Source of the DNA: an uncultured Verrucomicrobiae bacterium
GTDB taxonomy: Bacteria > Verrucomicrobiota > Verrucomicrobiia > Limisphaerales > Palsa-1400
Direction: 5' to 3'
Assembly (NCBI GenBank): GCA_963702845.1
Contig: OY969763.1
Location: 3,392,001-3,456,000 of the forward strand
DNA: 64,000 nt
The notes beneath the pieces were generated by a model. The model saw nothing but the letters and a program-made list of their open reading frames with translations, was not told where the DNA came from and searched no databases. Position numbers and translations under genes: made by a program. Shown one piece after another: positions 1 to 64,000 of the stretch (position 1 is its first letter; each line of letters begins with the position of its first letter).

Positions 1-75
1 GCCAATGAAGAAGAGGATCAACACCACAGAGAGCGTCGCCGCAAACGAACCGAAAAATAGTTTTGTCTTCACCAT
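1..75 (-). CDS. 5' end of a gene running off the window; hydrophobic N-terminus (MVKTKLFFGSFAATLSVVLILFFIG...)
   Basis: ATG at 75-73; open frame to the window edge; signal/TM-like sequence. Confidence 0.5.
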   Translation of the reverse strand, partial: MVKTKLFFGSFAATLSVVLILFFIG

Positions 76-353
76 GCGTTTTACCACGATTCCCTGGCAG
101 CGTGATTCAACCAAGCTGTTTCACAAACCCAGTTGACCATTGATCGGGATGTTTGAGAAGCGATAATTGGTCGCCACCCGGTGCTCCCCACAATGCACGC
201 GAGAGGTCCTGCGCTTGAATTGAAAAGCTGATAAATACAGTCGTTAAAAGAAGCCACAGTTTGGTTGCCAGCGACAAGGGGCGAGGATAGGGCGTGAAGG
301 GGCGAGGAGGCAATCACAGACAGATTGTTAACTCCTTCGTCGCGTCCCGCAGG

Positions 354-453
354 GCGGGACAAAGTGAAACTTCGTTTTGGGCGTTTTACCCAGGGAAGCA
401 CCCCCGCTGCCCTCTGCATCCCTGGGCTAAGTGACTAAACCCACTTTGGGGTT
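354..453. repeat. ~100-bp REP-like palindromic interspersed element, copy 1
   Basis: Aligns with the reverse complement of 54374-54470 (GCGGGAC..AAGTGAAACTTCGTTT..TTTTACCCAGGG...CTGGGC..GTGACT.AACCC.CTTTGGGGTT); internal CCCAGGG/CCCTGGG inverted repeat. Confidence 0.75.
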
Positions 454-499
454 TAACTACACGCAGAAGGCGAAGCGGCGAATGAGGGCTGCATGGACT

Positions 500-522
500 C
501 ACACGGACTTTCACGGACAGAG
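500..522 (+). repeat. Short direct repeat CACACGGACTTTCACGG(A/G)CAGAG, copy 1
   Basis: 22/23 identical to 5581-5603. Confidence 0.7.
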
Positions 523-574
523 CGGAATGTCCGACTCACGACGAACGTCGCCCTCGCTATTTTGCGGGGTCGGT

Positions 575-1336
575 TCAATCCGCGCTCCATTGGTAATCGT
601 AGCCAACCGGAGGGTCGTAATCGGCAGCATTTCGGACGTATGCGATTCCTCCAGATTCGATGCGGTTGGAGTTCCAATAAATTTTTACGTAGTTCACGTG
701 GCCGTCCACGAAACTCATCATGTTTTTTGCGTCGTTGAAAACCGCGTTTTCCACTGCCAAAGGCTTTTTGGACTCGTGCCAGGACCAGGGAAAAAGCGAT
801 GAGAGCTCCGCAATCAGAACGGTCTTCGCAGGTTCCCGAACGGAACTGACCTTTTTTCCGGCAAGGCCAGGTGTGTTGATTGCGAGGATCGGGTTAGTCG
901 TTCCTGCGTTGAACCCGTAACTGGAATAATCGGAAAACGACTCGTCACGAAATCCGCGCTGGATGTAGCCGTCTCCGCCAAGCCTCAAGTCGTAGTAAAA
1001 CAGATCCGCCGGACAGCCAAACACCCGATCCTTCGACGATGATGCTGCCTTTAAACCGAGGTTGGTCTTGATGAGTTTTCTAAAACCAGTGAACGCAACC
1101 ATGTTCTGCAGCGATGGCGACTTATTAGTGGCGGGGGTGCTGGGCGACCAATCACTAAAATCGTCGGTATACATTCGTAATCCGCGATTCACTTCGCGCA
1201 GGTTATTCATGCACACCGTTCGCATTCCCTTTGCTTTTGCGCTGTTGAGCGCTGGTAATATTAAAGCCGCCAGAATCGCAATCACCGCTAAAACCACCAA
1301 CAACTCAGTGAGCGTAAATGCACGTTTCAAATTCAA
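575..1336 (-). CDS. Prepilin-type N-terminal cleavage/methylation protein (DUF1559/H-X9-DG-like)
   Basis: AFTLTELLVVLAVIAILAA type IV pilin-like N-terminus; CMNNLR, F.CPAD, N..FVDGHV motifs; TTG start overlaps the upstream TGA. Confidence 0.9.
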   Translation of the reverse strand: MNLKRAFTLTELLVVLAVIAILAALILPALNSAKAKGMRTVCMNNLREVNRGLRMYTDDFSDWSPSTPATNKSPSLQNMVAFTGFRKLIKTNLGLKAASSSKDRVFGCPADLFYYDLRLGGDGYIQRGFRDESFSDYSSYGFNAGTTNPILAINTPGLAGKKVSSVREPAKTVLIAELSSLFPWSWHESKKPLAVENAVFNDAKNMMSFVDGHVNYVKIYWNSNRIESGGIAYVRNAADYDPPVGYDYQWSAD

Positions 1337-2760
1337 TTGAGCGTCGTAAATTTCTGCCGTATCAATTCGACAGTGTTCGTCGTCTTTCGCTCCAGGCTCA
1401 CCAGTTCAAGACGCACTGTCGTTCCGGCCTTTCCACGGATGAGGCCAAGGCACTCCGTCATGCTTTTGCCCGAGGTCGGAACATCATTCACCTTTTGCAC
1501 CACGAGGCCAACCGACAAACCGGCTTGAGTCGCGGGAGAGTTCGGAAAAACTTTTGTAATCTTGAGCGCATGAGTTGGCCCATCAAAATTAAGTTCTGCT
1601 CCGATGCCGACAATTTCGGCCTGGTTGCCCGCCAGCAAAACCGCCGCGATTTGCGGCGTCAATCGCGTTCCTTCCAACAGAAGCCATCCGATCGAGTCAG
1701 CTTGCAGTCCGCCGGCGGTTTGTTGATTGAACAACACAACGACGCCCCGGTGTTTCTCTCGGTCAAAACCGACGAAGGCATTGTAGCCGACCGTTTGACC
1801 ACCGTGTCCCAGCGGTTTCGTTCCATCGTCCATTCCATGATCATACCAATCCATGGCTGTGGTGCGGTGCTTTGGTGGGGCACTATGACGAGGCCTCTGT
1901 GTTTTTTCCATTAGCGGTGTGAGGCTGGACTGCGTCAGACCAACGTTGGCATTGACGTATTTCAGCAGATCATTCGCGGTCGAACGCAAAGCGCTTGCAC
2001 CGGACATTGCGAGAAAATCCTGATTCGCCAGGGGATGGCCGGAGCGATCGTGGCCTTTCGCGACACGGGACTTCAGTTCATCCGTGAGTGTGATGCGCGT
2101 GCTGTCCATTTTCAGCGGCCGACAAATCCGTTCGACCACCAGCGACTCATAATCGGCCTTCGCTTTCAGCCTGATAACATGCGCCAGCAAGGCCATCCCC
2201 ACGTTGGAATACTCCCATTTGGCACCAGGATCGCGAGTGAGAGTGTAACCCGACAGAAAGGCATACAGTCTTTCGACCGTATAGCTGGAATAAGCCTTGT
2301 TCCCGTCTCCCTGCGAAAAATTGTTCGGGAATTCCGGGAGGCCGGAAGTGTGCGCGGCCAGTTCAAGCAGGGTAATTTCTTTTCCGTTGTGGATCGGCAT
2401 CGTGACCGACCGGGGCAGATACTTTGAAATCGGATCATCCAACTTCATCTCTCCACGCTCGACCATGTCTTGTAGTAACAATGCGGTGAACGTCTTTGTA
2501 ACCGAGCCGATTTCGAAAACGGTGTCGCCATCGATTTTCCTTCCCGTGCCGTTGTCTAAACCGCCAGCGCTGAAAGTCCTGCTGCCACGCTCGTCCACCA
2601 AGCCAACGACCATGCCGACGCTCTTGCCATCAAAGTTATCATGGAGGAAGGCTTTGATCGCAGTGTCGTCATTGAAGCCGTCCTGGGCTGCACGCGCAAA
2701 TTGACCAGCCAATAAAAAAAGCGCAGCGAAGCAGGAATATTTAACGATTATAACCTTCAT
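1333..2760 (-). CDS. Secreted serine hydrolase (class C beta-lactamase/D-alanyl peptidase fold) with C-terminal PDZ domain
   Basis: Signal peptide from MKVIIVK; SVTK (SxxK), YSN and HGG motifs; C-terminal GIGAEL...VFPNSPATQAGL PDZ signature. Confidence 0.88.
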   Translation of the reverse strand: MKVIIVKYSCFAALFLLAGQFARAAQDGFNDDTAIKAFLHDNFDGKSVGMVVGLVDERGSRTFSAGGLDNGTGRKIDGDTVFEIGSVTKTFTALLLQDMVERGEMKLDDPISKYLPRSVTMPIHNGKEITLLELAAHTSGLPEFPNNFSQGDGNKAYSSYTVERLYAFLSGYTLTRDPGAKWEYSNVGMALLAHVIRLKAKADYESLVVERICRPLKMDSTRITLTDELKSRVAKGHDRSGHPLANQDFLAMSGASALRSTANDLLKYVNANVGLTQSSLTPLMEKTQRPRHSAPPKHRTTAMDWYDHGMDDGTKPLGHGGQTVGYNAFVGFDREKHRGVVVLFNQQTAGGLQADSIGWLLLEGTRLTPQIAAVLLAGNQAEIVGIGAELNFDGPTHALKITKVFPNSPATQAGLSVGLVVQKVNDVPTSGKSMTECLGLIRGKAGTTVRLELVSLERKTTNTVELIRQKFTTLN

Positions 2761-2762
2761 AA

Positions 2763-3487
2763 TTAATCTCCGCTCCATTGGTAGTCGTATCCAGGAGGCG
2801 GATCGAATGCCAACGTCGGAGAATAAGTCATTTCCCAATACATTTCGATATAGCTCACATGGCCGTCCGCAAAACTAACCATGTTCTTCGCATCCTTAAA
2901 AAGCACCGATCCATTTTTTCCAAGTGGTTTCGGATTGTGCCACGACCAGGGATAAAATGCCGGCATTTCCGCAACGAGCACGGTTTTGGTTGGATGCCTT
3001 ATCGAACTGAGTTTTCGTCCGGCCAGTCCGGGGCTATTAGTGCCAAAGACCGTCAACGTTCCAGAGTTGAACCAATAACTTGAATAATCATTGGTAGCCT
3101 GATCGTGAAAGCTCTTAGCTACGTAAGTGTAATTCGTTTGGGTGAACTCGTAATAGAACGCGTCTGCCGGACAGGCGAATAATTTGTCGCGTGCCGACGA
3201 TTGCCCGTTAAGCCCGACATAACTCTTCATCAATTTTTTGTAACCTGCGAAGTCGATCAGATACGAATTACTCGTTTGCAGACTGGTTGGCGGGGTATCG
3301 GAATGATCATCGGAATACATCCGCAATCCCAAATTGATTTGGCGCAAGTTATTCATGCACGCCATCCGCCTTGCTTATCTTTTGCGCGGCTCAACGTCAC
3401 AAACAACAACGCGGCGAGAATCGCAACGATGGCAATTGCCACGAACAATTCGACCAAGGTGAATGCTGATTTCTGGTTGGCGTTCAA
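2763..3487 (-). CDS. Prepilin-type N-terminal cleavage/methylation protein (H-X9-DG-like), one frameshift near 3374
   Basis: Upstream frame gives AFTLVELFVAIAIVAILAALL..RAKDK; adding one base joins it to ORF 2763..3365 (ARRMACMNNLRQ...FADGHV). Confidence 0.8.
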
Positions 3488-4245
3488 TCTCCGCACCATT
3501 TGTAGTCATAACCCGCCGGCGGATCATAGTGCCATGCTTCCTCGTGACCAACCCACACATTTTTTGTGTCGAGATACATTTTGATGTAGCTGACGTGTCC
3601 GTCGACAAAGCTAACAACATCCTGCGCGTTGTTGAAGTGACAGACGTTGATGGAATCGTCGCGGATATGCGGGTCGTGCCAGGAGTAAGGCCAAAACGCG
3701 GCGGCCTCGGCCAGCAGAATGGTTTTGCTCGGCTCTTTTATGCTCGTGAGACGCCGCCCCGCGATGCCTTGGAAATTGGTGTTGTAGTTTCCCGCGTTGA
3801 ACGCGTAGCTCGAATAGTCATTCCGCGCGCGCGAATGTTCACCCCCGGAAGAACGTGCGCCTTCAAAGTCGGTATAGCACCAGGTGTCCGATGGGCATGC
3901 AAAAAGCGCATCATGCTCTGACGAGGCACCCCGGAGCGCGACGTAGTGCTTCATGTATTGTTTGTATGCGCCCCAAACTCGGTCTGGATTGCTCCCAGGC
4001 GGCGGCACGGACTGATTAGCGTCATCGGCATACATACGAACGCCCGCGGTGATCTGTCGCAAATTATTGATGCACGCTGCCTTTCGTCCCTTTTCCCGGG
4101 CCCGGCTCAACGGCGTCAGTATCAACGCCGCCAGAATTCCGATAATCGCGAGGACAACGAGCATCTCAATCAAGGTAAAGCCGTTGTCGGCGCCGAAGAT
4201 TACTTGCCGCTTGCTACGGCTACTTTTTGTATCGGATGCTTCCAT
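3484..4245 (-). CDS. Prepilin-type N-terminal cleavage/methylation protein (H-X9-DG-like)
   Basis: GFTLIEMLVVLAIIGILAA; CINNLRQ; FVDGHV; paralogous to the two downstream genes; start uncertain. Confidence 0.88.
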   Translation of the reverse strand: MEASDTKSSRSKRQVIFGADNGFTLIEMLVVLAIIGILAALILTPLSRAREKGRKAACINNLRQITAGVRMYADDANQSVPPPGSNPDRVWGAYKQYMKHYVALRGASSEHDALFACPSDTWCYTDFEGARSSGGEHSRARNDYSSYAFNAGNYNTNFQGIAGRRLTSIKEPSKTILLAEAAAFWPYSWHDPHIRDDSINVCHFNNAQDVVSFVDGHVSYIKMYLDTKNVWVGHEEAWHYDPPAGYDYKWCGD

Positions 4246-5350
4246 CAGCGTAGACGATGATTTTGGCGGTATCGGCGGGCACATCTTTTTGTTGAACCAA
4301 TACGACCTTGCCAAGGTCGGGGCGTTCCATCAAGCGCGCCATCTTTCCCGTCGCGCGAATCTCCCAATGCGCATCGTCAATCATAGCGCCGTTCGAGGGC
4401 AGATACTGTTGCAACTCCGCTAAAGTCGTAGGCAGTTCGTCGTTGTGAGCCGCGGCGAAGGCTCGAATAGCCGGCGACACCTCTCGCATCAAGTCCATCT
4501 GTTGCATAATCGCGGACTTCTTGCTCATTTTATCGATTAACCCGGTTGGTTGTCCGGCGCCAGAATGGCTGCTCGCTAGAAAGTTCGTCGCGGTACCCGC
4601 AGCCAATAAAGCCGCTGCGCCAATCACCAGTGTCGTTTTGATTTTAGTCCAAGCCATAATTTTCAGAGTGTTTGTGATGAGGTTTGATGTCGATGAGGCC
4701 AAAGCCGTTCCTTGTGCTGAAGCGGTAGTCACGGATGTCGCGAGGCCAGTTGGCGCAGCTTGAGTGCCTTGCGCCGTCATTATTCCACCCAAAACCGAGG
4801 CGGTGAGAGTCACGCCTCGTTTCGCGAACGACTTCCGCAACTTCTCCAACGCCCGGTTCACCCGCATCTGCGCCGCTTCCTCCGTTGCTCCTAAAATGGT
4901 GGCCACTTCTTTGTAAGCTTTGCCCTCGAGAAATTTGAGCACGATGGCGTTGCGATCTTTTTCACCCAGATCGGCAATGACATCGTTTAACACTGGCTCG
5001 ATTTGCTGCCACATATCCGGGGTGTGGTCTGGGGAATTGGATTGCATGAAAACCTCCTGTTCGCGACGGATCCGGCGCATTTCCGTTCGCGAATAATTGG
5101 CAGCCGTCAGCCGTGCGGTGCGAAACAACCAGCCAGAAAGAATTGTTTCCGAGCCGAGCGATTGCGCCTTGCGCGTCAGGATGACAAACACCGCCTGGGT
5201 GATTTCCTCGGCCTGATGATGATTTCTTACGGCTCGCAGAGCTGTTGAATAGACGAGGTTGATATGACGCGACACGAGCGTGGCGAACGCTGCTTCGGAA
5301 TTGTCCAAGGCATATTTGCGCAACAACTCGATGTCATCCAATTCTCCCAT
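4220..5350 (-). CDS. ECF-type sigma-70 factor with C-terminal TM segment and extension
   Basis: DIELLRKY..SEAAFATLVSRH region 2, AEEITQAVFVIL, WLFRTA, region 4 HTH (YKEVATILG..EEAAQMRVNRALEKLR), then hydrophobic LVIGAAALLAAG. Confidence 0.9.
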   Translation of the reverse strand: MGELDDIELLRKYALDNSEAAFATLVSRHINLVYSTALRAVRNHHQAEEITQAVFVILTRKAQSLGSETILSGWLFRTARLTAANYSRTEMRRIRREQEVFMQSNSPDHTPDMWQQIEPVLNDVIADLGEKDRNAIVLKFLEGKAYKEVATILGATEEAAQMRVNRALEKLRKSFAKRGVTLTASVLGGIMTAQGTQAAPTGLATSVTTASAQGTALASSTSNLITNTLKIMAWTKIKTTLVIGAAALLAAGTATNFLASSHSGAGQPTGLIDKMSKKSAIMQQMDLMREVSPAIRAFAAAHNDELPTTLAELQQYLPSNGAMIDDAHWEIRATGKMARLMERPDLGKVVLVQQKDVPADTAKIIVYADGSIRYKK

Positions 5351-5580
5351 TCATATATTAATGTCCGCTTCCGGCGAAACCCAACAGACAAATTCAGGGC
5401 GTTTATGTCTACCCAGAGTTCCGGCGCACTTTCATAACAAGTTAAACGAGGATGGTTCGCGTGAATCAATGATCAGCAGCTTGTTTGGTTTGGGGTGTGC
5501 CTTTTTCTATAGACATGTCGCCCCTAAAGAGGGTTCGGGCACAGGACGAAACGGGGAACAAGGACTTTTTTCACGGAACC

Positions 5581-5603
5581 CACACGGACTTTCACGGGCA
5601 GAG
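5581..5603 (+). repeat. Short direct repeat CACACGGACTTTCACGG(A/G)CAGAG, copy 2
   Basis: 22/23 identical to 500-522. Confidence 0.7.
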
Positions 5604-6165
5604 AGAAGGTAGAGACTTGCACGACGGAACAAATTATTTTGACCCACGCTCGCGCGAGCTCCTCGTCTCCTACGATAGTTGACGGAGGACGTGGCGCGAT
5701 CATCCCTACCTTATCCTTACGGAAGCGCGCTGGAAGGTTTGGACACTTGAGGTATCGAATAAATACAAAAAAAACCGGCCTAGGTGGTCAGGAGATGACC
5801 AAAAAGGCCGGGGAATTTTCGAATTTAGTACAATTAGTAGGATTAGGGGTTTCCCAATACTGGCCTGTACAACACCAATACTGAAAATTTACTCGGGCAA
5901 CAAAGAACAATTCCATTATCTTTGCCCGCAAAATCTATCCCAATCCGGTTCCTACCAAACCATATATGGGCTTCTTAGTCAATAGACATCTGTATCATGA
6001 AATTTATTCAAAGATTTTTCACGTAATCTTGTGCGTTTCGTTGAATTGGCTAAACCCATACAAATCATCAGGATAACTGATGCTTCGCCTCGGAAAAGAG
6101 TTTCCGCTCGACCTACTTTACGTGCAAACACATAATCTTCCGGCCTTAGACCAGGTCAGTAAACC

Positions 6166-9543
<3,378 letters not shown>

Positions 9544-9552
9544 CGGATTCGA

Positions 9553-9589
9553 TCCGTCATCGAGTGATGGACGGATTATGTTTTTCTTT
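9553..9589 (+). terminator. Hairpin plus T-tract between glnB and glnA
   Basis: TCCGTCATC-GAGT-GATGGACGGA followed by TTATGTTTTTCTTT. Confidence 0.45.
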
Positions 9590-9639
9590 CCCTTAGTGTC
9601 CACATGTCCGCATTTTGAAAGTTGAATTCTGAATTTTTG

Positions 9640-11062
9640 ATGAAAATGATTACTCCTAAAAGTGTAATTGATAGTGCGAAGAAACAGGGTGCGAAGATGG
9701 TTGACGTGAAGTTCGTCGATACCTTCGGCACCTGGCAACACTTCACCGTCCCTATGGGCGAACTGACCGAAGAAGTCTTCGAAGAAGGTTTCGGTTTCGA
9801 CGGTTCTTCCATCCGTGGATGGAAATCGATCGAAGCGTCCGACATGCTCGCCATGCCCGACCCGACGACTGCCTTCATCGATCCTTTCTGCGCTGACCCT
9901 ACGCTGTCGCTGACCTGCACCATCGCCGAAACCGGCACCAAAGAAGCCTATAACCGCGATCCTCGCGGCATCGCGCAACGTGGTCGAGAAATATCTGCAA
10001 TCGCACCAAGATCGCCGATACCGCCGTGTTCGGTCCCGAAGCTGAGTTCTTCATTTTCGATAACGTCCAGTATGATTCCAAAGCCAACGGCACCTTCTAC
10101 TCCGTTGATTCCGAAGAAGCGATTTGGAACTCCGGCCGCGATGAAATGCCCAACCTCGGCTACAAGATCCGCTACAAGGAAGGTTACTTCCCGGTCGCGC
10201 CCGTCGGACACGCAGCAGGACATCCGCACCGAGATGTGCCTGGTGATGGAACAGCTCGGCGATCAAAATGGAACGTCAACATCACGAAGTCGCCACTGCC
10301 GGGCAGGCCGAAATCGATTTTCGTTTCGACACCCTGGTTAAGACCGCCGACACGATGATGCTTTACAAATACATCATCAAGAACGTCGCGCGTAAACACG
10401 GCAAGACAGCCACCTTCATGCCCAAGCCTTTGTTCGGAGATAACGGTTCTGGCATGCACACGCATCAATCGTTGTGGTACAAGGGCAAGCCGTTATTCGC
10501 TGGTAAAGAATATGCCGGCTTGAGCCAGATGGCGCTCTATTACATCGGCGGTATTTTGAAACACGCCAAAGCCTTGTGCGCAATCTGCAATCCGACGACG
10601 AACAGCTATAAGCGATTGGTTCCGGGCTATGAAGCGCCGGTTAACCTCGCTTACAGCGCCCGTAATCGTTCCGCAGCGATTCGTATTCCGACCTTCAGCG
10701 AAAGCCCGAAGGCCAAGCGCATTGAGTATCGTCCGCCGGATCCGGCGGCGAACCCTTACCTCGCCTACACCGCCCTGCTCATGGCAGGTCTCGATGGCGT
10801 GTTGAACAAGATTGAACCGGGCGAACCGCTGGACAAAAACATCTACGAACTGCCTCCGGAAGAACTGAAGAAGGTTCCGAATGTCCCCGGCAGCCTCGGC
10901 GAAGCGCTGGACTGTTTGGAGAAGGACAATGCATTCCTGCTCAAGGGCGACGTATTCACCGCTGACTTCCTGGAAATGTGGATAACTCACAAGCGCAAGG
11001 AACATGATGCGCTGCGTTTGCGTCCGCATCCGTATGAATTTTTCCTTTATTACGACGTATAA
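9640..11062 (+). CDS. glnA: Type I glutamine synthetase, split by about 4 single-base insertions (~9986, ~10004, ~10201, ~10261), probably sequencing error
   Basis: [62 protein letters not shown] adenylylation-site motif spread over three frames. Confidence 0.95.
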
Positions 11063-11151
11063 TTGAAGTGAACATCACAGAACCCTTGATAATCGGGCAC
11101 GAAACTGAGGTGACCTTAATGGAATGCCTGATTTTGAAGGGTTTTCTGGGT

Positions 11152-11457
11152 TGTGAATAACTCGTGAATAAGACTTTATATATTGTCCTAGTCACGGAAG
11201 CAAAAGACGCTTAAAAACTTCCCACACCCATTCGGTGACGGGCATGTGGAATTTATTCGATTGAAAACTAACTAAATGTCACCTGCCCGAGTGGAATAGA
11301 ATTTACTGTGTATCAAAGACTTACAACGAAGATAGTTTGCTTCGTCCCGAAGAATGGCGCGCATCGACAAATCAGGGTAATTAGTGTGAATTTTTCTGAA
11401 TTTTTGCGTCACTCTGCGGAAAGCCTGAAAAAGGGCGTTTTTGGTGCCGGTGAATAA
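11152..11457. promoter_or_regulatory. Cluster of DnaA-box-like 9-mers upstream of dnaA
   Basis: TGTGAATAA 11152-11160 (matches TTATNCACA), CGTGAATAA 11163, TGTGGAATT 11245, TGTGTATCA 11307, TGTGAATTT 11385, GGTGAATAA 11449, in an AT-rich spacer. Confidence 0.6.
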
Positions 11458-11473
11458 AACGGGTTAATGGGTC

Positions 11474-12862
11474 ATGGAAAGAAAACAAATGCAAGCATCC
11501 GCGGAAACAATCTGGCAGGCAGCTCAGCAAGTGCTGCGCACAACGCTGAACCCCGACATCTACAATCTTTGGTTTCATCCGCTCAAAGCAGTCATGCTCG
11601 AGACGGACACGCTCACGCTCGAAGTCGGCGACGATTTTTGTGAAGTATGGCTGAAGGACAACTACGCCGGTTTGCTGCGTGACGTGCTCTCGACCGTTTC
11701 GAGCCAGCAAATGAAGGTGAAGTTTATGGTGGCCAACGGCGCTCCGGCGTCGGTCTCGACACCGAAACCCACGGAAGAGATCAAAGCCAAAGCGAAGATT
11801 TCGATTGAAGTAGCCGAACGCAGCACCACCAAAACAACTGAAGGTTCTTTCAACCCCAAGAACACGTTCGATACGTTCGTGGTCGGCGAAAATAACAATC
11901 ATGCTCATGCGGCGGCGCAAGCCGTTGCTTCGGCGCCCGGAAAATCTTACAACCCGCTGTTCCTCCACGGAGGCGTTGGTCTAGGTAAGACTCACCTGCT
12001 CCATGCCATCGGCCAGCACGTCGCCAATCATAAGAAGGGCGCGCGCGTCATGTATTTGTCTTCGGAGAAGTTCACGAACGAATACATCGACGCCATCCAA
12101 AACAATTCAGTGGTTAAGTTCCGCCGCAAATATCGCCAGGCGGATGTGCTGTTGATCGACGACATCCAATTTCTCGCAGGCAAGGAACGTATCCAGGAAG
12201 AATTTTTCCACACGTTCAACGCCCTTCACGAAGCGCACAAACAAATCGTGCTCTCGTGCGATCGTCCGGCGAGTGAAATTCAAAATCTCGAACAGCGCCT
12301 TGTCTCGCGTTTCGAATGGGGTCTGGTTTGCGAAATGCAGGCGCCCGATCCCGAAACGCGCATGGCCATCTTGCGCAAAAAAGCCGCGGCGATGGGCGTC
12401 GAGTTGCCGGAAGACATTCTACAGTTCCTGGCGAACAGGATTCGCACGAACATTCGTCGCCTTGAGGGCGCGCTGATTCGCGTGGCTTCGTTTGCGTCAC
12501 TTACGGGCAAGAAGCTCACTCTTCAAACGGTTGAGAGTCTCCTGCGCGAAGTGCTGCACGAAGAAGGCCGGTTCGCCATCAACATCGATTCGATTCAAAA
12601 GCGCGTTGCCGAACATTTCGACATTCGTCTTGCCGACATGACAAGCAAGCGCCGCCCGGAAAACATCGCTTTTCCCCGCCAGATCGCGATGTTCCTGTCG
12701 CGCCAAATGACCGAAAGTTCGTTGAACACCATCGGCGAAGCCTTCGGTGGCCGCGATCACGGGACCGTGCTGCACGCGTGCCGTTTGGTGAAAGACCGGA
12801 TGGAAGTTGATTCGCACGTCCGCCAGGTCGTGCATTATCTGGAAAAGCAATTGATGCGCTAG
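11474..12862 (+). CDS. dnaA: Chromosomal replication initiator protein DnaA
   Basis: YNPLFLHGGVGLGKTHL Walker A, LLIDDIQF, EEFFHTFN, RLVSRFEWGL, domain IV FGGRDHGTVLHA. Confidence 0.98.
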   Translation: MERKQMQASAETIWQAAQQVLRTTLNPDIYNLWFHPLKAVMLETDTLTLEVGDDFCEVWLKDNYAGLLRDVLSTVSSQQMKVKFMVANGAPASVSTPKPTEEIKAKAKISIEVAERSTTKTTEGSFNPKNTFDTFVVGENNNHAHAAAQAVASAPGKSYNPLFLHGGVGLGKTHLLHAIGQHVANHKKGARVMYLSSEKFTNEYIDAIQNNSVVKFRRKYRQADVLLIDDIQFLAGKERIQEEFFHTFNALHEAHKQIVLSCDRPASEIQNLEQRLVSRFEWGLVCEMQAPDPETRMAILRKKAAAMGVELPEDILQFLANRIRTNIRRLEGALIRVASFASLTGKKLTLQTVESLLREVLHEEGRFAINIDSIQKRVAEHFDIRLADMTSKRRPENIAFPRQIAMFLSRQMTESSLNTIGEAFGGRDHGTVLHACRLVKDRMEVDSHVRQVVHYLEKQLMR

Positions 12863-12865
12863 GCG

Positions 12866-13909
12866 TCAGTTGTTGACGTCCACAGTTCGCAACGCGCGGT
12901 AGAATAGTTTCCCGCTATTGGTCACTGTCACGCTCGCCCGCCTCGTTCCATCGAGCACGTTTGTGCTGAACGATTGCCAGTCCACAAGATTACTGGACGA
13001 TTGCAGGACGTGGGTTGCGTTCAGCGCGCCGTAAAGGGTGATCTGCGTCCGATTCGTCGCAGTCGACTGCAGTGTGAAATAAAAGTCGTCGTTGATAATC
13101 GTGCACTTCGGCTGACTCACAAATACGACTCCGCGCGCATTTTGCGGGTTGGTGTCTTTGGGCCGAAGGCTGAAGCGGCCAAACCCCAACGAGGGATTTA
13201 ACAAAAACGTTTCGTCGTCTTCATTGGTGTCGTCACCGTTCACGACGACGATGCAGCAAGCCACGTTGGTTCGTGCAGGTCCGGGATCGAGTTGCCAGCG
13301 ACTTGGAAAGGTGGAATAATCCACATTGGCCGCCGCGGTTCCGCCAGAAGGCGAACAAAGGGCATATACTTCTTGTTCGGTTGCTTCGTAGGTCGTCAGC
13401 GTCACGTTTACAATAGTCGTCGCGCCTGCAACGCCCTCAGGCGTCGTGACGTCATTGACGTAAATCTCTAACGGATCGTCATCGAGAATCATGCATTGGG
13501 CGCTGGAACGTCCGAGTGTCCCCTGCCCTTGAAGCGAAAGACCGAGGCCAAATGGTTCGTTCGCTTCATTGACAGTGTCGCCGATGACCTTTATGTAGAC
13601 CGACTTGTTAGTCTCATCGGGCGCAAATGTAACTGTCCCGTTCGTCGCCACGAAATCCACGCCGCTACGCGCGGGATAGGGCTGGTTCAAATAGTCGTAA
13701 GGAACTTCAAACGTCGTATAAGCAACCGTGAGAGCATTCGTCCACGGAGCCGAAAGCGTGATGACGAACTCAGCGTTCGTCGTGCCGGAATTACCTTCGA
13801 TCACTTGTGTGTCATTGATATCAACAGTCGGCTGCGATTGCGCAATCGCTAACATACCGGAGCACGCAATCCATGCCAAACACACCGCATTCTGCATCCC
13901 AAAGCCCAT
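12866..13909 (-). CDS. Secreted Calx-beta domain protein with verrucomicrobial-type C-terminal tail
   Basis: Two Calx-beta-like repeats (VIEGNSGTTNAEFVITLS..GTVTFAPDET..IGDTVNEANEPF); tail LQSSSNLVDW...LFYRA. Confidence 0.8.
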   Translation of the reverse strand: MGFGMQNAVCLAWIACSGMLAIAQSQPTVDINDTQVIEGNSGTTNAEFVITLSAPWTNALTVAYTTFEVPYDYLNQPYPARSGVDFVATNGTVTFAPDETNKSVYIKVIGDTVNEANEPFGLGLSLQGQGTLGRSSAQCMILDDDPLEIYVNDVTTPEGVAGATTIVNVTLTTYEATEQEVYALCSPSGGTAAANVDYSTFPSRWQLDPGPARTNVACCIVVVNGDDTNEDDETFLLNPSLGFGRFSLRPKDTNPQNARGVVFVSQPKCTIINDDFYFTLQSTATNRTQITLYGALNATHVLQSSSNLVDWQSFSTNVLDGTRRASVTVTNSGKLFYRALRTVDVNN

Positions 13910-14001
13910 GCTCCTGAGTATGAGCTTTGGGAGGGCTGCGGAAAATCGAGAAGCCTACTCAAACCTTTCTGAGAGAATGCTCGATTTTCTGTGCTTGATT
14001 G

Positions 14002-14265
14002 TCAGACATCGACGCGACGGTTGCGCACGAACAGCATCCGATAGAGCGCGAGCAGAACAATGGCGCCAACCACCGATGCGATGAACCCAGCCGAATCACC
14101 TTCCCGATACCATCCAACGGCCCGGCCAATGTAGTAAGCCACAAACGAGCCGGCGATACCGATCAACGTTGTGATGATAAACCCGCCGGGATCGCGGCCA
14201 GGCATCAGTAGTTTAGCAATAATTCCGACGATTAATCCGATTATGATCGTTCCTAACACATGCAT
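14002..14265 (-). CDS. GlsB/YeaQ/YmgE (transglycosylase-associated) membrane protein
   Basis: IIIGLIVGIIAKLLMPGRDPGGFIITTLIGIAGS pattern; 87 aa. Confidence 0.88.
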   Translation of the reverse strand: MHVLGTIIIGLIVGIIAKLLMPGRDPGGFIITTLIGIAGSFVAYYIGRAVGWYREGDSAGFIASVVGAIVLLALYRMLFVRNRRVDV

Positions 14266-14347
14266 ATAGTTCCTCCTGTTATTGCAACCGTACCTCCCCA
14301 CATAAACGGAACAACTCCTTCCGCGGACTACAACAATCCCCGATGTC

Positions 14348-15604
14348 CTACTGTTCGATTCGGTAGAGGTGAGTTTTGGTGCGAATGATTAACGCATGAC
14401 CGCTTACCGCTGGTGAAGCCATCAAGCCGGAATCCAGTTTGTTCGTCGCAATCACGGTGCATGTGCGTCCCGGTTTAAGCACGGAGGCGGTTCCCTCCAG
14501 GTCGAAGAAATACAAATGCCCATCAGCATAAATTGGCGAGCCTTCATAAGTTCGTCCAAATCGTTCGGTCCAAACGACGTTTCCATCCGCCGCATCAACG
14601 CACGAAACAAAACTTTCTCCAGCCGCGGTATAAATCAAACCATCGACAAAAATCGGTGACGAAAATTTCCCGACGTGCGTGCGCAAATGCCATTGCACGT
14701 GTGTCTGGGTAACGTCGCCACTGCCGTCCGGCTTGACGGCGAATAGATCTGTCTTCGTAGTGCCACTCACGAAGTAGGCAAGGTTGTTGTGGAAGATTGG
14801 CCGCGGTGCGGACGAAAAATCCAAATGTGTGACTTTCCACAGTTCCTTTCCGCTTTTCACATCATAACCGTACGCTGCCTTTGCGCCGGAACTGAGCAAC
14901 TGAGCGTGGCCATTTACCGTCGCAATGATTGGAGTGCTATGTGCTTTGCGATGGTCACCCTCTTTTGCGAACCCGCCTTCGTTTGCGTCATTCCAAATCG
15001 CCGAGCGATCGGTTTTCCAAATCGTCTTGCCCGATCCCTTTTCGAGGCCGGTGATGTATTGCAGGTCGACGCCATCCAACGTGACGATCAACAGGTTTTC
15101 AAATAGAACCGGCGATGAAGATGGGCCACGAAATAGGCGACATTGCAAGTCCTCACGTTTCCAAATCACCTCGGCGGTTTTGGTATCCAGACACGCAGTT
15201 CCATAGCATCCAAAATTGACATAGACGCGTCCGGGTTCGATGACCGGCGATGGTGTCGCGTAACTGTTCACATCGTTACCGAGCGATTCCGGGTTATCGC
15301 AGTGGAACAGCTTTTTGTTCACGAGAATTTTTCCAGAGGACTCGTCGACCGAGATGACGTAAAAATCGTGACCGCCAGGATCGGCAGTCGTCATCCAAAT
15401 TTTTCCGTCTGCAATCGCCGGCGTCGACCAACCGCGCAATGGAATTTCAGTTTTCCATTTGATGTTTTCCTTTTCGCTCCAACGCAATGGCAAGCCCGTG
15501 TTCGGCGCGTGGCCATTCTGAGTCGGGCCGCGCATTTCAGGCCAATCAACGTTGGCACGCGCGGCAAGGCAAGCCATGAAGAGCAACAGGAAAATGAAAC
15601 GCAT
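14348..15604 (-). CDS. PQQ-like beta-propeller repeat protein (BamB-like), exported
   Basis: Signal peptide; DWPEMRGP, WSTP/ATPSP/SSPV repeats, G...W motifs, IIRTKTHLY end. Confidence 0.85.
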   Translation of the reverse strand: MRFIFLLLFMACLAARANVDWPEMRGPTQNGHAPNTGLPLRWSEKENIKWKTEIPLRGWSTPAIADGKIWMTTADPGGHDFYVISVDESSGKILVNKKLFHCDNPESLGNDVNSYATPSPVIEPGRVYVNFGCYGTACLDTKTAEVIWKREDLQCRLFRGPSSSPVLFENLLIVTLDGVDLQYITGLEKGSGKTIWKTDRSAIWNDANEGGFAKEGDHRKAHSTPIIATVNGHAQLLSSGAKAAYGYDVKSGKELWKVTHLDFSSAPRPIFHNNLAYFVSGTTKTDLFAVKPDGSGDVTQTHVQWHLRTHVGKFSSPIFVDGLIYTAAGESFVSCVDAADGNVVWTERFGRTYEGSPIYADGHLYFFDLEGTASVLKPGRTCTVIATNKLDSGLMASPAVSGHALIIRTKTHLYRIEQ

Positions 15605-15684
15605 AGAAAAAGAATGATAGGATAACGCGGCAAAGCAAGTCTCGGAATGACAACTCTCCCGCGATGCGATAGCGTCGCTTCGAA

Positions 15685-17097
15685 ATGTTGACCCGCATCC
15701 TGTTGCTATTTCTCGCGATCATCCTCCCTGCTTCATCAGCACAGTTGCAAAAAATCCGCATCGCAAAGGACGGTCGCACGTTTGTGACCGATGACGGGAA
15801 ACCATTCGTCCCATTCGGTGTAAATTACTATCGACCCGGCACTGGCTGGGCACCGCAGATTTGGAAAACGTTCGATGCCGAAGCAACCCGTAAAGATTTC
15901 GCACGGATGAAAGAACTGGGCGTGAACTGCGTTCGCGTGTTCGTGACTTACCACTCGATGCATTTTGAGCCCGGCGAACTCAACACCAACGGCATCGCCA
16001 AATTCGACCAGTTCCTCGATATCGCGGAAAGCGCCGGTATTTACGTTCATCCGACCGGACCGGAATTTTGGGAAGGCCCGCCGCACTGGAAGCCAGTCGC
16101 CCTCGAGGACGAACGCACGCTCGACTATACCTGCGAATTCTGGAAAAAGTTTGCGGCGCGGTATCGCAATCGCCACGTCATTTTCGCCTACGACCTCAAC
16201 AACGAGCCGAGCATTACCTGGAACAATGAAATTATCCTACGTCGTTGGAACGATTGGTTGAAAAAGAAATACGTCACGACACAAAGCCTGAATATCGCGT
16301 GGAGGACCAACAACAATACCGCGTTTGGAAATATTCCCGTGCCCAAAGCCCACGATGCCGTGAAGAACCCGGAGCTTCTCGACTTCCAACATTTCCGCGA
16401 AGATATCGCCGACGAATGGACCAGCCGACAGGTCACGGCGATCAAATCCGCTGATCCCGAAGCCCTGACTACGGTTGGCTGTTTACAAACGACCGTGCCA
16501 TCGCGCTTTTGGGGCGGCATCGAAGATTTCACCGGCTTCGTTCCCAAACGTCAGGCGCGATATCTGGACTTTCTTGAAATCCATTTTTATCCATCCGAAG
16601 GCGGCGGCTACGAATACAAGTCTCACGCCAGCGAATTAGCGAACCTCGCGTATCTCGAAGGAATTGTTCGCGAGGTTGCAAAGGCGGGCAAGCCGGTCGT
16701 TATGGCCGAATTCGGGTGGTATGGCGGCAAAGAGAAACCAAAGTTCGATCACGGAGCCCACCCGCTCGGGACTGAAGAACAACAGGCTTCGTTTTTAAAG
16801 AACGAAATTGAAACGACGTCGGGTTTCGTGGTCGGCTGGCTAAACTGGGGTTTGTATGATCATCCTGGCGCAGGCGATTGCAGCGAACTTACCGGGTTGC
16901 TCGGCGTTGACGGTCACGTTAAAGAGTGGGGCAAAACATTTCACGAGCTCTCAACGCACTACGCGGGCACCGTTATCCCACCGAAGAAAATCGGGCCACG
17001 GCCCGACCTTGATTGGGATGCGTGTATCACCAGCGGCACCGCCGGTAATGCTTTTCGAAAAGCCTACCGCGAAAAGTTTCTTGCGGAGCATCGCTGA
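15685..17097 (+). CDS. Exported clan GH-A glycoside hydrolase (GH5/GH42-like)
   Basis: Signal peptide; GVNY, MKELGVNCVRVF, NNEP acid/base, VVMAEFG nucleophile. Confidence 0.8.
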   Translation: MLTRILLLFLAIILPASSAQLQKIRIAKDGRTFVTDDGKPFVPFGVNYYRPGTGWAPQIWKTFDAEATRKDFARMKELGVNCVRVFVTYHSMHFEPGELNTNGIAKFDQFLDIAESAGIYVHPTGPEFWEGPPHWKPVALEDERTLDYTCEFWKKFAARYRNRHVIFAYDLNNEPSITWNNEIILRRWNDWLKKKYVTTQSLNIAWRTNNNTAFGNIPVPKAHDAVKNPELLDFQHFREDIADEWTSRQVTAIKSADPEALTTVGCLQTTVPSRFWGGIEDFTGFVPKRQARYLDFLEIHFYPSEGGGYEYKSHASELANLAYLEGIVREVAKAGKPVVMAEFGWYGGKEKPKFDHGAHPLGTEEQQASFLKNEIETTSGFVVGWLNWGLYDHPGAGDCSELTGLLGVDGHVKEWGKTFHELSTHYAGTVIPPKKIGPRPDLDWDACITSGTAGNAFRKAYREKFLAEHR

Positions 17098-18843
17098 TTA
17101 CTTTGGCGGTTCGATGTTGTGTTTTACCGCCGATGAACTCTGGCCCGAAGGTTTCGCGGCCTCGTCAAGCGGATGCTCTTCTTCGTACAACTCCTGTGGC
17201 ACTTTTCCTGTCACAGCCGCACGACTATAGGGATAAATATCGGGATCGAAGATGACACTGTAGAGATGCCACACCAGAATCGCCAGACAGGCAAGGATCG
17301 CTTCGTAGAAGTGCACGGTGGTCGCCGCATCGACACACCACCGCTGCAGGAAGCGCGTCACATCCATTTTAAACCAAATCATAAAGCCGGTCGCGCCCAT
17401 GATGATCGTTCCCCAAACCACCGCCCAGTATTCCATCTTTTCGATGTAGGAGAACCGTCCGAACCGCGGTTTCAGCGGACTCATGCCGAGCAGGTACTGC
17501 GCTTGCTCTGAGATATCGCGGGCATCTTTCAGCGCCGGCAACATGTCTTTGACCAATCGGCGACCTTCCCTCGAACCCATGATGTAGCCCAGGTGGTAGA
17601 CACCACCAGCGAGCATAATGATTCCAGCAATGCGATGCGTCCAACTGCGCACTGCTTCGGTGCCGAGCGCATGCGCCCACCAGTTGTCCGGGAACTTGAG
17701 CGCGAAACCCGTCCAGGCCAGCACAATGAAACTGAGCGCGAGGATCGCGTGTTGAGTGCGTTGCGAAACGTACATGCGCACCACACTCGCGCCGTTCACA
17801 TGGCGACGCGCTGCAACTTTTCGTCCCATCAACAGACCGTTGTGAGCGATCATTGCGCCAATCACTCCGATGATCATCGCGAGATAAATTTTGCGTATCC
17901 ACCAATTCACTTTTTCGCCGAACCCTGCGCCGGCTTTGCTGCTGGCGACATCCACGTGGACTTTGCTCAACGCAAATCGTTCGTTCGCTCCCGGGTGACA
18001 TTTGCCGCAGGTCTGGACCAAATGGTCCTTGTTAATCGTCGAATGCGGATCAGATGACGGCAGAATTTTGTGAAACCCATGGCAACTGCTGCAATCAGCA
18101 GCGACCGCCGACCCGTAGGTCGCCGCAAGCCCATGATAACTTTCAAAAAACGTCTTCACACGATCGCTCGGCATTCGGAATTTGGTGTTAATCCGCTCCG
18201 ACGCGTGGCACTTGCTGCAAACCATTCTCGAAATATCCAAAGGCGAACGAGCTTTCAGCACCTCGATCTTATGTTCTGCATGGCAATCGGTGCAGGTGGC
18301 TGCTTCACGTTTGCCGTGCAATGATCCCTGGCCGTGCACACTCACGGCCACGTCTGCGGCTGGGTCCTTGTGACATTGTCCACAGGTTTGAGTGATGTGC
18401 TCAAAATTCAGAGGCGAATCGGGCAATGCCGCCGTGATTACGCTATGGTTTCCGTGGCAAGTGACACAACTGGGCGCGTTGGTTGCCCCTTTCTTCGCGG
18501 CCAAGCCATGAACGCTCGCTGCGTAATAGTCCGATTGCGTCTGGTGACAGCGCGCACAATCGACCGGCTTTGCTGCGAGATTGTCATCGGGATGCTTGTC
18601 GGTAAGATCGCTGTGACAACTCATACACGAGTTCGTTTTGTGCACCGACGCGTTCAGCTTGCTCACGTCACAGAAAACCGAACGAACGATGCCGGTTTTG
18701 TTAGTGGCGGTGAGAGTCTTGTCCTCGTGACATTGCAGGCAGTCTGCGTTGCTGATTTCGGCAGCGAGGATTTTCGCTCCGCACCAGAGCAGAAGCGTCA
18801 GCACGAACAACGCGGCACCGCGTGTCCGAAGTTTTATTTTCAT
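17098..18843 (-). CDS. CbcL-like inner-membrane protein: 9-heme cytochrome c domain fused to a b-type (FdnI-like) membrane domain
   Basis: 9 CxxCH; C-terminal TM region with QH..L...F..L..TG, HR.AG, RFSYIEKMEYWA..WG, HFYEA.LA...WH. Confidence 0.82.
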   Translation of the reverse strand: MKIKLRTRGAALFVLTLLLWCGAKILAAEISNADCLQCHEDKTLTATNKTGIVRSVFCDVSKLNASVHKTNSCMSCHSDLTDKHPDDNLAAKPVDCARCHQTQSDYYAASVHGLAAKKGATNAPSCVTCHGNHSVITAALPDSPLNFEHITQTCGQCHKDPAADVAVSVHGQGSLHGKREAATCTDCHAEHKIEVLKARSPLDISRMVCSKCHASERINTKFRMPSDRVKTFFESYHGLAATYGSAVAADCSSCHGFHKILPSSDPHSTINKDHLVQTCGKCHPGANERFALSKVHVDVASSKAGAGFGEKVNWWIRKIYLAMIIGVIGAMIAHNGLLMGRKVAARRHVNGASVVRMYVSQRTQHAILALSFIVLAWTGFALKFPDNWWAHALGTEAVRSWTHRIAGIIMLAGGVYHLGYIMGSREGRRLVKDMLPALKDARDISEQAQYLLGMSPLKPRFGRFSYIEKMEYWAVVWGTIIMGATGFMIWFKMDVTRFLQRWCVDAATTVHFYEAILACLAILVWHLYSVIFDPDIYPYSRAAVTGKVPQELYEEEHPLDEAAKPSGQSSSAVKHNIEPPK

Positions 18844-18851
18844 ACAACCTC

Positions 18852-21023
18852 TCAGTGGACCAGGCGGGTGACCATGGCGTAGATAATCAGCGCCAACAGC
18901 ACCAGTCCTAAACCGAAGAACAAATATCCAAAGCTGCGCGCGATGCCCTTCCAGCGCTCCCACTCGTCTTTGACGCGGTATTGGTCCAACTTGCCCGACG
19001 AGAGCAGCCGGTCATACCAGCGCTTGCGTTCGTGGAGCATTTCCGCTTTTGAAATGCGTCCTGAGAAAATCACTGTGTCCATGGGGAATTTTTCAATACG
19101 GAAGTGCGTATTGAAAAAGTGCACCGTGAAAATGAATCCAGCGGCAAGGAGCGCCTCGTCAGAGTGAACGATCAGCGCGATGTTAATGGCCCAGCTTGGC
19201 AGGAACTTCGAAAAGAATTGCGGGAACCACATGATCAAGCCCGACACGCCGATCGCGAACACGCCCCAAAACACCGCGAAGTAATCGAACTTTTCCCAGT
19301 AAGTCCAGCGATCGAACTCCGGTTTCGGTCCTTTGCCGAAGAACCATTTCTGATGTGCGATGAAATCCTTTACATCCTGCCACGTCGGAATCATGGAATC
19401 TGGACCAAACAAAACGTGTAGGAGCCGTGAAACCGACCACTTGCCGGTCGCCGGGTCACGCAATGCCTCCCGCTTGCTCCAACTGTTCACGAGCAAGCGA
19501 CCGACGTGCAGCCCAAAATACAGGAACGTGATGATTGCGCCGAAGTGATGCAATACGCGGGCGACTTGCGTTCCGCCGAGGATATAGAAAATCGATTTGG
19601 CCCAACTCGTGTAATAGAACTTCAGTGGCATTCCGGTCACAACGAGGAGCAGAAAACTTGTGACGACCAGGAAGTGCAGGAATCTCTCGTATGGCTGGAA
19701 TCGCGTGAACCATTCGCCGCCGCGTTGATGCGCATGAACCTTTGCTTCGCGGAACGTTTTCGAATCATTCACGTATAGATAACCAGATCGGAAAATCCAC
19801 AGCGCCGTGTGACCACCGAAAAATGCAAATACACCGATCAACAATCCCGTCATCCCGAAAAACACCGCGTTAAGTGCTGGATAGTTTTTGTGATCCAACG
19901 GATTCGCATGCGGCACGTATTGCGCAAAGCTCTCACTGGCATCGGCATGACATTTTTTGCAAGTGCCGACGATGTTCGCATTCGATAACCGCGAAGCCGG
20001 ATTGGATCGCGGCAAAACATCGTGTGCGCCGTGGCAGTCGTAACAAGCGGCCACTTCTGGCGCGGCGTTCGGTTTTCCTAGCGCCATCGCTTTGCCGTGA
20101 TACGTGTCGCGATAATGTTCGAGCCGGTCCTGGTGGCATTTTCCACAGCGCTCGTCACTAATTTCCTTGAAGCTACTTAATTCCGGTGACCCGATAGTGT
20201 GCGCCGTATGGCAGTCCGTACAAACCGGCCCGCGTTTGTCACCTTTGGCCAAAAGCTGTCCGTGCACACTAGCGTTGTATTGTTTTTCAATACCCAGATG
20301 ACACTTGCCGCATGTTGTCGCGACATTCGCGTGGTTTACCGTGGAACTGCGGTCAACACTGCGTTTTATATCATGCACCCCATGGCAGTCGTTGCACGAG
20401 GGCGCGACGATCAACCCCATCTTCAATAGCGCCTTGCCGTGCATACTGTCCGTGTATTGCGCCGCGACCTCCGGATATTTCATCCGATACTCCGTCGTGA
20501 TGCCCTCGTTGCTATGACACTTTGCACAGGTGCGCGGCAGGTTGAGTTTGTAAACAGGTGACTCGGGATCTTTCACCGCCATGATGTTGTGCGTGCCGTG
20601 ACAATCCGAGCAGCCGGCGGCCGCTGAAGCGCCCATTGATTTACTCACGCCATGAATACTTTCAGCGTAATTTTTTACGGCGTTGTCGTGGTCCGATTTC
20701 GCTTCATGACAATTATCGCAACGCGGTGCCGGCGGATGCGCTTCGTGAACCAGATCTTTGAAGCCGCGGTGGCAATCGACGCAGTTCAGTTTTCCGTGAA
20801 TAGATGCCTTAAATATATTGGTTGGAAAAACGGCCATCGGCACGGACTTGCCCTTCACCATGCGAGAAGTGGTTGGGTCGGTATGGCAATCGAGACAGTC
20901 CTGATTAGAAAATGTTTCGGTGACAGCAACAGATGTACCGTTGAATAAGAGCCAGATAACCGCAGCAAAGAGCAGAATAGTACATCGTCGAGAGGCCGCA
21001 ACAACACCACCACTTTTACTCAT
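18852..21023 (-). CDS. CbcL-like protein: 11-heme cytochrome c domain plus cytochrome b membrane domain
   Basis: 11 CxxCH; RFLH..VVTSF..L..TG, DRWTYWEKFDYFAVFWG, IVHSDEALLAAGFIFTVHFFN; start at MSKSGG uncertain. Confidence 0.82.
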   Translation of the reverse strand: MSKSGGVVAASRRCTILLFAAVIWLLFNGTSVAVTETFSNQDCLDCHTDPTTSRMVKGKSVPMAVFPTNIFKASIHGKLNCVDCHRGFKDLVHEAHPPAPRCDNCHEAKSDHDNAVKNYAESIHGVSKSMGASAAAGCSDCHGTHNIMAVKDPESPVYKLNLPRTCAKCHSNEGITTEYRMKYPEVAAQYTDSMHGKALLKMGLIVAPSCNDCHGVHDIKRSVDRSSTVNHANVATTCGKCHLGIEKQYNASVHGQLLAKGDKRGPVCTDCHTAHTIGSPELSSFKEISDERCGKCHQDRLEHYRDTYHGKAMALGKPNAAPEVAACYDCHGAHDVLPRSNPASRLSNANIVGTCKKCHADASESFAQYVPHANPLDHKNYPALNAVFFGMTGLLIGVFAFFGGHTALWIFRSGYLYVNDSKTFREAKVHAHQRGGEWFTRFQPYERFLHFLVVTSFLLLVVTGMPLKFYYTSWAKSIFYILGGTQVARVLHHFGAIITFLYFGLHVGRLLVNSWSKREALRDPATGKWSVSRLLHVLFGPDSMIPTWQDVKDFIAHQKWFFGKGPKPEFDRWTYWEKFDYFAVFWGVFAIGVSGLIMWFPQFFSKFLPSWAINIALIVHSDEALLAAGFIFTVHFFNTHFRIEKFPMDTVIFSGRISKAEMLHERKRWYDRLLSSGKLDQYRVKDEWERWKGIARSFGYLFFGLGLVLLALIIYAMVTRLVH

Positions 21024-21158
21024 GCAACGAGCATGAATTTTAAGCCCTCCTAATACTCTCCGTTGTTTGTGGAACGATCCCCATTTTTTGCATTGCAAAC
21101 TCTTGACCCACAACAACGAGCAACTGTTATTGCGACCTGCAGCGCAATTTCGGCGAAG

Positions 21159-21605
21159 CTATGCTGCAATTTCCTCAATCTGGTCCGCTATTTCACACAG
21201 CAGGTTGTAGTAATCCTCCTTGGACATCCCCAGCGCGTAGGCGCCAAACACTTCTGCGTCTTCCGCTGAAGCAAACTCGCCGTAGTTCACCAGCACGAGT
21301 TGATAAAGCACTACAGCCGGAACTTCTTTCAAACGGGTCATCAAAAGCGGATGAACGAAAATCTTGAAGCCATCTTCCGGATTTTCGCCCAGCGGTTCAG
21401 GATGTGCCATTTCGCCGAGGTGCAGACCGGCCGTATCGAACACAATTGTGCACGGATACCGCACGCACATCCGATCTTCCAACAGCAGTTGAAGTTCGTT
21501 CCAACCGATGTGCGGGCCATATTTTTCAAACACCTGCGCGCCTTTGTCACCGGCGTGTGCCGTAAGAGATTGGCGGGCATCTTCGACGGTTAATTTCTTT
21601 TCCAT
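21159..21605 (-). CDS. Hypothetical protein within the cytochrome cluster
   Basis: 148-aa ORF 4 nt downstream of the nrfD-like stop; normal composition. Confidence 0.7.
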   Translation of the reverse strand: MEKKLTVEDARQSLTAHAGDKGAQVFEKYGPHIGWNELQLLLEDRMCVRYPCTIVFDTAGLHLGEMAHPEPLGENPEDGFKIFVHPLLMTRLKEVPAVVLYQLVLVNYGEFASAEDAEVFGAYALGMSKEDYYNLLCEIADQIEEIAA

Positions 21606-21609
21606 ACAA

Positions 21610-23355
21610 TCACACTTTAGCTGTCGCGACTTCCCTGCTTAGGTCGGTCTCAGTGGGCATCACCAGTTCATGCAATGAAACGCTCTCATTTACTTGCAAG
21701 AGACGGCCCTGCAGGATCGGAACGGCCATTCGTAAGAACAGAGTATAGGCCATAATCCCAAACGCCCAGATGCCTACGCAGACTAATGTTTCGTTCATGC
21801 TCGGCGAATATTCGACGATTTCGCCCAAGGGGGTTGGGATGAATCCAGGCACCACCAGCCCCATGCCTTTTTCGATCCAGATGCCCACAATGGACAGGAC
21901 ACAAGCAACGTCGAGCCATTTCAAGCTCCGACTAATGGGTAGAATCAGCAGAACCATCGCGATCAGGTTAAAGGCAACCGCGGTCCAAATCCACGGCACC
22001 AATGCGTGGTGACCGTCCAGACCGAAGAACAGGTAAGTCGCCGATGAGACATTCTTGGACTTGCTGTAAAACTCCTTAAACACTTCGTTAAGCAACAGGA
22101 AAACGTTAATCAGCATCGCGACCTGGACAATGCTGCGCAAAGTCATCAATGACCGGTCAGTGATCATCAATCGTTCCGACATCCTCGCGTGGACAATCTG
22201 GTTCAGCCGTGGAGTTTTCATCAACTTCCTCAGGCCTTCCGCTGAGACGCACAAGATAGTTGAATGCTCTTCCGCGATGGCCGTGGCCGTCCGCACCGTT
22301 CCGGCAAGAGCAGAGACTTCTCCAAATTGATCTCCCGGACCGGCCGTGCGGATAATTCGATAGCGCCCATTCTCTTCGCGCTTGATGACGACGCGGCCAG
22401 TTAATACGAAGAACGCTTCCTTCTTCATTTGTCCCTGGGTGAGCAAAATATCTCCCACAGATGCTTCCAGGACCGTTGCATCCGCCGCTACTTCCTGCCT
22501 GATCGCCTGGCTGACGCCTTCCATTTCCAACAAATGTTTCGCCAGGTGTTTGAGGTCGTCCAATGTCGCTGGACGGCTGGGTAAAACTTCGTGCGGCGAC
22601 GGCCCATACCGCAACGCCGTTGAGGAGGTGACTCGCCGCACCACTTGTAGCGCCAAAATGATCAGCGCCGGGCCAGCCGTAAACGCCGACGCCAAAAAGC
22701 GTGGACCGACTATCGCCGAGTTCCAAAAATGTCTTCCACCCAACCCGACATACAGAAAGGCGGTTACGGTATGAATCGAAATCGCCCAAACAATTGCGAT
22801 AAATACGAATGGAATGTAAAACCACTTTGATGGCTTCCGATTGCGATACCGACAATAGAGCAGATACCCGCAGATATAGACGTTAAGAAACAAGTAGCCG
22901 TTGAGAACGACGACGTCCCAGCTCAACATCGAGTGAGGGAAATTGAATTGTCCAATGCCAGGGATGAGGTGCCAGAAGCGGTCGGGTCGGCCAAGGTCAA
23001 CCGTCACAAACGCCAGGCACATCAGAATCGCAGCCACCGCCAACAACTCGCCGAAAATGACAAGATCATGCAGGTCCTCATTGCTGTATATATAGACAGG
23101 GATGACCAACATGGCAGCCGCAGCCGCAACGCCAACGATAAATGTGAAGTTGGAGATATAGACGCCCCAGGACACCTGGTCGCTCATGTTCGTTGTAATC
23201 AATCCATGCACGAACTGTTTGCAGTAGGCATTTAACCCCACCATGCAGAGGATAAATAAAACGCCCAGCCAAAGGTAGTAACGCCAGTCACCGACAAATG
23301 CCACCCTCGCACAGCGGTACAAAAACCGCAGATAATTTTTTGCAGCAGTAATCAT
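21610..23355 (-). CDS. nrfD: NrfD/PsrC-family quinol-binding membrane subunit (CbcU-like) with inserted cNMP-binding domain
   Basis: VSWGVYISNF, VDLGRPDRFWH, SMLSWDV, WIEKGMG..PGFIP; internal GDQFGEVSALAGTVRTATA. Confidence 0.88.
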   Translation of the reverse strand: MITAAKNYLRFLYRCARVAFVGDWRYYLWLGVLFILCMVGLNAYCKQFVHGLITTNMSDQVSWGVYISNFTFIVGVAAAAAMLVIPVYIYSNEDLHDLVIFGELLAVAAILMCLAFVTVDLGRPDRFWHLIPGIGQFNFPHSMLSWDVVVLNGYLFLNVYICGYLLYCRYRNRKPSKWFYIPFVFIAIVWAISIHTVTAFLYVGLGGRHFWNSAIVGPRFLASAFTAGPALIILALQVVRRVTSSTALRYGPSPHEVLPSRPATLDDLKHLAKHLLEMEGVSQAIRQEVAADATVLEASVGDILLTQGQMKKEAFFVLTGRVVIKREENGRYRIIRTAGPGDQFGEVSALAGTVRTATAIAEEHSTILCVSAEGLRKLMKTPRLNQIVHARMSERLMITDRSLMTLRSIVQVAMLINVFLLLNEVFKEFYSKSKNVSSATYLFFGLDGHHALVPWIWTAVAFNLIAMVLLILPISRSLKWLDVACVLSIVGIWIEKGMGLVVPGFIPTPLGEIVEYSPSMNETLVCVGIWAFGIMAYTLFLRMAVPILQGRLLQVNESVSLHELVMPTETDLSREVATAKV

Positions 23356-24314
23356 ACGTCAAAGTAGTAATAAAATCGTGGGTTGTTCCCGACTTCCTCT
23401 TTCAATTGAATAAACACGCGCTTCTCCCGAAGGATGTGATAAACCTCGCTATTCGGATCGAGCACGTTGCCAAATTTTCGAGCGCCCGCCGGGCAGACGT
23501 CGTGGCACGCGGGCATCTTTCCGGCGCGCGTCCGTTGAATGCACCAGTGGCACTTTTCCATCACGCCTTGTCGGCGCGGACGATTACCAAGATAGGACAT
23601 GTTCGGGTTAAGCCGCTCTTTCGGCACTTCCGGTTTCGTCCAATTGAAGCGACGCGCAAAGTAGGGGCACGCGGCTTCGCAGTAGCGGCAGCCAATGCAC
23701 CAATCGTAATCGATTACAGTAATTCCATCCGATTCCGTCCACGTCGCTTTGACAGGACAAACCTGGCTGCAAGCAGAGTTGCGGCATTGCTGGCATGCCA
23801 CGGGCATGTAGAAGAAGCCTTTTTCCGGCACTTGCGCCGTATCATAATTGTGTTGGCCCTCTTCCGGATTGAGCGAGCCATGCGGCATCTTCAACACGCG
23901 GATGTATTGCATCTCGGGATTGCGTGACAAATTATTTTCCTGGGCGCAGGCGTGAACGCATTTACGACAACCGATGCAACGCGTCAGGTTCAGGCAATAG
24001 ACAAACTCCACCCCGTCCATCGGCTTGTAATCCTTCACATGGGGACGGATGCCGTATTGTTTCTCGACTTCTTTCTCGATGCGCTTTAGCACCAGGCCCA
24101 TTTCGTCCGGCGTCATCTCGCGATAATGCTTTTGGAAAAACTTTTCCATGGACGTGTAATCCGTCAGGTCACGCAACGGCTCTAGCGCGGCCGCCATTGC
24201 CGCCACGCCGGCAATTGCCACGGCTGACGTGCGCAGGAAACTGCGACGATCAACCCGTTGTCCGCCTGAAGAACATCCACCCGAACTCGAATCGGTTTTG
24301 CAATTGCAGCTCAT
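23352..24314 (-). CDS. Tat-exported 4Fe-4S dicluster protein (NrfC/CbcT-like)
   Basis: DRRSFLR twin-arginine motif; CIGCRKCVHAC, CQQC..SACSQVCP, CIGCRYCEAACP, KCHWC..ACHDVCP; ATG overlaps the upstream TGA. Confidence 0.9.
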   Translation of the reverse strand: MSCNCKTDSSSGGCSSGGQRVDRRSFLRTSAVAIAGVAAMAAALEPLRDLTDYTSMEKFFQKHYREMTPDEMGLVLKRIEKEVEKQYGIRPHVKDYKPMDGVEFVYCLNLTRCIGCRKCVHACAQENNLSRNPEMQYIRVLKMPHGSLNPEEGQHNYDTAQVPEKGFFYMPVACQQCRNSACSQVCPVKATWTESDGITVIDYDWCIGCRYCEAACPYFARRFNWTKPEVPKERLNPNMSYLGNRPRRQGVMEKCHWCIQRTRAGKMPACHDVCPAGARKFGNVLDPNSEVYHILREKRVFIQLKEEVGNNPRFYYYFDV

Positions 24315-25012
24315 GAGTAAAATTCCTGTAGTGAGGTTACAGCTTTGGTCGTTGAAACTTCTTTGGAAGCAGGTTCCTTCGAACCTTGCGCTTTGCGCGT
24401 CTCTGGCTGTGGATGCAACAAGTGCGGCCCCGGCGCGGGTTTGCGTCCGGGAAATTTCGGATGATGCGGATCGTGGCAAGCCGTGCAAACCTCGCGCTTC
24501 ATTTCGCCGAGTTGCGTATTCCAGTAGCCACTGGTCCGGCCATGCATACCAGCTTCCCAATCGCGATAAGTCGGTCCGTGGCAGCTGCCGCACAACGCTG
24601 GACTATTGGTAATACTAATCTCGCGGCCGTCACGTGCCTGCAGCGTGTCCAGCTTCGATTCGTTGTGACAATTGAAACAATTATTATTTCGATCGTGCGT
24701 GCCGTGTCCCATCACAATGTCTTTATGTTCGACCGGCACTACGATCTTCCCTTCCTTATCGAATTGGATTTTCGGCGGTTTGGCTTTGTCGTGACAGGCG
24801 TAACAGTCAAAGTCGGAAAGGTCGGCTCCAGTGCGGTAAAGAAATTCTGCCGGAACACGCGCGGTCGCGGTGCTCAGAAAGTTCGTGTCAACCAGATCGA
24901 TATGCGGGAGCACTGGCGCCTTGCCCCAGAGGTTCAACAGGAACGATCCCGCAAGGCCGAATAGGGCAATTGTCAGTCCGGTCAATACTGCGTTAGTTTT
25001 CGAACTTTTCAT
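24311..25012 (-). CDS. Membrane-anchored tetraheme cytochrome c (CbcS-like)
   Basis: N-terminal TM; CYACH, CFNCH, CGSCH, CTACH; directly upstream of the Fe-S and NrfD genes. Confidence 0.85.
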   Translation of the reverse strand: MKSSKTNAVLTGLTIALFGLAGSFLLNLWGKAPVLPHIDLVDTNFLSTATARVPAEFLYRTGADLSDFDCYACHDKAKPPKIQFDKEGKIVVPVEHKDIVMGHGTHDRNNNCFNCHNESKLDTLQARDGREISITNSPALCGSCHGPTYRDWEAGMHGRTSGYWNTQLGEMKREVCTACHDPHHPKFPGRKPAPGPHLLHPQPETRKAQGSKEPASKEVSTTKAVTSLQEFYS

Positions 25013-25104
25013 TTGCTGGTAGTAATTTGCTCGTTTGACACCAATTTTGACTCAACTTTACTTGTCAGAGGTTTCGCATTTTTTGCTTAGTAGTCCCCAC
25101 CCGT

Positions 25105-26577
25105 TCACAGACCGCCGTTGTGACAATCCGTGCAGAGATACGCCGGGTCATATTCCTCTTCAGGATGTTTGAATTTCTGCCCGAGGCTGAGCTGTTCCAA
25201 TTCCTTGCCCTTTCCTTGCGCGATAATTGTGTGACATGCATCACAGTCGTTGGACTTTATGCTCAGCGTACGGTCGCTCGTTGTGTGTTTGCCGTCATGA
25301 CAACGGAAGCAGCCCAGCCAATCCTTATGCCCGATGTTATCCGGATAGGCTCGCCAGCTGGCTTTCATTTCCGGGAAAAAATTGTCACTGTAAATCCGTT
25401 GTACGGTGTCGATGGCCGTGCGCACGCGCGGCTCATCACCAAATTTGTTCAATAGTGTGGTCGCGATTCCTTGCATCGCCTCGGCGTCGTCTTTATAGGG
25501 CTTTACCAATACCCCGATGGCGTTCGTTTTTATAAAAGGCAACGCGCGATCAATTTTTCCAAGCGAGAGAGCCATGTTGACTGCATTCTCAGGAGTCTCG
25601 TAACGGTGCGCCGGTCGATTGTGGCAATCCATACAATCCATTCTCCGGACCGCAAACTGGGTCAAATCATTGGTATATTTTGAATCGCGGAATTCGCGCA
25701 CCACGCCTTGCGGATCGGTCATGCGGACCCATGGAATTTTCTGCCGCGCATCGTCCACCGCGGTGTACTCAATCTTGTTGCCAACATTCATGTGCCAATG
25801 AATTCCTCCCACCGGCCCATGTGTTGCATCGCCACCACCAACCTTCAGCAACATGCGAATCGAAAACGGCGAATTGTCTTTGTCGGTTAAGAAATAATTA
25901 AAGGTTCGCTCAACATTGCCGACAAATTTTTTTGGCCAGTGACATTCTTCGCATGTCTCTTGAGCCGGGCGCAGATTCTTCACCGGCGTCGGAATGGGCG
26001 TCGGATACTTTTTTGCGAGAGTCGCGTAAACCTGGTAGCTGCCGGAAAGCTTTGAACGCACATACCACCCTGCCCCTTTGCCGATATGACATTCTGCGCA
26101 CGCGACGCGTGCATGTGGCGAGTGCTGATAGCTGACCATCTCTGGCTTCATCACACCGTGGCAAGCCTGCCCGCAGAATTGCACCGACTCCGTATAGTGA
26201 TAGCTGTGGTAGCTGCCCACCGCCGTCGCCAGCAGAAACGCCACGCTGCCTGTGAGGAAGCCGGCCAACAGCCGCCGATCACGTGGTTTTGATAAATCAA
26301 TGCGTATCGGCGCAGTTCCATCCGTGGACACTACCTTGCGCCGCCACAAGACAGCGCCCACCACAAAAATGACAAACCCGAGCACCAAAAACATTGGCGC
26401 GACGAGGTAAGTAAGAATTCCAACATACGGATTCGAAAAATGCGAAAACGAATCCAGCACAAACAACAGCACAAACGCGAAGACGCTGGCCACCACGATG
26501 GTCAGGCCGCTCAGGCTGATCCAATTGCGAAATAAAGAGGGGCGTTGCGCAGAAGCGGGTGTTGGGATTGCGGACAT
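25105..26577 (-). CDS. ImcH-like NapC/NirT-family inner-membrane heptaheme cytochrome c
   Basis: 3 N-terminal TMs; FCGQACH, CAECH, CEECH (RPAQETCEECHWP), GIHWH, CMDCHNRPAH, CFRCH, CDACH, CTDCH. Confidence 0.85.
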   Translation of the reverse strand: MSAIPTPASAQRPSLFRNWISLSGLTIVVASVFAFVLLFVLDSFSHFSNPYVGILTYLVAPMFLVLGFVIFVVGAVLWRRKVVSTDGTAPIRIDLSKPRDRRLLAGFLTGSVAFLLATAVGSYHSYHYTESVQFCGQACHGVMKPEMVSYQHSPHARVACAECHIGKGAGWYVRSKLSGSYQVYATLAKKYPTPIPTPVKNLRPAQETCEECHWPKKFVGNVERTFNYFLTDKDNSPFSIRMLLKVGGGDATHGPVGGIHWHMNVGNKIEYTAVDDARQKIPWVRMTDPQGVVREFRDSKYTNDLTQFAVRRMDCMDCHNRPAHRYETPENAVNMALSLGKIDRALPFIKTNAIGVLVKPYKDDAEAMQGIATTLLNKFGDEPRVRTAIDTVQRIYSDNFFPEMKASWRAYPDNIGHKDWLGCFRCHDGKHTTSDRTLSIKSNDCDACHTIIAQGKGKELEQLSLGQKFKHPEEEYDPAYLCTDCHNGGL

Positions 26578-26620
26578 ATTGATTTGTTCCAATTTGAAAA
26601 TCTGATGACAACGCCCTTTG

Positions 26621-26655
26621 CACCCTTATCCCCTCTCCTCAAATGAGGAGAGGGA
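26621..26655. repeat. Palindromic REP-like hairpin
   Basis: CCCTCTCCTC-AAAT-GAGGAGAGGG. Confidence 0.55.
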
Positions 26656-26673
26656 TTAATTCACGGACGATTA

Positions 26674-27006
26674 TTACTTCTTGAAACTGCGCATTTTGGC
26701 CACGAGCGCTTTGATTTGATCGTCGCTCAGACCGTCAGCCGGTTTCATCAGCGTCTTGCCGTCCTTGTCTTTCAATCCTTCCTTCACGGCTTTGACCGCT
26801 TCATCGTCCTTCACTTCTCCTTGAACCTTGGCGTCGGTGTAATCCTTCGCGCCAAGTTTCTTGCCCATCTTTGTGTCGCCTTTGCCATCGGGTCCATGGC
26901 ACTTGGCGCATTGTTTGTCATAGTTGGCCTGGGTATCGTCGGCACGCACGCTGATCAGGCCGAGTGCCGAGAGTGCAATTCCCAGTATCAACAGGTTCTT
27001 TTTCAT
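26674..27006 (-). CDS. Periplasmic monoheme class I cytochrome c
   Basis: Signal peptide; CAKCHGPDGKG; distal Met (LMKP). Confidence 0.92.
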   Translation of the reverse strand: MKKNLLILGIALSALGLISVRADDTQANYDKQCAKCHGPDGKGDTKMGKKLGAKDYTDAKVQGEVKDDEAVKAVKEGLKDKDGKTLMKPADGLSDDQIKALVAKMRSFKK

Positions 27007-27117
27007 GTTTTTCTCCTGAGCTTATGTTTTCATCCCGGCGCCAAGCTCTAGCTCGTCGGGCGATTTCCTGCGGGAAATCGTTGCCGGCCGGGACCCGATC
27101 CAAGACCGGCACCGAAA

Positions 27118-27447
27118 TTACTTCTTGAACGAACGAATCTTGGCGACGAGTGCTTTTGCATCCTCATCAGTGGCGGCTTCCAGGGGTTTCATGCGGACTT
27201 TTTCACCTTCTTTCACCCCTTCCTTAATGGCGGCGATCGCCTTCTCGTCTGTGAATGTGGCTTGATACTTCGCATCGGTGAAATCCTTCACGCCGATCTT
27301 TTCACCCATCTTTGTTTTGCCTACGCCGTCAGGGCCGTGACATTTGGCGCAGGTCTTTTCCCAGATTGCATTGGCATCCCCCGCGCAAACAGAGGCGGTA
27401 ATGGTTCCAAATGCGACGAGTGTCGCAACTAATGTTGATACTTTCAT
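27118..27447 (-). CDS. Periplasmic monoheme class I cytochrome c (tandem paralog)
   Basis: Signal peptide from MKVSTLV; CAKCHGPDG; RMKP; ends KALVAKIRSFKK like its neighbour. Confidence 0.92.
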   Translation of the reverse strand: MKVSTLVATLVAFGTITASVCAGDANAIWEKTCAKCHGPDGVGKTKMGEKIGVKDFTDAKYQATFTDEKAIAAIKEGVKEGEKVRMKPLEAATDEDAKALVAKIRSFKK

Positions 27448-28119
27448 ATGTGGTGGTTGATTTGTTGCGGTTGCACATGCCAATACTTTCTGGTCCGCTT
27501 GGCCTTCGTTAGCATTAGCATTGTTAACTTTCACACCATCAGAATGAAGCACAGGCTAATTATGGGCTTCTCGGTAATTGCCAATTAGTTGACGTTTCTT
27601 GCGCCATACCAAACCGCATTTGGTGATGTGCCTTTAGCTGACAGAGGAATGTGCTGTGAATACGACGTAAATCCGGTTTGAAGTGAACTACTGTAGGCAA
27701 AAATTATGTTGTCAAATTCACAATTCCCGCAGGCAAAAAATGCCTGGTCCCGCTTGGCCACCACCAGCTCGCCCGCTCGTTTAAATTATGAAAAGGAAAC
27801 TACCGACGCGTTGGTTTTCAAATTGACTGATGGGCCCAATCACATCCTCGCCACAATCCCGCATTGCATTAGAGGAGGTCAGAGCGCAAAACTGGTCCGT
27901 CACCACCACCAAAACTCAAAACCATTATGGACAAAGTCACACGATACGAATGGCACGGCAGTTGGCTCCTGTTCCTCGTTCTTTGCGTATTCGGTATAAC
28001 AATCCCGTTCGCAATCCTTTACTTCATCACGAACCTTCTCACGATCCAAACACAGGTTGCCGACGGCACCAAACTTTCCGAATTCCTCGAAACACGAGCA
28101 TAAACTCACTAGCCAGCAA

Positions 28120-29286
28120 CTACCTGGCCACGGGCGCACTCGTGCGCAGAACAGGCACAATGGTGTTGGTGCTCAAGGTAACAGCAGGAACATTATTGCT
28201 CACAACAACCACAGGCGCGACCGCCGCAAGATTCAACACCACGTTCGTATAACTTCGCGTCGAGTGGCATGTGCCCGTGCACGAGCCGCCATTGGGGTTC
28301 TGAATGAAATTGACCTTCAACATCCAGCCGCCCTTGCCGTATGGAACGGCATCGCGAATCTGATGTTTTTGCGATGACGCGTGGACCTCATGACATGCAC
28401 GGCAGGTCCGGCCACGCTCCGCCTTGTTGACGTGAACGAAGTGAAGGTTCTTTGAGCCATTGCGGAACTGCGTCAGGTTGGTCGTCGTCGCGCTGGTGAA
28501 AATCGTTTCCTCGTGGCATTGGAAACATAGCCCATAATTCTTCGCGTCGTATGGCGAATAGAACGTCGCGGGAAAGGCATCCATCAAAATGCTGTAATGG
28601 TCCGAACCATGCGGCTGATGGCACGCCGTGCAATCCTTCGACGCCACCGGTCCGTGCTGTTCCGGATTGTTCGCCAGCACCGTCTTGATGTTCTGCAACA
28701 GCTTACCGACGTGGTTCGTCACGCCGTCTTTGCCATGGCAATCCAGGCAAAGCTCGTAAGCTGGTTTCGCGAGCAAATGTTCGTGCTCCGACGCATGCGG
28801 ATTGTGGCAGTTAAGACATTTCTTGCCCGTGGTTAATGCGTCATGCTTCACCTTCGAATTGAGCGACGCATCTTTAATCGGGTCATGGCAGGTCAAACAA
28901 AGCGCATCGGGCTCATTCACGAGCAATTTTACCTTCATCGAATCGTGCGGGTTATGGCAAAGCGTGCAGTCGGCCTCCATTGGTTTGTGCTTGTACTTTA
29001 GCGTGATAAGCTTCTTGAAATCATCGTGGCACTCGATGCAGCTCGCGCTGATGTTCGTGTTCGACAACGCCCCGGGATTCTTCGGGTCTTTATTGACGTG
29101 ACAACTGCTGCAGTCGTTTTTGTCCGCGTCGTACGCCTGGTGCGACGACGCGCCCTTCACTGCCAATGGCAACAGTAACTTTTTGTCAGGGTGAACCATT
29201 GTTGCGACCGCGAGCGGATTCTTTTCCGCGCGGGCGACAACTGTCGCAGCCATCAAAGCCGCGAGCATCAGTGAAAGGTGTTTCAT
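28120..29286 (-). CDS. Decaheme cytochrome c (paired-CxxCH type), exported
   Basis: Signal peptide; 9 CxxCH plus CTGTCH; repeated H.P...C..CHNPH units. Confidence 0.9.
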   Translation of the reverse strand: MKHLSLMLAALMAATVVARAEKNPLAVATMVHPDKKLLLPLAVKGASSHQAYDADKNDCSSCHVNKDPKNPGALSNTNISASCIECHDDFKKLITLKYKHKPMEADCTLCHNPHDSMKVKLLVNEPDALCLTCHDPIKDASLNSKVKHDALTTGKKCLNCHNPHASEHEHLLAKPAYELCLDCHGKDGVTNHVGKLLQNIKTVLANNPEQHGPVASKDCTACHQPHGSDHYSILMDAFPATFYSPYDAKNYGLCFQCHEETIFTSATTTNLTQFRNGSKNLHFVHVNKAERGRTCRACHEVHASSQKHQIRDAVPYGKGGWMLKVNFIQNPNGGSCTGTCHSTRSYTNVVLNLAAVAPVVVVSNNVPAVTLSTNTIVPVLRTSAPVAR

Positions 29287-29994
29287 TTAGTGTTCCACAG
29301 TTACTTTGGCGTTCTCGATCATCACCGGCCACTTGTAACCGGAACCGAAATCGCGGTTCAGCGTGACTTTGCCCGTCACTAAAATAGTATCGCCAAGTTT
29401 CGCCACGCTTTCGGAAGTAACCATCAAATCATTATTGCCAGTGCCGCCGGTGCCGTCTTTGACGTGAATCCAGTTTTTGCCCAATATTTTACCGTTATAT
29501 TTCGTAACTTTGCCACGCACTGTGACGGTTTTACCTTTGAGACCGTCCTTCTTGGCAAAAATCTCCTCAACCGTGACGCCACCGTCGGCTTTCTTGACCC
29601 CGGTCAAATCGACCTTTGGCGCTTTAGTAATACTCGGATGTCCCGACGGCAATGGTTCATCACTCTTCGCTATCGGCCGCTCAACCCCCTCCGCCGCCGC
29701 GCCGTTCACTGAAACTTTGTCGGTAAAATAAACCGAATCAAAATCGCGGTCCAACGCGCGGCTGTGATAACCCGCCACCGACATTGAATTCACGATCACA
29801 ACGGCGTCACCAACCTCCACCTTAATCGTCGGCGTCGCTGCCCAGACTTTCGCCTTTCCCGTGTCGATCTGTATGTAGGTGTAGGACGCCACATTAGTCG
29901 TTTCGAGCACCTTGCCCGAAATCGTCTCGGCCGCGTTTGCGCAAATACCGGCCACAACCAGGCAACCGGCGATCAATATCATTTTAATTTTCAT
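29287..29994 (-). CDS. Exported tandem OB-fold protein (NrfJ-like)
   Basis: Signal peptide; GKVLET..VASYTYIQI, LPSGHP linker, VTVRGKV..ILGKNWIHVKDG, RDFGSGY. Confidence 0.7.
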   Translation of the reverse strand: MKIKMILIAGCLVVAGICANAAETISGKVLETTNVASYTYIQIDTGKAKVWAATPTIKVEVGDAVVIVNSMSVAGYHSRALDRDFDSVYFTDKVSVNGAAAEGVERPIAKSDEPLPSGHPSITKAPKVDLTGVKKADGGVTVEEIFAKKDGLKGKTVTVRGKVTKYNGKILGKNWIHVKDGTGGTGNNDLMVTSESVAKLGDTILVTGKVTLNRDFGSGYKWPVMIENAKVTVEH

Positions 29995-30048
29995 AATTTC
30001 ATAGGTTCGGCACGTTGCTTCGCGCGCGCCTCAGTTTCATAATCGCAT

Positions 30049-31773
30049 TTAGTACCGCATCTTTTCATCGTGCGGCGTTCCGTGACACGTCAACGTGCAC
30101 GACCGACTCCCAACTCCGCCGTCATTAAACGAAATGACACCTTTGTTCGGAGTCACGTAAAGCTTGTTGAAATTAATCAGTGCTCGCGATGTCGCGACGC
30201 CATGCGAATCGTGGCAGGTCGTGCAGGCGGTCTGTTTATCAACGATGTGCTTGCGATGAGACTTAAAGCTATCCGGCTGATCACTCAGAATGGCCGTGCG
30301 GCTATGGCACTTGTAGCACAGCGCATAACTCGCCGGGCTTTCCGGACCGTTGTCGGTCGTGACAAGTTGCCGCTCCAATAACGGCGCATATCTCGATCCA
30401 TGCGGTCCATCCGGCCCGCCCCCACCGGCGCGTGGTCCCGAGTCATTGTTGTGACAATCCGTGCAATAAATAATGCTCGTCGTCTTCAACGGCGAAATCA
30501 GGCTCGGCACATTGGGATTGCGTCCTGCCGCCGCCACCGGATGAAAACTCTCGTTGGATGGTTGGAAATTTAGCCGTTTGTTCGTCTCATTGTACTGCCG
30601 CGGCATAACCGATCCGCCTTTCTGCACACTGTCACCATGGCAGCGGATACAAAGCTCATATTCCATTTCGATGTGCTTCGTGATTCCACCCGCCGCCGTC
30701 ACACCGGGCACCCCGTTCAATCCGCCCGCTGCATACGGCGCAACAGCTTTCGTCGTCGTCGCCGCGTGCGAGTTATGACAATCCGCGCACACGACGTGCC
30801 GCATCTTTGGATTGACCAAATCCTCAGTCTTATCATGGGCCTTGCCGTTGAATCCGCTGTAGTGCGCGCTCGTCTTTCGGAGTTCCGTCGCGATGTTGTA
30901 TTTCGAAACATTCCCGTCGTGACAGCTCAAGCAGTTGTCCTCCGGCGCATCGAATTTCATCAGGTTTTTCTTCCCGCCCGCGCGATGATTTGAATGGCAA
31001 CTCGCGCAACCCATCGCCGAAACGGTGGTCGTTTTTGGCATCGTTTTCACCCGCGCGCTCACCGCGATCTTCGTCGTTGCCAGTTGCGGCGAAGGTGTCG
31101 GTGCCATCGCATGCACCGAATCCGGCCACGTCGATGGCGAGTGGCACGACAGACAAATCGCCGATGCCGTGTTGTCCATCGCGAGAAAATTACCAAACTG
31201 ATTGTCATGCGGATCATGACACGACGTACACTGCATCCGCCCGTTACCATCCAGCCGCACCTTGCCGCCTTTCAAAGTCGCGGGATCTTTCAACGTCGGA
31301 TCCTTCACCATCAAATCATGGTCGTAAACGAACGAAATCGGATGATCCCCGGACAAATCGGTCCCGAGATTCGCATGCCCGACTGGCATCGTCGTTACAC
31401 CATTCTGCATCGCAATTGGATTCACCCGGCTGCTCACACTGCCGAGTGCAACCGTGCCGTCGTGACAGCTCAAGCAAAGCCGCGACGCTCCGTTCGGTTG
31501 TGGAATTGTCAAACCGATCGCATCGAGCGTCGGACTGCTATAAACGATGTAATTCGTCATGCCAGACGAATTGTGGTTCCACAGCGGCGATGCTCCCTGC
31601 GCGCGATGCGACGTGTGACAGAAAATGCACACATCCAATTCAATCGTCGCCTTGTTCGTCCCCGGCCCACTCGCAGAAAGATTGTGTACCGAATGCACAA
31701 CCGATTCAGCGCGACTCGCCATCGCAACCACCAGCGCAATCCAGCAAGCAATAATTTGGCGTTTCGTAATCAT
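30049..31773 (-). CDS. Dodecaheme cytochrome c with N-terminal OmcE-like tetraheme module
   Basis: Signal peptide; 11 CxxCH plus CTLTCH; first ~210 aa share HNLS/CIFCH..H/PLWNH/CLSCHDG/TDLS.DHP with the 37492..38283 product. Confidence 0.88.
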   Translation of the reverse strand: MITKRQIIACWIALVVAMASRAESVVHSVHNLSASGPGTNKATIELDVCIFCHTSHRAQGASPLWNHNSSGMTNYIVYSSPTLDAIGLTIPQPNGASRLCLSCHDGTVALGSVSSRVNPIAMQNGVTTMPVGHANLGTDLSGDHPISFVYDHDLMVKDPTLKDPATLKGGKVRLDGNGRMQCTSCHDPHDNQFGNFLAMDNTASAICLSCHSPSTWPDSVHAMAPTPSPQLATTKIAVSARVKTMPKTTTVSAMGCASCHSNHRAGGKKNLMKFDAPEDNCLSCHDGNVSKYNIATELRKTSAHYSGFNGKAHDKTEDLVNPKMRHVVCADCHNSHAATTTKAVAPYAAGGLNGVPGVTAAGGITKHIEMEYELCIRCHGDSVQKGGSVMPRQYNETNKRLNFQPSNESFHPVAAAGRNPNVPSLISPLKTTSIIYCTDCHNNDSGPRAGGGGPDGPHGSRYAPLLERQLVTTDNGPESPASYALCYKCHSRTAILSDQPDSFKSHRKHIVDKQTACTTCHDSHGVATSRALINFNKLYVTPNKGVISFNDGGVGSRSCTLTCHGTPHDEKMRY

Positions 31774-31776
31774 GGA

Positions 31777-32805
31777 CTATGGCGCTCCGATGTATTTGAA
31801 AACTTGAACGCAATGGTTGTAACCGTCGGCTACATAAATTTCGTTCTTGCGCGATATGGCAATCCCACCCGGCATACTGAACTCACCCGGCCCATCGCCA
31901 CGCTCACCGAGGCTCAATAACAACCGCCCTCCCGAATCAAACACCTGGAAATTCGCAAACACCGCGTCGGCCACGTAAATATGACCGAATGAATCCGACG
32001 CAATTCCTTTTGGCCGGCTGAAGTGCCCTGACGTGTCGCCATTGCTCCCGAACATCGAAACAAAATTCCCGCTCAGTTCAAAAACCTGCACCCGGCAATT
32101 TAGAGAATCAGTCACCAGCCAATGCCCCCGCCCGTCATTGGCAATGTGTGTGGGAAAGTTAAACTCGCCCTGCCCTGTGCCCCGCTTGCCGAACTGAAAC
32201 TGCAGCTTGCCTTTCAGATCAAAAACAAAAACCGCATGCGCCTGGGAATCGGCCACTGCAAGCGTGTCACCTGCAACTGCAACACCGGACGGCCGCAACA
32301 ACGGTTCGGAAATGGTCCAGATCGATTTGCCGTTTTCCTTAAACGCGATCACTCGCGCCAACTCAGAATCCGCTACATAAAAAATCCCCTTCTCACGCGC
32401 GACGGCGACGGGCGACGCAAAACGAACCTTGTCCACCGCCTCATAATTGCGCCACTGCTTCTTGTTCAGATCCACATACGAAATCCGCTTCGCGCCCGTA
32501 TCGGTAATGCACAAATTGCCAACGTCATCGATGCAAACGCCAAACGGCTTCTGCAACGCCATTTCCTCATTTTCGTCGCCGGTGATCCAACGTCCAAACC
32601 TGGCGAAAGCCGACACCCGCTGACCGATATCGCGTGGATGATTCAAGTTCCGCACGTATTCAATTCGCGCATCGTCCGGTGGGGACGGCCACACGCGCCG
32701 TTTCACCACCACCGCAGGTTTCTCCCGCGCACTGGAAAAACTGCATATTCCCAGTACGACCAAAACGACAATAGCAAGCAGGCTGTAATGAACTCTTTTC
32801 AACAT
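31777..32805 (-). CDS. NHL-repeat six-bladed beta-propeller
   Basis: WPSPPDDARIEY start; P.GVAV...IYVAD repeats; GEFNFPTHI, GHFSRPKGIA. Confidence 0.9.
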   Translation of the reverse strand: MLKRVHYSLLAIVVLVVLGICSFSSAREKPAVVVKRRVWPSPPDDARIEYVRNLNHPRDIGQRVSAFARFGRWITGDENEEMALQKPFGVCIDDVGNLCITDTGAKRISYVDLNKKQWRNYEAVDKVRFASPVAVAREKGIFYVADSELARVIAFKENGKSIWTISEPLLRPSGVAVAGDTLAVADSQAHAVFVFDLKGKLQFQFGKRGTGQGEFNFPTHIANDGRGHWLVTDSLNCRVQVFELSGNFVSMFGSNGDTSGHFSRPKGIASDSFGHIYVADAVFANFQVFDSGGRLLLSLGERGDGPGEFSMPGGIAISRKNEIYVADGYNHCVQVFKYIGAP

Positions 32806-34839
32806 TTAGAAAGTCCTCCTCAGTTTGAAGAACACGTAATCGCGCACCTTCGTCTCGCGCAGGTAATCGACATTATCGTGCTCGTAACCCATGTTCATTT
32901 GGATCCTGCCCACCATCCAATTCAGATACGAGCGCGCGGCGAACAAGTTCTCGTTGATATTCAAACCGGTTTGATATTGGTAACCAATTTCATTTTTCCA
33001 ACTCAACCTCGGCAGCGGCCGCCAGTCATGACTGAGCATGAAATTGTAAAACGTGGAATGTTGCTTCAATTGCGTCTGAGCCGGCCCGCTCGCGCTGATA
33101 TCATCCGACCATTGTTGGTTGAAATTAATTTCGAGTGTCGAGTTGTCCGTCATATCCATCGAATAGCTCTCCGACAAATTGAAGCTCTTCAGGGTGAAAA
33201 ACGTCGAGTGCTGATCGGTGTAATCCGCAGTCAACACCAGCCTTTTCCACGTGAAATTAGCGCCCGCCTCAAACACATCTTCGTTATCGACAATGACGTC
33301 AGGCGACGACGCGTGATTATCCGTGAAACTGTATCGCGCATAGATCGACGCCATCTCGTTCCAAAAACTCAATCGTAATTGCACCGCATCACTGAAACTC
33401 GTCGAACTCGCCGTCGGATTGATTTGCACCGTGTAAGTCACCTGGATCACCGCGCCGGGTTGAATGTGGCTCGGACCAAACGGATTGATCTGAATCTGCC
33501 ACGGCTCGGAATGAATGACCGTGTAATCCGTCGTGTCAAGCGGCACAGTATTCGAGTCAACGATACTCACGAGCGTCAGCGCGCGCACATGACTCAAACG
33601 CACGATGGTGTTTGCCGGCACAACGTGCGATTCATTCGCAATTAGCAGAATCCCTCCGCTGGTGCTTTGATGATTCAAATTAAAACTCGCGCTATCACTC
33701 AAGGACAGCCGCCCCCAAGAGCCAAGCCGCTTGCTGTAGTCTTCAGTGATGGTGGTGCCTGCTGAAGTGGACTCCGTTGAGTCTGTGCTCGACCCGTTGT
33801 TCGCCCAACTCCCATGCACATCGATCGAGGAGGCAAGGCTTTCGTAGAGTTGATGCCTCAAACCAGCGCTCGCATATCCATACGTCGAATCAAATCCGTC
33901 GCCCGCGTATTGCGAATACGACCCCTGGTAATAGTTGTGCAATCGCTCAGTTAGATCCAAATCATAGTTCACCGCGCCGGTAAAATCATTCACCGACGAC
34001 AGATCGGACTCACGATTCGCTAACCGCAGCGTCGATTTCAAAATGCTTCGCTCAAAATGTTCTGTGTCCTGCACATCCACACGATTGATCGAGCTATCAT
34101 TCGAAATAGTCCTTCCCGTTCCGGTTGCATTCCCGGTCTGAACCGTGCGGTCAAACTCCGTATACTGGTAAGTGAAAAAAGTTGTGTTGTGATTCTGACG
34201 CTCGTTTTGCGCGGAAAGGTCCAGGTCTCGTTGCGTGGTAAGTGCCCTTTGAAACAACTCATCAGCATCCTCATGTGACTCGTTAAACGACAACTGCACT
34301 GGAATTCCTCCTTGCCGATATCCTGTGACAATCCCCCACGTCTCCGAATCAACCGAGGCCATGTTGAAGAACCCATACTGCACCTCATCATGGCCGCGAT
34401 CGAACGTAAACGTCGTTGCATACGGCTTGGCCGAAAGAAACTGGGCGTTAACTTTGCCGTTCACCGTGAACTCGTTGTTATCATTCGGCGCTCCATTCAC
34501 GGACGTGCGCCGCCAGGTGTAGCCGGGCTCAAACAGCGCCGAGTAGGTCAACAAATACGGGTGGTAGATGTAATTGTCCCAACCCACGGCAACTCTTGGC
34601 GAAATGTAATACCGCGTGACCTCCTGGTGGCCGCCGAACTGCGAGTCAAATGTGTCCCGCTGCGCATCCGTGTCCACGAGCATGTATTTGAATTTCGGAA
34701 TCCACCGTGAGTTCGCCTGTTCTTCTTCCCCGATCCAATCGCGATACTCCGCGCGCGCGCCAATCACAGTCACGAACATCCACAACACCATCACAACCTG
34801 TGCGATGGTCGCTGTTATTTTGGATGGTCTTAGGTTCAT
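32806..34839 (-). CDS. Outer-membrane beta-barrel protein (putative porin of a porin-cytochrome conduit)
   Basis: Signal peptide; alternating amphipathic strands rich in Y/F/S/T/N; C-terminal VFFKLRRTF ending in Phe; lies between multiheme cytochrome genes. Confidence 0.75.
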   Translation of the reverse strand: MNLRPSKITATIAQVVMVLWMFVTVIGARAEYRDWIGEEEQANSRWIPKFKYMLVDTDAQRDTFDSQFGGHQEVTRYYISPRVAVGWDNYIYHPYLLTYSALFEPGYTWRRTSVNGAPNDNNEFTVNGKVNAQFLSAKPYATTFTFDRGHDEVQYGFFNMASVDSETWGIVTGYRQGGIPVQLSFNESHEDADELFQRALTTQRDLDLSAQNERQNHNTTFFTYQYTEFDRTVQTGNATGTGRTISNDSSINRVDVQDTEHFERSILKSTLRLANRESDLSSVNDFTGAVNYDLDLTERLHNYYQGSYSQYAGDGFDSTYGYASAGLRHQLYESLASSIDVHGSWANNGSSTDSTESTSAGTTITEDYSKRLGSWGRLSLSDSASFNLNHQSTSGGILLIANESHVVPANTIVRLSHVRALTLVSIVDSNTVPLDTTDYTVIHSEPWQIQINPFGPSHIQPGAVIQVTYTVQINPTASSTSFSDAVQLRLSFWNEMASIYARYSFTDNHASSPDVIVDNEDVFEAGANFTWKRLVLTADYTDQHSTFFTLKSFNLSESYSMDMTDNSTLEINFNQQWSDDISASGPAQTQLKQHSTFYNFMLSHDWRPLPRLSWKNEIGYQYQTGLNINENLFAARSYLNWMVGRIQMNMGYEHDNVDYLRETKVRDYVFFKLRRTF

Positions 34840-36029
34840 TGTGATTTAGGCAATGCCGTCAGAGCCTTCGACACGGGTTTGAGCAAATGCTTTTGCTCGC
34901 TGAAATGTGGGTTGTGACATTCGACGCACGATTTGCCTTCCGACCCTGCGTGCCCGGCCAACGCCGCCATGTCCTTCTGCTCGTGGCAATCCATACAAAT
35001 CGTCGACCCGGGCTTCGCGAGCATGAACCGCTCATTCGAAGCGTGCGGCGTATGGCACATCATGCATTCGCCGTTTTGAATCGGCGCGTGGACCGACTTG
35101 GCGACCTGAAGCTGACTCTGAAAATCATCGTGACATTGGTAACAGGTGTCGCCCCCTTTGTGCTTGAGAAGTTTTTCATTTTGCGTGGAGTGCGGATTGT
35201 GGCACACGGTGCAGTCGCCCGATTCGACCGGCGCGTGCACAAACTTGGCCGTCTTCGCGAAATCATCGTGACATTTGTAACAGAGTTCTTTGCCGGCGAA
35301 CTTCGTCAGGAACTTGTTCGGCCCGCCGTGCGGCAGATGACATTCCAGGCAACCGTTCATCTCCAGCGCGGCGTGCTTCACCGGCTCTTGCCCGATCTGC
35401 TCATGACATTTCAAACAAAGGGCGTTGCCCGTCCTCAGCAACAACTTCTTATTCGGAGATCTATGTGGATCGTGACACTTCGTGCACTGCCCCATTTCCA
35501 CTGGCTTATGCTTCACCGCAACCGGCATTGCGAAATTCTTCTTGTGACACTGCATGCAAAGCTCCAGTTGCGGCATTTTCAGAACCGGATTCAGGGCCGA
35601 CCCGCCATGGCATTGCCCACACTCCTGTTTTTCGAAGGGCGGATGGAAAACAAAGTTCGATGTCGTGTTCTGAGAAAAACGAAATGCCGAAAGCACCGAA
35701 GGCCTCTTTCTCGTTGAATCTCTCCTGGGACCAGTTTTGGTTACCTTGTTTGTGACACCCTCATCAGGAACTCCATCGAACAGAAACTTCAGGATTTTGT
35801 GCTTTTTCGATTCAGCCTTGGTCGGCGTTGCATTCGTGGATTGAACTGCCGCGGGCACGGCGTTTGTGGATTGAGCCTTGGACACGTCTGGTTTCGCCGT
35901 TTCAACCGCCTTGCTCGCGATCACACCACCGCAAAGAACGGCCGCCACAGCCACGACAACCAACAGGCTTCTACTGAGGGGATTCACTCTCTCACTCACT
36001 GGCGGATGTTCTTTGGGAGCGACGTTCAC
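34836..36029 (-). CDS. 11-heme cytochrome c (paired-CxxCH repeats), putative periplasmic/porin-threading conduit
   Basis: 11 CxxCH in regular H.PV..G.C..CH.PH.....LL......C..CH repeats; overlaps the porin start. Confidence 0.9.
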   Translation of the reverse strand: MNVAPKEHPPVSERVNPLSRSLLVVVAVAAVLCGGVIASKAVETAKPDVSKAQSTNAVPAAVQSTNATPTKAESKKHKILKFLFDGVPDEGVTNKVTKTGPRRDSTRKRPSVLSAFRFSQNTTSNFVFHPPFEKQECGQCHGGSALNPVLKMPQLELCMQCHKKNFAMPVAVKHKPVEMGQCTKCHDPHRSPNKKLLLRTGNALCLKCHEQIGQEPVKHAALEMNGCLECHLPHGGPNKFLTKFAGKELCYKCHDDFAKTAKFVHAPVESGDCTVCHNPHSTQNEKLLKHKGGDTCYQCHDDFQSQLQVAKSVHAPIQNGECMMCHTPHASNERFMLAKPGSTICMDCHEQKDMAALAGHAGSEGKSCVECHNPHFSEQKHLLKPVSKALTALPKSQ

Positions 36030-37163
36030 TTCTTGTGACCGAAGCCGTACACGGCAACCTTGTGCGGTCCCAGTTGGTTGATGACGATCACCAGGTGCTC
36101 AACAACGAAATTTGGCGAAGTGTACTTTTTGAAATACTCAACGTCCTCGTAATCGACGGCGACTTTCGTCGGCAGGATTTGGATGCGCGGTCCTTCACCT
36201 GGATCACCAAAGAACGTCAGCAGCTTTCCTTCATCGTTAAAAATCTGGATGACCTGTGACATCGCGTCCGCCGCATAAATCTGGTGCGCGCGATCGACCG
36301 CGATTCCTTTCAGGCGAGCGAACATGCCGAGCCCATCACCCATTTCGCCAACCGTCCGAATATGCTTCCCGTCCGGCTGATAAATTTGAACGTGTCCAGC
36401 GCCCGTATCGCTGACATACAGTCGGCCCTGATCGTCTATCGCGAGATTGCCAGGTGTAAACAAGCCCGTGATCTCGTTCGTTGCAGCCGCTCCGTTAACG
36501 AGGTTCGTCACGTAATTGCGCGACGCCTTCTCATAAATACGAACGTTGTGCGATTGCACGTCCGCCACATAAATCCGATCAGCGCCAATCGCGACATCGC
36601 GCGGTTTCATCTCACCCGTCTTGCCGATGGTGCCGGCGTAAGCGCCCTGTTTATCAAAAACAACAACCTGCTCGCGCGTGCTGTCAGCGACGTAAGCCGT
36701 GCCATCGGTTTTATCGATTGCGATGTTCAACGGCGTTCGCAACGCACCTTCGCCTGTCGCCTCAAGCATCCCGATCTTCTGCTCCTTCAGGTCCACCACC
36801 AACACCGTGCCCAGCGCCGTGTCGCAAACGAAAATCTTATGGTCGTACGTCAGTCACTCCATAGGGCTTGCTTATTTCCTTCGTGGCCTCCTGCTGGCCA
36901 GTAATGAACGATTTGAAACTGTGGCTCTTTTTTTGGCGAAATGATTTCTCCGAAGCAAACCCTGTCAGATACTGCAAACGCGGCGCATCCGGCGGCGCCG
37001 GATAGAAAATATCTGTGCGCTGGTTCGCCGGGGGTTTTTCAGCTCCCTTCTTCTCGCTCTTGCCGAGCGCTGAAGCAGCACCACTGGTCAAAAAGCCAGT
37101 GATCATCGTTGCGAACACGACTCCCAGAACTGTTTGTTGAAACGTGTGTTGGAGGTTCTTCAT
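36026..37163 (-). CDS. NHL-repeat beta-propeller, one frameshift near 36852
   Basis: ORF 36837..37298 (FYPAPPDAPRLQYL..KPYGV) joins ORF 36026..36805 after removing one base (VTTYDHKIFVCDT). Confidence 0.85.
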
Positions 37164-37425
37164 ATGTGCAATTTTCCTATGCCTCCAAGTGTAGAAACCG
37201 GTGAAAAACTGCACTAACCGTATCTTGCTATTGTCCCCGCCTAAATTGGTTAGCCCTCTCGATAAGAAGGCCAGAATGGATATGTGATAGATTGACATCG
37301 TTGCAACTAAATATGTTCAGTCTTTTCGGAGCCTGCCTTTTATGCGGCTCAACATTTACGCCGCCCCGAACTTCTGGACCCAATTAACACCGTTAGGCTC
37401 GTCATGACCGCCGCCTCCCAAGTAC

Positions 37426-37459
37426 AAAAAACAGGGCCACATGTTTCCATGTGACCCTG
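37426..37459 (-). terminator. Rho-independent terminator after the OmcE-like gene
   Basis: Minus strand CAGGGTCACATG-GAAA-CATGTGGCCCTG-TTTTTT. Confidence 0.85.
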
Positions 37460-37491
37460 ATGAAACGCAGCGTTAAGCTGCATGCAGTTGA

Positions 37492-38283
37492 TTACTTATC
37501 GTGGCACGTCAAACACAGCTGGCCACCTTGAAGGGGAACCATCAGCGCATGGTCGTATTGAATTGTGCCGGAAGAACCGATCGTTTCATGAATGTCATGG
37601 CACGAGGCGCATTCCATCGTACGGGTACCAGCGGGTCCCTTAATCATGTGCGAGATCATCGTTCCATTAACGACAGGTTTCAGCTGAGGATCCGCTGCCA
37701 CTGCCTGGTCGTAATTGACGCCGAGCGGGTGCATGTGGGTCAGGTCTGTGCTGCCACCAACCGTCTCAACAGCAAAACTTGGAGCAAAGACGTTCGTCGT
37801 CACTGTTCCGTCACCGTTGAATGTGGTTTTGCCATAAGCCTGGTTGATACCGATTGAGCCGTCATGGCAGCTCAAGCAGGCAGCCGACGATCCCAACGAA
37901 GTGATCGCACCGAGACCAAGCGCGTTAAACGTGGCCGATCCGCCTTGATCATACGTCATATAACGGGTGGTCGCGTTGCTCGCCGCATTGTGGTTCCACA
38001 ACGGCGCATTCACAGCGCTGTAAGACGGGGCTTTGTGCGGAATGTGGCATACCTGGCAGGGATTTTCATAATACGCGGCTGCATTGACGCTGCCGTTTGC
38101 ATTGGTCTTAACTCCACCACCCCATGCAAACTTGGCGGCTTGTACCTGGCTGAGCGCACCAGCTCCTCCTGTGGAACTGAAGTCGTGCACGCTACCTATG
38201 ATAGTCGCACTTACAGTCGTCGCCGATAAGGCAACTACTGCTCCCAGGGCTAAGCCTGCGAGGATTGTTTTTGGTGTTGTCAT
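37492..38283 (-). CDS. Secreted OmcE-like tetraheme cytochrome c (candidate nanowire subunit)
   Basis: Signal peptide; IIGSVHDFS, CQVCHIPH, PLWNH, CLSCHDG, TDLTHMHP, MECASCHDIH, QLCLTCHDK at the extreme C-terminus. Confidence 0.8.
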   Translation of the reverse strand: MTTPKTILAGLALGAVVALSATTVSATIIGSVHDFSSTGGAGALSQVQAAKFAWGGGVKTNANGSVNAAAYYENPCQVCHIPHKAPSYSAVNAPLWNHNAASNATTRYMTYDQGGSATFNALGLGAITSLGSSAACLSCHDGSIGINQAYGKTTFNGDGTVTTNVFAPSFAVETVGGSTDLTHMHPLGVNYDQAVAADPQLKPVVNGTMISHMIKGPAGTRTMECASCHDIHETIGSSGTIQYDHALMVPLQGGQLCLTCHDK

Positions 38284-38428
38284 ACTTAGGTTCGCTTTCT
38301 ACTAGCTAGTTGTTCGATTTCGATGTCGTTTTGGAGATGCATCGTGTGATGCACCCACTTCTGGACTCGATTCGTCGTTCTAGCGCTAGACCGCGGATCG
38401 TTTCCAAAATTGTTTTGTTGTTTGTTTT

Positions 38429-39550
38429 TCATGCTGCGCATGGAACTGCTCCGTACACCGGAACAGCCCGTTCTGATTGCCTGGGCGCTTTCACTGGCTT
38501 GCCCACCGGTCCAGTCAATTTCTCCATCAATTCAATCGTGTGCTGCTCGACGATCGCACGGCACGTCTCGATCTCCTGCTGGCGCAGACGAACGTTCTCC
38601 TTCACGATTTGTTCCAGATCATCGATGTCGTAGAGGAACACGTTCTCGAGTTCCTGCACGTTGGGATCGATGTCGCGCGGCACGGCGATGTCGATTAAAA
38701 CCAGAGGACGATTGCGTCGCGTTTGCATGACTGCGGCGACATCATCGCGGTCGAGCACCGTCTCAGGGCACCCGGTCGAACTGACGACAATGTCGGCATT
38801 GCGCATCTCAGCGATGCCATCGTCCATGAAATTCACTGCGCGCGCGCCGAACTCGTCGGCCAACTTTTGTGCGCGTTCCATCGAGCGGTTTGCCACGATG
38901 ACCGATTTGATGCCCTTCTTGGCCAGATGCCGCACACACGCTTCTCCCATTTTACCTGCGCCAACGATCATCACCGTTTTATCGGCCAGCGCGGTTCCGA
39001 AAATCTTTTCAGCAAGTTGAAGCGCGACACTACCGACTGACGTAGCGCCGCGCTGAATTTGGGTTTTGCTCCGGATCGCTTTGGCGGTCTGCAGGGCCTT
39101 TTGAAACATCCGGTTGGTAACAGAGCCCGTCAGTTTAACTTGATACGCTTTTTCGTAAGCACCTTTGACCTGACCGGCGATTTCCGTTTCGCCAAGAACC
39201 ATCGAGTCGAGTCCGCTCACCACAGAAAATAAATGCCGCGCCGCGCCGTCGTTCTCGTGCGCATATATATAGGGCGTCACATCAAAGCCGCCGCGCGCCA
39301 CCGAATTCAGAACGGTTTCAGCCGTGCCACGATCCGGCGCAACGCCATAAATTTCCACGCGATTGCAAGTGGACAAAACGACCACTTCGCTGAGACCCTT
39401 TTTCACCTTCAGTTGGCACCCTGTGCAGGCGAGGGCATGTTGCGAAATCGCCATCTTTTCGCGCACTTCAACTGGTGCCGTTTTGAAGCTGATACCGGCG
39501 ACAAAGGGAACGCTGGTCTGATTTGTTGTTCTAATGAAATTCATATTCAT
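38429..39550 (-). CDS. hemA: Glutamyl-tRNA reductase
   Basis: KTAPVEVRE, LSTCNRVEIY, SGLDSMVLGETEI.GQVK, GAGKMG, IDIAVPRDI. Confidence 0.95.
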   Translation of the reverse strand: MNMNFIRTTNQTSVPFVAGISFKTAPVEVREKMAISQHALACTGCQLKVKKGLSEVVVLSTCNRVEIYGVAPDRGTAETVLNSVARGGFDVTPYIYAHENDGAARHLFSVVSGLDSMVLGETEIAGQVKGAYEKAYQVKLTGSVTNRMFQKALQTAKAIRSKTQIQRGATSVGSVALQLAEKIFGTALADKTVMIVGAGKMGEACVRHLAKKGIKSVIVANRSMERAQKLADEFGARAVNFMDDGIAEMRNADIVVSSTGCPETVLDRDDVAAVMQTRRNRPLVLIDIAVPRDIDPNVQELENVFLYDIDDLEQIVKENVRLRQQEIETCRAIVEQHTIELMEKLTGPVGKPVKAPRQSERAVPVYGAVPCAA

Positions 39551-39863
39551 GAATTCGATGGGCTAATCATTGTCGTTTCGTTCAAAATTCGGCTGCACCG
39601 AAATTGCGAATTTCATGCACTCTTTTGAGTGAGTATTTGGGCTACACACGCGCGCAGTGATCGGGCGCCGGCTCACTCCACATTTATTGTCAAACATCAC
39701 ATAGAGATGCTGACCCGTACCGTAAGTTCCCTCTACACAACCATTGCCAATGCATAACCATTTTTTGCGCCCGAACCAAATCCGGTTAACTCTCAAAACG
39801 CGACCCGCCACCCTACCGGTTTAGCAAAAAATGTTAGGTGTATGACAAGTGCGGTGGAGTGCG

Positions 39864-39884
39864 AGTTGAGACTCAGTCTTAACT
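39864..39884. promoter_or_regulatory. Palindromic operator, Fur-like, in front of feoA and divergent from hemA
   Basis: AGTTGAGACT-C-AGTCTTAACT, 9/10 symmetric, 16 nt before the feoA ATG. Confidence 0.6.
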
Positions 39885-39900
39885 TGGAGCCAATAAAAGT

Positions 39901-40233
39901 ATGAAACTTTCAGACTTGTGGCACATCGCGAAAGAAGCAGTCACCTCGACTGGTAGCGCGTATCGCTCTGCGACCTCCGTGACGCTGGCCTGTTCAAGTC
40001 CAGCCACCTACCCGCTCAGCCGTGTCAAAGCCGGCGCTGAAGTTCGCATCAAAGAACTCTCCACCCCTGAAGATGTTTCAAAGCGCCTGCGCGAAATCGG
40101 CTTCTGCGAACAACAAGTCCTGAAACTATTGGTAAGCCAATCCAGCCTGATCTGTTTAGTCTGCAACGCGCGAGTTGCTCTCAGTTCAGATATCGCCGGG
40201 ATGATTATGGTAGAACCGGTCCGCCCCAACTAA
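39901..40233 (+). CDS. feoA: FeoA-family protein
   Basis: PLSRVKAG..VRI......RLREIGF...........RVALS..IA..I.V SH3-like pattern. Confidence 0.8.
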   Translation: MKLSDLWHIAKEAVTSTGSAYRSATSVTLACSSPATYPLSRVKAGAEVRIKELSTPEDVSKRLREIGFCEQQVLKLLVSQSSLICLVCNARVALSSDIAGMIMVEPVRPN

Positions 40234-40442
40234 GTTAGTCCAGCGGTAATCAGGGACGATTTCGCCGGTCATCGCTCCACCATCTTTCCGTAAAAGACCC
40301 TGACAAACGATCAGTCGAAGTCGTATTGAATCCCCGAAACTCCCCCGCTAACACTCACGATCAGTCCGAGCAAAATCGTCCTTTGTGTTTGTTTAACTTC
40401 TTGGAATCCGCCGCTAAAAGGAGTAACGTGTTTGACACCGCT

Positions 40443-41636
40443 GTGAAACAGATTCACAAACCATTCCGCCTCGCCCTTCTCCTATTGGCGCTGCTGATAC
40501 CTGCCATCGCAGCGCTTGCCGCAGACAACGCCACCTTAATTTCCGTTTCCATCACCAACGGCACGCCCGTCATGCCGCGCACCGTCTTCACCCAGAGTTG
40601 GACCTTCCAAAACACCGGCACCACAACGTGGTCATCCGGCTCCAGCTATACACTGAACCTCATCGGCACTGACTCCCTGGGGGCCATTCCGCTCCATACC
40701 AATACCACAAAGACCTTCACCACAGTCGCGCGAATCTCCAGCAACACATCCATCGCACCCGGTGCGCAAGGCACATTCAAAATGATGTTCATAGCGCCCG
40801 AGAAACCGGGCCTCGTCTCCAACGTATTTCAATTAAACAACTCCAGCGGCGTCTTCTTCGGCCCGCTAGTCGCCGTGCAAATCAACGTCCAAAACGCTGG
40901 CTCAACCAACCAATACGATCGCGCCAGGGCCATTTCATACGCCAACAACTACGCAGCTTACATTGCCAGCGACGGATATTTTTGGACCAACGGCAACGTG
41001 CCCGCAGACTGGTCCTACTTTTACTACGGTGCCGGCACGCCCGTCCCCAGCAACCTCACCGGTGACGACTGCGCTCATTTCGTTTCCTGTTGCATTGGCC
41101 GCCAGCCGGCGCAATGGGGCGGCGGCCTCTACATTCCCAGCCGAACCTCACCGACCTACGGCGAACCCGGTGCCGGTCGTCTCGTCAACACCGTCCTCAT
41201 CGGCGGCTGTTACGCCGAAGAAGTCTCCTCCCTTTCTGAAATGGAACCCGGCGACGTCATTGGCTGGAACTGGGAAGGCGACCACAACATTGCTAATCTC
41301 GACCACGTCACCATGTACACGGGCAACGGCCACGTCGCCTCACACGCCGCCTCAGTCCTCAACACCTCTGCAGCCACCTGGTATGGTTCAAGCGCCGTCC
41401 ACCATTACATCCACATCTTCGACGCCCCATCCCTTGACTGCGCCGTCGCCAACAACAAAATGATCTTCAGTTGGACCACCAACTGGGCCGGCTACAACCT
41501 TTATTCCTCAACCAACGTGGCTGCTGCAGCTGCTTGGAAAAAAATCACGACAACACCCAGCAAAGTTGGCAACACCTACAAACTCACCAACACCATCGCC
41601 TCCCCCAACCTCTTCTACCGCCTCTCAATGCCTTAA
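40443..41636 (+). CDS. Secreted protein: NBR1-type Ig-like domain plus papain-like amidase (Amidase_6/NlpC-P60-like) domain plus C-terminal tail
   Basis: FTQSWTFQNTGTTTW; YDRARAISYA, GDDCAHFVSC, PGDVI...DHVTMYTGNG; tail LYSSTNV...W...LFYRL. Confidence 0.72.
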   Translation: MKQIHKPFRLALLLLALLIPAIAALAADNATLISVSITNGTPVMPRTVFTQSWTFQNTGTTTWSSGSSYTLNLIGTDSLGAIPLHTNTTKTFTTVARISSNTSIAPGAQGTFKMMFIAPEKPGLVSNVFQLNNSSGVFFGPLVAVQINVQNAGSTNQYDRARAISYANNYAAYIASDGYFWTNGNVPADWSYFYYGAGTPVPSNLTGDDCAHFVSCCIGRQPAQWGGGLYIPSRTSPTYGEPGAGRLVNTVLIGGCYAEEVSSLSEMEPGDVIGWNWEGDHNIANLDHVTMYTGNGHVASHAASVLNTSAATWYGSSAVHHYIHIFDAPSLDCAVANNKMIFSWTTNWAGYNLYSSTNVAAAAAWKKITTTPSKVGNTYKLTNTIASPNLFYRLSMP

Positions 41637-41677
41637 TTCGCCCGAGCCTTTGGAACCTCAAAGTTGCTCGCATGGCT

Positions 41678-41716
41678 ATGTCCTATCTGATATCTGCTAT
41701 CTGCCATTTGCTATCG
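41678..41716. repeat. Degenerate 7-bp periodic intergenic repeat
   Basis: CCTATCT GATATCT GCTATCT GCCATTT GCTATCG; similar GCCATCC GCCATTT GCCATAT at ~42125-42145. Confidence 0.5.
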
Positions 41717-42057
41717 CCGCCGCCCGCGTCCGTTTCCGTGCTGCCGATCGCGATCAAACGCAATTCCCAAACAACTGCTGGGACACTTCCCCAAACTCCG
41801 CTAGGAGTGCCATATCTATAGATCAACCGCCAAAAAAAATTATCCATTGTTTCCGCGGGCCGACACCCGTCCGCAAGCGAGCGCTAGTAATCCAGGGTAA
41901 GGCGCTCGCTGCTGTAGCGACGGCAAAGTTTCGCAGACACCCACCCCCACCGGGGGGTTAGAGCCGTCAGGCCGTCAGGAATGTTGGTGGTCAATGGGTT
42001 GCGGGCCAATTCAGCCGTCAGGCTGACGGCAGGCACCCGTCAGGTTTAATTTCAATC

Positions 42058-42092
42058 AAAAAGCCCGGAGCACAATCGCTGCTTCCGGGCTC
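42058..42092 (-). terminator. Rho-independent terminator-like hairpin (possibly bidirectional)
   Basis: Minus strand AGCCCGGAAGCA-GCGATTG-TGCTCCGGGCT-TTTT. Confidence 0.6.
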
Positions 42093-42415
42093 TTGAATTT
42101 TGTGAGGCCAGCGATTTGCCCTTCGCCATCCGCCATTTGCCATATTACTCAACCGTTGCCGCCTGTGACCAGGTAGGGCTCGTCGCTCCGCGAGCGCCGC
42201 TAACGGCGGCACCTGGAGCGGGATTATTTTATACTGTGTAGCCGACCACGACGACCCAACCCTGTGGCACCTCGCGATCAGAGACGGAGAAAGCAACGCT
42301 CACGACGTCTTTACAAAGAGAAAATAAACTCCCGTCGTTTGCAATTTGTATTTGCCTGTCGTCTCCGCATCGCATAGGGCAACCTACCTAGAGCCAGCGA
42401 GTTAGCCCTTGTAGG

Positions 42416-44839
42416 TTATGCTCTGACGCGCGATTGAAGTTGGACTTGAGCGAGCACTCGGGCCTGAACTTGACTATACAAACGCTGACACCGTCCGGTG
42501 GTATCTTCTAACCGGACCGCAAGCCCTAATGGAACCGACGTCGTGTCTTTACACCATGATGCGGCAGACAGTGAAACGGCCAAAATGTAGTCATTCGCGC
42601 TGAACTCTGATTCGTGATCGTGCCACTCAAAAACATCACGCTGCAGAGTGCCGACAGAGCGCCTCTGAATTTTCAGCTTTCCGGGAAGATGATCAACTTG
42701 CACATCAGACGTTAAGTTTTCCTCATCATCGTTGCGTTGCATCATTGAAACAATCTGGTCAGTAGGCTTATCCCCTCGAAACAATCGGAATTTCAATCGT
42801 GCACCGAGATACTCAGCGACACCCCACTGTTGCACCGGTGGAGCACTCGCGACGGCTATGGTTATCCTTTTCAACCCATTTTCTGAATCGCGGATTTCTA
42901 CAGGCACAGGAATCCGAAACAATCCCACTCTATCAACTAAGATTGCACCGTCGTAGAACAGGATGACAGAATGCGGTGCACAATCGGTCGCGCGACTCGC
43001 AATCGGCAACCCATACCCAACGCATTTTAGCAAATCTTCCGCTCTCGCAAAAACAGGATCTGTCGGCGCTTCGGCTGACAACGCCAAAAACGCACGAAGA
43101 AGGGGTGCTGAGGGTTGAGCGATTAGTGGCCGCAAATCCCGAACGATAGATGCTAATTGGTTTGCGACCCGCGGGCCAGCGTAGCTGTTACCGTTCCCAT
43201 GTTGAAGTGGAGGAGTTAACTTGTTACTCGCCATTACAACGTTGGTTCCAGCATTGGAGGCGACCCGCTGTTGAGGATCGCGAACAAGATTTCCGCCTCG
43301 TTCTACAAAGTCTGGTTTGACTGCTTGGCCGAACCCAGGACCTGTCCGCGTAAATGGTGAGGGCTGGTTTTCTCGTGCAATTGGGACCGATGGCGCAACG
43401 ATCACCCTTTCAGAGGGCGCAAGCGACCCGACGGTAACAGCTAACGCCGCTTGTCCAGGATCAAGGATTTTCGCGAGCGCCTGGCGCAAGTACAATGGAT
43501 ATTGCTGATTAGCAGAGAGGTCTTCGACATCAGCGGGAGAGAGGTTGCCTGTAATTGCGACGAACACGACATCGAAGTCTCGCGAAAGCTGGTCCACCGT
43601 CCGCGCCACCCATGAATTGCGGGGCACAAGGTTGCCTCCGGCTTGATTCCAAATGTGCCCGACAATGCTAAACGAAAGCACGAAGATGCGGACCCCATTC
43701 GGACGGAAGTGAGCAACTACATCCCTGAGGATTCTCGATAGGAGTCGGGCTTCCCGTAAACGCTGGACGCCATCGTCATCAATGTACGGGGTGTCCAGCT
43801 CTCCTGCATCGTTGGTTATGCGGGCGGATGCGACGAATGCAGATGCCGAGTTGGCAGACCCGTGGCTCATGTCAATTTGATAGTACGCCGCTAACGACGC
43901 TACGCCTGACCCGTGTCCCACGCCATCTGCATCAGGAGCAAAACCATCAATAAAACTGTGTGATATTTGCGTGCGTAGTACAGGTTGCAGAAATGGGTTA
44001 GCACCGGCTACACCGGTATCGATGACGCAAATCGTCTCGGCATCATCGGGCGGCGTGCTCAGCGTGGTGTTCGAGACCGAAAAGCTCTGGTAAACCGTCT
44101 CAAACGTTTCGAAATGTGGTCGCTTCTCAAACAAAACGATTTGACGCCACCACCGCGGATCCTCAACAAGCGCCTTCAACTTCTCACCTGTGCTGGATAA
44201 GACAGCTCTTGCACCAACACCGGCAAAGTCCGTTTCGTAAATTCGGCCGTCGATTGCGCCGAGAAACTCACGCAGTTCCGTTAAGCTACGCTCCACCTCG
44301 CGACGACGTGTCTCTAATCGCGTTGCAAAGCTTGCCACCTCTATTTCGTAAACAACGAATTCTTGGTGAATAAGTGATTCATAGTCGGCTGCAAATTCCG
44401 GCGACAACCGAGCTTTAGGATCAGCAACTGCAATCGATGAAATGCGGGTGACAAACTCAACTCCCGTTGGCCGTTCAGAAACAGTGTCAGCCGCGATTTT
44501 GCCAAGACGTTCTTCCAGCGTCTCTAAACTTTTTTTCTTCGGTACGACCAAAGTCTCGGTCGAAGTCGAAGGGCCCATCGGCATAAGACCGGTTCCACGA
44601 AGGTCCAATTTTGTCAGCGGTCTATCATGCGTCAGTTTAAGAAATGCCGCTCGCCTCTGCTCAGGTGTAAGTTGACGCACAACTGTCGCAATTTCTCGAA
44701 GTTCCGTTCGAAGGGTGTGACATTTTGTGGTCCTTTCCGAAACGGCAACGGGTGGCAACCTAGGAAATGGTAACCTTTCGCGCCTACGGGCGCTTATATG
44801 AGGTTGAGAGATTTGAATTGGCGGGTATTCGCTATTCAT
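42416..44839 (-). CDS. Cytoplasmic S8 subtilase-family peptidase (IetS-like)
   Basis: ICVIDTGV (Asp), GHGSGVAS (His), GNSYAGP (Ser), SPFTRTGPG..VKPDF, GYGLP; no signal peptide; overlaps the ATPase stop. Confidence 0.88.
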   Translation of the reverse strand: MNSEYPPIQISQPHISARRRERLPFPRLPPVAVSERTTKCHTLRTELREIATVVRQLTPEQRRAAFLKLTHDRPLTKLDLRGTGLMPMGPSTSTETLVVPKKKSLETLEERLGKIAADTVSERPTGVEFVTRISSIAVADPKARLSPEFAADYESLIHQEFVVYEIEVASFATRLETRRREVERSLTELREFLGAIDGRIYETDFAGVGARAVLSSTGEKLKALVEDPRWWRQIVLFEKRPHFETFETVYQSFSVSNTTLSTPPDDAETICVIDTGVAGANPFLQPVLRTQISHSFIDGFAPDADGVGHGSGVASLAAYYQIDMSHGSANSASAFVASARITNDAGELDTPYIDDDGVQRLREARLLSRILRDVVAHFRPNGVRIFVLSFSIVGHIWNQAGGNLVPRNSWVARTVDQLSRDFDVVFVAITGNLSPADVEDLSANQQYPLYLRQALAKILDPGQAALAVTVGSLAPSERVIVAPSVPIARENQPSPFTRTGPGFGQAVKPDFVERGGNLVRDPQQRVASNAGTNVVMASNKLTPPLQHGNGNSYAGPRVANQLASIVRDLRPLIAQPSAPLLRAFLALSAEAPTDPVFARAEDLLKCVGYGLPIASRATDCAPHSVILFYDGAILVDRVGLFRIPVPVEIRDSENGLKRITIAVASAPPVQQWGVAEYLGARLKFRLFRGDKPTDQIVSMMQRNDDEENLTSDVQVDHLPGKLKIQRRSVGTLQRDVFEWHDHESEFSANDYILAVSLSAASWCKDTTSVPLGLAVRLEDTTGRCQRLYSQVQARVLAQVQLQSRVRA

Positions 44840-45855
44840 GAAGCTCGTGAGCCCGAACGAGACGCAGCATGCAGTTTTTTACGCCATGCGTGACACTCCT
44901 TCACAATTTCATCCACGGGAGTAATAGAAGTGCGCTCAAGGAGTTTGGTTTTGGCAACCTCTCTTACGGCGCGATCAATTTCTGCATATGAATAGCTTTT
45001 TAACTTCCGGGCAGCGCCGACCAAATCTCCTTGAACACGGAGGCCGCCGGTTAAAAACCGAAGTTGTGCCGCGCGTTCCGGTTCGCCCGGAAGGGGGAAT
45101 TCGATAACGTCGTCAAATCGCCGCCAAATCGCTGGGTCAAATGTCTGCGAATGGTTGCTGGCCAAAATCACCAGGCTATGTTTCGGTGAGAAATAGTCCA
45201 AAGCCTGTAACAAGGAGTTCACAACACGCCGCAGCTCTCCAACGTCATTACGATCTCCTCGTGCCTTCGCAACTGCATCTGCTTCATCGATCAGGAGCAC
45301 CATCGGTCTACCTTCTGCGACGGCAAATACTTTCTGCAAATTCGAAGCTGTTTCGCCAACATAGCTGGTTATTAGACTACTTAACCGAACCACGCCGCAT
45401 GGAATGCCGAGATCACTCGCTATTAGACGCGCAGCTGCGGACTTCCCACATCCAGGAGGACCCCAGAACAACAACCTTCGTTTCGGCTGCAGTCCACCCT
45501 GCTCAAGCTGGTGAACCGCTCGATATTCTAAAGCTATGCGATCTAGCGAGCTCTGAGTATCGCGACTGAAAAACAGTTGCTCACGACGAAGTCCTTCGGG
45601 TACGAATGTGACCAACGAATCAGCCTGCCGCGTTAAAACCTGAACTGTTGCGGGAACCGAGTTGCCGTTTCGTTTTATTTGAGTCAATGCCTCTCGTAGA
45701 GCTTTTGCTTCGCTCGGGCGGTTGCTCATACTCAACTCACGGACGATGGTTTCGGCATTTCGAGAGAACCCAGTCTCATCGTGCATCGCATGCGCGAGCA
45801 CGAGCTTGCGGATGCAATCAAAAATCTCAGGAATCGGCATCGTCGGTTTCAGCAT
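44836..45855 (-). CDS. AAA+ ATPase (IetA-like)
   Basis: GPPGCGKS Walker A, LLIDEAD Walker B, DVGELRRVVNSLLQ, DPAIWRRFD. Confidence 0.9.
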   Translation of the reverse strand: MLKPTMPIPEIFDCIRKLVLAHAMHDETGFSRNAETIVRELSMSNRPSEAKALREALTQIKRNGNSVPATVQVLTRQADSLVTFVPEGLRREQLFFSRDTQSSLDRIALEYRAVHQLEQGGLQPKRRLLFWGPPGCGKSAAARLIASDLGIPCGVVRLSSLITSYVGETASNLQKVFAVAEGRPMVLLIDEADAVAKARGDRNDVGELRRVVNSLLQALDYFSPKHSLVILASNHSQTFDPAIWRRFDDVIEFPLPGEPERAAQLRFLTGGLRVQGDLVGAARKLKSYSYAEIDRAVREVAKTKLLERTSITPVDEIVKECHAWRKKLHAASRSGSRAS

Positions 45856-46232
45856 ACGGACTTTATCTTACAGCTACAAGCCGAGCGTATTCTGATGAAA
45901 AACAGCGTTCAAGGACGTTACGCATCATTTTGTTTCGTTGTTACGCCGTACCGTAAGCCCGAATCATGCAAGCCACTTTCTGTTTTTCAAGCTGCCGCGC
46001 GCGCCTTTGCTTTGACGAAGTCACATACGGTCACCCAAAAAAAAGTTTTTAAAAACGACCTCGAATCGCAGAAAAGTCCACGCCCGCTTACGTTTTGCTC
46101 CATTTTGCACTGCAAAAAACCACGCATTTTCGCGCCATTTTTTGCACGTTCACCATCGTCCTTGCCAGTTTACTCTCTGCAGCTCGCTATTTCCGTTGTA
46201 GCTCCAGGGCGGTTTCGCTAAAACTATCCCTA

Positions 46233-47493
46233 ATGCCCTCATCCGTCGCCGAAACCACCGCGCCCACGACCGCCGTCGCGTCTAATCGCGAAAAATGGCT
46301 CGTGCTCGCCGCTGCCTTTTTCGGCTGGATGTTCGACGGACTTGAACAAGCCGTTTTCCCACTCGCCGGTCGCCCTGCCTTGCAGGACCTCTTGCACACC
46401 CAAAACGACGCCATCATCGGCCAATACTTCGGTTACATCACTGCCTTGTTTTTAATCGGTGCTGCCCTCGGCGGCTTCGTCTTCGGCTGGCTCGGGGACC
46501 GCTTCGGCCGCGTTCGCACAATGACTTGGAGCATCCTCACCTACTCCATCTTCACCGGGCTCTGCTACTTCGCGAACAGTCCGTACCAACTCGGCGCGCT
46601 CCGTTTCATTTCCGCCATCGGCATGGGCGGCGAATGGGCTCTCGGCGTCGCGCTCGTCATGGAATTCTGGCCTGAAAAAGCGCGCCCACTTCTCGCCGGC
46701 GCAATCGGTGCAGCTTCCAACGCCGGATATGCCTTGATTTCCTTCCCGGAATGTTCATCAAAATCGACCAAACCTCCTGGCGCTGGGTCATGCTCGCAGG
46801 CGCGGCGCCGTCCTTGCTCAGCTTGCTAATCGCGTATCTTCGTCCCCGAATCCGACGTTGGAAAGCCGCCGTCGAAACAGCCAAACCCATCCCGTCCGCG
46901 AAGTATTCTCACGCGCAATGTTGCGTCGGACCCTCCTTGGAATTGCCATTGCCGCCATTGCTCTGATCGGCACATGGGGCTCCGTGCAATGGATCCCGAC
47001 ATGGGTCAACAAAATGGTCGGGCATCAAAACCCACACGCCGCACCCACTTCACTCCTCTTCGCAGCCATTGGCGCGATGATCGGATGCTTTGTCGGTTCC
47101 CTGCTGGCCGAGCATTCGGCCGCCGCTGGACCTACTTCCCCTCTGCCTCGCATCGTGGATCATCACCACAACCCTATTCCGCAGCTTCGATCATTACAGC
47201 CTCTGCTTCGCCGTTAATGTTCGGCCTCGTCGGCCTGTTCACCGCCGCATTCTACGGCTGGTTGCCGCTCTATTTCCCGAACTCTTCCCCACCCGCATGC
47301 GCGCCACCGGCCAAGGCATGTGCTTCAATTTCGGTCGCATCTTCGCCGCCGCTGGCGTCTTTTCAAGGCAACTCGTCACCGCCTACAACGGCAGCTACCC
47401 ACACGCCGGCACGATGGTCGTGCTCGTTTACTTCGCCGGCATGGTCGTCATCTGGTTCGGCCCCGAAACAAAAGGCAAACCTCTGCCGGACTA
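46233..47493 (+). CDS. MFS transporter, multiple frameshifts after ~46740
   Basis: GWMFDG, GWLGDRFGR, GMGGEW; later FGRR and PELFPTRMRATGQG..FNFGR, PETKGKPLP in other frames. Confidence 0.85.
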
Positions 47494-47596
47494 ATCGAAA
47501 CGAATCCTCTTTCCAAAAACTTGGTGTCTTGGTGCCCTGGTGGTTAAAACGTTTCTATTTGAATTTTCTGCGGCACGGGGTTTACTTCCCGCTTCG

Positions 47597-48653
47597 ATGA
47601 AAACGAAAGCCTACGCCTCTGCCGGTGTTGACATTGATTTGGGCAACCGAGTCAAAAGCACATTCCCGCAGCCTACTCGCTTCCACCCATCGTCCTGAAG
47701 TCCTCGGCAAAGTCGGCGGCTTCGGCGGCCTGTTCGCTTTCGACACCAAAAAATATCGCCAACCCGTTCTCGTCTCCAGCGCCGACGGCGTCGGCACGAA
47801 ACTCAAAATCGCGTTCGCGATGAACAAGCACGACACCGTCGGCGCCGACCTCGTCAATCATTGCGTCAACGACATCGCCGTCCTCGGCGCTGAACCCCTG
47901 TTCTTCCTCGACTACATCGGCACCGGCAAATTGAAGCCCAAAGTTTTCCAGCAACTCATCACCGGTTTCGCTCGCGCCTGCGCCAAAACAATTGCGCCCT
48001 CATCGGCGGCGAAACCGCCCAAATGCCCGGCTTCTATCAGGAAGGCGAATACGACGTCAGCGGCACCATCGTTGGCGTGGTTGAAAAATCAACAATGCTC
48101 GATGGCAAAACCATCAAACCTGGCGACACCATTATCGGCATCGCCTCGAGCGGCCTGCACACAAACGGCTATTCGCTCGCGCGCAAAATCCTCTTCGAAA
48201 AACTGAAGCTCAAGCCCACTTCACGGTTGCCCGGCATTCGCAATTCCGTCGGCAAAGAACTGCTCAATGTTCACGTCAGTTACGGCCCGCTCGTGCAGAA
48301 GTTGCTGAAACAATTTAATCGTGGCAACAACAGACCGCGTCATCAAAGGCCTCGCTCACATCACTGGCGGCGGCTTCATCGACAACATTCCGCGCGTGCT
48401 GCCAAAAACCTGCGACGTCCTCATTCAAAAAGGTTCCTGGCCTGTCCTGCCGATTTTTCAACTACTCCGCGACAAAGGCGGCGTCGACGAACAGGAATTG
48501 TATCAAGTGTTCAACATGGGCATCGGCATGACAGCTATCGTCGCGACTGAAAAATCGAAGCCGTCCTCAAATCCATCCACGCTCAAAAACACAAAGCCTG
48601 GATCATCGGCAAGTGTCTGTCGCGGTCGGGGAGTTGTAAGATTGTCTAGTTAA
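47597..48653 (+). CDS. purM: Phosphoribosylformylglycinamidine cyclo-ligase (AIR synthetase), frameshifted in this sequence
   Basis: [71 protein letters not shown] across frames. Confidence 0.93.
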
Positions 48654-51424
48654 TCGCGCCAGTGTTCCGGCAGGACTGCCGTGCGCGGGAATGTGCAAAT
48701 CACGTTCGTGCCACGTGGCGCATTCGGTTTGATCTCAAATTGCCCACCCGCTGCTCGTGCGCGATATTCCATGATTCGCAAGCCCATCCCGCCACCCGTG
48801 AGCACGTGCGACGAATCATTGACTACAGTCGGTGCCGGCGGCGGCAACCGAAAACCTTTTCCGTCATCGCTAATACTGAAATTCACTTCGCTCCCGTCCA
48901 CCGCAAGTTCCACCCGGATTCTCTTCGCTGCCCCGTGATTCACCGCGTTATGAATTGCCTCCTGCGCGATACGATAGAGCGCGAGCGCTGCTTCCGGCCG
49001 CAACGGCAAGTGCGTTTGATTGCACTCAAAATGGCAATCCACATCGAACATGTTCTCCGACATATCGGCCAGCGTTGAAAGCGCCGAAATCACTCCGCGC
49101 CCTTCCAACTCAATCGGCTGCAATCCATGAGCAAGACGTCGCGTTTGGCTTAGCGCCTCGCGCATCAAGGCACTCAGCGTTTTTACGTCGTCCTTGCGAT
49201 CGCTTGGAATCGCGCCATTCGACGCCTCCAGTGCGACCTCCAGCGCCTTCACCTTAAAAGCCACGCCCGCGAGGAACTGCCCGAGCCCATCATGCAATTC
49301 ATGACCGATGCGTTGCCGCTCCATCGCCGCAATTTCCAACATCTGCCGTTCCAGATTTTTTTGTTCGGTGATGTTTTCGATCATCGAAATGACATACCGA
49401 ATTTTCTCATCCGCTCCGCGCACCGCCGAAGTCGTCAACATCGTTGACACCACCGTTCCGATCCTTTCGCACGTACCGGATTTCATTGCGATAAGTATCT
49501 ACATGCCCCTGGATCAACGCTTCGAACATCTCACGTTCGCCAACCACATCATCAGCATGGGTCACTGCCGCCGAACTGCCGAACGCCTGCAGTTCCGCTC
49601 CTTGTAGCCGGTGATATTCTCGTAAGCCAAATTGATCTGCAAATAACGACCATCGACATGATGCAAAGCGATGCCAATCGGCGAGGATTGAAACAGGCTG
49701 CGAAACCGCTCTTCGCTCTCCCGCAAAATTGCTTCGGCACGATACCGTTCAGTCATGTCACGCCCGATACCCATCAAACCAATTAGCTCACCATCGCTGT
49801 TCCTGACTTCAGAAGTGCTCAAAAAAATTGGAAACTCGCTACCATCCTTGCGCACGTCCCAAACTTCCCCCACCCAACCGCCCTTGTGCGTTTGCTCCAC
49901 AATCGCCTCTGCCAACCCGGGTGGATTACGTGGCGAATGAAGCATCGAACTGTGTCTCCCAAGGATCTCGTCACGCGTGTAACCCGTAGACAATTCAAAA
50001 GCGTGATTGGCGAAAATCACCTTGTTATTTAAGTCCGTGATACTGATCGGTTCCGTACTGCTTTCGACGGCGTGACCCAATGCCGCCAGCTTTTCATCGA
50101 GTTGCTTTTCCTCGGTAATATCCTCAGCAAGACCAACGATACGATACGGTTTACCGTCCTGGTCCTTCACCGGAAACGCGCGATCGCGAATCCAGCGCAT
50201 CGTTCCATCTGGACGCAAAATTCGATAAACCTGGTTGTATTCTCCAACCTCCTGCTTTTCGAACGCCGCGTTCAACGTGCGCTCTTTGTCGTCCGGATGA
50301 AGGGCATCCACCCAATCCTGCGGTCGTTCATACAAGCTCTTGCACGACCGGCCCCAAATGATTTCGTATCCCGGGCTGACGTAAAGCATTTGCTGTTTCG
50401 TCAGGTCCGTCATCCAAAGCACTTCCTTGATGTTCTCCGCAAGTTGCCGGAACCGTTCTTCACTCTCACGCAGCCCCGCGTTCGCCAATTCAAGTTCGCT
50501 CGTGCGCGCCCGGACACGCGATTCCAATTCCTCATTCGCCTGCAGCAATGCAAATTCCGCTTGCTCTTGCCGACGCCCGATTCGACGCGCCACCAGCGAA
50601 ACAACCAGCGTGACAAATAAAGCCGAAACAAGCGTCTGAAATGCGTCGCGAACTACCGGGTTCAAATTTTTGTAGGCGCGAAACCAGTGCGACAAACATC
50701 CGTCCATGAACACGACAAGAAACGTGATCGGCAAGAATGCTCGCAAAAGCTGTGCGCTCGAGGATCGTCCCGTTAACGCACGCATCGGCAGATATTCAGG
50801 TCCAGCAGCAGCAACCAGCCCGACACTCAAAGCAACGAAAGCAATCGTCGTCGACAGCGCGACCGGGCCCAGCGGACTGTTTCGCTTTCCGCCATAGAGC
50901 AACGGCGTCCCGTAAAGATATCCAAGCAATACGACACACGAGCCAATCAACACAATCGTGGCAAGCGGCGGCACCAGCGATTTAAGTCGAATCCCCTTGC
51001 GCAACAGCAAGACCAACCCGATACCGCACAGAATCAGTCCCGCTCCTGAAATGCGCGAAATCCCGACAAACGGGCGGATATTATAGTCGTAACCATTGAA
51101 CGGAATCGACTGTGGCACAACCTTAACACCGAAGAACAACGGCAGCAGGTCATACCCGCCGAGCAACCCGATCAAGATGCAGAGTGGAATCGCGCCACTC
51201 CTCGCCTTCGTCCAATTTGTTTGCGTCAACAGCAGAGCGGCGCCGAAAGCAATCAGATAAGCCGCAAGATGCGGTGACATCGAAGCGTACTTGGTCTGAA
51301 AAGACGAAAGAAGGAGATTGCCAGTCGCTTTAGCAACGATGCCTAAAACGCCAAACAAAATAACCACGAATCCACAAATCCTCGCCGTCCGTACACAACG
51401 AACATTTAAAGGATTATAGTGCAT
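48650..51424 (-). CDS. Membrane multi-PAS sensor histidine kinase (HisKA_3/NarX-like), frameshifted near 49490-49590
   Basis: TM-rich N-terminus, three PAS/PAC repeats (SEERFR..), ERQRIGHELHDGLGQ, YRIAQEAIHNA, DDGKGF, GMGL. Confidence 0.85.
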
Positions 51425-51439
51425 CGCGGGCTGTCTATC

Positions 51440-52279
51440 TTATAGCAGCCCCCGCCCCGCGCAGCAAGATTTCAGGAAATACGATAAACCATCCACTATT
51501 TGTCCACCCGGGTACTCAACCGTGACCTCCGCCGTGTAAACCAATTCACCAAAATTCGCCCCACCTTCATCCTCGCCGTCAGACGCCGATCCAGAAATAG
51601 ATGTCACTCCCACCGCCTTGCTGGCCCTCGAAGAATTCCCATACTCCGCGTATCGCGCCAACTGCGTCCCAGCCGGTGTAACATGAACGGTTTCGCCCAT
51701 CTTTTGCGCAACCAGCTTGAAACCAAACTTACTCTCCAAAAGCTCTTTCTTTTCCGACGCCTTATCGCACGCCTCCGCCAAAGCCTTTTTCTTATAAGTC
51801 GCCTTGTCTGTTTGCTCAAATTCCACGCCGAGATACCGCGCCTCAGTCACGCTATCCACCACGCCCGCGACCGCCTGAAACTCCTTCTCATTATGAACCG
51901 TGACCTTGATCGTATTCTCCACCACATAACTTTTCGCCTTATCGCCGAACAAACCGTATTTAGGCGTTTGCGAAAACTGCGACGCCTTGATCTGGTCCGC
52001 CTTCAGCCCCTTTTGAATCAGCGACGAAATAATTTCCGCGCGCAGCTTCTGATTCCCGTGCAACGCCGTTGCCAGCAGCTTATCCTCCGTGCGCACGCTC
52101 AAGCTGACAACCGCACGATCCGCCTGCACCTTCACCTCAGCCGTCCCCACCACCGAAACCGTTTTCGGAATATCCTTCAAATACTGCGCCAACTCCGTGG
52201 GACTCCCGCGCAATTCAGGTTCAGCGAATGCGGTGGGAATAATGCCGATAATTAGTGCGATGGTTGCTAAAATTTTCAT
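51440..52279 (-). CDS. SIMPL (DUF541) domain protein; true stop possibly ~51496
   Basis: Signal peptide; VSVVGTAEVKVQADRA, KALAEA..KA..K; deleting one C gives VTVEYRVDK*. Confidence 0.82.
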   Translation of the reverse strand: MKILATIALIIGIIPTAFAEPELRGSPTELAQYLKDIPKTVSVVGTAEVKVQADRAVVSLSVRTEDKLLATALHGNQKLRAEIISSLIQKGLKADQIKASQFSQTPKYGLFGDKAKSYVVENTIKVTVHNEKEFQAVAGVVDSVTEARYLGVEFEQTDKATYKKKALAEACDKASEKKELLESKFGFKLVAQKMGETVHVTPAGTQLARYAEYGNSSRASKAVGVTSISGSASDGEDEGGANFGELVYTAEVTVEYPGGQIVDGLSYFLKSCCAGRGLL

Positions 52280-52450
52280 AAAACAAGAATCTCCTTCTGA
52301 AGCGCGAGTCTAAAACCCCTTACGACCAATGCAACATCGTTCAATCGTAGCAGCCGAGGACAGTAAGTTCCGGAGAGACGCTGCCGCTCCGTTACCCGAC
52401 GCCTCATTTCCAGCATCTCTGTGCCTCTTTGCCTCTGTGGTATTCTGACG

Positions 52451-54166
52451 TCAAGCCCTTCTCCAATTTAACAACCGACCCCAAAACGGATGCGCTTGCC
52501 TGGCCTCACGTGCGGATTTTTGCGCGCTCGCGACGGGCAATCGAATCCAGAATCGGCTGCCCTGGCCGATTTCCGACTCGACGCCGACACTACCGCCCAT
52601 CCGTTCGGCGGCTTTCGCCACTACGGAAAGCCCGATTCCTGTACCCTTGTAAGCTGCGGGGGCCGCGCGTTCGAAGATCTCAAAAATCCGTTTCTGATCC
52701 TTTGCCTCGATACCAATGCCGTTGTCTTCCACGAAGACAGTAGCCGTTGAATCTTCCCGCGTGGCGCGAATCACCACCTGTGGCGTTCGTTCCCTGGGAA
52801 CAAAACGAACAGCGTTCGAAAGCAGGTTCCCCAAACTTTGGGCCAGGAGTGTAGCATGGCCCCGCACGCTTGGGAGTTTGGAAACAATTTGAAAACATGG
52901 GCGTTGGTCCGGCGGAAATCCTTCGATCAATTGATGAACTAACGGATCGAGTTCGACAGTATTCATCGGCCACTTCGAATTTGCGGTACGACTGTAGGTC
53001 AGGACGTCCTCGATCAATTGGTCCATGCGAGAACCACTAGTAACGATGCGCTCCAGGTAATCTTGCCCGACAGAATCGAGTTTTTTGTAATAGTCTTCTT
53101 TCAGTGCCGCGGCAAAGCCGGTGATGCCACGTAACGGCGCACGCAGGTCATGGGAGAGCGAATGAGAAAAAACGTGCATCGATTCGTTTGCCTCCCGCAA
53201 TTCGGCCTCAACCTTGCGCCGGGCGAGAATCTCTCTCCGCATGAAGAAATTCCATGACAACAGCAGAACTCCGGCAACCACTGTCGCGATGAAAACTTCC
53301 TTTGCCCGCTTCTGCAAGAGGCCAGCGCGTCGATGCGCTTCCAGGCCAAACAAAAGGTGTTTGCTAACGATATCGTCCAGTTCTTCCTGGGAAACCGAGG
53401 CCAGCCCCTTGTTCAAAATCGCGACTGCCAAACCAGAACCCAGACTGCGCCGTACCGCCATCCTTAAAGACTGATCGGATTTAGAGATCACACCCGTGAT
53501 GTCTAAATTGATTTCCGGATGGCTGTTCAGATATTGACTGGCGACGAACAGGTTCACGACAGTCGCGTCCGCTTTTTTCTTTGCGACCAATTCGAAGCAT
53601 TCATCCTGGGTTGCCGCGAAAATCACCTCCGACAAGGGTACACGCTTAGCCATTGTTTGCGTCGTATTATGTCGTCTCGGTAACGCGAGCTTCTTGTGAC
53701 GCAAAACGGCTGCGGGGCCAAATGTCTCGCTTCCTTCCCGTTCAACAATAACATCCGGTGACGTGGAATATTCCTTCGTAAACTCGGCTATCTGTTCCCG
53801 AAGCGGCGATTGCGCGGTACTGCACACCATATCTACCTTGTCCAGGTTCGTTACCAAATTTTCCCAGCTTGTTTGGCGTATTAGTTCAAATCTCAAGCCC
53901 GTCCGCTGCGAGATGATCTCCAGAAGATCAATATCAATTCCGGTCAAACTTCCATCTTCACGGACATAAGAGAACGGAGCCCAAGTCGTCAGACAACCGA
54001 CGCGCAGGACCGGATGCATGGCGATCCACACGTGCTCCTGCGGCGATAGTTGTACACGGCTTTCCTCTGCTGTATTCGTCGAAGCAAACAATCGCGCATT
54101 TGCCACGACAAGCCCGACAATGAGCAAGACGTGTCTGGCTCCCAATTTCACTGGGCAACCTCGCAT
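52451..54166 (-). CDS. Sensor histidine kinase with periplasmic SBP_bac_3 domain
   Basis: LRVG....WAPFS....GIDID; FSHSLSHDLRAPLR H-box; NLLSNA, DNGIGI, GTGIGL; start uncertain. Confidence 0.88.
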   Translation of the reverse strand: MRGCPVKLGARHVLLIVGLVVANARLFASTNTAEESRVQLSPQEHVWIAMHPVLRVGCLTTWAPFSYVREDGSLTGIDIDLLEIISQRTGLRFELIRQTSWENLVTNLDKVDMVCSTAQSPLREQIAEFTKEYSTSPDVIVEREGSETFGPAAVLRHKKLALPRRHNTTQTMAKRVPLSEVIFAATQDECFELVAKKKADATVVNLFVASQYLNSHPEINLDITGVISKSDQSLRMAVRRSLGSGLAVAILNKGLASVSQEELDDIVSKHLLFGLEAHRRAGLLQKRAKEVFIATVVAGVLLLSWNFFMRREILARRKVEAELREANESMHVFSHSLSHDLRAPLRGITGFAAALKEDYYKKLDSVGQDYLERIVTSGSRMDQLIEDVLTYSRTANSKWPMNTVELDPLVHQLIEGFPPDQRPCFQIVSKLPSVRGHATLLAQSLGNLLSNAVRFVPRERTPQVVIRATREDSTATVFVEDNGIGIEAKDQKRIFEIFERAAPAAYKGTGIGLSVVAKAAERMGGSVGVESEIGQGSRFWIRLPVASAQKSAREARQAHPFWGRLLNWRRA

Positions 54167-54373
54167 TGGTTACACCCGTTTAACAGGGAGGGAAAATCGT
54201 AAAAATTTAACGGCAGACGGACCGGTCGTAACCCTTCCGACTTTCTCTTTTACCAGAACTCAGGAACGAAAGGGGGTCTGTTCGTGGTGCCGACATATTT
54301 CATCAAACATCGGCGTCCTTTCCAGCGCCCGCTGTATCTCCGTCGCTCTATGGCTTCTCCGATCCGATCTCCC

Positions 54374-54470
54374 AACCCCAAAGCGGGTTGAGTCACGCCG
54401 CCCAGCGGTTGCGAGGCACGACCTACCCTGGGTAAAAACCAAACAAACGAAGTTTCACTTCCTGTCCCGC
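54374..54470. repeat. ~100-bp REP-like element, copy 2 (inverted relative to 354-453)
   Basis: Reverse-complement similarity to 354-453. Confidence 0.75.
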
Positions 54471-54786
54471 TCGGCATGGATTGCGCAAGAGTTGGCGATC
54501 AATCAAAACGCACCGATATCATTTGTTCTATTGGCATCGCGCGAACAAATGGAATGGGCGCAGTTGTCGATACTGAGAGGCCACTAAGAACCCCGAGCCT
54601 TTAAACAACTATGTCAACACCGTTGACCGACCGCTTCCTCGCCAAAGATTTGCAATCTCTGGACTCCGCTCACTTTCAATGTGCTACAAAACTGCCCTCT
54701 TAACCATTGCGCCGTATCGTATTTTCACCTATCATTCCAACGGTCCTGGCTCTACTGGCAATGCAACAATCAAAGGCAATGGCAAT

Positions 54787-55110
54787 ATGATATCAAACGA
54801 ACGTCCGTCCGGTTACTCCCCTTCATTCAACGATCGCTCCTTTAATTCTGATCGCCCCTCCTATCAATCAGCGCCACTCCGACCACGCGTCGACGAGGAC
54901 ACTCTCAAAACTGAAACAATTCAGATCGAGCGCAAAACTTTCATCCTCACTCTGAAAGAGAACCCTCGCGGTCGTTTCCTCCGCATTACCGAGGACGTCA
55001 ACGGCCGTCGCGATAACGTCATTGTTCCATCTACCGGCCTGGAAGACTTCGCGAGGATTGTTACTGAAATGGCGCAGACAGCCGGCCAGACACCATCACA
55101 GCCCGCGTAA
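54787..55110 (+). CDS. PUR-domain (Pur-alpha-like) ssDNA/RNA-binding protein
   Basis: IQIERKTF...LKENPRGRFLRITE....RRD.VIVP..GL. Confidence 0.85.
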   Translation: MISNERPSGYSPSFNDRSFNSDRPSYQSAPLRPRVDEDTLKTETIQIERKTFILTLKENPRGRFLRITEDVNGRRDNVIVPSTGLEDFARIVTEMAQTAGQTPSQPA

Positions 55111-55159
55111 CTTTCGTTGATTCACGACGCGCGACTTCGTCGCAATCAAATAACGTAGT

Positions 55160-55193
55160 GCATCGGCGGTGTCATCGCCGCCGATGCCTTCTT
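55160..55193 (+). terminator. Hairpin downstream of the PUR-domain gene
   Basis: GCATCGGCGG-TGTCATCG-CCGCCGATGC-CTTCTT. Confidence 0.5.
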
Positions 55194-56057
55194 CATCCGC
55201 ATCGACCTTCATCACATCGCCGGGCCGATTCGGATCACGTTGCGGCGCCTCGGTGGGTCGTCGAGGCGTTTCATAAACCTACTACAAGTGCCTCATTTGA
55301 AGTAACCTCTGCGTCTCCGTAACTCTGTGGTTTCTCCGATTCGTGTTCAATCAGTGGCTAAAAAACCGCTCAGCAACCTTCGTGCCTTGGCGTCTTAATG
55401 GTAACATTTTGTGCAGAAAAAATGCTGTTTCTTTCCCTCCTTTCCCTGGCTTCCCTACAGTTTTTTACACGTAGCTACTTTATGCCATCATTGGTGGCGT
55501 TATGCGATACATGCAACATAAACATAAAGCGGCGATTCCGATTCCCACACCGAGCCAAACGAGCCACGACAATTCTTTGTCGATGGTGACTGCGGCTTCC
55601 TTGCCACCGACGCCTGCCCACTTCCGTCCATTTTCAACCAAAGGGGGGTGCCCACTTTCGTCCATTAACATCCAATTGCGCCCAAAAACGACCACTTGCG
55701 TCCACTAAAAGCCAAAAAAAATATTTTTACCAAACCTTATGAACACAACTAAAGAACTTGAAAACCCGATGTTGCCAACATCAACAACATCACGGTGCCG
55801 AGTCCCACCCATCGAACATCACCCGGCCCAACCGCAAGGTTTTGCACGCTTAAATGTTGGATTTTCTCTGAAGTTTGGAGTTTGAATTTTGAAGCTTCAC
55901 CACGTTTACTGCATGATCACCGCACGGGAAATACGTCCAACTACACCGAAATACACCATCAACAGAAGCTTTTCGGAGGAACGGACACCTAAAATACCAA
56001 TTGACAGAATTCCCGAATGAAGGCTTACTTAACATAAGCAACCTTACTAAGAAACTA

Positions 56058-57770
56058 ATGATTACCGCAGAGCACCTCAAGGCAGAGCAGAAGTTGACCC
56101 GAAACGAAGGGCTGAAGCAAGCAGATCCGTTGCTGCGCGGCACCATTCGTCAGACTCTCGACGACGCCACCAAAGACCGTTTTTCCGAAGACGATTACGA
56201 GTTCATGAAGTTCCACGGCATCTACCAGCAAGATGACCGGGACAAGCGCAAAGTCGGCAAGCAATATATATACATGGTGCGCGGCCGTTTGCCCGGCGGC
56301 ATCGTGCAGCCGAATGTTTATCTCGCGTTCGACACGCTTGCGAGTACGTGCGGCAACAACACATTGCGCATCACCACGCGCCAGGGCTTTCAATTTCACG
56401 GCGTGACAAAGGGTGTCCTCGGCAAATTCATGAAGGGCATCAACGACGCCATGGCCACCACCCTCGCCGCCTGCGGTGACGTCAATCGTAACGTCATGGC
56501 CGCGCCGACGCCGGCGACGAGTCCGTTAGTCGATTCGATTCAACAGCACGCCAAAGAAGTTTCCGACGCGTTGCTCCCGAAGACGCGCGCCTATCACGAA
56601 ATTTGGGTCGAAGGCACCGAACTCAAGCTCGAGGAAGACGCAAATTTCGTCGACCCGCTTTACGGCAAAACATATTTGCCGCGCAAATTCAAAGTCGCCT
56701 TCGCCATTCCGCCACTGAACGACATTGATATCTTCACCAATTGCTGCGGCTTCATCGCCATCATCGAAAACGACAAACTCGTCGGATACAATTTAACGGC
56801 CGGCGGCGGCATGGGCATGAGCCACGGCAATGCGCACACCTACCCGCGCATGGCGGACGTCATCGGTTTCATCGAACCGCATCAAGTCATCGACGCCGCC
56901 AAAGGCGTGCTCACGATTCACCGGGATTTCGGCGATCGCACCAATCGCAAACACGCGCGATTGAAATACGTCATCGAAGAACGCGGCGTGGAATGGTTCA
57001 CACAAGAACTCAAAAAGCGCCTCAGCTTCCCTGTTCAACCGGCGCGTCCGTTTCATTTTACGAAACAAAACGACGTCTACGGCTGGCAAAAGCAATTCGA
57101 CGGAAAATATTTCCTCGGTCTGTTCATCGAAAACGGCCGCATCAAAGATGCCGACAATTACAAACTCAAATCAGGCCTGCGCCGCGTCGTGGAACAATTC
57201 CAACCGGAAATGCGCCTGACTGCGTCGCAGAATTTGTTGCTCGTCAATATTCCCGAAGCGCAACGTGACGCCATTTCCAAAGTCTTCGCCGAACACGGTG
57301 TGCCGGTGGAAAACCAGGCCTCGATTCTTCGTCGTGCTTCCATCGCTTGCCCCGCCCTGCCGACGTGCGGTTTGTCGCTCGCCGAATCTGAACGCGCGAT
57401 TCCCGACATTTTGGGTCGCATCGAAAACCTTTTGGCGGAAGTGGGAGTGCCGAACGAGGAAATCGTCATTCGCATGACCGGTTGCCCGAACGGTTGCGCT
57501 CGCCCTTACGCCGCGGAAATCGGATTCGTCGGCCGTGCCCCAGGTAAATACGCGCTCTTCCTCGGCGGCAATGAGGCCAGCACGCGCTTGAATTGGACTT
57601 ACAAAGAGAGCGTAAAAAACGAAGAGATCGTCAACGAATTGCGTCCGCTCTTCACTCGTTTCGTGCAACAACGAATCACCGGCGAACGCTTCGGCGATTT
57701 CTGCCAGCGGGTGATCAAGCCGGAGGTTGATGCGTTGAAGGCGCATTCGCCGGCGGCAATCGGGCTCTAA
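56058..57770 (+). CDS. cysI: Assimilatory sulfite reductase hemoprotein subunit
   Basis: KFHGIYQQDDRD, ITTRQGFQFHG, ACGDVNRN, YLPRKFK, CPALPTCGL, MTGCPNGCARP. Confidence 0.95.
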   Translation: MITAEHLKAEQKLTRNEGLKQADPLLRGTIRQTLDDATKDRFSEDDYEFMKFHGIYQQDDRDKRKVGKQYIYMVRGRLPGGIVQPNVYLAFDTLASTCGNNTLRITTRQGFQFHGVTKGVLGKFMKGINDAMATTLAACGDVNRNVMAAPTPATSPLVDSIQQHAKEVSDALLPKTRAYHEIWVEGTELKLEEDANFVDPLYGKTYLPRKFKVAFAIPPLNDIDIFTNCCGFIAIIENDKLVGYNLTAGGGMGMSHGNAHTYPRMADVIGFIEPHQVIDAAKGVLTIHRDFGDRTNRKHARLKYVIEERGVEWFTQELKKRLSFPVQPARPFHFTKQNDVYGWQKQFDGKYFLGLFIENGRIKDADNYKLKSGLRRVVEQFQPEMRLTASQNLLLVNIPEAQRDAISKVFAEHGVPVENQASILRRASIACPALPTCGLSLAESERAIPDILGRIENLLAEVGVPNEEIVIRMTGCPNGCARPYAAEIGFVGRAPGKYALFLGGNEASTRLNWTYKESVKNEEIVNELRPLFTRFVQQRITGERFGDFCQRVIKPEVDALKAHSPAAIGL

Positions 57771-57772
57771 CG

Positions 57773-58603
57773 ATGTTCGAACGCAAACACAAACCGCTTT
57801 CCGTTCCGCGCGCAAGTGTTGCACCGTTTCTACCGTCGAGCGACGCACCGTCGGACCCCGAGCCCCCGTTTCGCCTCACCGCACAAGATGTCACGGACCT
57901 CAATCGGCGGTTCGCGAAAACCGATACGGCTGAAATTTTGATCTGGGCCTGGGAACGTTTCGGAACTCGCGCCGCCATCGGGACAGCCTTTCAGGGCGCA
58001 GGCCTCGTGATGTTGCATCAGGCCAAAATTCACGGCCTGCCGTTCCCGGTTTTTACGTTAGACACCGGCTTGCTCTTTCCCGAGACGCAACAGCTCAAGA
58101 AACGGCTCGAAGCTTTTTTCGGTTACGAAATCGAATCGCTTCACCCCGATTTGACAATCGCTGAACAAGACGAAGCGCACGGGCCGAATTTGTGGGACCG
58201 CGACCCCGACCTGTGCTGCACGATGCGCAAAGTTTTACCGCTACGCGACCGGCTTTCGAAACTTGACTGCTGGATCACCGGCCTGCGCCGCGAACAATCC
58301 GATTCACGCGCCAACGTCGGCATCGTCGAAATCTATAAAGCGGACGAGGGCAACGAGCGCGAAATCGTGAAGCTGAATCCAATGGCGTTGTGGGCGCGCG
58401 ACGCCGTTTGGGCCTACATTCGCGAACACAAGATTCCGTACAATCCCCTGCACGATCAAGGCTACCGCTCCATCGGTTGCACGACCTGCACACGCAAAAC
58501 GACCGAAGGCGAACACGAACGGGCGGGACGCTGGACAGGGTTCAAGAAAATTGAATGCGGCATCCACACGTTCATGTCGCGCAAGAACGATTTTCAGATT
58601 TAG
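57773..58603 (+). CDS. cysH: Adenylyl/phosphoadenylyl-sulfate reductase (Fe-S APS-reductase type)
   Basis: LDTG, LCCTMRKV, WITGLRREQS, YRSIGCTTCT, ECGIH. Confidence 0.93.
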   Translation: MFERKHKPLSVPRASVAPFLPSSDAPSDPEPPFRLTAQDVTDLNRRFAKTDTAEILIWAWERFGTRAAIGTAFQGAGLVMLHQAKIHGLPFPVFTLDTGLLFPETQQLKKRLEAFFGYEIESLHPDLTIAEQDEAHGPNLWDRDPDLCCTMRKVLPLRDRLSKLDCWITGLRREQSDSRANVGIVEIYKADEGNEREIVKLNPMALWARDAVWAYIREHKIPYNPLHDQGYRSIGCTTCTRKTTEGEHERAGRWTGFKKIECGIHTFMSRKNDFQI

Positions 58604-58663
58604 GTAGTAACTTAATCGTCTTCGATGACGTCTCCCTTATTCGGTCGAACTCGTCGTTCGCTG

Positions 58664-59230
58664 TTAATGAGCGCCGAGTTTGAGGACGGTGGTTTTACCC
58701 TGGTAGTCCAGAGTAACAGTCGTCGACTCGATTTTTGTGACGGTGGCGCCATTAATTTCTCCGCCGACCTGCACGGAACCTTCGTTGATCAATGCAGTCG
58801 GATTCTTCGTGTAAAGAATCCCTTTGAGACGAAACGTCGGGACAGCAGGAGCCGTCACCGGTGCAGGGGTAGCTGTGACAGTCGTATTAGAAAGTGTGAG
58901 TGCAGCCGGAACGGGAACATCGGCCTGCGGTGCTACGGCTTTGGCTGGTTCGGTCGCGGCGATTTTTGCAACGATTGGTTGAGCCTCGGGCACTACTTTC
59001 GCAGGTTGAACTGCGACAGGCTCAGGCGCTGCGGTTCTGGATTTGGCATAAACAAAACCAACAACGCCAATCGCACCGACAAACAAAGCGACCGAAACCC
59101 AGAAAAGATGGTTCGACCGTTCCTGGTAGACTGGTTGCATCGCGCGCGTTTCGAAATCGGCTTGTGCCGCTGACGGTTTACCGCGCTCGGCCTCGCTCAC
59201 TTTTTTGAGGGCGTCGTTGATCAGGCTCAT
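58664..59230 (-). CDS. GspB/ExeB-like membrane protein
   Basis: MSLINDALKK start, TM, Pro/Ala linker, LKGILY....ALIN...V..G C-terminus; overlaps the exeA-like gene. Confidence 0.72.
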   Translation of the reverse strand: MSLINDALKKVSEAERGKPSAAQADFETRAMQPVYQERSNHLFWVSVALFVGAIGVVGFVYAKSRTAAPEPVAVQPAKVVPEAQPIVAKIAATEPAKAVAPQADVPVPAALTLSNTTVTATPAPVTAPAVPTFRLKGILYTKNPTALINEGSVQVGGEINGATVTKIESTTVTLDYQGKTTVLKLGAH

Positions 59231-60042
59231 GCGCCGAGATCTCCTTCGAGTTCACGCAGCGCCCGGCCGACCATGCGGTAGTTGATGGTTTGACTTTGTT
59301 GCACGTAACCAGCCAAAAGGCATTTATCGCAAAGTGCGTTGATGAGTCGCGGAATGCCGTGGCTGTAACGATAGATGCGCCAAAGCGCGGGCCTGGTGAA
59401 GTAAGGCGCGCCGTTTCCGCCGGAAATTTGCAGGCGGTGTTGAATGTAGTGGCCAACTTCAGAACGACGCAGCGGATTCAAGTGATAACGAACAGTGATG
59501 CGCTGGCGCAGTTGGCGAAGTCGATGGTCGTTGAGACGTTCGCGCAATTCGGTTTGGCCCATCAGAACGATCTGGAACAGCTTGCGCTCGTCAGTCTCGA
59601 GGTTCGAGAGCAGGCGAACTTGCTCAAGCAGTTCGAGCGTGAGGTTCTGGGCTTCGTCGATAATGAGAACCGACTCCCTGCCCTGCTCGACCTGCTGGAG
59701 CAGAAATTTATTGAGCATCGCGAGAATTTCCAACCGATCCATCCGTTTTGGGACGAGGTTGAATTCCATGGCGATGGCTTTGATCAATTGGTCGGCGTCG
59801 AGAACCGGATTGAGAATAAGCGCGGTCGAGTAGTTAGCGCCGAGTTGGTCGAGGAGAGCGCGGCAAAGCGTCGTTTTACCAGCGCCAACTTCGCCGGTGA
59901 GCTGAACGAAACCCTTTCGTTCGCGAATGCCGTAAAGCAAATGATTGAACGCTTCGCGATGTCTCGGGCTGAAGAACAGGAACCGCGGATTCGGCGTTAT
60001 GCTGAAGGGCGGTTCATTCAGTCCGTAATATTGCAGATACAT
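59227..60042 (-). CDS. exeA: ExeA/GspA-family AAA ATPase
   Basis: MYLQYYGL...PFSITP.P, GEVGAGKTT, IIDEAQ, RLLSNLET, RQLRQRI, GIPRLIN.LCD. Confidence 0.88.
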   Translation of the reverse strand: MYLQYYGLNEPPFSITPNPRFLFFSPRHREAFNHLLYGIRERKGFVQLTGEVGAGKTTLCRALLDQLGANYSTALILNPVLDADQLIKAIAMEFNLVPKRMDRLEILAMLNKFLLQQVEQGRESVLIIDEAQNLTLELLEQVRLLSNLETDERKLFQIVLMGQTELRERLNDHRLRQLRQRITVRYHLNPLRRSEVGHYIQHRLQISGGNGAPYFTRPALWRIYRYSHGIPRLINALCDKCLLAGYVQQSQTINYRMVGRALRELEGDLGA

Positions 60043-60215
60043 TTTGTCTCACCCTTTTCGCAATGTTGTAACGAAAGGGCCTGTTTTTAGCGAAGAAATT
60101 ATCATGCCAACCTGGGACAATCGTGCGGGCAACTGAAAAGTAGAGGGCGAAATCAGGGTGTAGCAGCGAGAAAAAGGTTAGAGACTCCTTACGTCATCTT
60201 CTACAATGGTGACGC

Positions 60216-60839
60216 TTGCGAAAAGTTGTTGTCATTTTGTTGGTGGCTGTGGCGGCGGTTGTAGGATGGTGGCTTTGGCCGACGAGCGTTCACTATGCCA
60301 ATTTGCCGCCGAACGCGAAAGGGCCATGGATTGCGCTTGGGGATAGCTTGACCGCTGGCTATGGAGCGAATCCAGCCAGTGATTATCCGACGGTGCTTGG
60401 GAAAAAATTGGGAATCACGATTGAAAACGCAGGCCGCAACGGCGAGACGTCACAAGATGGATTGAATCGAGTGGAGTCGATTGTGCAATTGCACCCGCGC
60501 GTCGTGTTGTTGTGTTTCGGCGGCAATGACGCGCTGCAACAGGTGCCGCGCGAGAAGACGTTTCGTAATCTGGGCACGATCGTTGATCGGCTGCAGAAGC
60601 AAGGAACGTTCGTGGTTTTGATCGGTGTTCGAAGTGCGACCTTGCGCGATAAAAACGCAGCCTGGTTCAAAGATCTGGCCCGAGAGAAACACGTGCTTTA
60701 CGTGCCCAATATCCTGGACGGTGTGCTGACGCACCCGAACATGATGGCAGATGAGGTACACCCAAATGACAAAGGGTACGCGTTTATCGCGGAGCGGATT
60801 GGGACGGCGTTGGAGCCGGTGATGCCGCAATTGCGCTAG
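60216..60839 (+). CDS. GDSL/SGNH arylesterase (TesA-like)
   Basis: GDSLTAGYG, NAGRNGET, GGND, DEVHPN. Confidence 0.9.
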   Translation: MRKVVVILLVAVAAVVGWWLWPTSVHYANLPPNAKGPWIALGDSLTAGYGANPASDYPTVLGKKLGITIENAGRNGETSQDGLNRVESIVQLHPRVVLLCFGGNDALQQVPREKTFRNLGTIVDRLQKQGTFVVLIGVRSATLRDKNAAWFKDLAREKHVLYVPNILDGVLTHPNMMADEVHPNDKGYAFIAERIGTALEPVMPQLR

Positions 60840-61270
60840 TCGTGTTCGATTTCGTCAGAGAGCTGATTTTTGCCACCGGCCTGCCGTGGGAAATGCTCGG
60901 CCATTAACGCTCCGGCACGACGAATCGCGTGGATGATCCCGCCGGTAAAGTCTGCTTTACGGAAATGGCCTGACATTTCGTGGGCCACTTCTTTCCAGAA
61001 ATTGTCGCCACACTTCTGGTGAATGGCGACGTCGCCGATGATGGCGAACTTTCGAACTCGCGGTGCGACGTAAATGAGGACGCCATTGCGTTCCGTTGTT
61101 TTCGTCATGCCTAGCTTTTCAAAGCGGCGTTGGGCAGTAACGACCGCGTCTTCGGGTTCCTTGCGGCTGATGAAGATGCGGATTTCGCCGCACATCTTCG
61201 ATTCGGCTTCACGGATTGCTCCGACAATTTGGTCGTGCTCGAGTTGGCTGAAAAAATCGCGCGCTTTCAT
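60836..61270 (-). CDS. TPM-domain protein
   Basis: AIREAE...GEIR, TTERNGVLIY, IIGD..IH, NQLSDEI; lemA operon context. Confidence 0.85.
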   Translation of the reverse strand: MKARDFFSQLEHDQIVGAIREAESKMCGEIRIFISRKEPEDAVVTAQRRFEKLGMTKTTERNGVLIYVAPRVRKFAIIGDVAIHQKCGDNFWKEVAHEMSGHFRKADFTGGIIHAIRRAGALMAEHFPRQAGGKNQLSDEIEHD

Positions 61271-62046
61271 TACCAGCTACCTCCTGCACCGCCGCCGCCG
61301 GTGCTGCCACCACCGCCTGAAAAGCTGCCGCCGCCGCTGAAGTCTCCTCCACCACCAGACCAACCGCCGCCGCTGGACATCCCACCCGTCCAAAAACCAC
61401 CACCGGAGTAGCCGCGGTTATGGATCGTGTAACCACGACGCATCGTGGACCGCGCTATCAAGATTGGAATCAGGACGAACAGAAACATCAGGACGAACGG
61501 CCACATCGCTTGATTACCGCCGCGCCCGCGTTGTCGTTCGGCAACGGTGCGTCCGGTGCCTTTGTATTCGCCTTTCGTGGCGGCGATAACAGCATGAACA
61601 CCTGCGGTGACACCACCGTTGAAGTCGCCTTGTTTAAAGCGCGGAACGATTTCGTTTTCGACGATGCGCTTGCAAGTTACGTCTGGCAGCGCTCCTTCCA
61701 AACCGTATCCGGTTTGAATGAAGAGCTTGTGGTCCTGGATGAAGATGAAAAGGACGACGCCGTTGTTTTTCTCCTTGGTGCCGACTCCCCAACTTCGAAA
61801 TACCCGAACGGCGTAATCTTCAATCGCGGAATCCGTTTCCATTTTCGGATAAATGGCGACGACAAATTGATTGCCAGTATCGCGCTCGAACTGTGTGAGT
61901 TCGTTGTTTAGCTGTGTCGCGGTGCCCGGCGAGATGACGTTTGCGTAGTCGTTGAAATGGTTCTTAGGTGCAGGCGGAATGACTTCCTTCGCCTGCGCGA
62001 TTGCGCAACAAAGCGTCAGCCACAAGATGACAATAGCACGCGTCAC
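61270..62046 (-). CDS. TPM-domain protein with Gly-rich C-terminus
   Basis: NDYANVI, WGVG...NNGV, TGYGLEGALPD, GGGG..GGGGAGGSW. Confidence 0.9.
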   Translation of the reverse strand: MTRAIVILWLTLCCAIAQAKEVIPPAPKNHFNDYANVISPGTATQLNNELTQFERDTGNQFVVAIYPKMETDSAIEDYAVRVFRSWGVGTKEKNNGVVLFIFIQDHKLFIQTGYGLEGALPDVTCKRIVENEIVPRFKQGDFNGGVTAGVHAVIAATKGEYKGTGRTVAERQRGRGGNQAMWPFVLMFLFVLIPILIARSTMRRGYTIHNRGYSGGGFWTGGMSSGGGWSGGGGDFSGGGSFSGGGGSTGGGGAGGSW

Positions 62047-62684
62047 GGTTTAGCGGCTGGAGCTTTGGAGTTGAAGTCGAACTGCACTTTGGGCGCGGTT
62101 TCAGCGCCGGGCGTGGCGGTAAAATATGGCTTTTCTTTAAAACCCATCGCTCCGGCGTAAAGCAGGGTCGGAAACGATTTCAGGCGCGTATCGTACGATT
62201 GAACGGCGTCGTTAAAATCCCGACGAGCGACCGCGATGCGATTTTCAGTGCCTTCGAGCTGCGCCTGAAGGTCACGGAAATTCGCATTGGCCTTTAGGTC
62301 CGGATAGCGTTCGACGACGACGAGCAACCGCGACAATGCCGACGAGAGTTGCCCCTGAGCTTTGTCGAATTGAGCGAGCGTATTGGCATCGGCAGGCGCG
62401 ACGTTTGGGTTGATGTTCACCTTACCCACAGACGCGCGCGCTTCGGTGATATCGGTCAAAGTCGATTTTTCGAAGTTCGCGGCACCGGAAACCGTGTTCA
62501 CAAGATTGGGGACGAGATCAGCGCGGCGTTGGTAGTCGTTTTGAACCTGCGCCCATTTGCTGTTCACGTTTTGGTTGTCGACATTGAGACGGTTGTAGCC
62601 GCCGATGCCAGTTACCGCGACAATGATGACAAAGAAAATGAAAATGGCGATGAGCCCACCGACGACGATCAAAAGTTTCTTCAT
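62043..62684 (-). CDS. lemA: LemA family protein
   Basis: YQRRADLVPNLV, VERYPDLKANANF..LQAQLEGTENRIAVAR. Confidence 0.93.
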   Translation of the reverse strand: MKKLLIVVGGLIAIFIFFVIIVAVTGIGGYNRLNVDNQNVNSKWAQVQNDYQRRADLVPNLVNTVSGAANFEKSTLTDITEARASVGKVNINPNVAPADANTLAQFDKAQGQLSSALSRLLVVVERYPDLKANANFRDLQAQLEGTENRIAVARRDFNDAVQSYDTRLKSFPTLLYAGAMGFKEKPYFTATPGAETAPKVQFDFNSKAPAAKP

Positions 62685-62925
62685 AATTCGTTATTCGTTC
62701 AACAACGGTTTACGCCACCTCACAGTATCGCACAATTACAATAGCGGGCGACGTTTGTAGAACCGGCAAAAGGAGAGTTCGCAACACATTCTGCACACAA
62801 GATGCTGATTTTGAGCAGCAACGATGACTGAGCGCACTTGGCGCAGTTCTAGCTACAGCTCATAATTAAGATATTTGATAAAAACTTAAACGATCGGAGC
62901 CACTGTGCAAACCGAAGAAATTTCA

Positions 62926-64000
62926 ATGAACCGCGCCGGGTTGGAACTACCTCGCGCGCATAAAATATTTTTTGTCGAAGACGACAAAGAAATAGTCGCC
63001 ATCTACAAAGAATCGCTCGAGCAACAGGGATTTGTTGTCGAGTCGGCGGAGGACGGATTGCAGGCCATCAAGATGGTTCGACTGGTTCAGCCCGATGTCA
63101 TCGTTCTGGATTTGCTCATGCCGAAGTTAAACGGCGTTGACGTGGTCAAATATGTGCGAAACCACGCGGAAACCGCGAAAATTCCTATCGTCATTCTTTC
63201 GAACGCATTCATGAGTGACCTGGTGCAGCGCGCAGCGGATGCGGGCGCGAACATCGGTTTACTCAAATCGAATTGCACCCCGAATAAATTGATTGGCGTA
63301 ATCAACAACGTTCTCGCGGGAGACGAGTTTGATACAAAGCACATGTCGCTGCTGGCGGCGCCGTTGCGAGATAAACGCGATGCTTCCACGGCCTTCACTC
63401 CCCCGGCAGCACCTGAAATACCACAATCACAGCCTCGGAACCTATCTGACATTCCACAGGAGCGGCCCAGTGCCGGTGGAACACAAATGCGGCATGCGTT
63501 CACCGTGACCGAGGCGCGCACCATTACGGAAATGCGCGCGCTGTGGCAAAATGTTTTACTGCACGACGGAGTGGCTGCACAGAAGCTCGCCATGAATGAG
63601 ATTTGGACGAAGCTGCGTACGGTCAATGCCAGCGCGACGGCAGCTGGGTGTGTGTATATCGCTCGATTTACGGGCGCCGTGGAAAGCCTCTTGCGCGATC
63701 TCAACTCGGATCCTGAGAGCATCAATTATTCACGGATGTTGACCGTCGCCGAAGGCATCGACTTTCTCAAACATCTCTTTAACGCAACCGGTGGTGTCAA
63801 TTTCGGCAGCCCCAACCCGAGTAGCGTGTTGTTAATCGATCCCGATATTGAATTCGCTTTCACACTAGAAAGAGCGTTTGCGAACTTCAACTTGCGTCTT
63901 ATCCAGGCGACAGATTCGGCAACCGCTTCATTGCTGTTGGAACGAGATACGTTCGATTTGATGCTCGTGGAGAGCGATCTTCCGGACGTCTCTGGATTCA
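62926..64000 (+). CDS. Multi-domain response regulator (REC, helical HPt-like middle, second REC), truncated at the window end
   Basis: My translation: KIFFVEDD...PDVIVLDLLMPKLNG...IPIVILS; open frame to the edge ending FDLMLVESDLPDVSGF. Confidence 0.85.
   Translation, partial: MNRAGLELPRAHKIFFVEDDKEIVAIYKESLEQQGFVVESAEDGLQAIKMVRLVQPDVIVLDLLMPKLNGVDVVKYVRNHAETAKIPIVILSNAFMSDLVQRAADAGANIGLLKSNCTPNKLIGVINNVLAGDEFDTKHMSLLAAPLRDKRDASTAFTPPAAPEIPQSQPRNLSDIPQERPSAGGTQMRHAFTVTEARTITEMRALWQNVLLHDGVAAQKLAMNEIWTKLRTVNASATAAGCVYIARFTGAVESLLRDLNSDPESINYSRMLTVAEGIDFLKHLFNATGGVNFGSPNPSSVLLIDPDIEFAFTLERAFANFNLRLIQATDSATASLLLERDTFDLMLVESDLPDVSGF

Follow-up and report, generated by a model that had tools for sequence, protein, structure and literature searches.

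Does a dense run of multiheme cytochrome genes in a verrucomicrobial genome encode a route by which respiratory electrons leave the cell, and does that route end in a cytochrome wire? The run lies in the window, the whole 64,000-nucleotide stretch analysed here, whose source organism likely belongs to the order Limisphaerales. A check of open reading frames (ORFs) and motifs on the minus strand, from 17098 to 39550, returned the 18 co-oriented genes of the first-pass annotation, all in the order given there, and its count of 70 heme motifs was confirmed as 67 CxxCH plus 3 CxxxCH, one of the latter being included in the counts of each of the '12-heme', '10-heme' and '7-heme' genes. The genome-wide six-frame density predicts ~2.4 CxxCH motifs per 22.45 kb, the three plus-strand frames of the cluster region contain 1, and 65 of the 155 CxxCH motifs in the genome's ORFs with at least two motifs lie in the cluster. 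A glycoside hydrolase gene adjoins the cluster. The outer and inner halves are split by a 568-bp gap (27553-28119), for which the ORF listing holds no minus-strand ORF of at least 90 amino acids, thus the cluster probably forms more than one transcript. Sigma-70-like sites in the cluster were fewer than in shuffled sequences (5 versus 9.6), and we claim no promoter.

The cluster is the union of two cassettes, each of which also occurs separately. The inner-membrane cassette encodes ImcH, two CbcL/MtrH-family proteins and a tetraheme/Fe-S/DsrP-like complex, and the outer cassette consists of six genes for a tetraheme cytochrome, two NHL propellers, a variable wire protein, a barrel and a 12-heme cytochrome. 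Of 76 GTDB loci chosen solely by the 12-heme protein, 47 contain the barrel, the tetraheme and both propellers. The novelty first seen in the completeness of the system within one cluster stands only in part: the cluster is complete, but it recurs shuffled in relatives and its halves occur apart. The idea that the gene order runs meaningfully from outermost to innermost component was abandoned, since the inner-membrane genes lie upstream of hemA in genomes G237, G317 and G012. The cluster hemA itself (38429..39550, minus strand, as are all features below) encodes a glutamyl-tRNA reductase (TIGR01035, 365 bits, cut-off 210) and adjoins the module in 11 of the 22 order-level genomes examined. 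A second hemA, 46% identical, is present elsewhere in the source genome (G000), and the cluster copy likely boosts heme supply.

As judged from its hallmarks, three N-terminal transmembrane helices and one CX3CH followed by six CX2CH motifs, the gene at 25105..26577 encodes an ImcH-family menaquinol oxidase. Its product measures 490 residues from the first ATG and 495 from an upstream TTG (published lengths are ~495-519), and E135, K181, Q187 and Y196 correspond to E127, K173, Q179 and Y188 of G. sulfurreducens, at the same offset from the heme 1 histidine. It is 43% identical to the single match in the Geobacter-type genome G356; among the four genomes behind the deltaproteobacterial loci, ImcH was present in one. 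The 11-heme (18852..21023; PF01292, partial TIGR01583, histidines in the transmembrane part) and 9-heme (17098..18843; PF01292 at 2e-16) proteins show the CbcL/MtrH/MtoC hallmark of an N-terminal multiheme domain (9 hemes in CbcL) fused to cytochrome b, and the latter is 33% identical to its single match in G356. A crude hydropathy scan beyond the leader found 3 segments in the 9-heme and 5 in the 11-heme protein, versus the six transmembrane helices expected for the CbcL type, and PDB matches of ImcH and the 11-heme protein were weak only. With the pocket residues and the G356 matches, the ImcH and CbcL-family assignments hold. Two monoheme class I cytochromes c (27118..27447 and 26674..27006; PF00034/PF13442) are encoded upstream of ImcH. 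So far, ImcH has been tied only to quinol oxidation and electron exporters, CbcL/MtrH homologs are also found in Fe(II) oxidisers, and a 2018 survey includes homologs of ImcH and CbcL from Verrucomicrobia (Zhong and Shi 2018, PMC6295460). Because of this exclusive tie of ImcH to quinol oxidation, outward flow is favoured, so the earlier view that direction cannot be read from the sequence is weakened, though not wholly overturned.

The third quinone-linked component comprises a membrane-anchored tetraheme (24311..25012; heme motifs and Pfam), a DsrO/QrcC-like 4Fe-4S subunit with a twin-arginine-like RRSFL motif (23352..24314; NF045797 DsrO at 158 bits, below the cut-off of 200) and a DsrP-like quinone-site subunit of the NrfD family with 10 hydrophobic segments (21610..23355; NF045798 DsrP at 409 bits, cut-off 350). 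In 20/20 loci examined, the Fe-S and NrfD genes are preceded by the tetraheme gene, and a conserved hypothetical protein (21159..21605; Verrucomicrobiota clusters at 0.98, no Pfam match) comes after the NrfD gene in 19/20. The membrane-anchored multiheme, Fe-S subunit and 10-TM NrfD protein are shared with DsrJOP-, QrcACD- and CbcSTU-type complexes, and the DsrP model is passed. Geobacter CbcSTU has this NrfD-type layout. The proposal of a 'Cbc complex' holds for the architecture only: the NrfD module is DsrP-like, and its DsrP-like subunit has no homolog at E<=1e-20 in 3/3 Desulfuromonadia-class genomes (G356, G326 and G340). Compared to DsrJOP, the cytochrome is a tetraheme instead of a triheme, and DsrMK and dsrA are missing from the finds: neither PF02665 (NarI/DsrM) nor TIGR02064 (dsrA) was found in the 89.8% complete source genome, and the same holds for RuBisCO and a convincing NrfA. 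A further difference is a cyclic-nucleotide-binding (cNMP) domain of 152 residues (245-396; 22168..22623; PF00027 at 1.9e-17), inserted between TM6 and TM7 and predicted to be cytoplasmic; close homologs without it join residue 244 to 397. Its phosphate-binding cassette, G-E ... R, is present (FGEVSALAGTVRTA), with G345, E346, S348 and R355 invariant (121/121) and flanks 26-77% conserved, and the solved structures closest to it are PKG/PKA and CRP domains. We infer that the complex may be regulated by cAMP or cGMP through this insert. The available part of the NrfD review does not mention such an insert and literature searches did not find one; a quinone-site respiratory subunit that cyclic nucleotides control directly would, if demonstrated, be a novelty.

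The predicted surface chain subunit is a tetraheme of the OmcE family (37492..38283; phmmer 9YUQ at 6.7e-19 and 7TFS at 9.5e-9). Its four CxxCH motifs have counterparts in alignments with 7TFS and 9YUQ, as do the four other OmcE histidines, and these four others are kept in 73-75 of 75 homologs. H33, H83, H185, H232 and H98 are conserved in 71-75 of 75; H98 is a ninth histidine, found in 71/75 tetrahemes and replaced by Arg in both solved OmcE sequences. In a tree whose deep branches have moderate support, the protein groups apart from omcE-locus proteins (split support 69%, omcE clade 88%), and by BLAST it is closer to L176:3120 (2e-22) than to the 7TFS-identical L175:9546 (6e-14), both from G356. 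The first-pass annotation had spoken of a nanowire module and named OmcE for comparison; given its clade and its grouping with L176:3120, the tetraheme is by sequence an OmcE paralog and not an ortholog. No solved filament from its own clade was among the PDB matches. In OmcE, the interfacial heme takes a histidine from the next subunit (Petersen et al. 2026, PMC13712944). The motif pattern AbAb, with a histidine three residues past hemes 1 and 3, is present in 73/75 tetrahemes, and the neighbouring wire protein lacks that first histidine in 72/74 cases. Like OmcE, the tetraheme has a spare histidine following heme 1 and one heme that lacks a partner inside the subunit, and on this ground it might polymerise into a surface chain, for which, as part of the filament reading, we see an even chance. 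H98 could ligate the open heme internally and block polymerisation. For these His-to-heme assignments we assume the paired-CXXCH/NrfB logic, rather than deriving them from coordinates. Directly after the gene lies an intrinsic-terminator-like hairpin (37432..37459; 12-bp stem and T run). Such elements follow 28/72 tetraheme genes versus 5-14 of 71-107 for other module genes (8/84 for the 12-heme gene), a comparison that the greater intergenic distance following the tetraheme gene confounds; the excess would be as expected for an abundant structural subunit.

What could end or anchor such a chain is suggested by the 12-heme cytochrome (30049..31773), in which an N-terminal OmcE domain (residues 24-212, window 31138-31704) is followed by an 8-heme extension; residues 12-212 match 7TFS at 5e-29. 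The AbAb pattern opens 89 of 90 homologs, and H56 and H263 occur in all 90. Since the protein keeps the spare His56 and gains His263, which could ligate heme 4 within the same OmcE domain, it is predicted to be the cap, anchor or tip, of an OmcE-family wire. The 16 conserved non-motif histidines for 12 hemes exceed what this cap model explains. H263 is missing in 8/8 stand-alone 8-heme homologs, and the possibility that these cap a separate tetraheme via this position was rejected, as they have Met, Phe or Ile there. In its available text, the OmcE paper raises the need for such an anchor or tip, names no candidate in omcE operons, and imagines a non-extending anchor with 'nine histidines and four hemes' (Petersen et al. 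2026, PMC13712944). Fusions of an OmcE domain to an 8-heme part were found in operons of an OmcE-family subunit in at least 12 named phyla.

The first-pass annotation had made its reading depend on a barrel at 32806..34839, and an outer-membrane beta-barrel of large size, with ~28 long strands and a small beta domain inserted around residues 397-475, was confidently predicted there by AlphaFold2, using a 77-row alignment (mean pLDDT 85.6); a single-sequence fold (pLDDT 35) was discarded. The best structural match was MtrB (6R2Q_B, Z 21.1, rmsd 7.8, 471 aligned, 9% identity), with other large barrels at Z 16-19. The sequence matched no Pfam or NCBIfam family, nor the MtrB family, and a profile of it found no barrel in 20-kb stretches at canonical omcE loci. 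Across loci, the gene upstream of the barrel encodes 3-23 hemes, with an odd-numbered closed pattern in 62/74, and its 11-heme paired-CXXCH (DmsE/MtrA-like) representative here (34836..36029) is predicted to be a closed periplasmic wire whose length varies between loci. This protein and the 10-heme paired-CXXCH cytochrome (28120..29286; heme motif count) scored 128 and 94 bits with the DmsE/MtrA model TIGR03508, both below the cut-off of 192, and the latter is 33% identical to an 11-motif cytochrome of the G356 omcE locus. Next to it is a secreted, NrfJ-like OB-fold protein (29287..29994), so assigned from ESM Atlas clusters at 0.96 named OB-fold / NrfJ family, with no Pfam match. NHL propeller 2 (31777..32805; PF01436 at 7e-32) is 39% identical to its counterpart in locus L176 of G356. 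Propeller 1 (36026..37163; NHL Pfam) is frameshifted into 36837-37163 and 36026-36842, is in one frame in family member G003, and has one base fewer at 36851 in a relative's contigs from runs X2 and X4 of one sample. In this assembly glnA and the sole WWD-type ccsA that was found carry frameshifts too, which points to long-read indels, and the break in propeller 1 is probably an assembly error. No lipobox was found on either propeller when the first 45 residues were scanned with a simple pattern, and the leader of propeller 1 has no Cys.

Our model is that ImcH, the two CbcL-family proteins and the DsrP-like complex would oxidise menaquinol, possibly at several different potentials, in analogy to G. 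sulfurreducens, in which ImcH serves at high and CbcL at low potential, with the DsrP-like complex regulated by cAMP or cGMP. Periplasmic cytochromes would pass the electrons to the MtrB-like barrel, the OmcE-family tetraheme would polymerise into a surface wire capped by the 12-heme protein, the two propellers and the barrel may serve secretion or anchoring, and the respiratory electrons would end on minerals or humic matter. We put the probability of outward electron transfer in any form at roughly 0.8, and the version with a long surface filament could go either way. With a predicted barrel, a non-chimeric contig and sound ImcH and CbcL assignments, the original proposal of an extracellular electron transfer system native to Verrucomicrobiota (Limisphaerales-like) is upheld. 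Cultured Limisphaera are described as reducing ferrihydrite, i.e. Fe(III). More speculatively, the nine-histidine tetraheme might represent a second, much wider-spread type of OmcE-family nanowire with its own operon-encoded cap, used by polysaccharide-degrading Limisphaerales on minerals or humics, with quinol entry switched by cAMP or cGMP through the DsrP-like insert.

Electrons might also leave through a finite porin-cytochrome conduit, with the 11- or 12-heme protein running through the barrel in the manner of MtrA in MtrB, and a surface terminal reductase made of one or a few nine-histidine tetrahemes, without a long filament. The fold match to MtrB, the fit of the ninth histidine to the anchor imagined by Petersen et al. 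(PMC13712944), and the modelling of peat clusters as Mtr-like conduits by Fiorito et al., whose main text does not use the word nanowire (10.64898/2026.05.27.727921), make this conceivable. We nevertheless consider it rather doubtful, as the spare histidine after heme 1 is kept in 73/75 tetrahemes and lost in closed wires, the terminator after the tetraheme gene suggests an excess subunit, and 13/89 barrels have no multiheme gene directly upstream. Electron uptake, for which Fe(II), reduced humics, sulfide minerals or a syntrophic partner could be the donor, is improbable, as is bidirectional flow, because ImcH is reported only from exporters (PMC6295460), RuBisCO and dsrA were not found in the source genome, a glycoside hydrolase gene adjoins the cluster and the order is saccharolytic. 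In favour of uptake, propeller/cytochrome clusters that may be related are described as taking up electrons both in Desulfovibrio ferrophilus IS5 and in partners of methane-oxidising archaea, and CbcL/MtrH (PMC6295460) and, according to the NrfD review, NrfD-type complexes are capable of quinone reduction.

A periplasmic terminal reductase or heme 'capacitor' without outside contact seems very unlikely. It would agree with weak NapC/NrfH and DsrO/DsrP matches and with an inner cassette that occurs without the OmcE-family barrel, that barrel being present in just 9 of the 38 genomes whose NrfD subunit is of the cNMP type. However, this cluster has a barrel and an OmcE-family subunit, no CxxCK and no catalytic molybdopterin subunit, and inner cassettes without the OmcE module are often flanked by another set, of a 9-heme protein, a 7-heme protein and a putative porin of 700-800 residues (porin matches weak, 2/8). 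Equally remote is the view of the locus as an assembly artefact, a recent Desulfobacterota transfer or a decaying inactive remnant, to which the frameshifted propeller and the patchy distribution of the outer module (33/301 order genomes, about one in nine) could be ascribed. Against it, gene order is near-identical in G003, protein identity with genus member G002 is 73-89%, and the frameshifts in glnA and ccsA suggest long-read indels. A chimeric contig with a cluster from Desulfobacterota, named at the outset as a possible refutation, was likewise rejected: in GC3 and tetranucleotide use the locus does not stand out from the genome (19% of 268 windows differ to the same degree), and the 12-heme protein falls inside a 36-row Verrucomicrobiota/Kiritimatiellota/Lentisphaerota clade with 99% support, away from Desulfobacterota. 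On these sequence grounds, we regard the locus as native to a Limisphaerales genome.

Outward electron transfer by Limisphaerales, abundant polysaccharide degraders in peat, soil and lakes, would matter for carbon flow to CO2 instead of methane, with the outer module in about one in nine sampled genomes. The novelty at first claimed was too high in view of the ImcH and CbcL homologs listed in 2018, Fe(III) reduction in Limisphaera, and Limisphaerales porin-cytochrome clusters with OmcE-like models. The latter are part of the EET3 and EET4 clusters of peat Verrucomicrobiota, and anoxic peat holds transcripts of those in Limisphaerales (Fiorito et al. 2026, bioRxiv 10.64898/2026.05.27.727921). 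EET4, likened to our locus by its main-text description, combines a porin with multihemes and has OmcE-like models among its representative cytochromes; that main text does not mention nanowire, ImcH, CbcL or NHL. He et al. (2017, PMC5615132) described a verrucomicrobial porin next to multihemes, proposed to transfer electrons to humics. Identity with our outer module was rejected on heme number and OmcE homology, as their complex has an 8-heme periplasmic partner and is, in the available text, described without OmcE/OmcS homologs; it may correspond to the other porin set beside the inner cassette. Compared to G. sulfurreducens ImcH and CbcL (PMC6295460; bioRxiv 10.1101/2023.05.03.539133), the ImcH architecture, the four pocket residues and the fusion of 9 hemes to cytochrome b are the same, at 43% and 33% identity as measured to G356, but there is an extra 11-heme CbcL paralog, and the ImcH and CbcL genes are clustered here and far apart in G356.

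The minimal omcE cluster contains two multiheme cytochromes, two propellers, a tetraheme and a large barrel, and the five phyla listed for it do not include Verrucomicrobiota (Petersen et al. 2026, PMC13712944). These components are shared between our locus and the omcE clusters of G. sulfurreducens (7TFS) and D. soudanensis (9YUQ), but here the tetraheme belongs to a paralogous clade with a ninth histidine, a 12-heme OmcE-fusion is encoded in the same operon, the propellers lack a lipobox whereas Desulfuromonadia propellers are described as lipoproteins, and inner-membrane quinol genes are co-located. By sequence, the true counterpart of the outer cassette in a Geobacter-type genome is L176 of G356, which is separate from the omcE locus encoding the protein identical to 7TFS. 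L176 has the same six genes in the same order (tetraheme with LWSH, NHL, 5-heme, barrel, NHL, 12-heme) and is the best BLAST partner for 5/6 of the outer-cassette genes (27-45% identity), but it has a 5-heme instead of an 11-heme wire and no adjacent hemA, ImcH or CbcL. Judged from gene spacing and position, L176 is probably GSU3221-GSU3226. The GSU3218-3233 cytochrome genes are reported as 2- to 8-fold up with hematite or magnetite (PMC4070692), and our literature search found no functional study of a second OmcE-like locus of the GSU3221-GSU3226 type. With regard to the way in which cytochrome nanowires begin, end and are fixed to the cell, the histidine pattern of the 12-heme OmcE-fusion fits a cap, and because a Geobacter-type genome holds the corresponding locus, this cap hypothesis is directly testable, including in a genetic model.

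The cluster of 18 minus-strand genes at 17098..39550 is real and native, and is most likely an outward electron-transfer system. ORF inspection of the window found the genes arranged as the first-pass annotation had claimed, and its count of 70 heme motifs was borne out as 67 CxxCH and three CxxxCH, against about 2.4 CxxCH expected in a stretch of equal length. The source genome (G000), one 6.03 Mb contig (completeness 89.8%, contamination 1.5%), carries resB and ccsA for System II cytochrome maturation away from the cluster. The frame of the first propeller gene, NHL1, is broken in the window's assembly, likely through an assembly error, since its counterpart in G003, a genome of the same family, is a single reading frame, a relative's contigs (two runs, one sample) have one base fewer at 36851, and glnA and ccsA are also split. 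The break in glnA (9622-11062), which yields two ORFs (Gln-synt_N and Gln-synt_C), is probably another assembly indel, and the several frame switches in ccsA (System II heme synthase, WWD-type), adjoining resB at L137:3900-6200 (G000:C1 about 5.016-5.018 Mb), are unlikely to be real because the genome has more than 150 heme motifs. Divergent to hemA lies a FeoA-domain (feoA-like) gene (39901-40233), a possible link to iron uptake, and at 42416-45855 an AAA ATPase and S8 peptidase pair resembles the IteAS anti-phage system, both below model cut-offs. Elsewhere, the genome encodes a 1,318-residue protein with 10 hemes, LVIVD repeats and a stretch weakly resembling ExtM (L139:4034-7987; G000:C1 1131030-1134986), possibly a second surface cytochrome.

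A chimeric contig, or a cluster derived from Desulfobacterota, would have undermined this reading, yet the 12-heme tree, the composition and the loci of relatives all place the cluster as native to its genome. In the tree of 90 12-heme proteins (FastTree only, sampling biased to best matches), the window falls inside a single clade of 36 rows with 99% local support, distant from Desulfobacterota and consisting of Verrucomicrobiota plus one Kiritimatiellota, one Lentisphaerota and one unnamed row. Tetranucleotide use and codon position 3 GC of the locus are ordinary for the genome. The hemA-to-ImcH gene set recurs in G003 at 39-86% identity, and a genome of the same genus (G002) holds pieces of the locus at 73-89%. 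The barrel's closest named relative, 90% identical, carries a Limisphaerales label, and for the 12-heme and NrfD proteins the named top matches come almost entirely from Verrucomicrobiae; these labels are the basis for placing the genome in its order. Within the order, searches detected the barrel family in 33 of 301 genomes (26 of 144 genera); in a sample of the whole phylum, 3 of 401 genomes had a match to the 12-heme protein, and the tetraheme was found in 5 of 41 close relatives. GTDB loci chosen by the 12-heme protein alone (76 loci, from the 80 top-ranking of 621 or more matches) contained the barrel in 68 cases, barrel and tetraheme in 52, and these plus two propellers in 47, many loci without the full set ending at contig edges. 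In this top-ranked sample, the 52 loci with barrel and tetraheme come from 12 named phyla, most often Planctomycetota (14), Verrucomicrobiota (10) and Bacteroidota (7).

The 263-residue tetraheme matches OmcE of D. soudanensis (9YUQ, 6.7e-19) and of G. sulfurreducens (7TFS, 9.5e-9), with eight of eight OmcE heme histidines aligned. The predicted outer-membrane barrel also held up: the model of the 677-residue protein is a barrel with some 28 long strands (pLDDT 85.6), the top Foldseek matches were all large outer-membrane barrels, and realignment placed MtrB first (Z 21.1, rmsd 7.8). According to the available text of Petersen et al. (2026, PMC13712944), the smallest omcE cluster comprises OmcE, a large barrel, two propeller lipoproteins and two multiheme cytochromes, and is reported in five phyla, Verrucomicrobiota not being named there among them. 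Judged by sequence, the outer cassette is a paralog of this omcE locus. Of 121 Desulfuromonadia-class genomes, 76 had a match, and 20 stretches were cut out for comparison. A Geobacter-type genome (G356) contains three related loci. One is an omcE locus with a tetraheme identical to 7TFS, another combines a propeller with a tetraheme and an 8-heme protein encoded by separate genes, and the third, L176, has the window's six outer genes in the window's order. L176 holds the best match in this genome for five of these six, the 11-heme wire having its better match at the omcE locus. For a tree of OmcE-type domains, 37 of 75 tetrahemes and 30 of 90 fusion domains were drawn at random and combined with 24 Desulfuromonadia rows, 91 in all. 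The tree separated the tetrahemes of the barrel module from omcE-locus proteins (support 88), fusion domains (88) and split forms (99), with weak support at the deepest split. The barrel-module tetrahemes have His for OmcE's Arg (LWNH versus LWNR) in 71 of 75. L176 is probably GSU3221-3226. In the available table of PMC4070692, GSU3218, 3221, 3223, 3226, 3228, 3232 and 3233 are listed with increased expression on hematite and magnetite, and the spacing of these tags is compatible with the L176 gene order, where we infer the tag-to-locus mapping. Eight Desulfuromonadia loci (L168, L170, L173, L177, L179, L182, L184 and L185) carry a split 12-heme form, in which the 8-heme part has its own gene beside a propeller and an OmcE-like tetraheme; no barrel was detected near these genes. 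In two Desulfuromonadia-class genomes, an OmcE-like tetraheme adjoins a cytochrome roughly 2,700 residues long with 62 or 63 hemes (L172:9130-18175 and L181:1641-10449).

In paired-CXXCH chains, as in NrfB-type structures, a His three residues past one heme motif ligates the preceding heme. By this logic OmcE would have a spare His past heme 1, and its heme 4 would be left open, in keeping with the interfacial heme reported for this protein. The counts agree with the rule: the first spare His is retained in 73 of 75 tetrahemes; in the wire gene beside the barrel, whose product would require no partner, it is absent in 72 of 74, and 62 of 74 show a closed odd-numbered pattern. Residues 12-212 of the 12-heme protein match 7TFS at 5e-29, more strongly than the window tetraheme does, and all 90 12-heme proteins carry the spare His plus His263, after heme 5, which is absent from eight stand-alone 8-heme homologs. 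Because the 12-heme proteins keep the spare His and add His263, the fusion could be a chain cap: it would supply a ligand to a tetraheme's open heme, its own heme 4 being ligated internally, and so form the chain end. Such an anchor or tip has been called for, and apparently none is encoded within omcE operons, as far as the available text of Petersen et al. (2026, PMC13712944) goes. Against a cap, three conserved histidines of the 12-heme protein remain unaccounted for, and the ninth conserved His of the tetraheme (H98) might close the chain by itself. A terminator-like hairpin lies 3' of the window tetraheme gene and follows 28 of 72 tetraheme homologs, versus 8 of 84 12-heme genes and 5-14 of 71-107 for other module genes; this excess fits an abundant subunit, although gap length confounds the comparison.

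For the inner cassette, the ImcH call for the 7-heme protein agreed with the definition in the available text of Zhong and Shi (2018, PMC6295460), and four pocket residues named in the accessible part of the ImcH preprint (bioRxiv 10.1101/2023.05.03.539133) occur at identical offsets. This protein shows 39-43% identity, and the 9-heme cytochrome b protein 33-34%, to single matches in three Geobacter-class genomes, the latter being the level reported for CbcL versus MtrH/MtoC. The tetraheme/Fe-S/NrfD trio passed the DsrP model and failed the DsrO model, and no close match was found in the Geobacter-class genomes searched. The NrfD subunit contains a 152-residue cyclic-nucleotide-binding (cNMP) insert between TM6 and TM7, which the positive-inside rule would place on the cytoplasmic side. 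Both domains occur in all 120 top homologs, and the predicted cNMP-site residues G345, E346, S348 and R355 are invariant (121/121). A close NrfD homolog is present in 109 of 301 genomes of the order, and among the matches listed 38 genomes carry the insert; forms 82-86% identical cleanly lack it. Two class III nucleotide cyclases are encoded in the window's genome. The fusion was not found in the literature searched or in the available text of a NrfD review. At L152 (G053:C22), in one genome, a 9-heme gene lies between two divergent long-form copies of the NrfD module. In 19 of 20 loci, whether or not the insert is present, the DsrP-like gene is followed by a gene for a soluble 148-residue protein of no known family (21159-21605 in the window), and the Atlas clusters found for this protein were only Verrucomicrobiota-dominated. 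In the window's genome, at 89.8% completeness, no dsrA, DsrM/NarI, RuBisCO or convincing NrfA was found; it encodes alternative complex III and heme-copper oxidase, and the organism is therefore probably also capable of oxygen respiration.

The inner (quinol) cassette is apparently combined with one or the other of two conduits. Of 22 genomes from the order that carry the outer module, several on short contigs, 11 have hemA adjacent to it and 6 ImcH, on either side. None of the 20 NrfD-centred loci examined, nine of which contained ImcH, showed the OmcE-family barrel, and of the 38 genomes with the insert among the matches listed only nine have this barrel. Many NrfD-centred loci are flanked by a different set with a large ORF that gave weak porin matches in two of eight tested. 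This set, a 9-heme protein, a 7-heme protein and a 700-800-residue putative porin, was seen in other Limisphaerales (L152-L154, L157-L161, L164, L165, L188 and L193). In a Myxococcota locus (L071:11732-14700), an insert-free tetraheme/Fe-S/NrfD trio lies directly 3' of a 12-heme gene; linkage of the two cassettes is therefore not confined to the window's order. The proposed completeness in one cluster thus stands as the fullest single arrangement observed, but as one among several shuffles and not a unique design.

From the available texts, a different porin-cytochrome cluster is known in Verrucomicrobia (He et al. 2017, PMC5615132), Palsa-1439 and Limisphaerales have conserved, transcribed clusters with OmcE-like models (Fiorito et al. 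2026, bioRxiv 10.64898/2026.05.27.727921), two Limisphaera isolates reduce ferrihydrite, and propeller/cytochrome clusters are also used for electron uptake by D. ferrophilus and by syntrophic sulfate reducers. Worth following are the cyclic-nucleotide domain within a quinone-site subunit and the nine-His paralog together with the 12-heme protein predicted to cap it, for which an orthologous locus exists in Geobacter.
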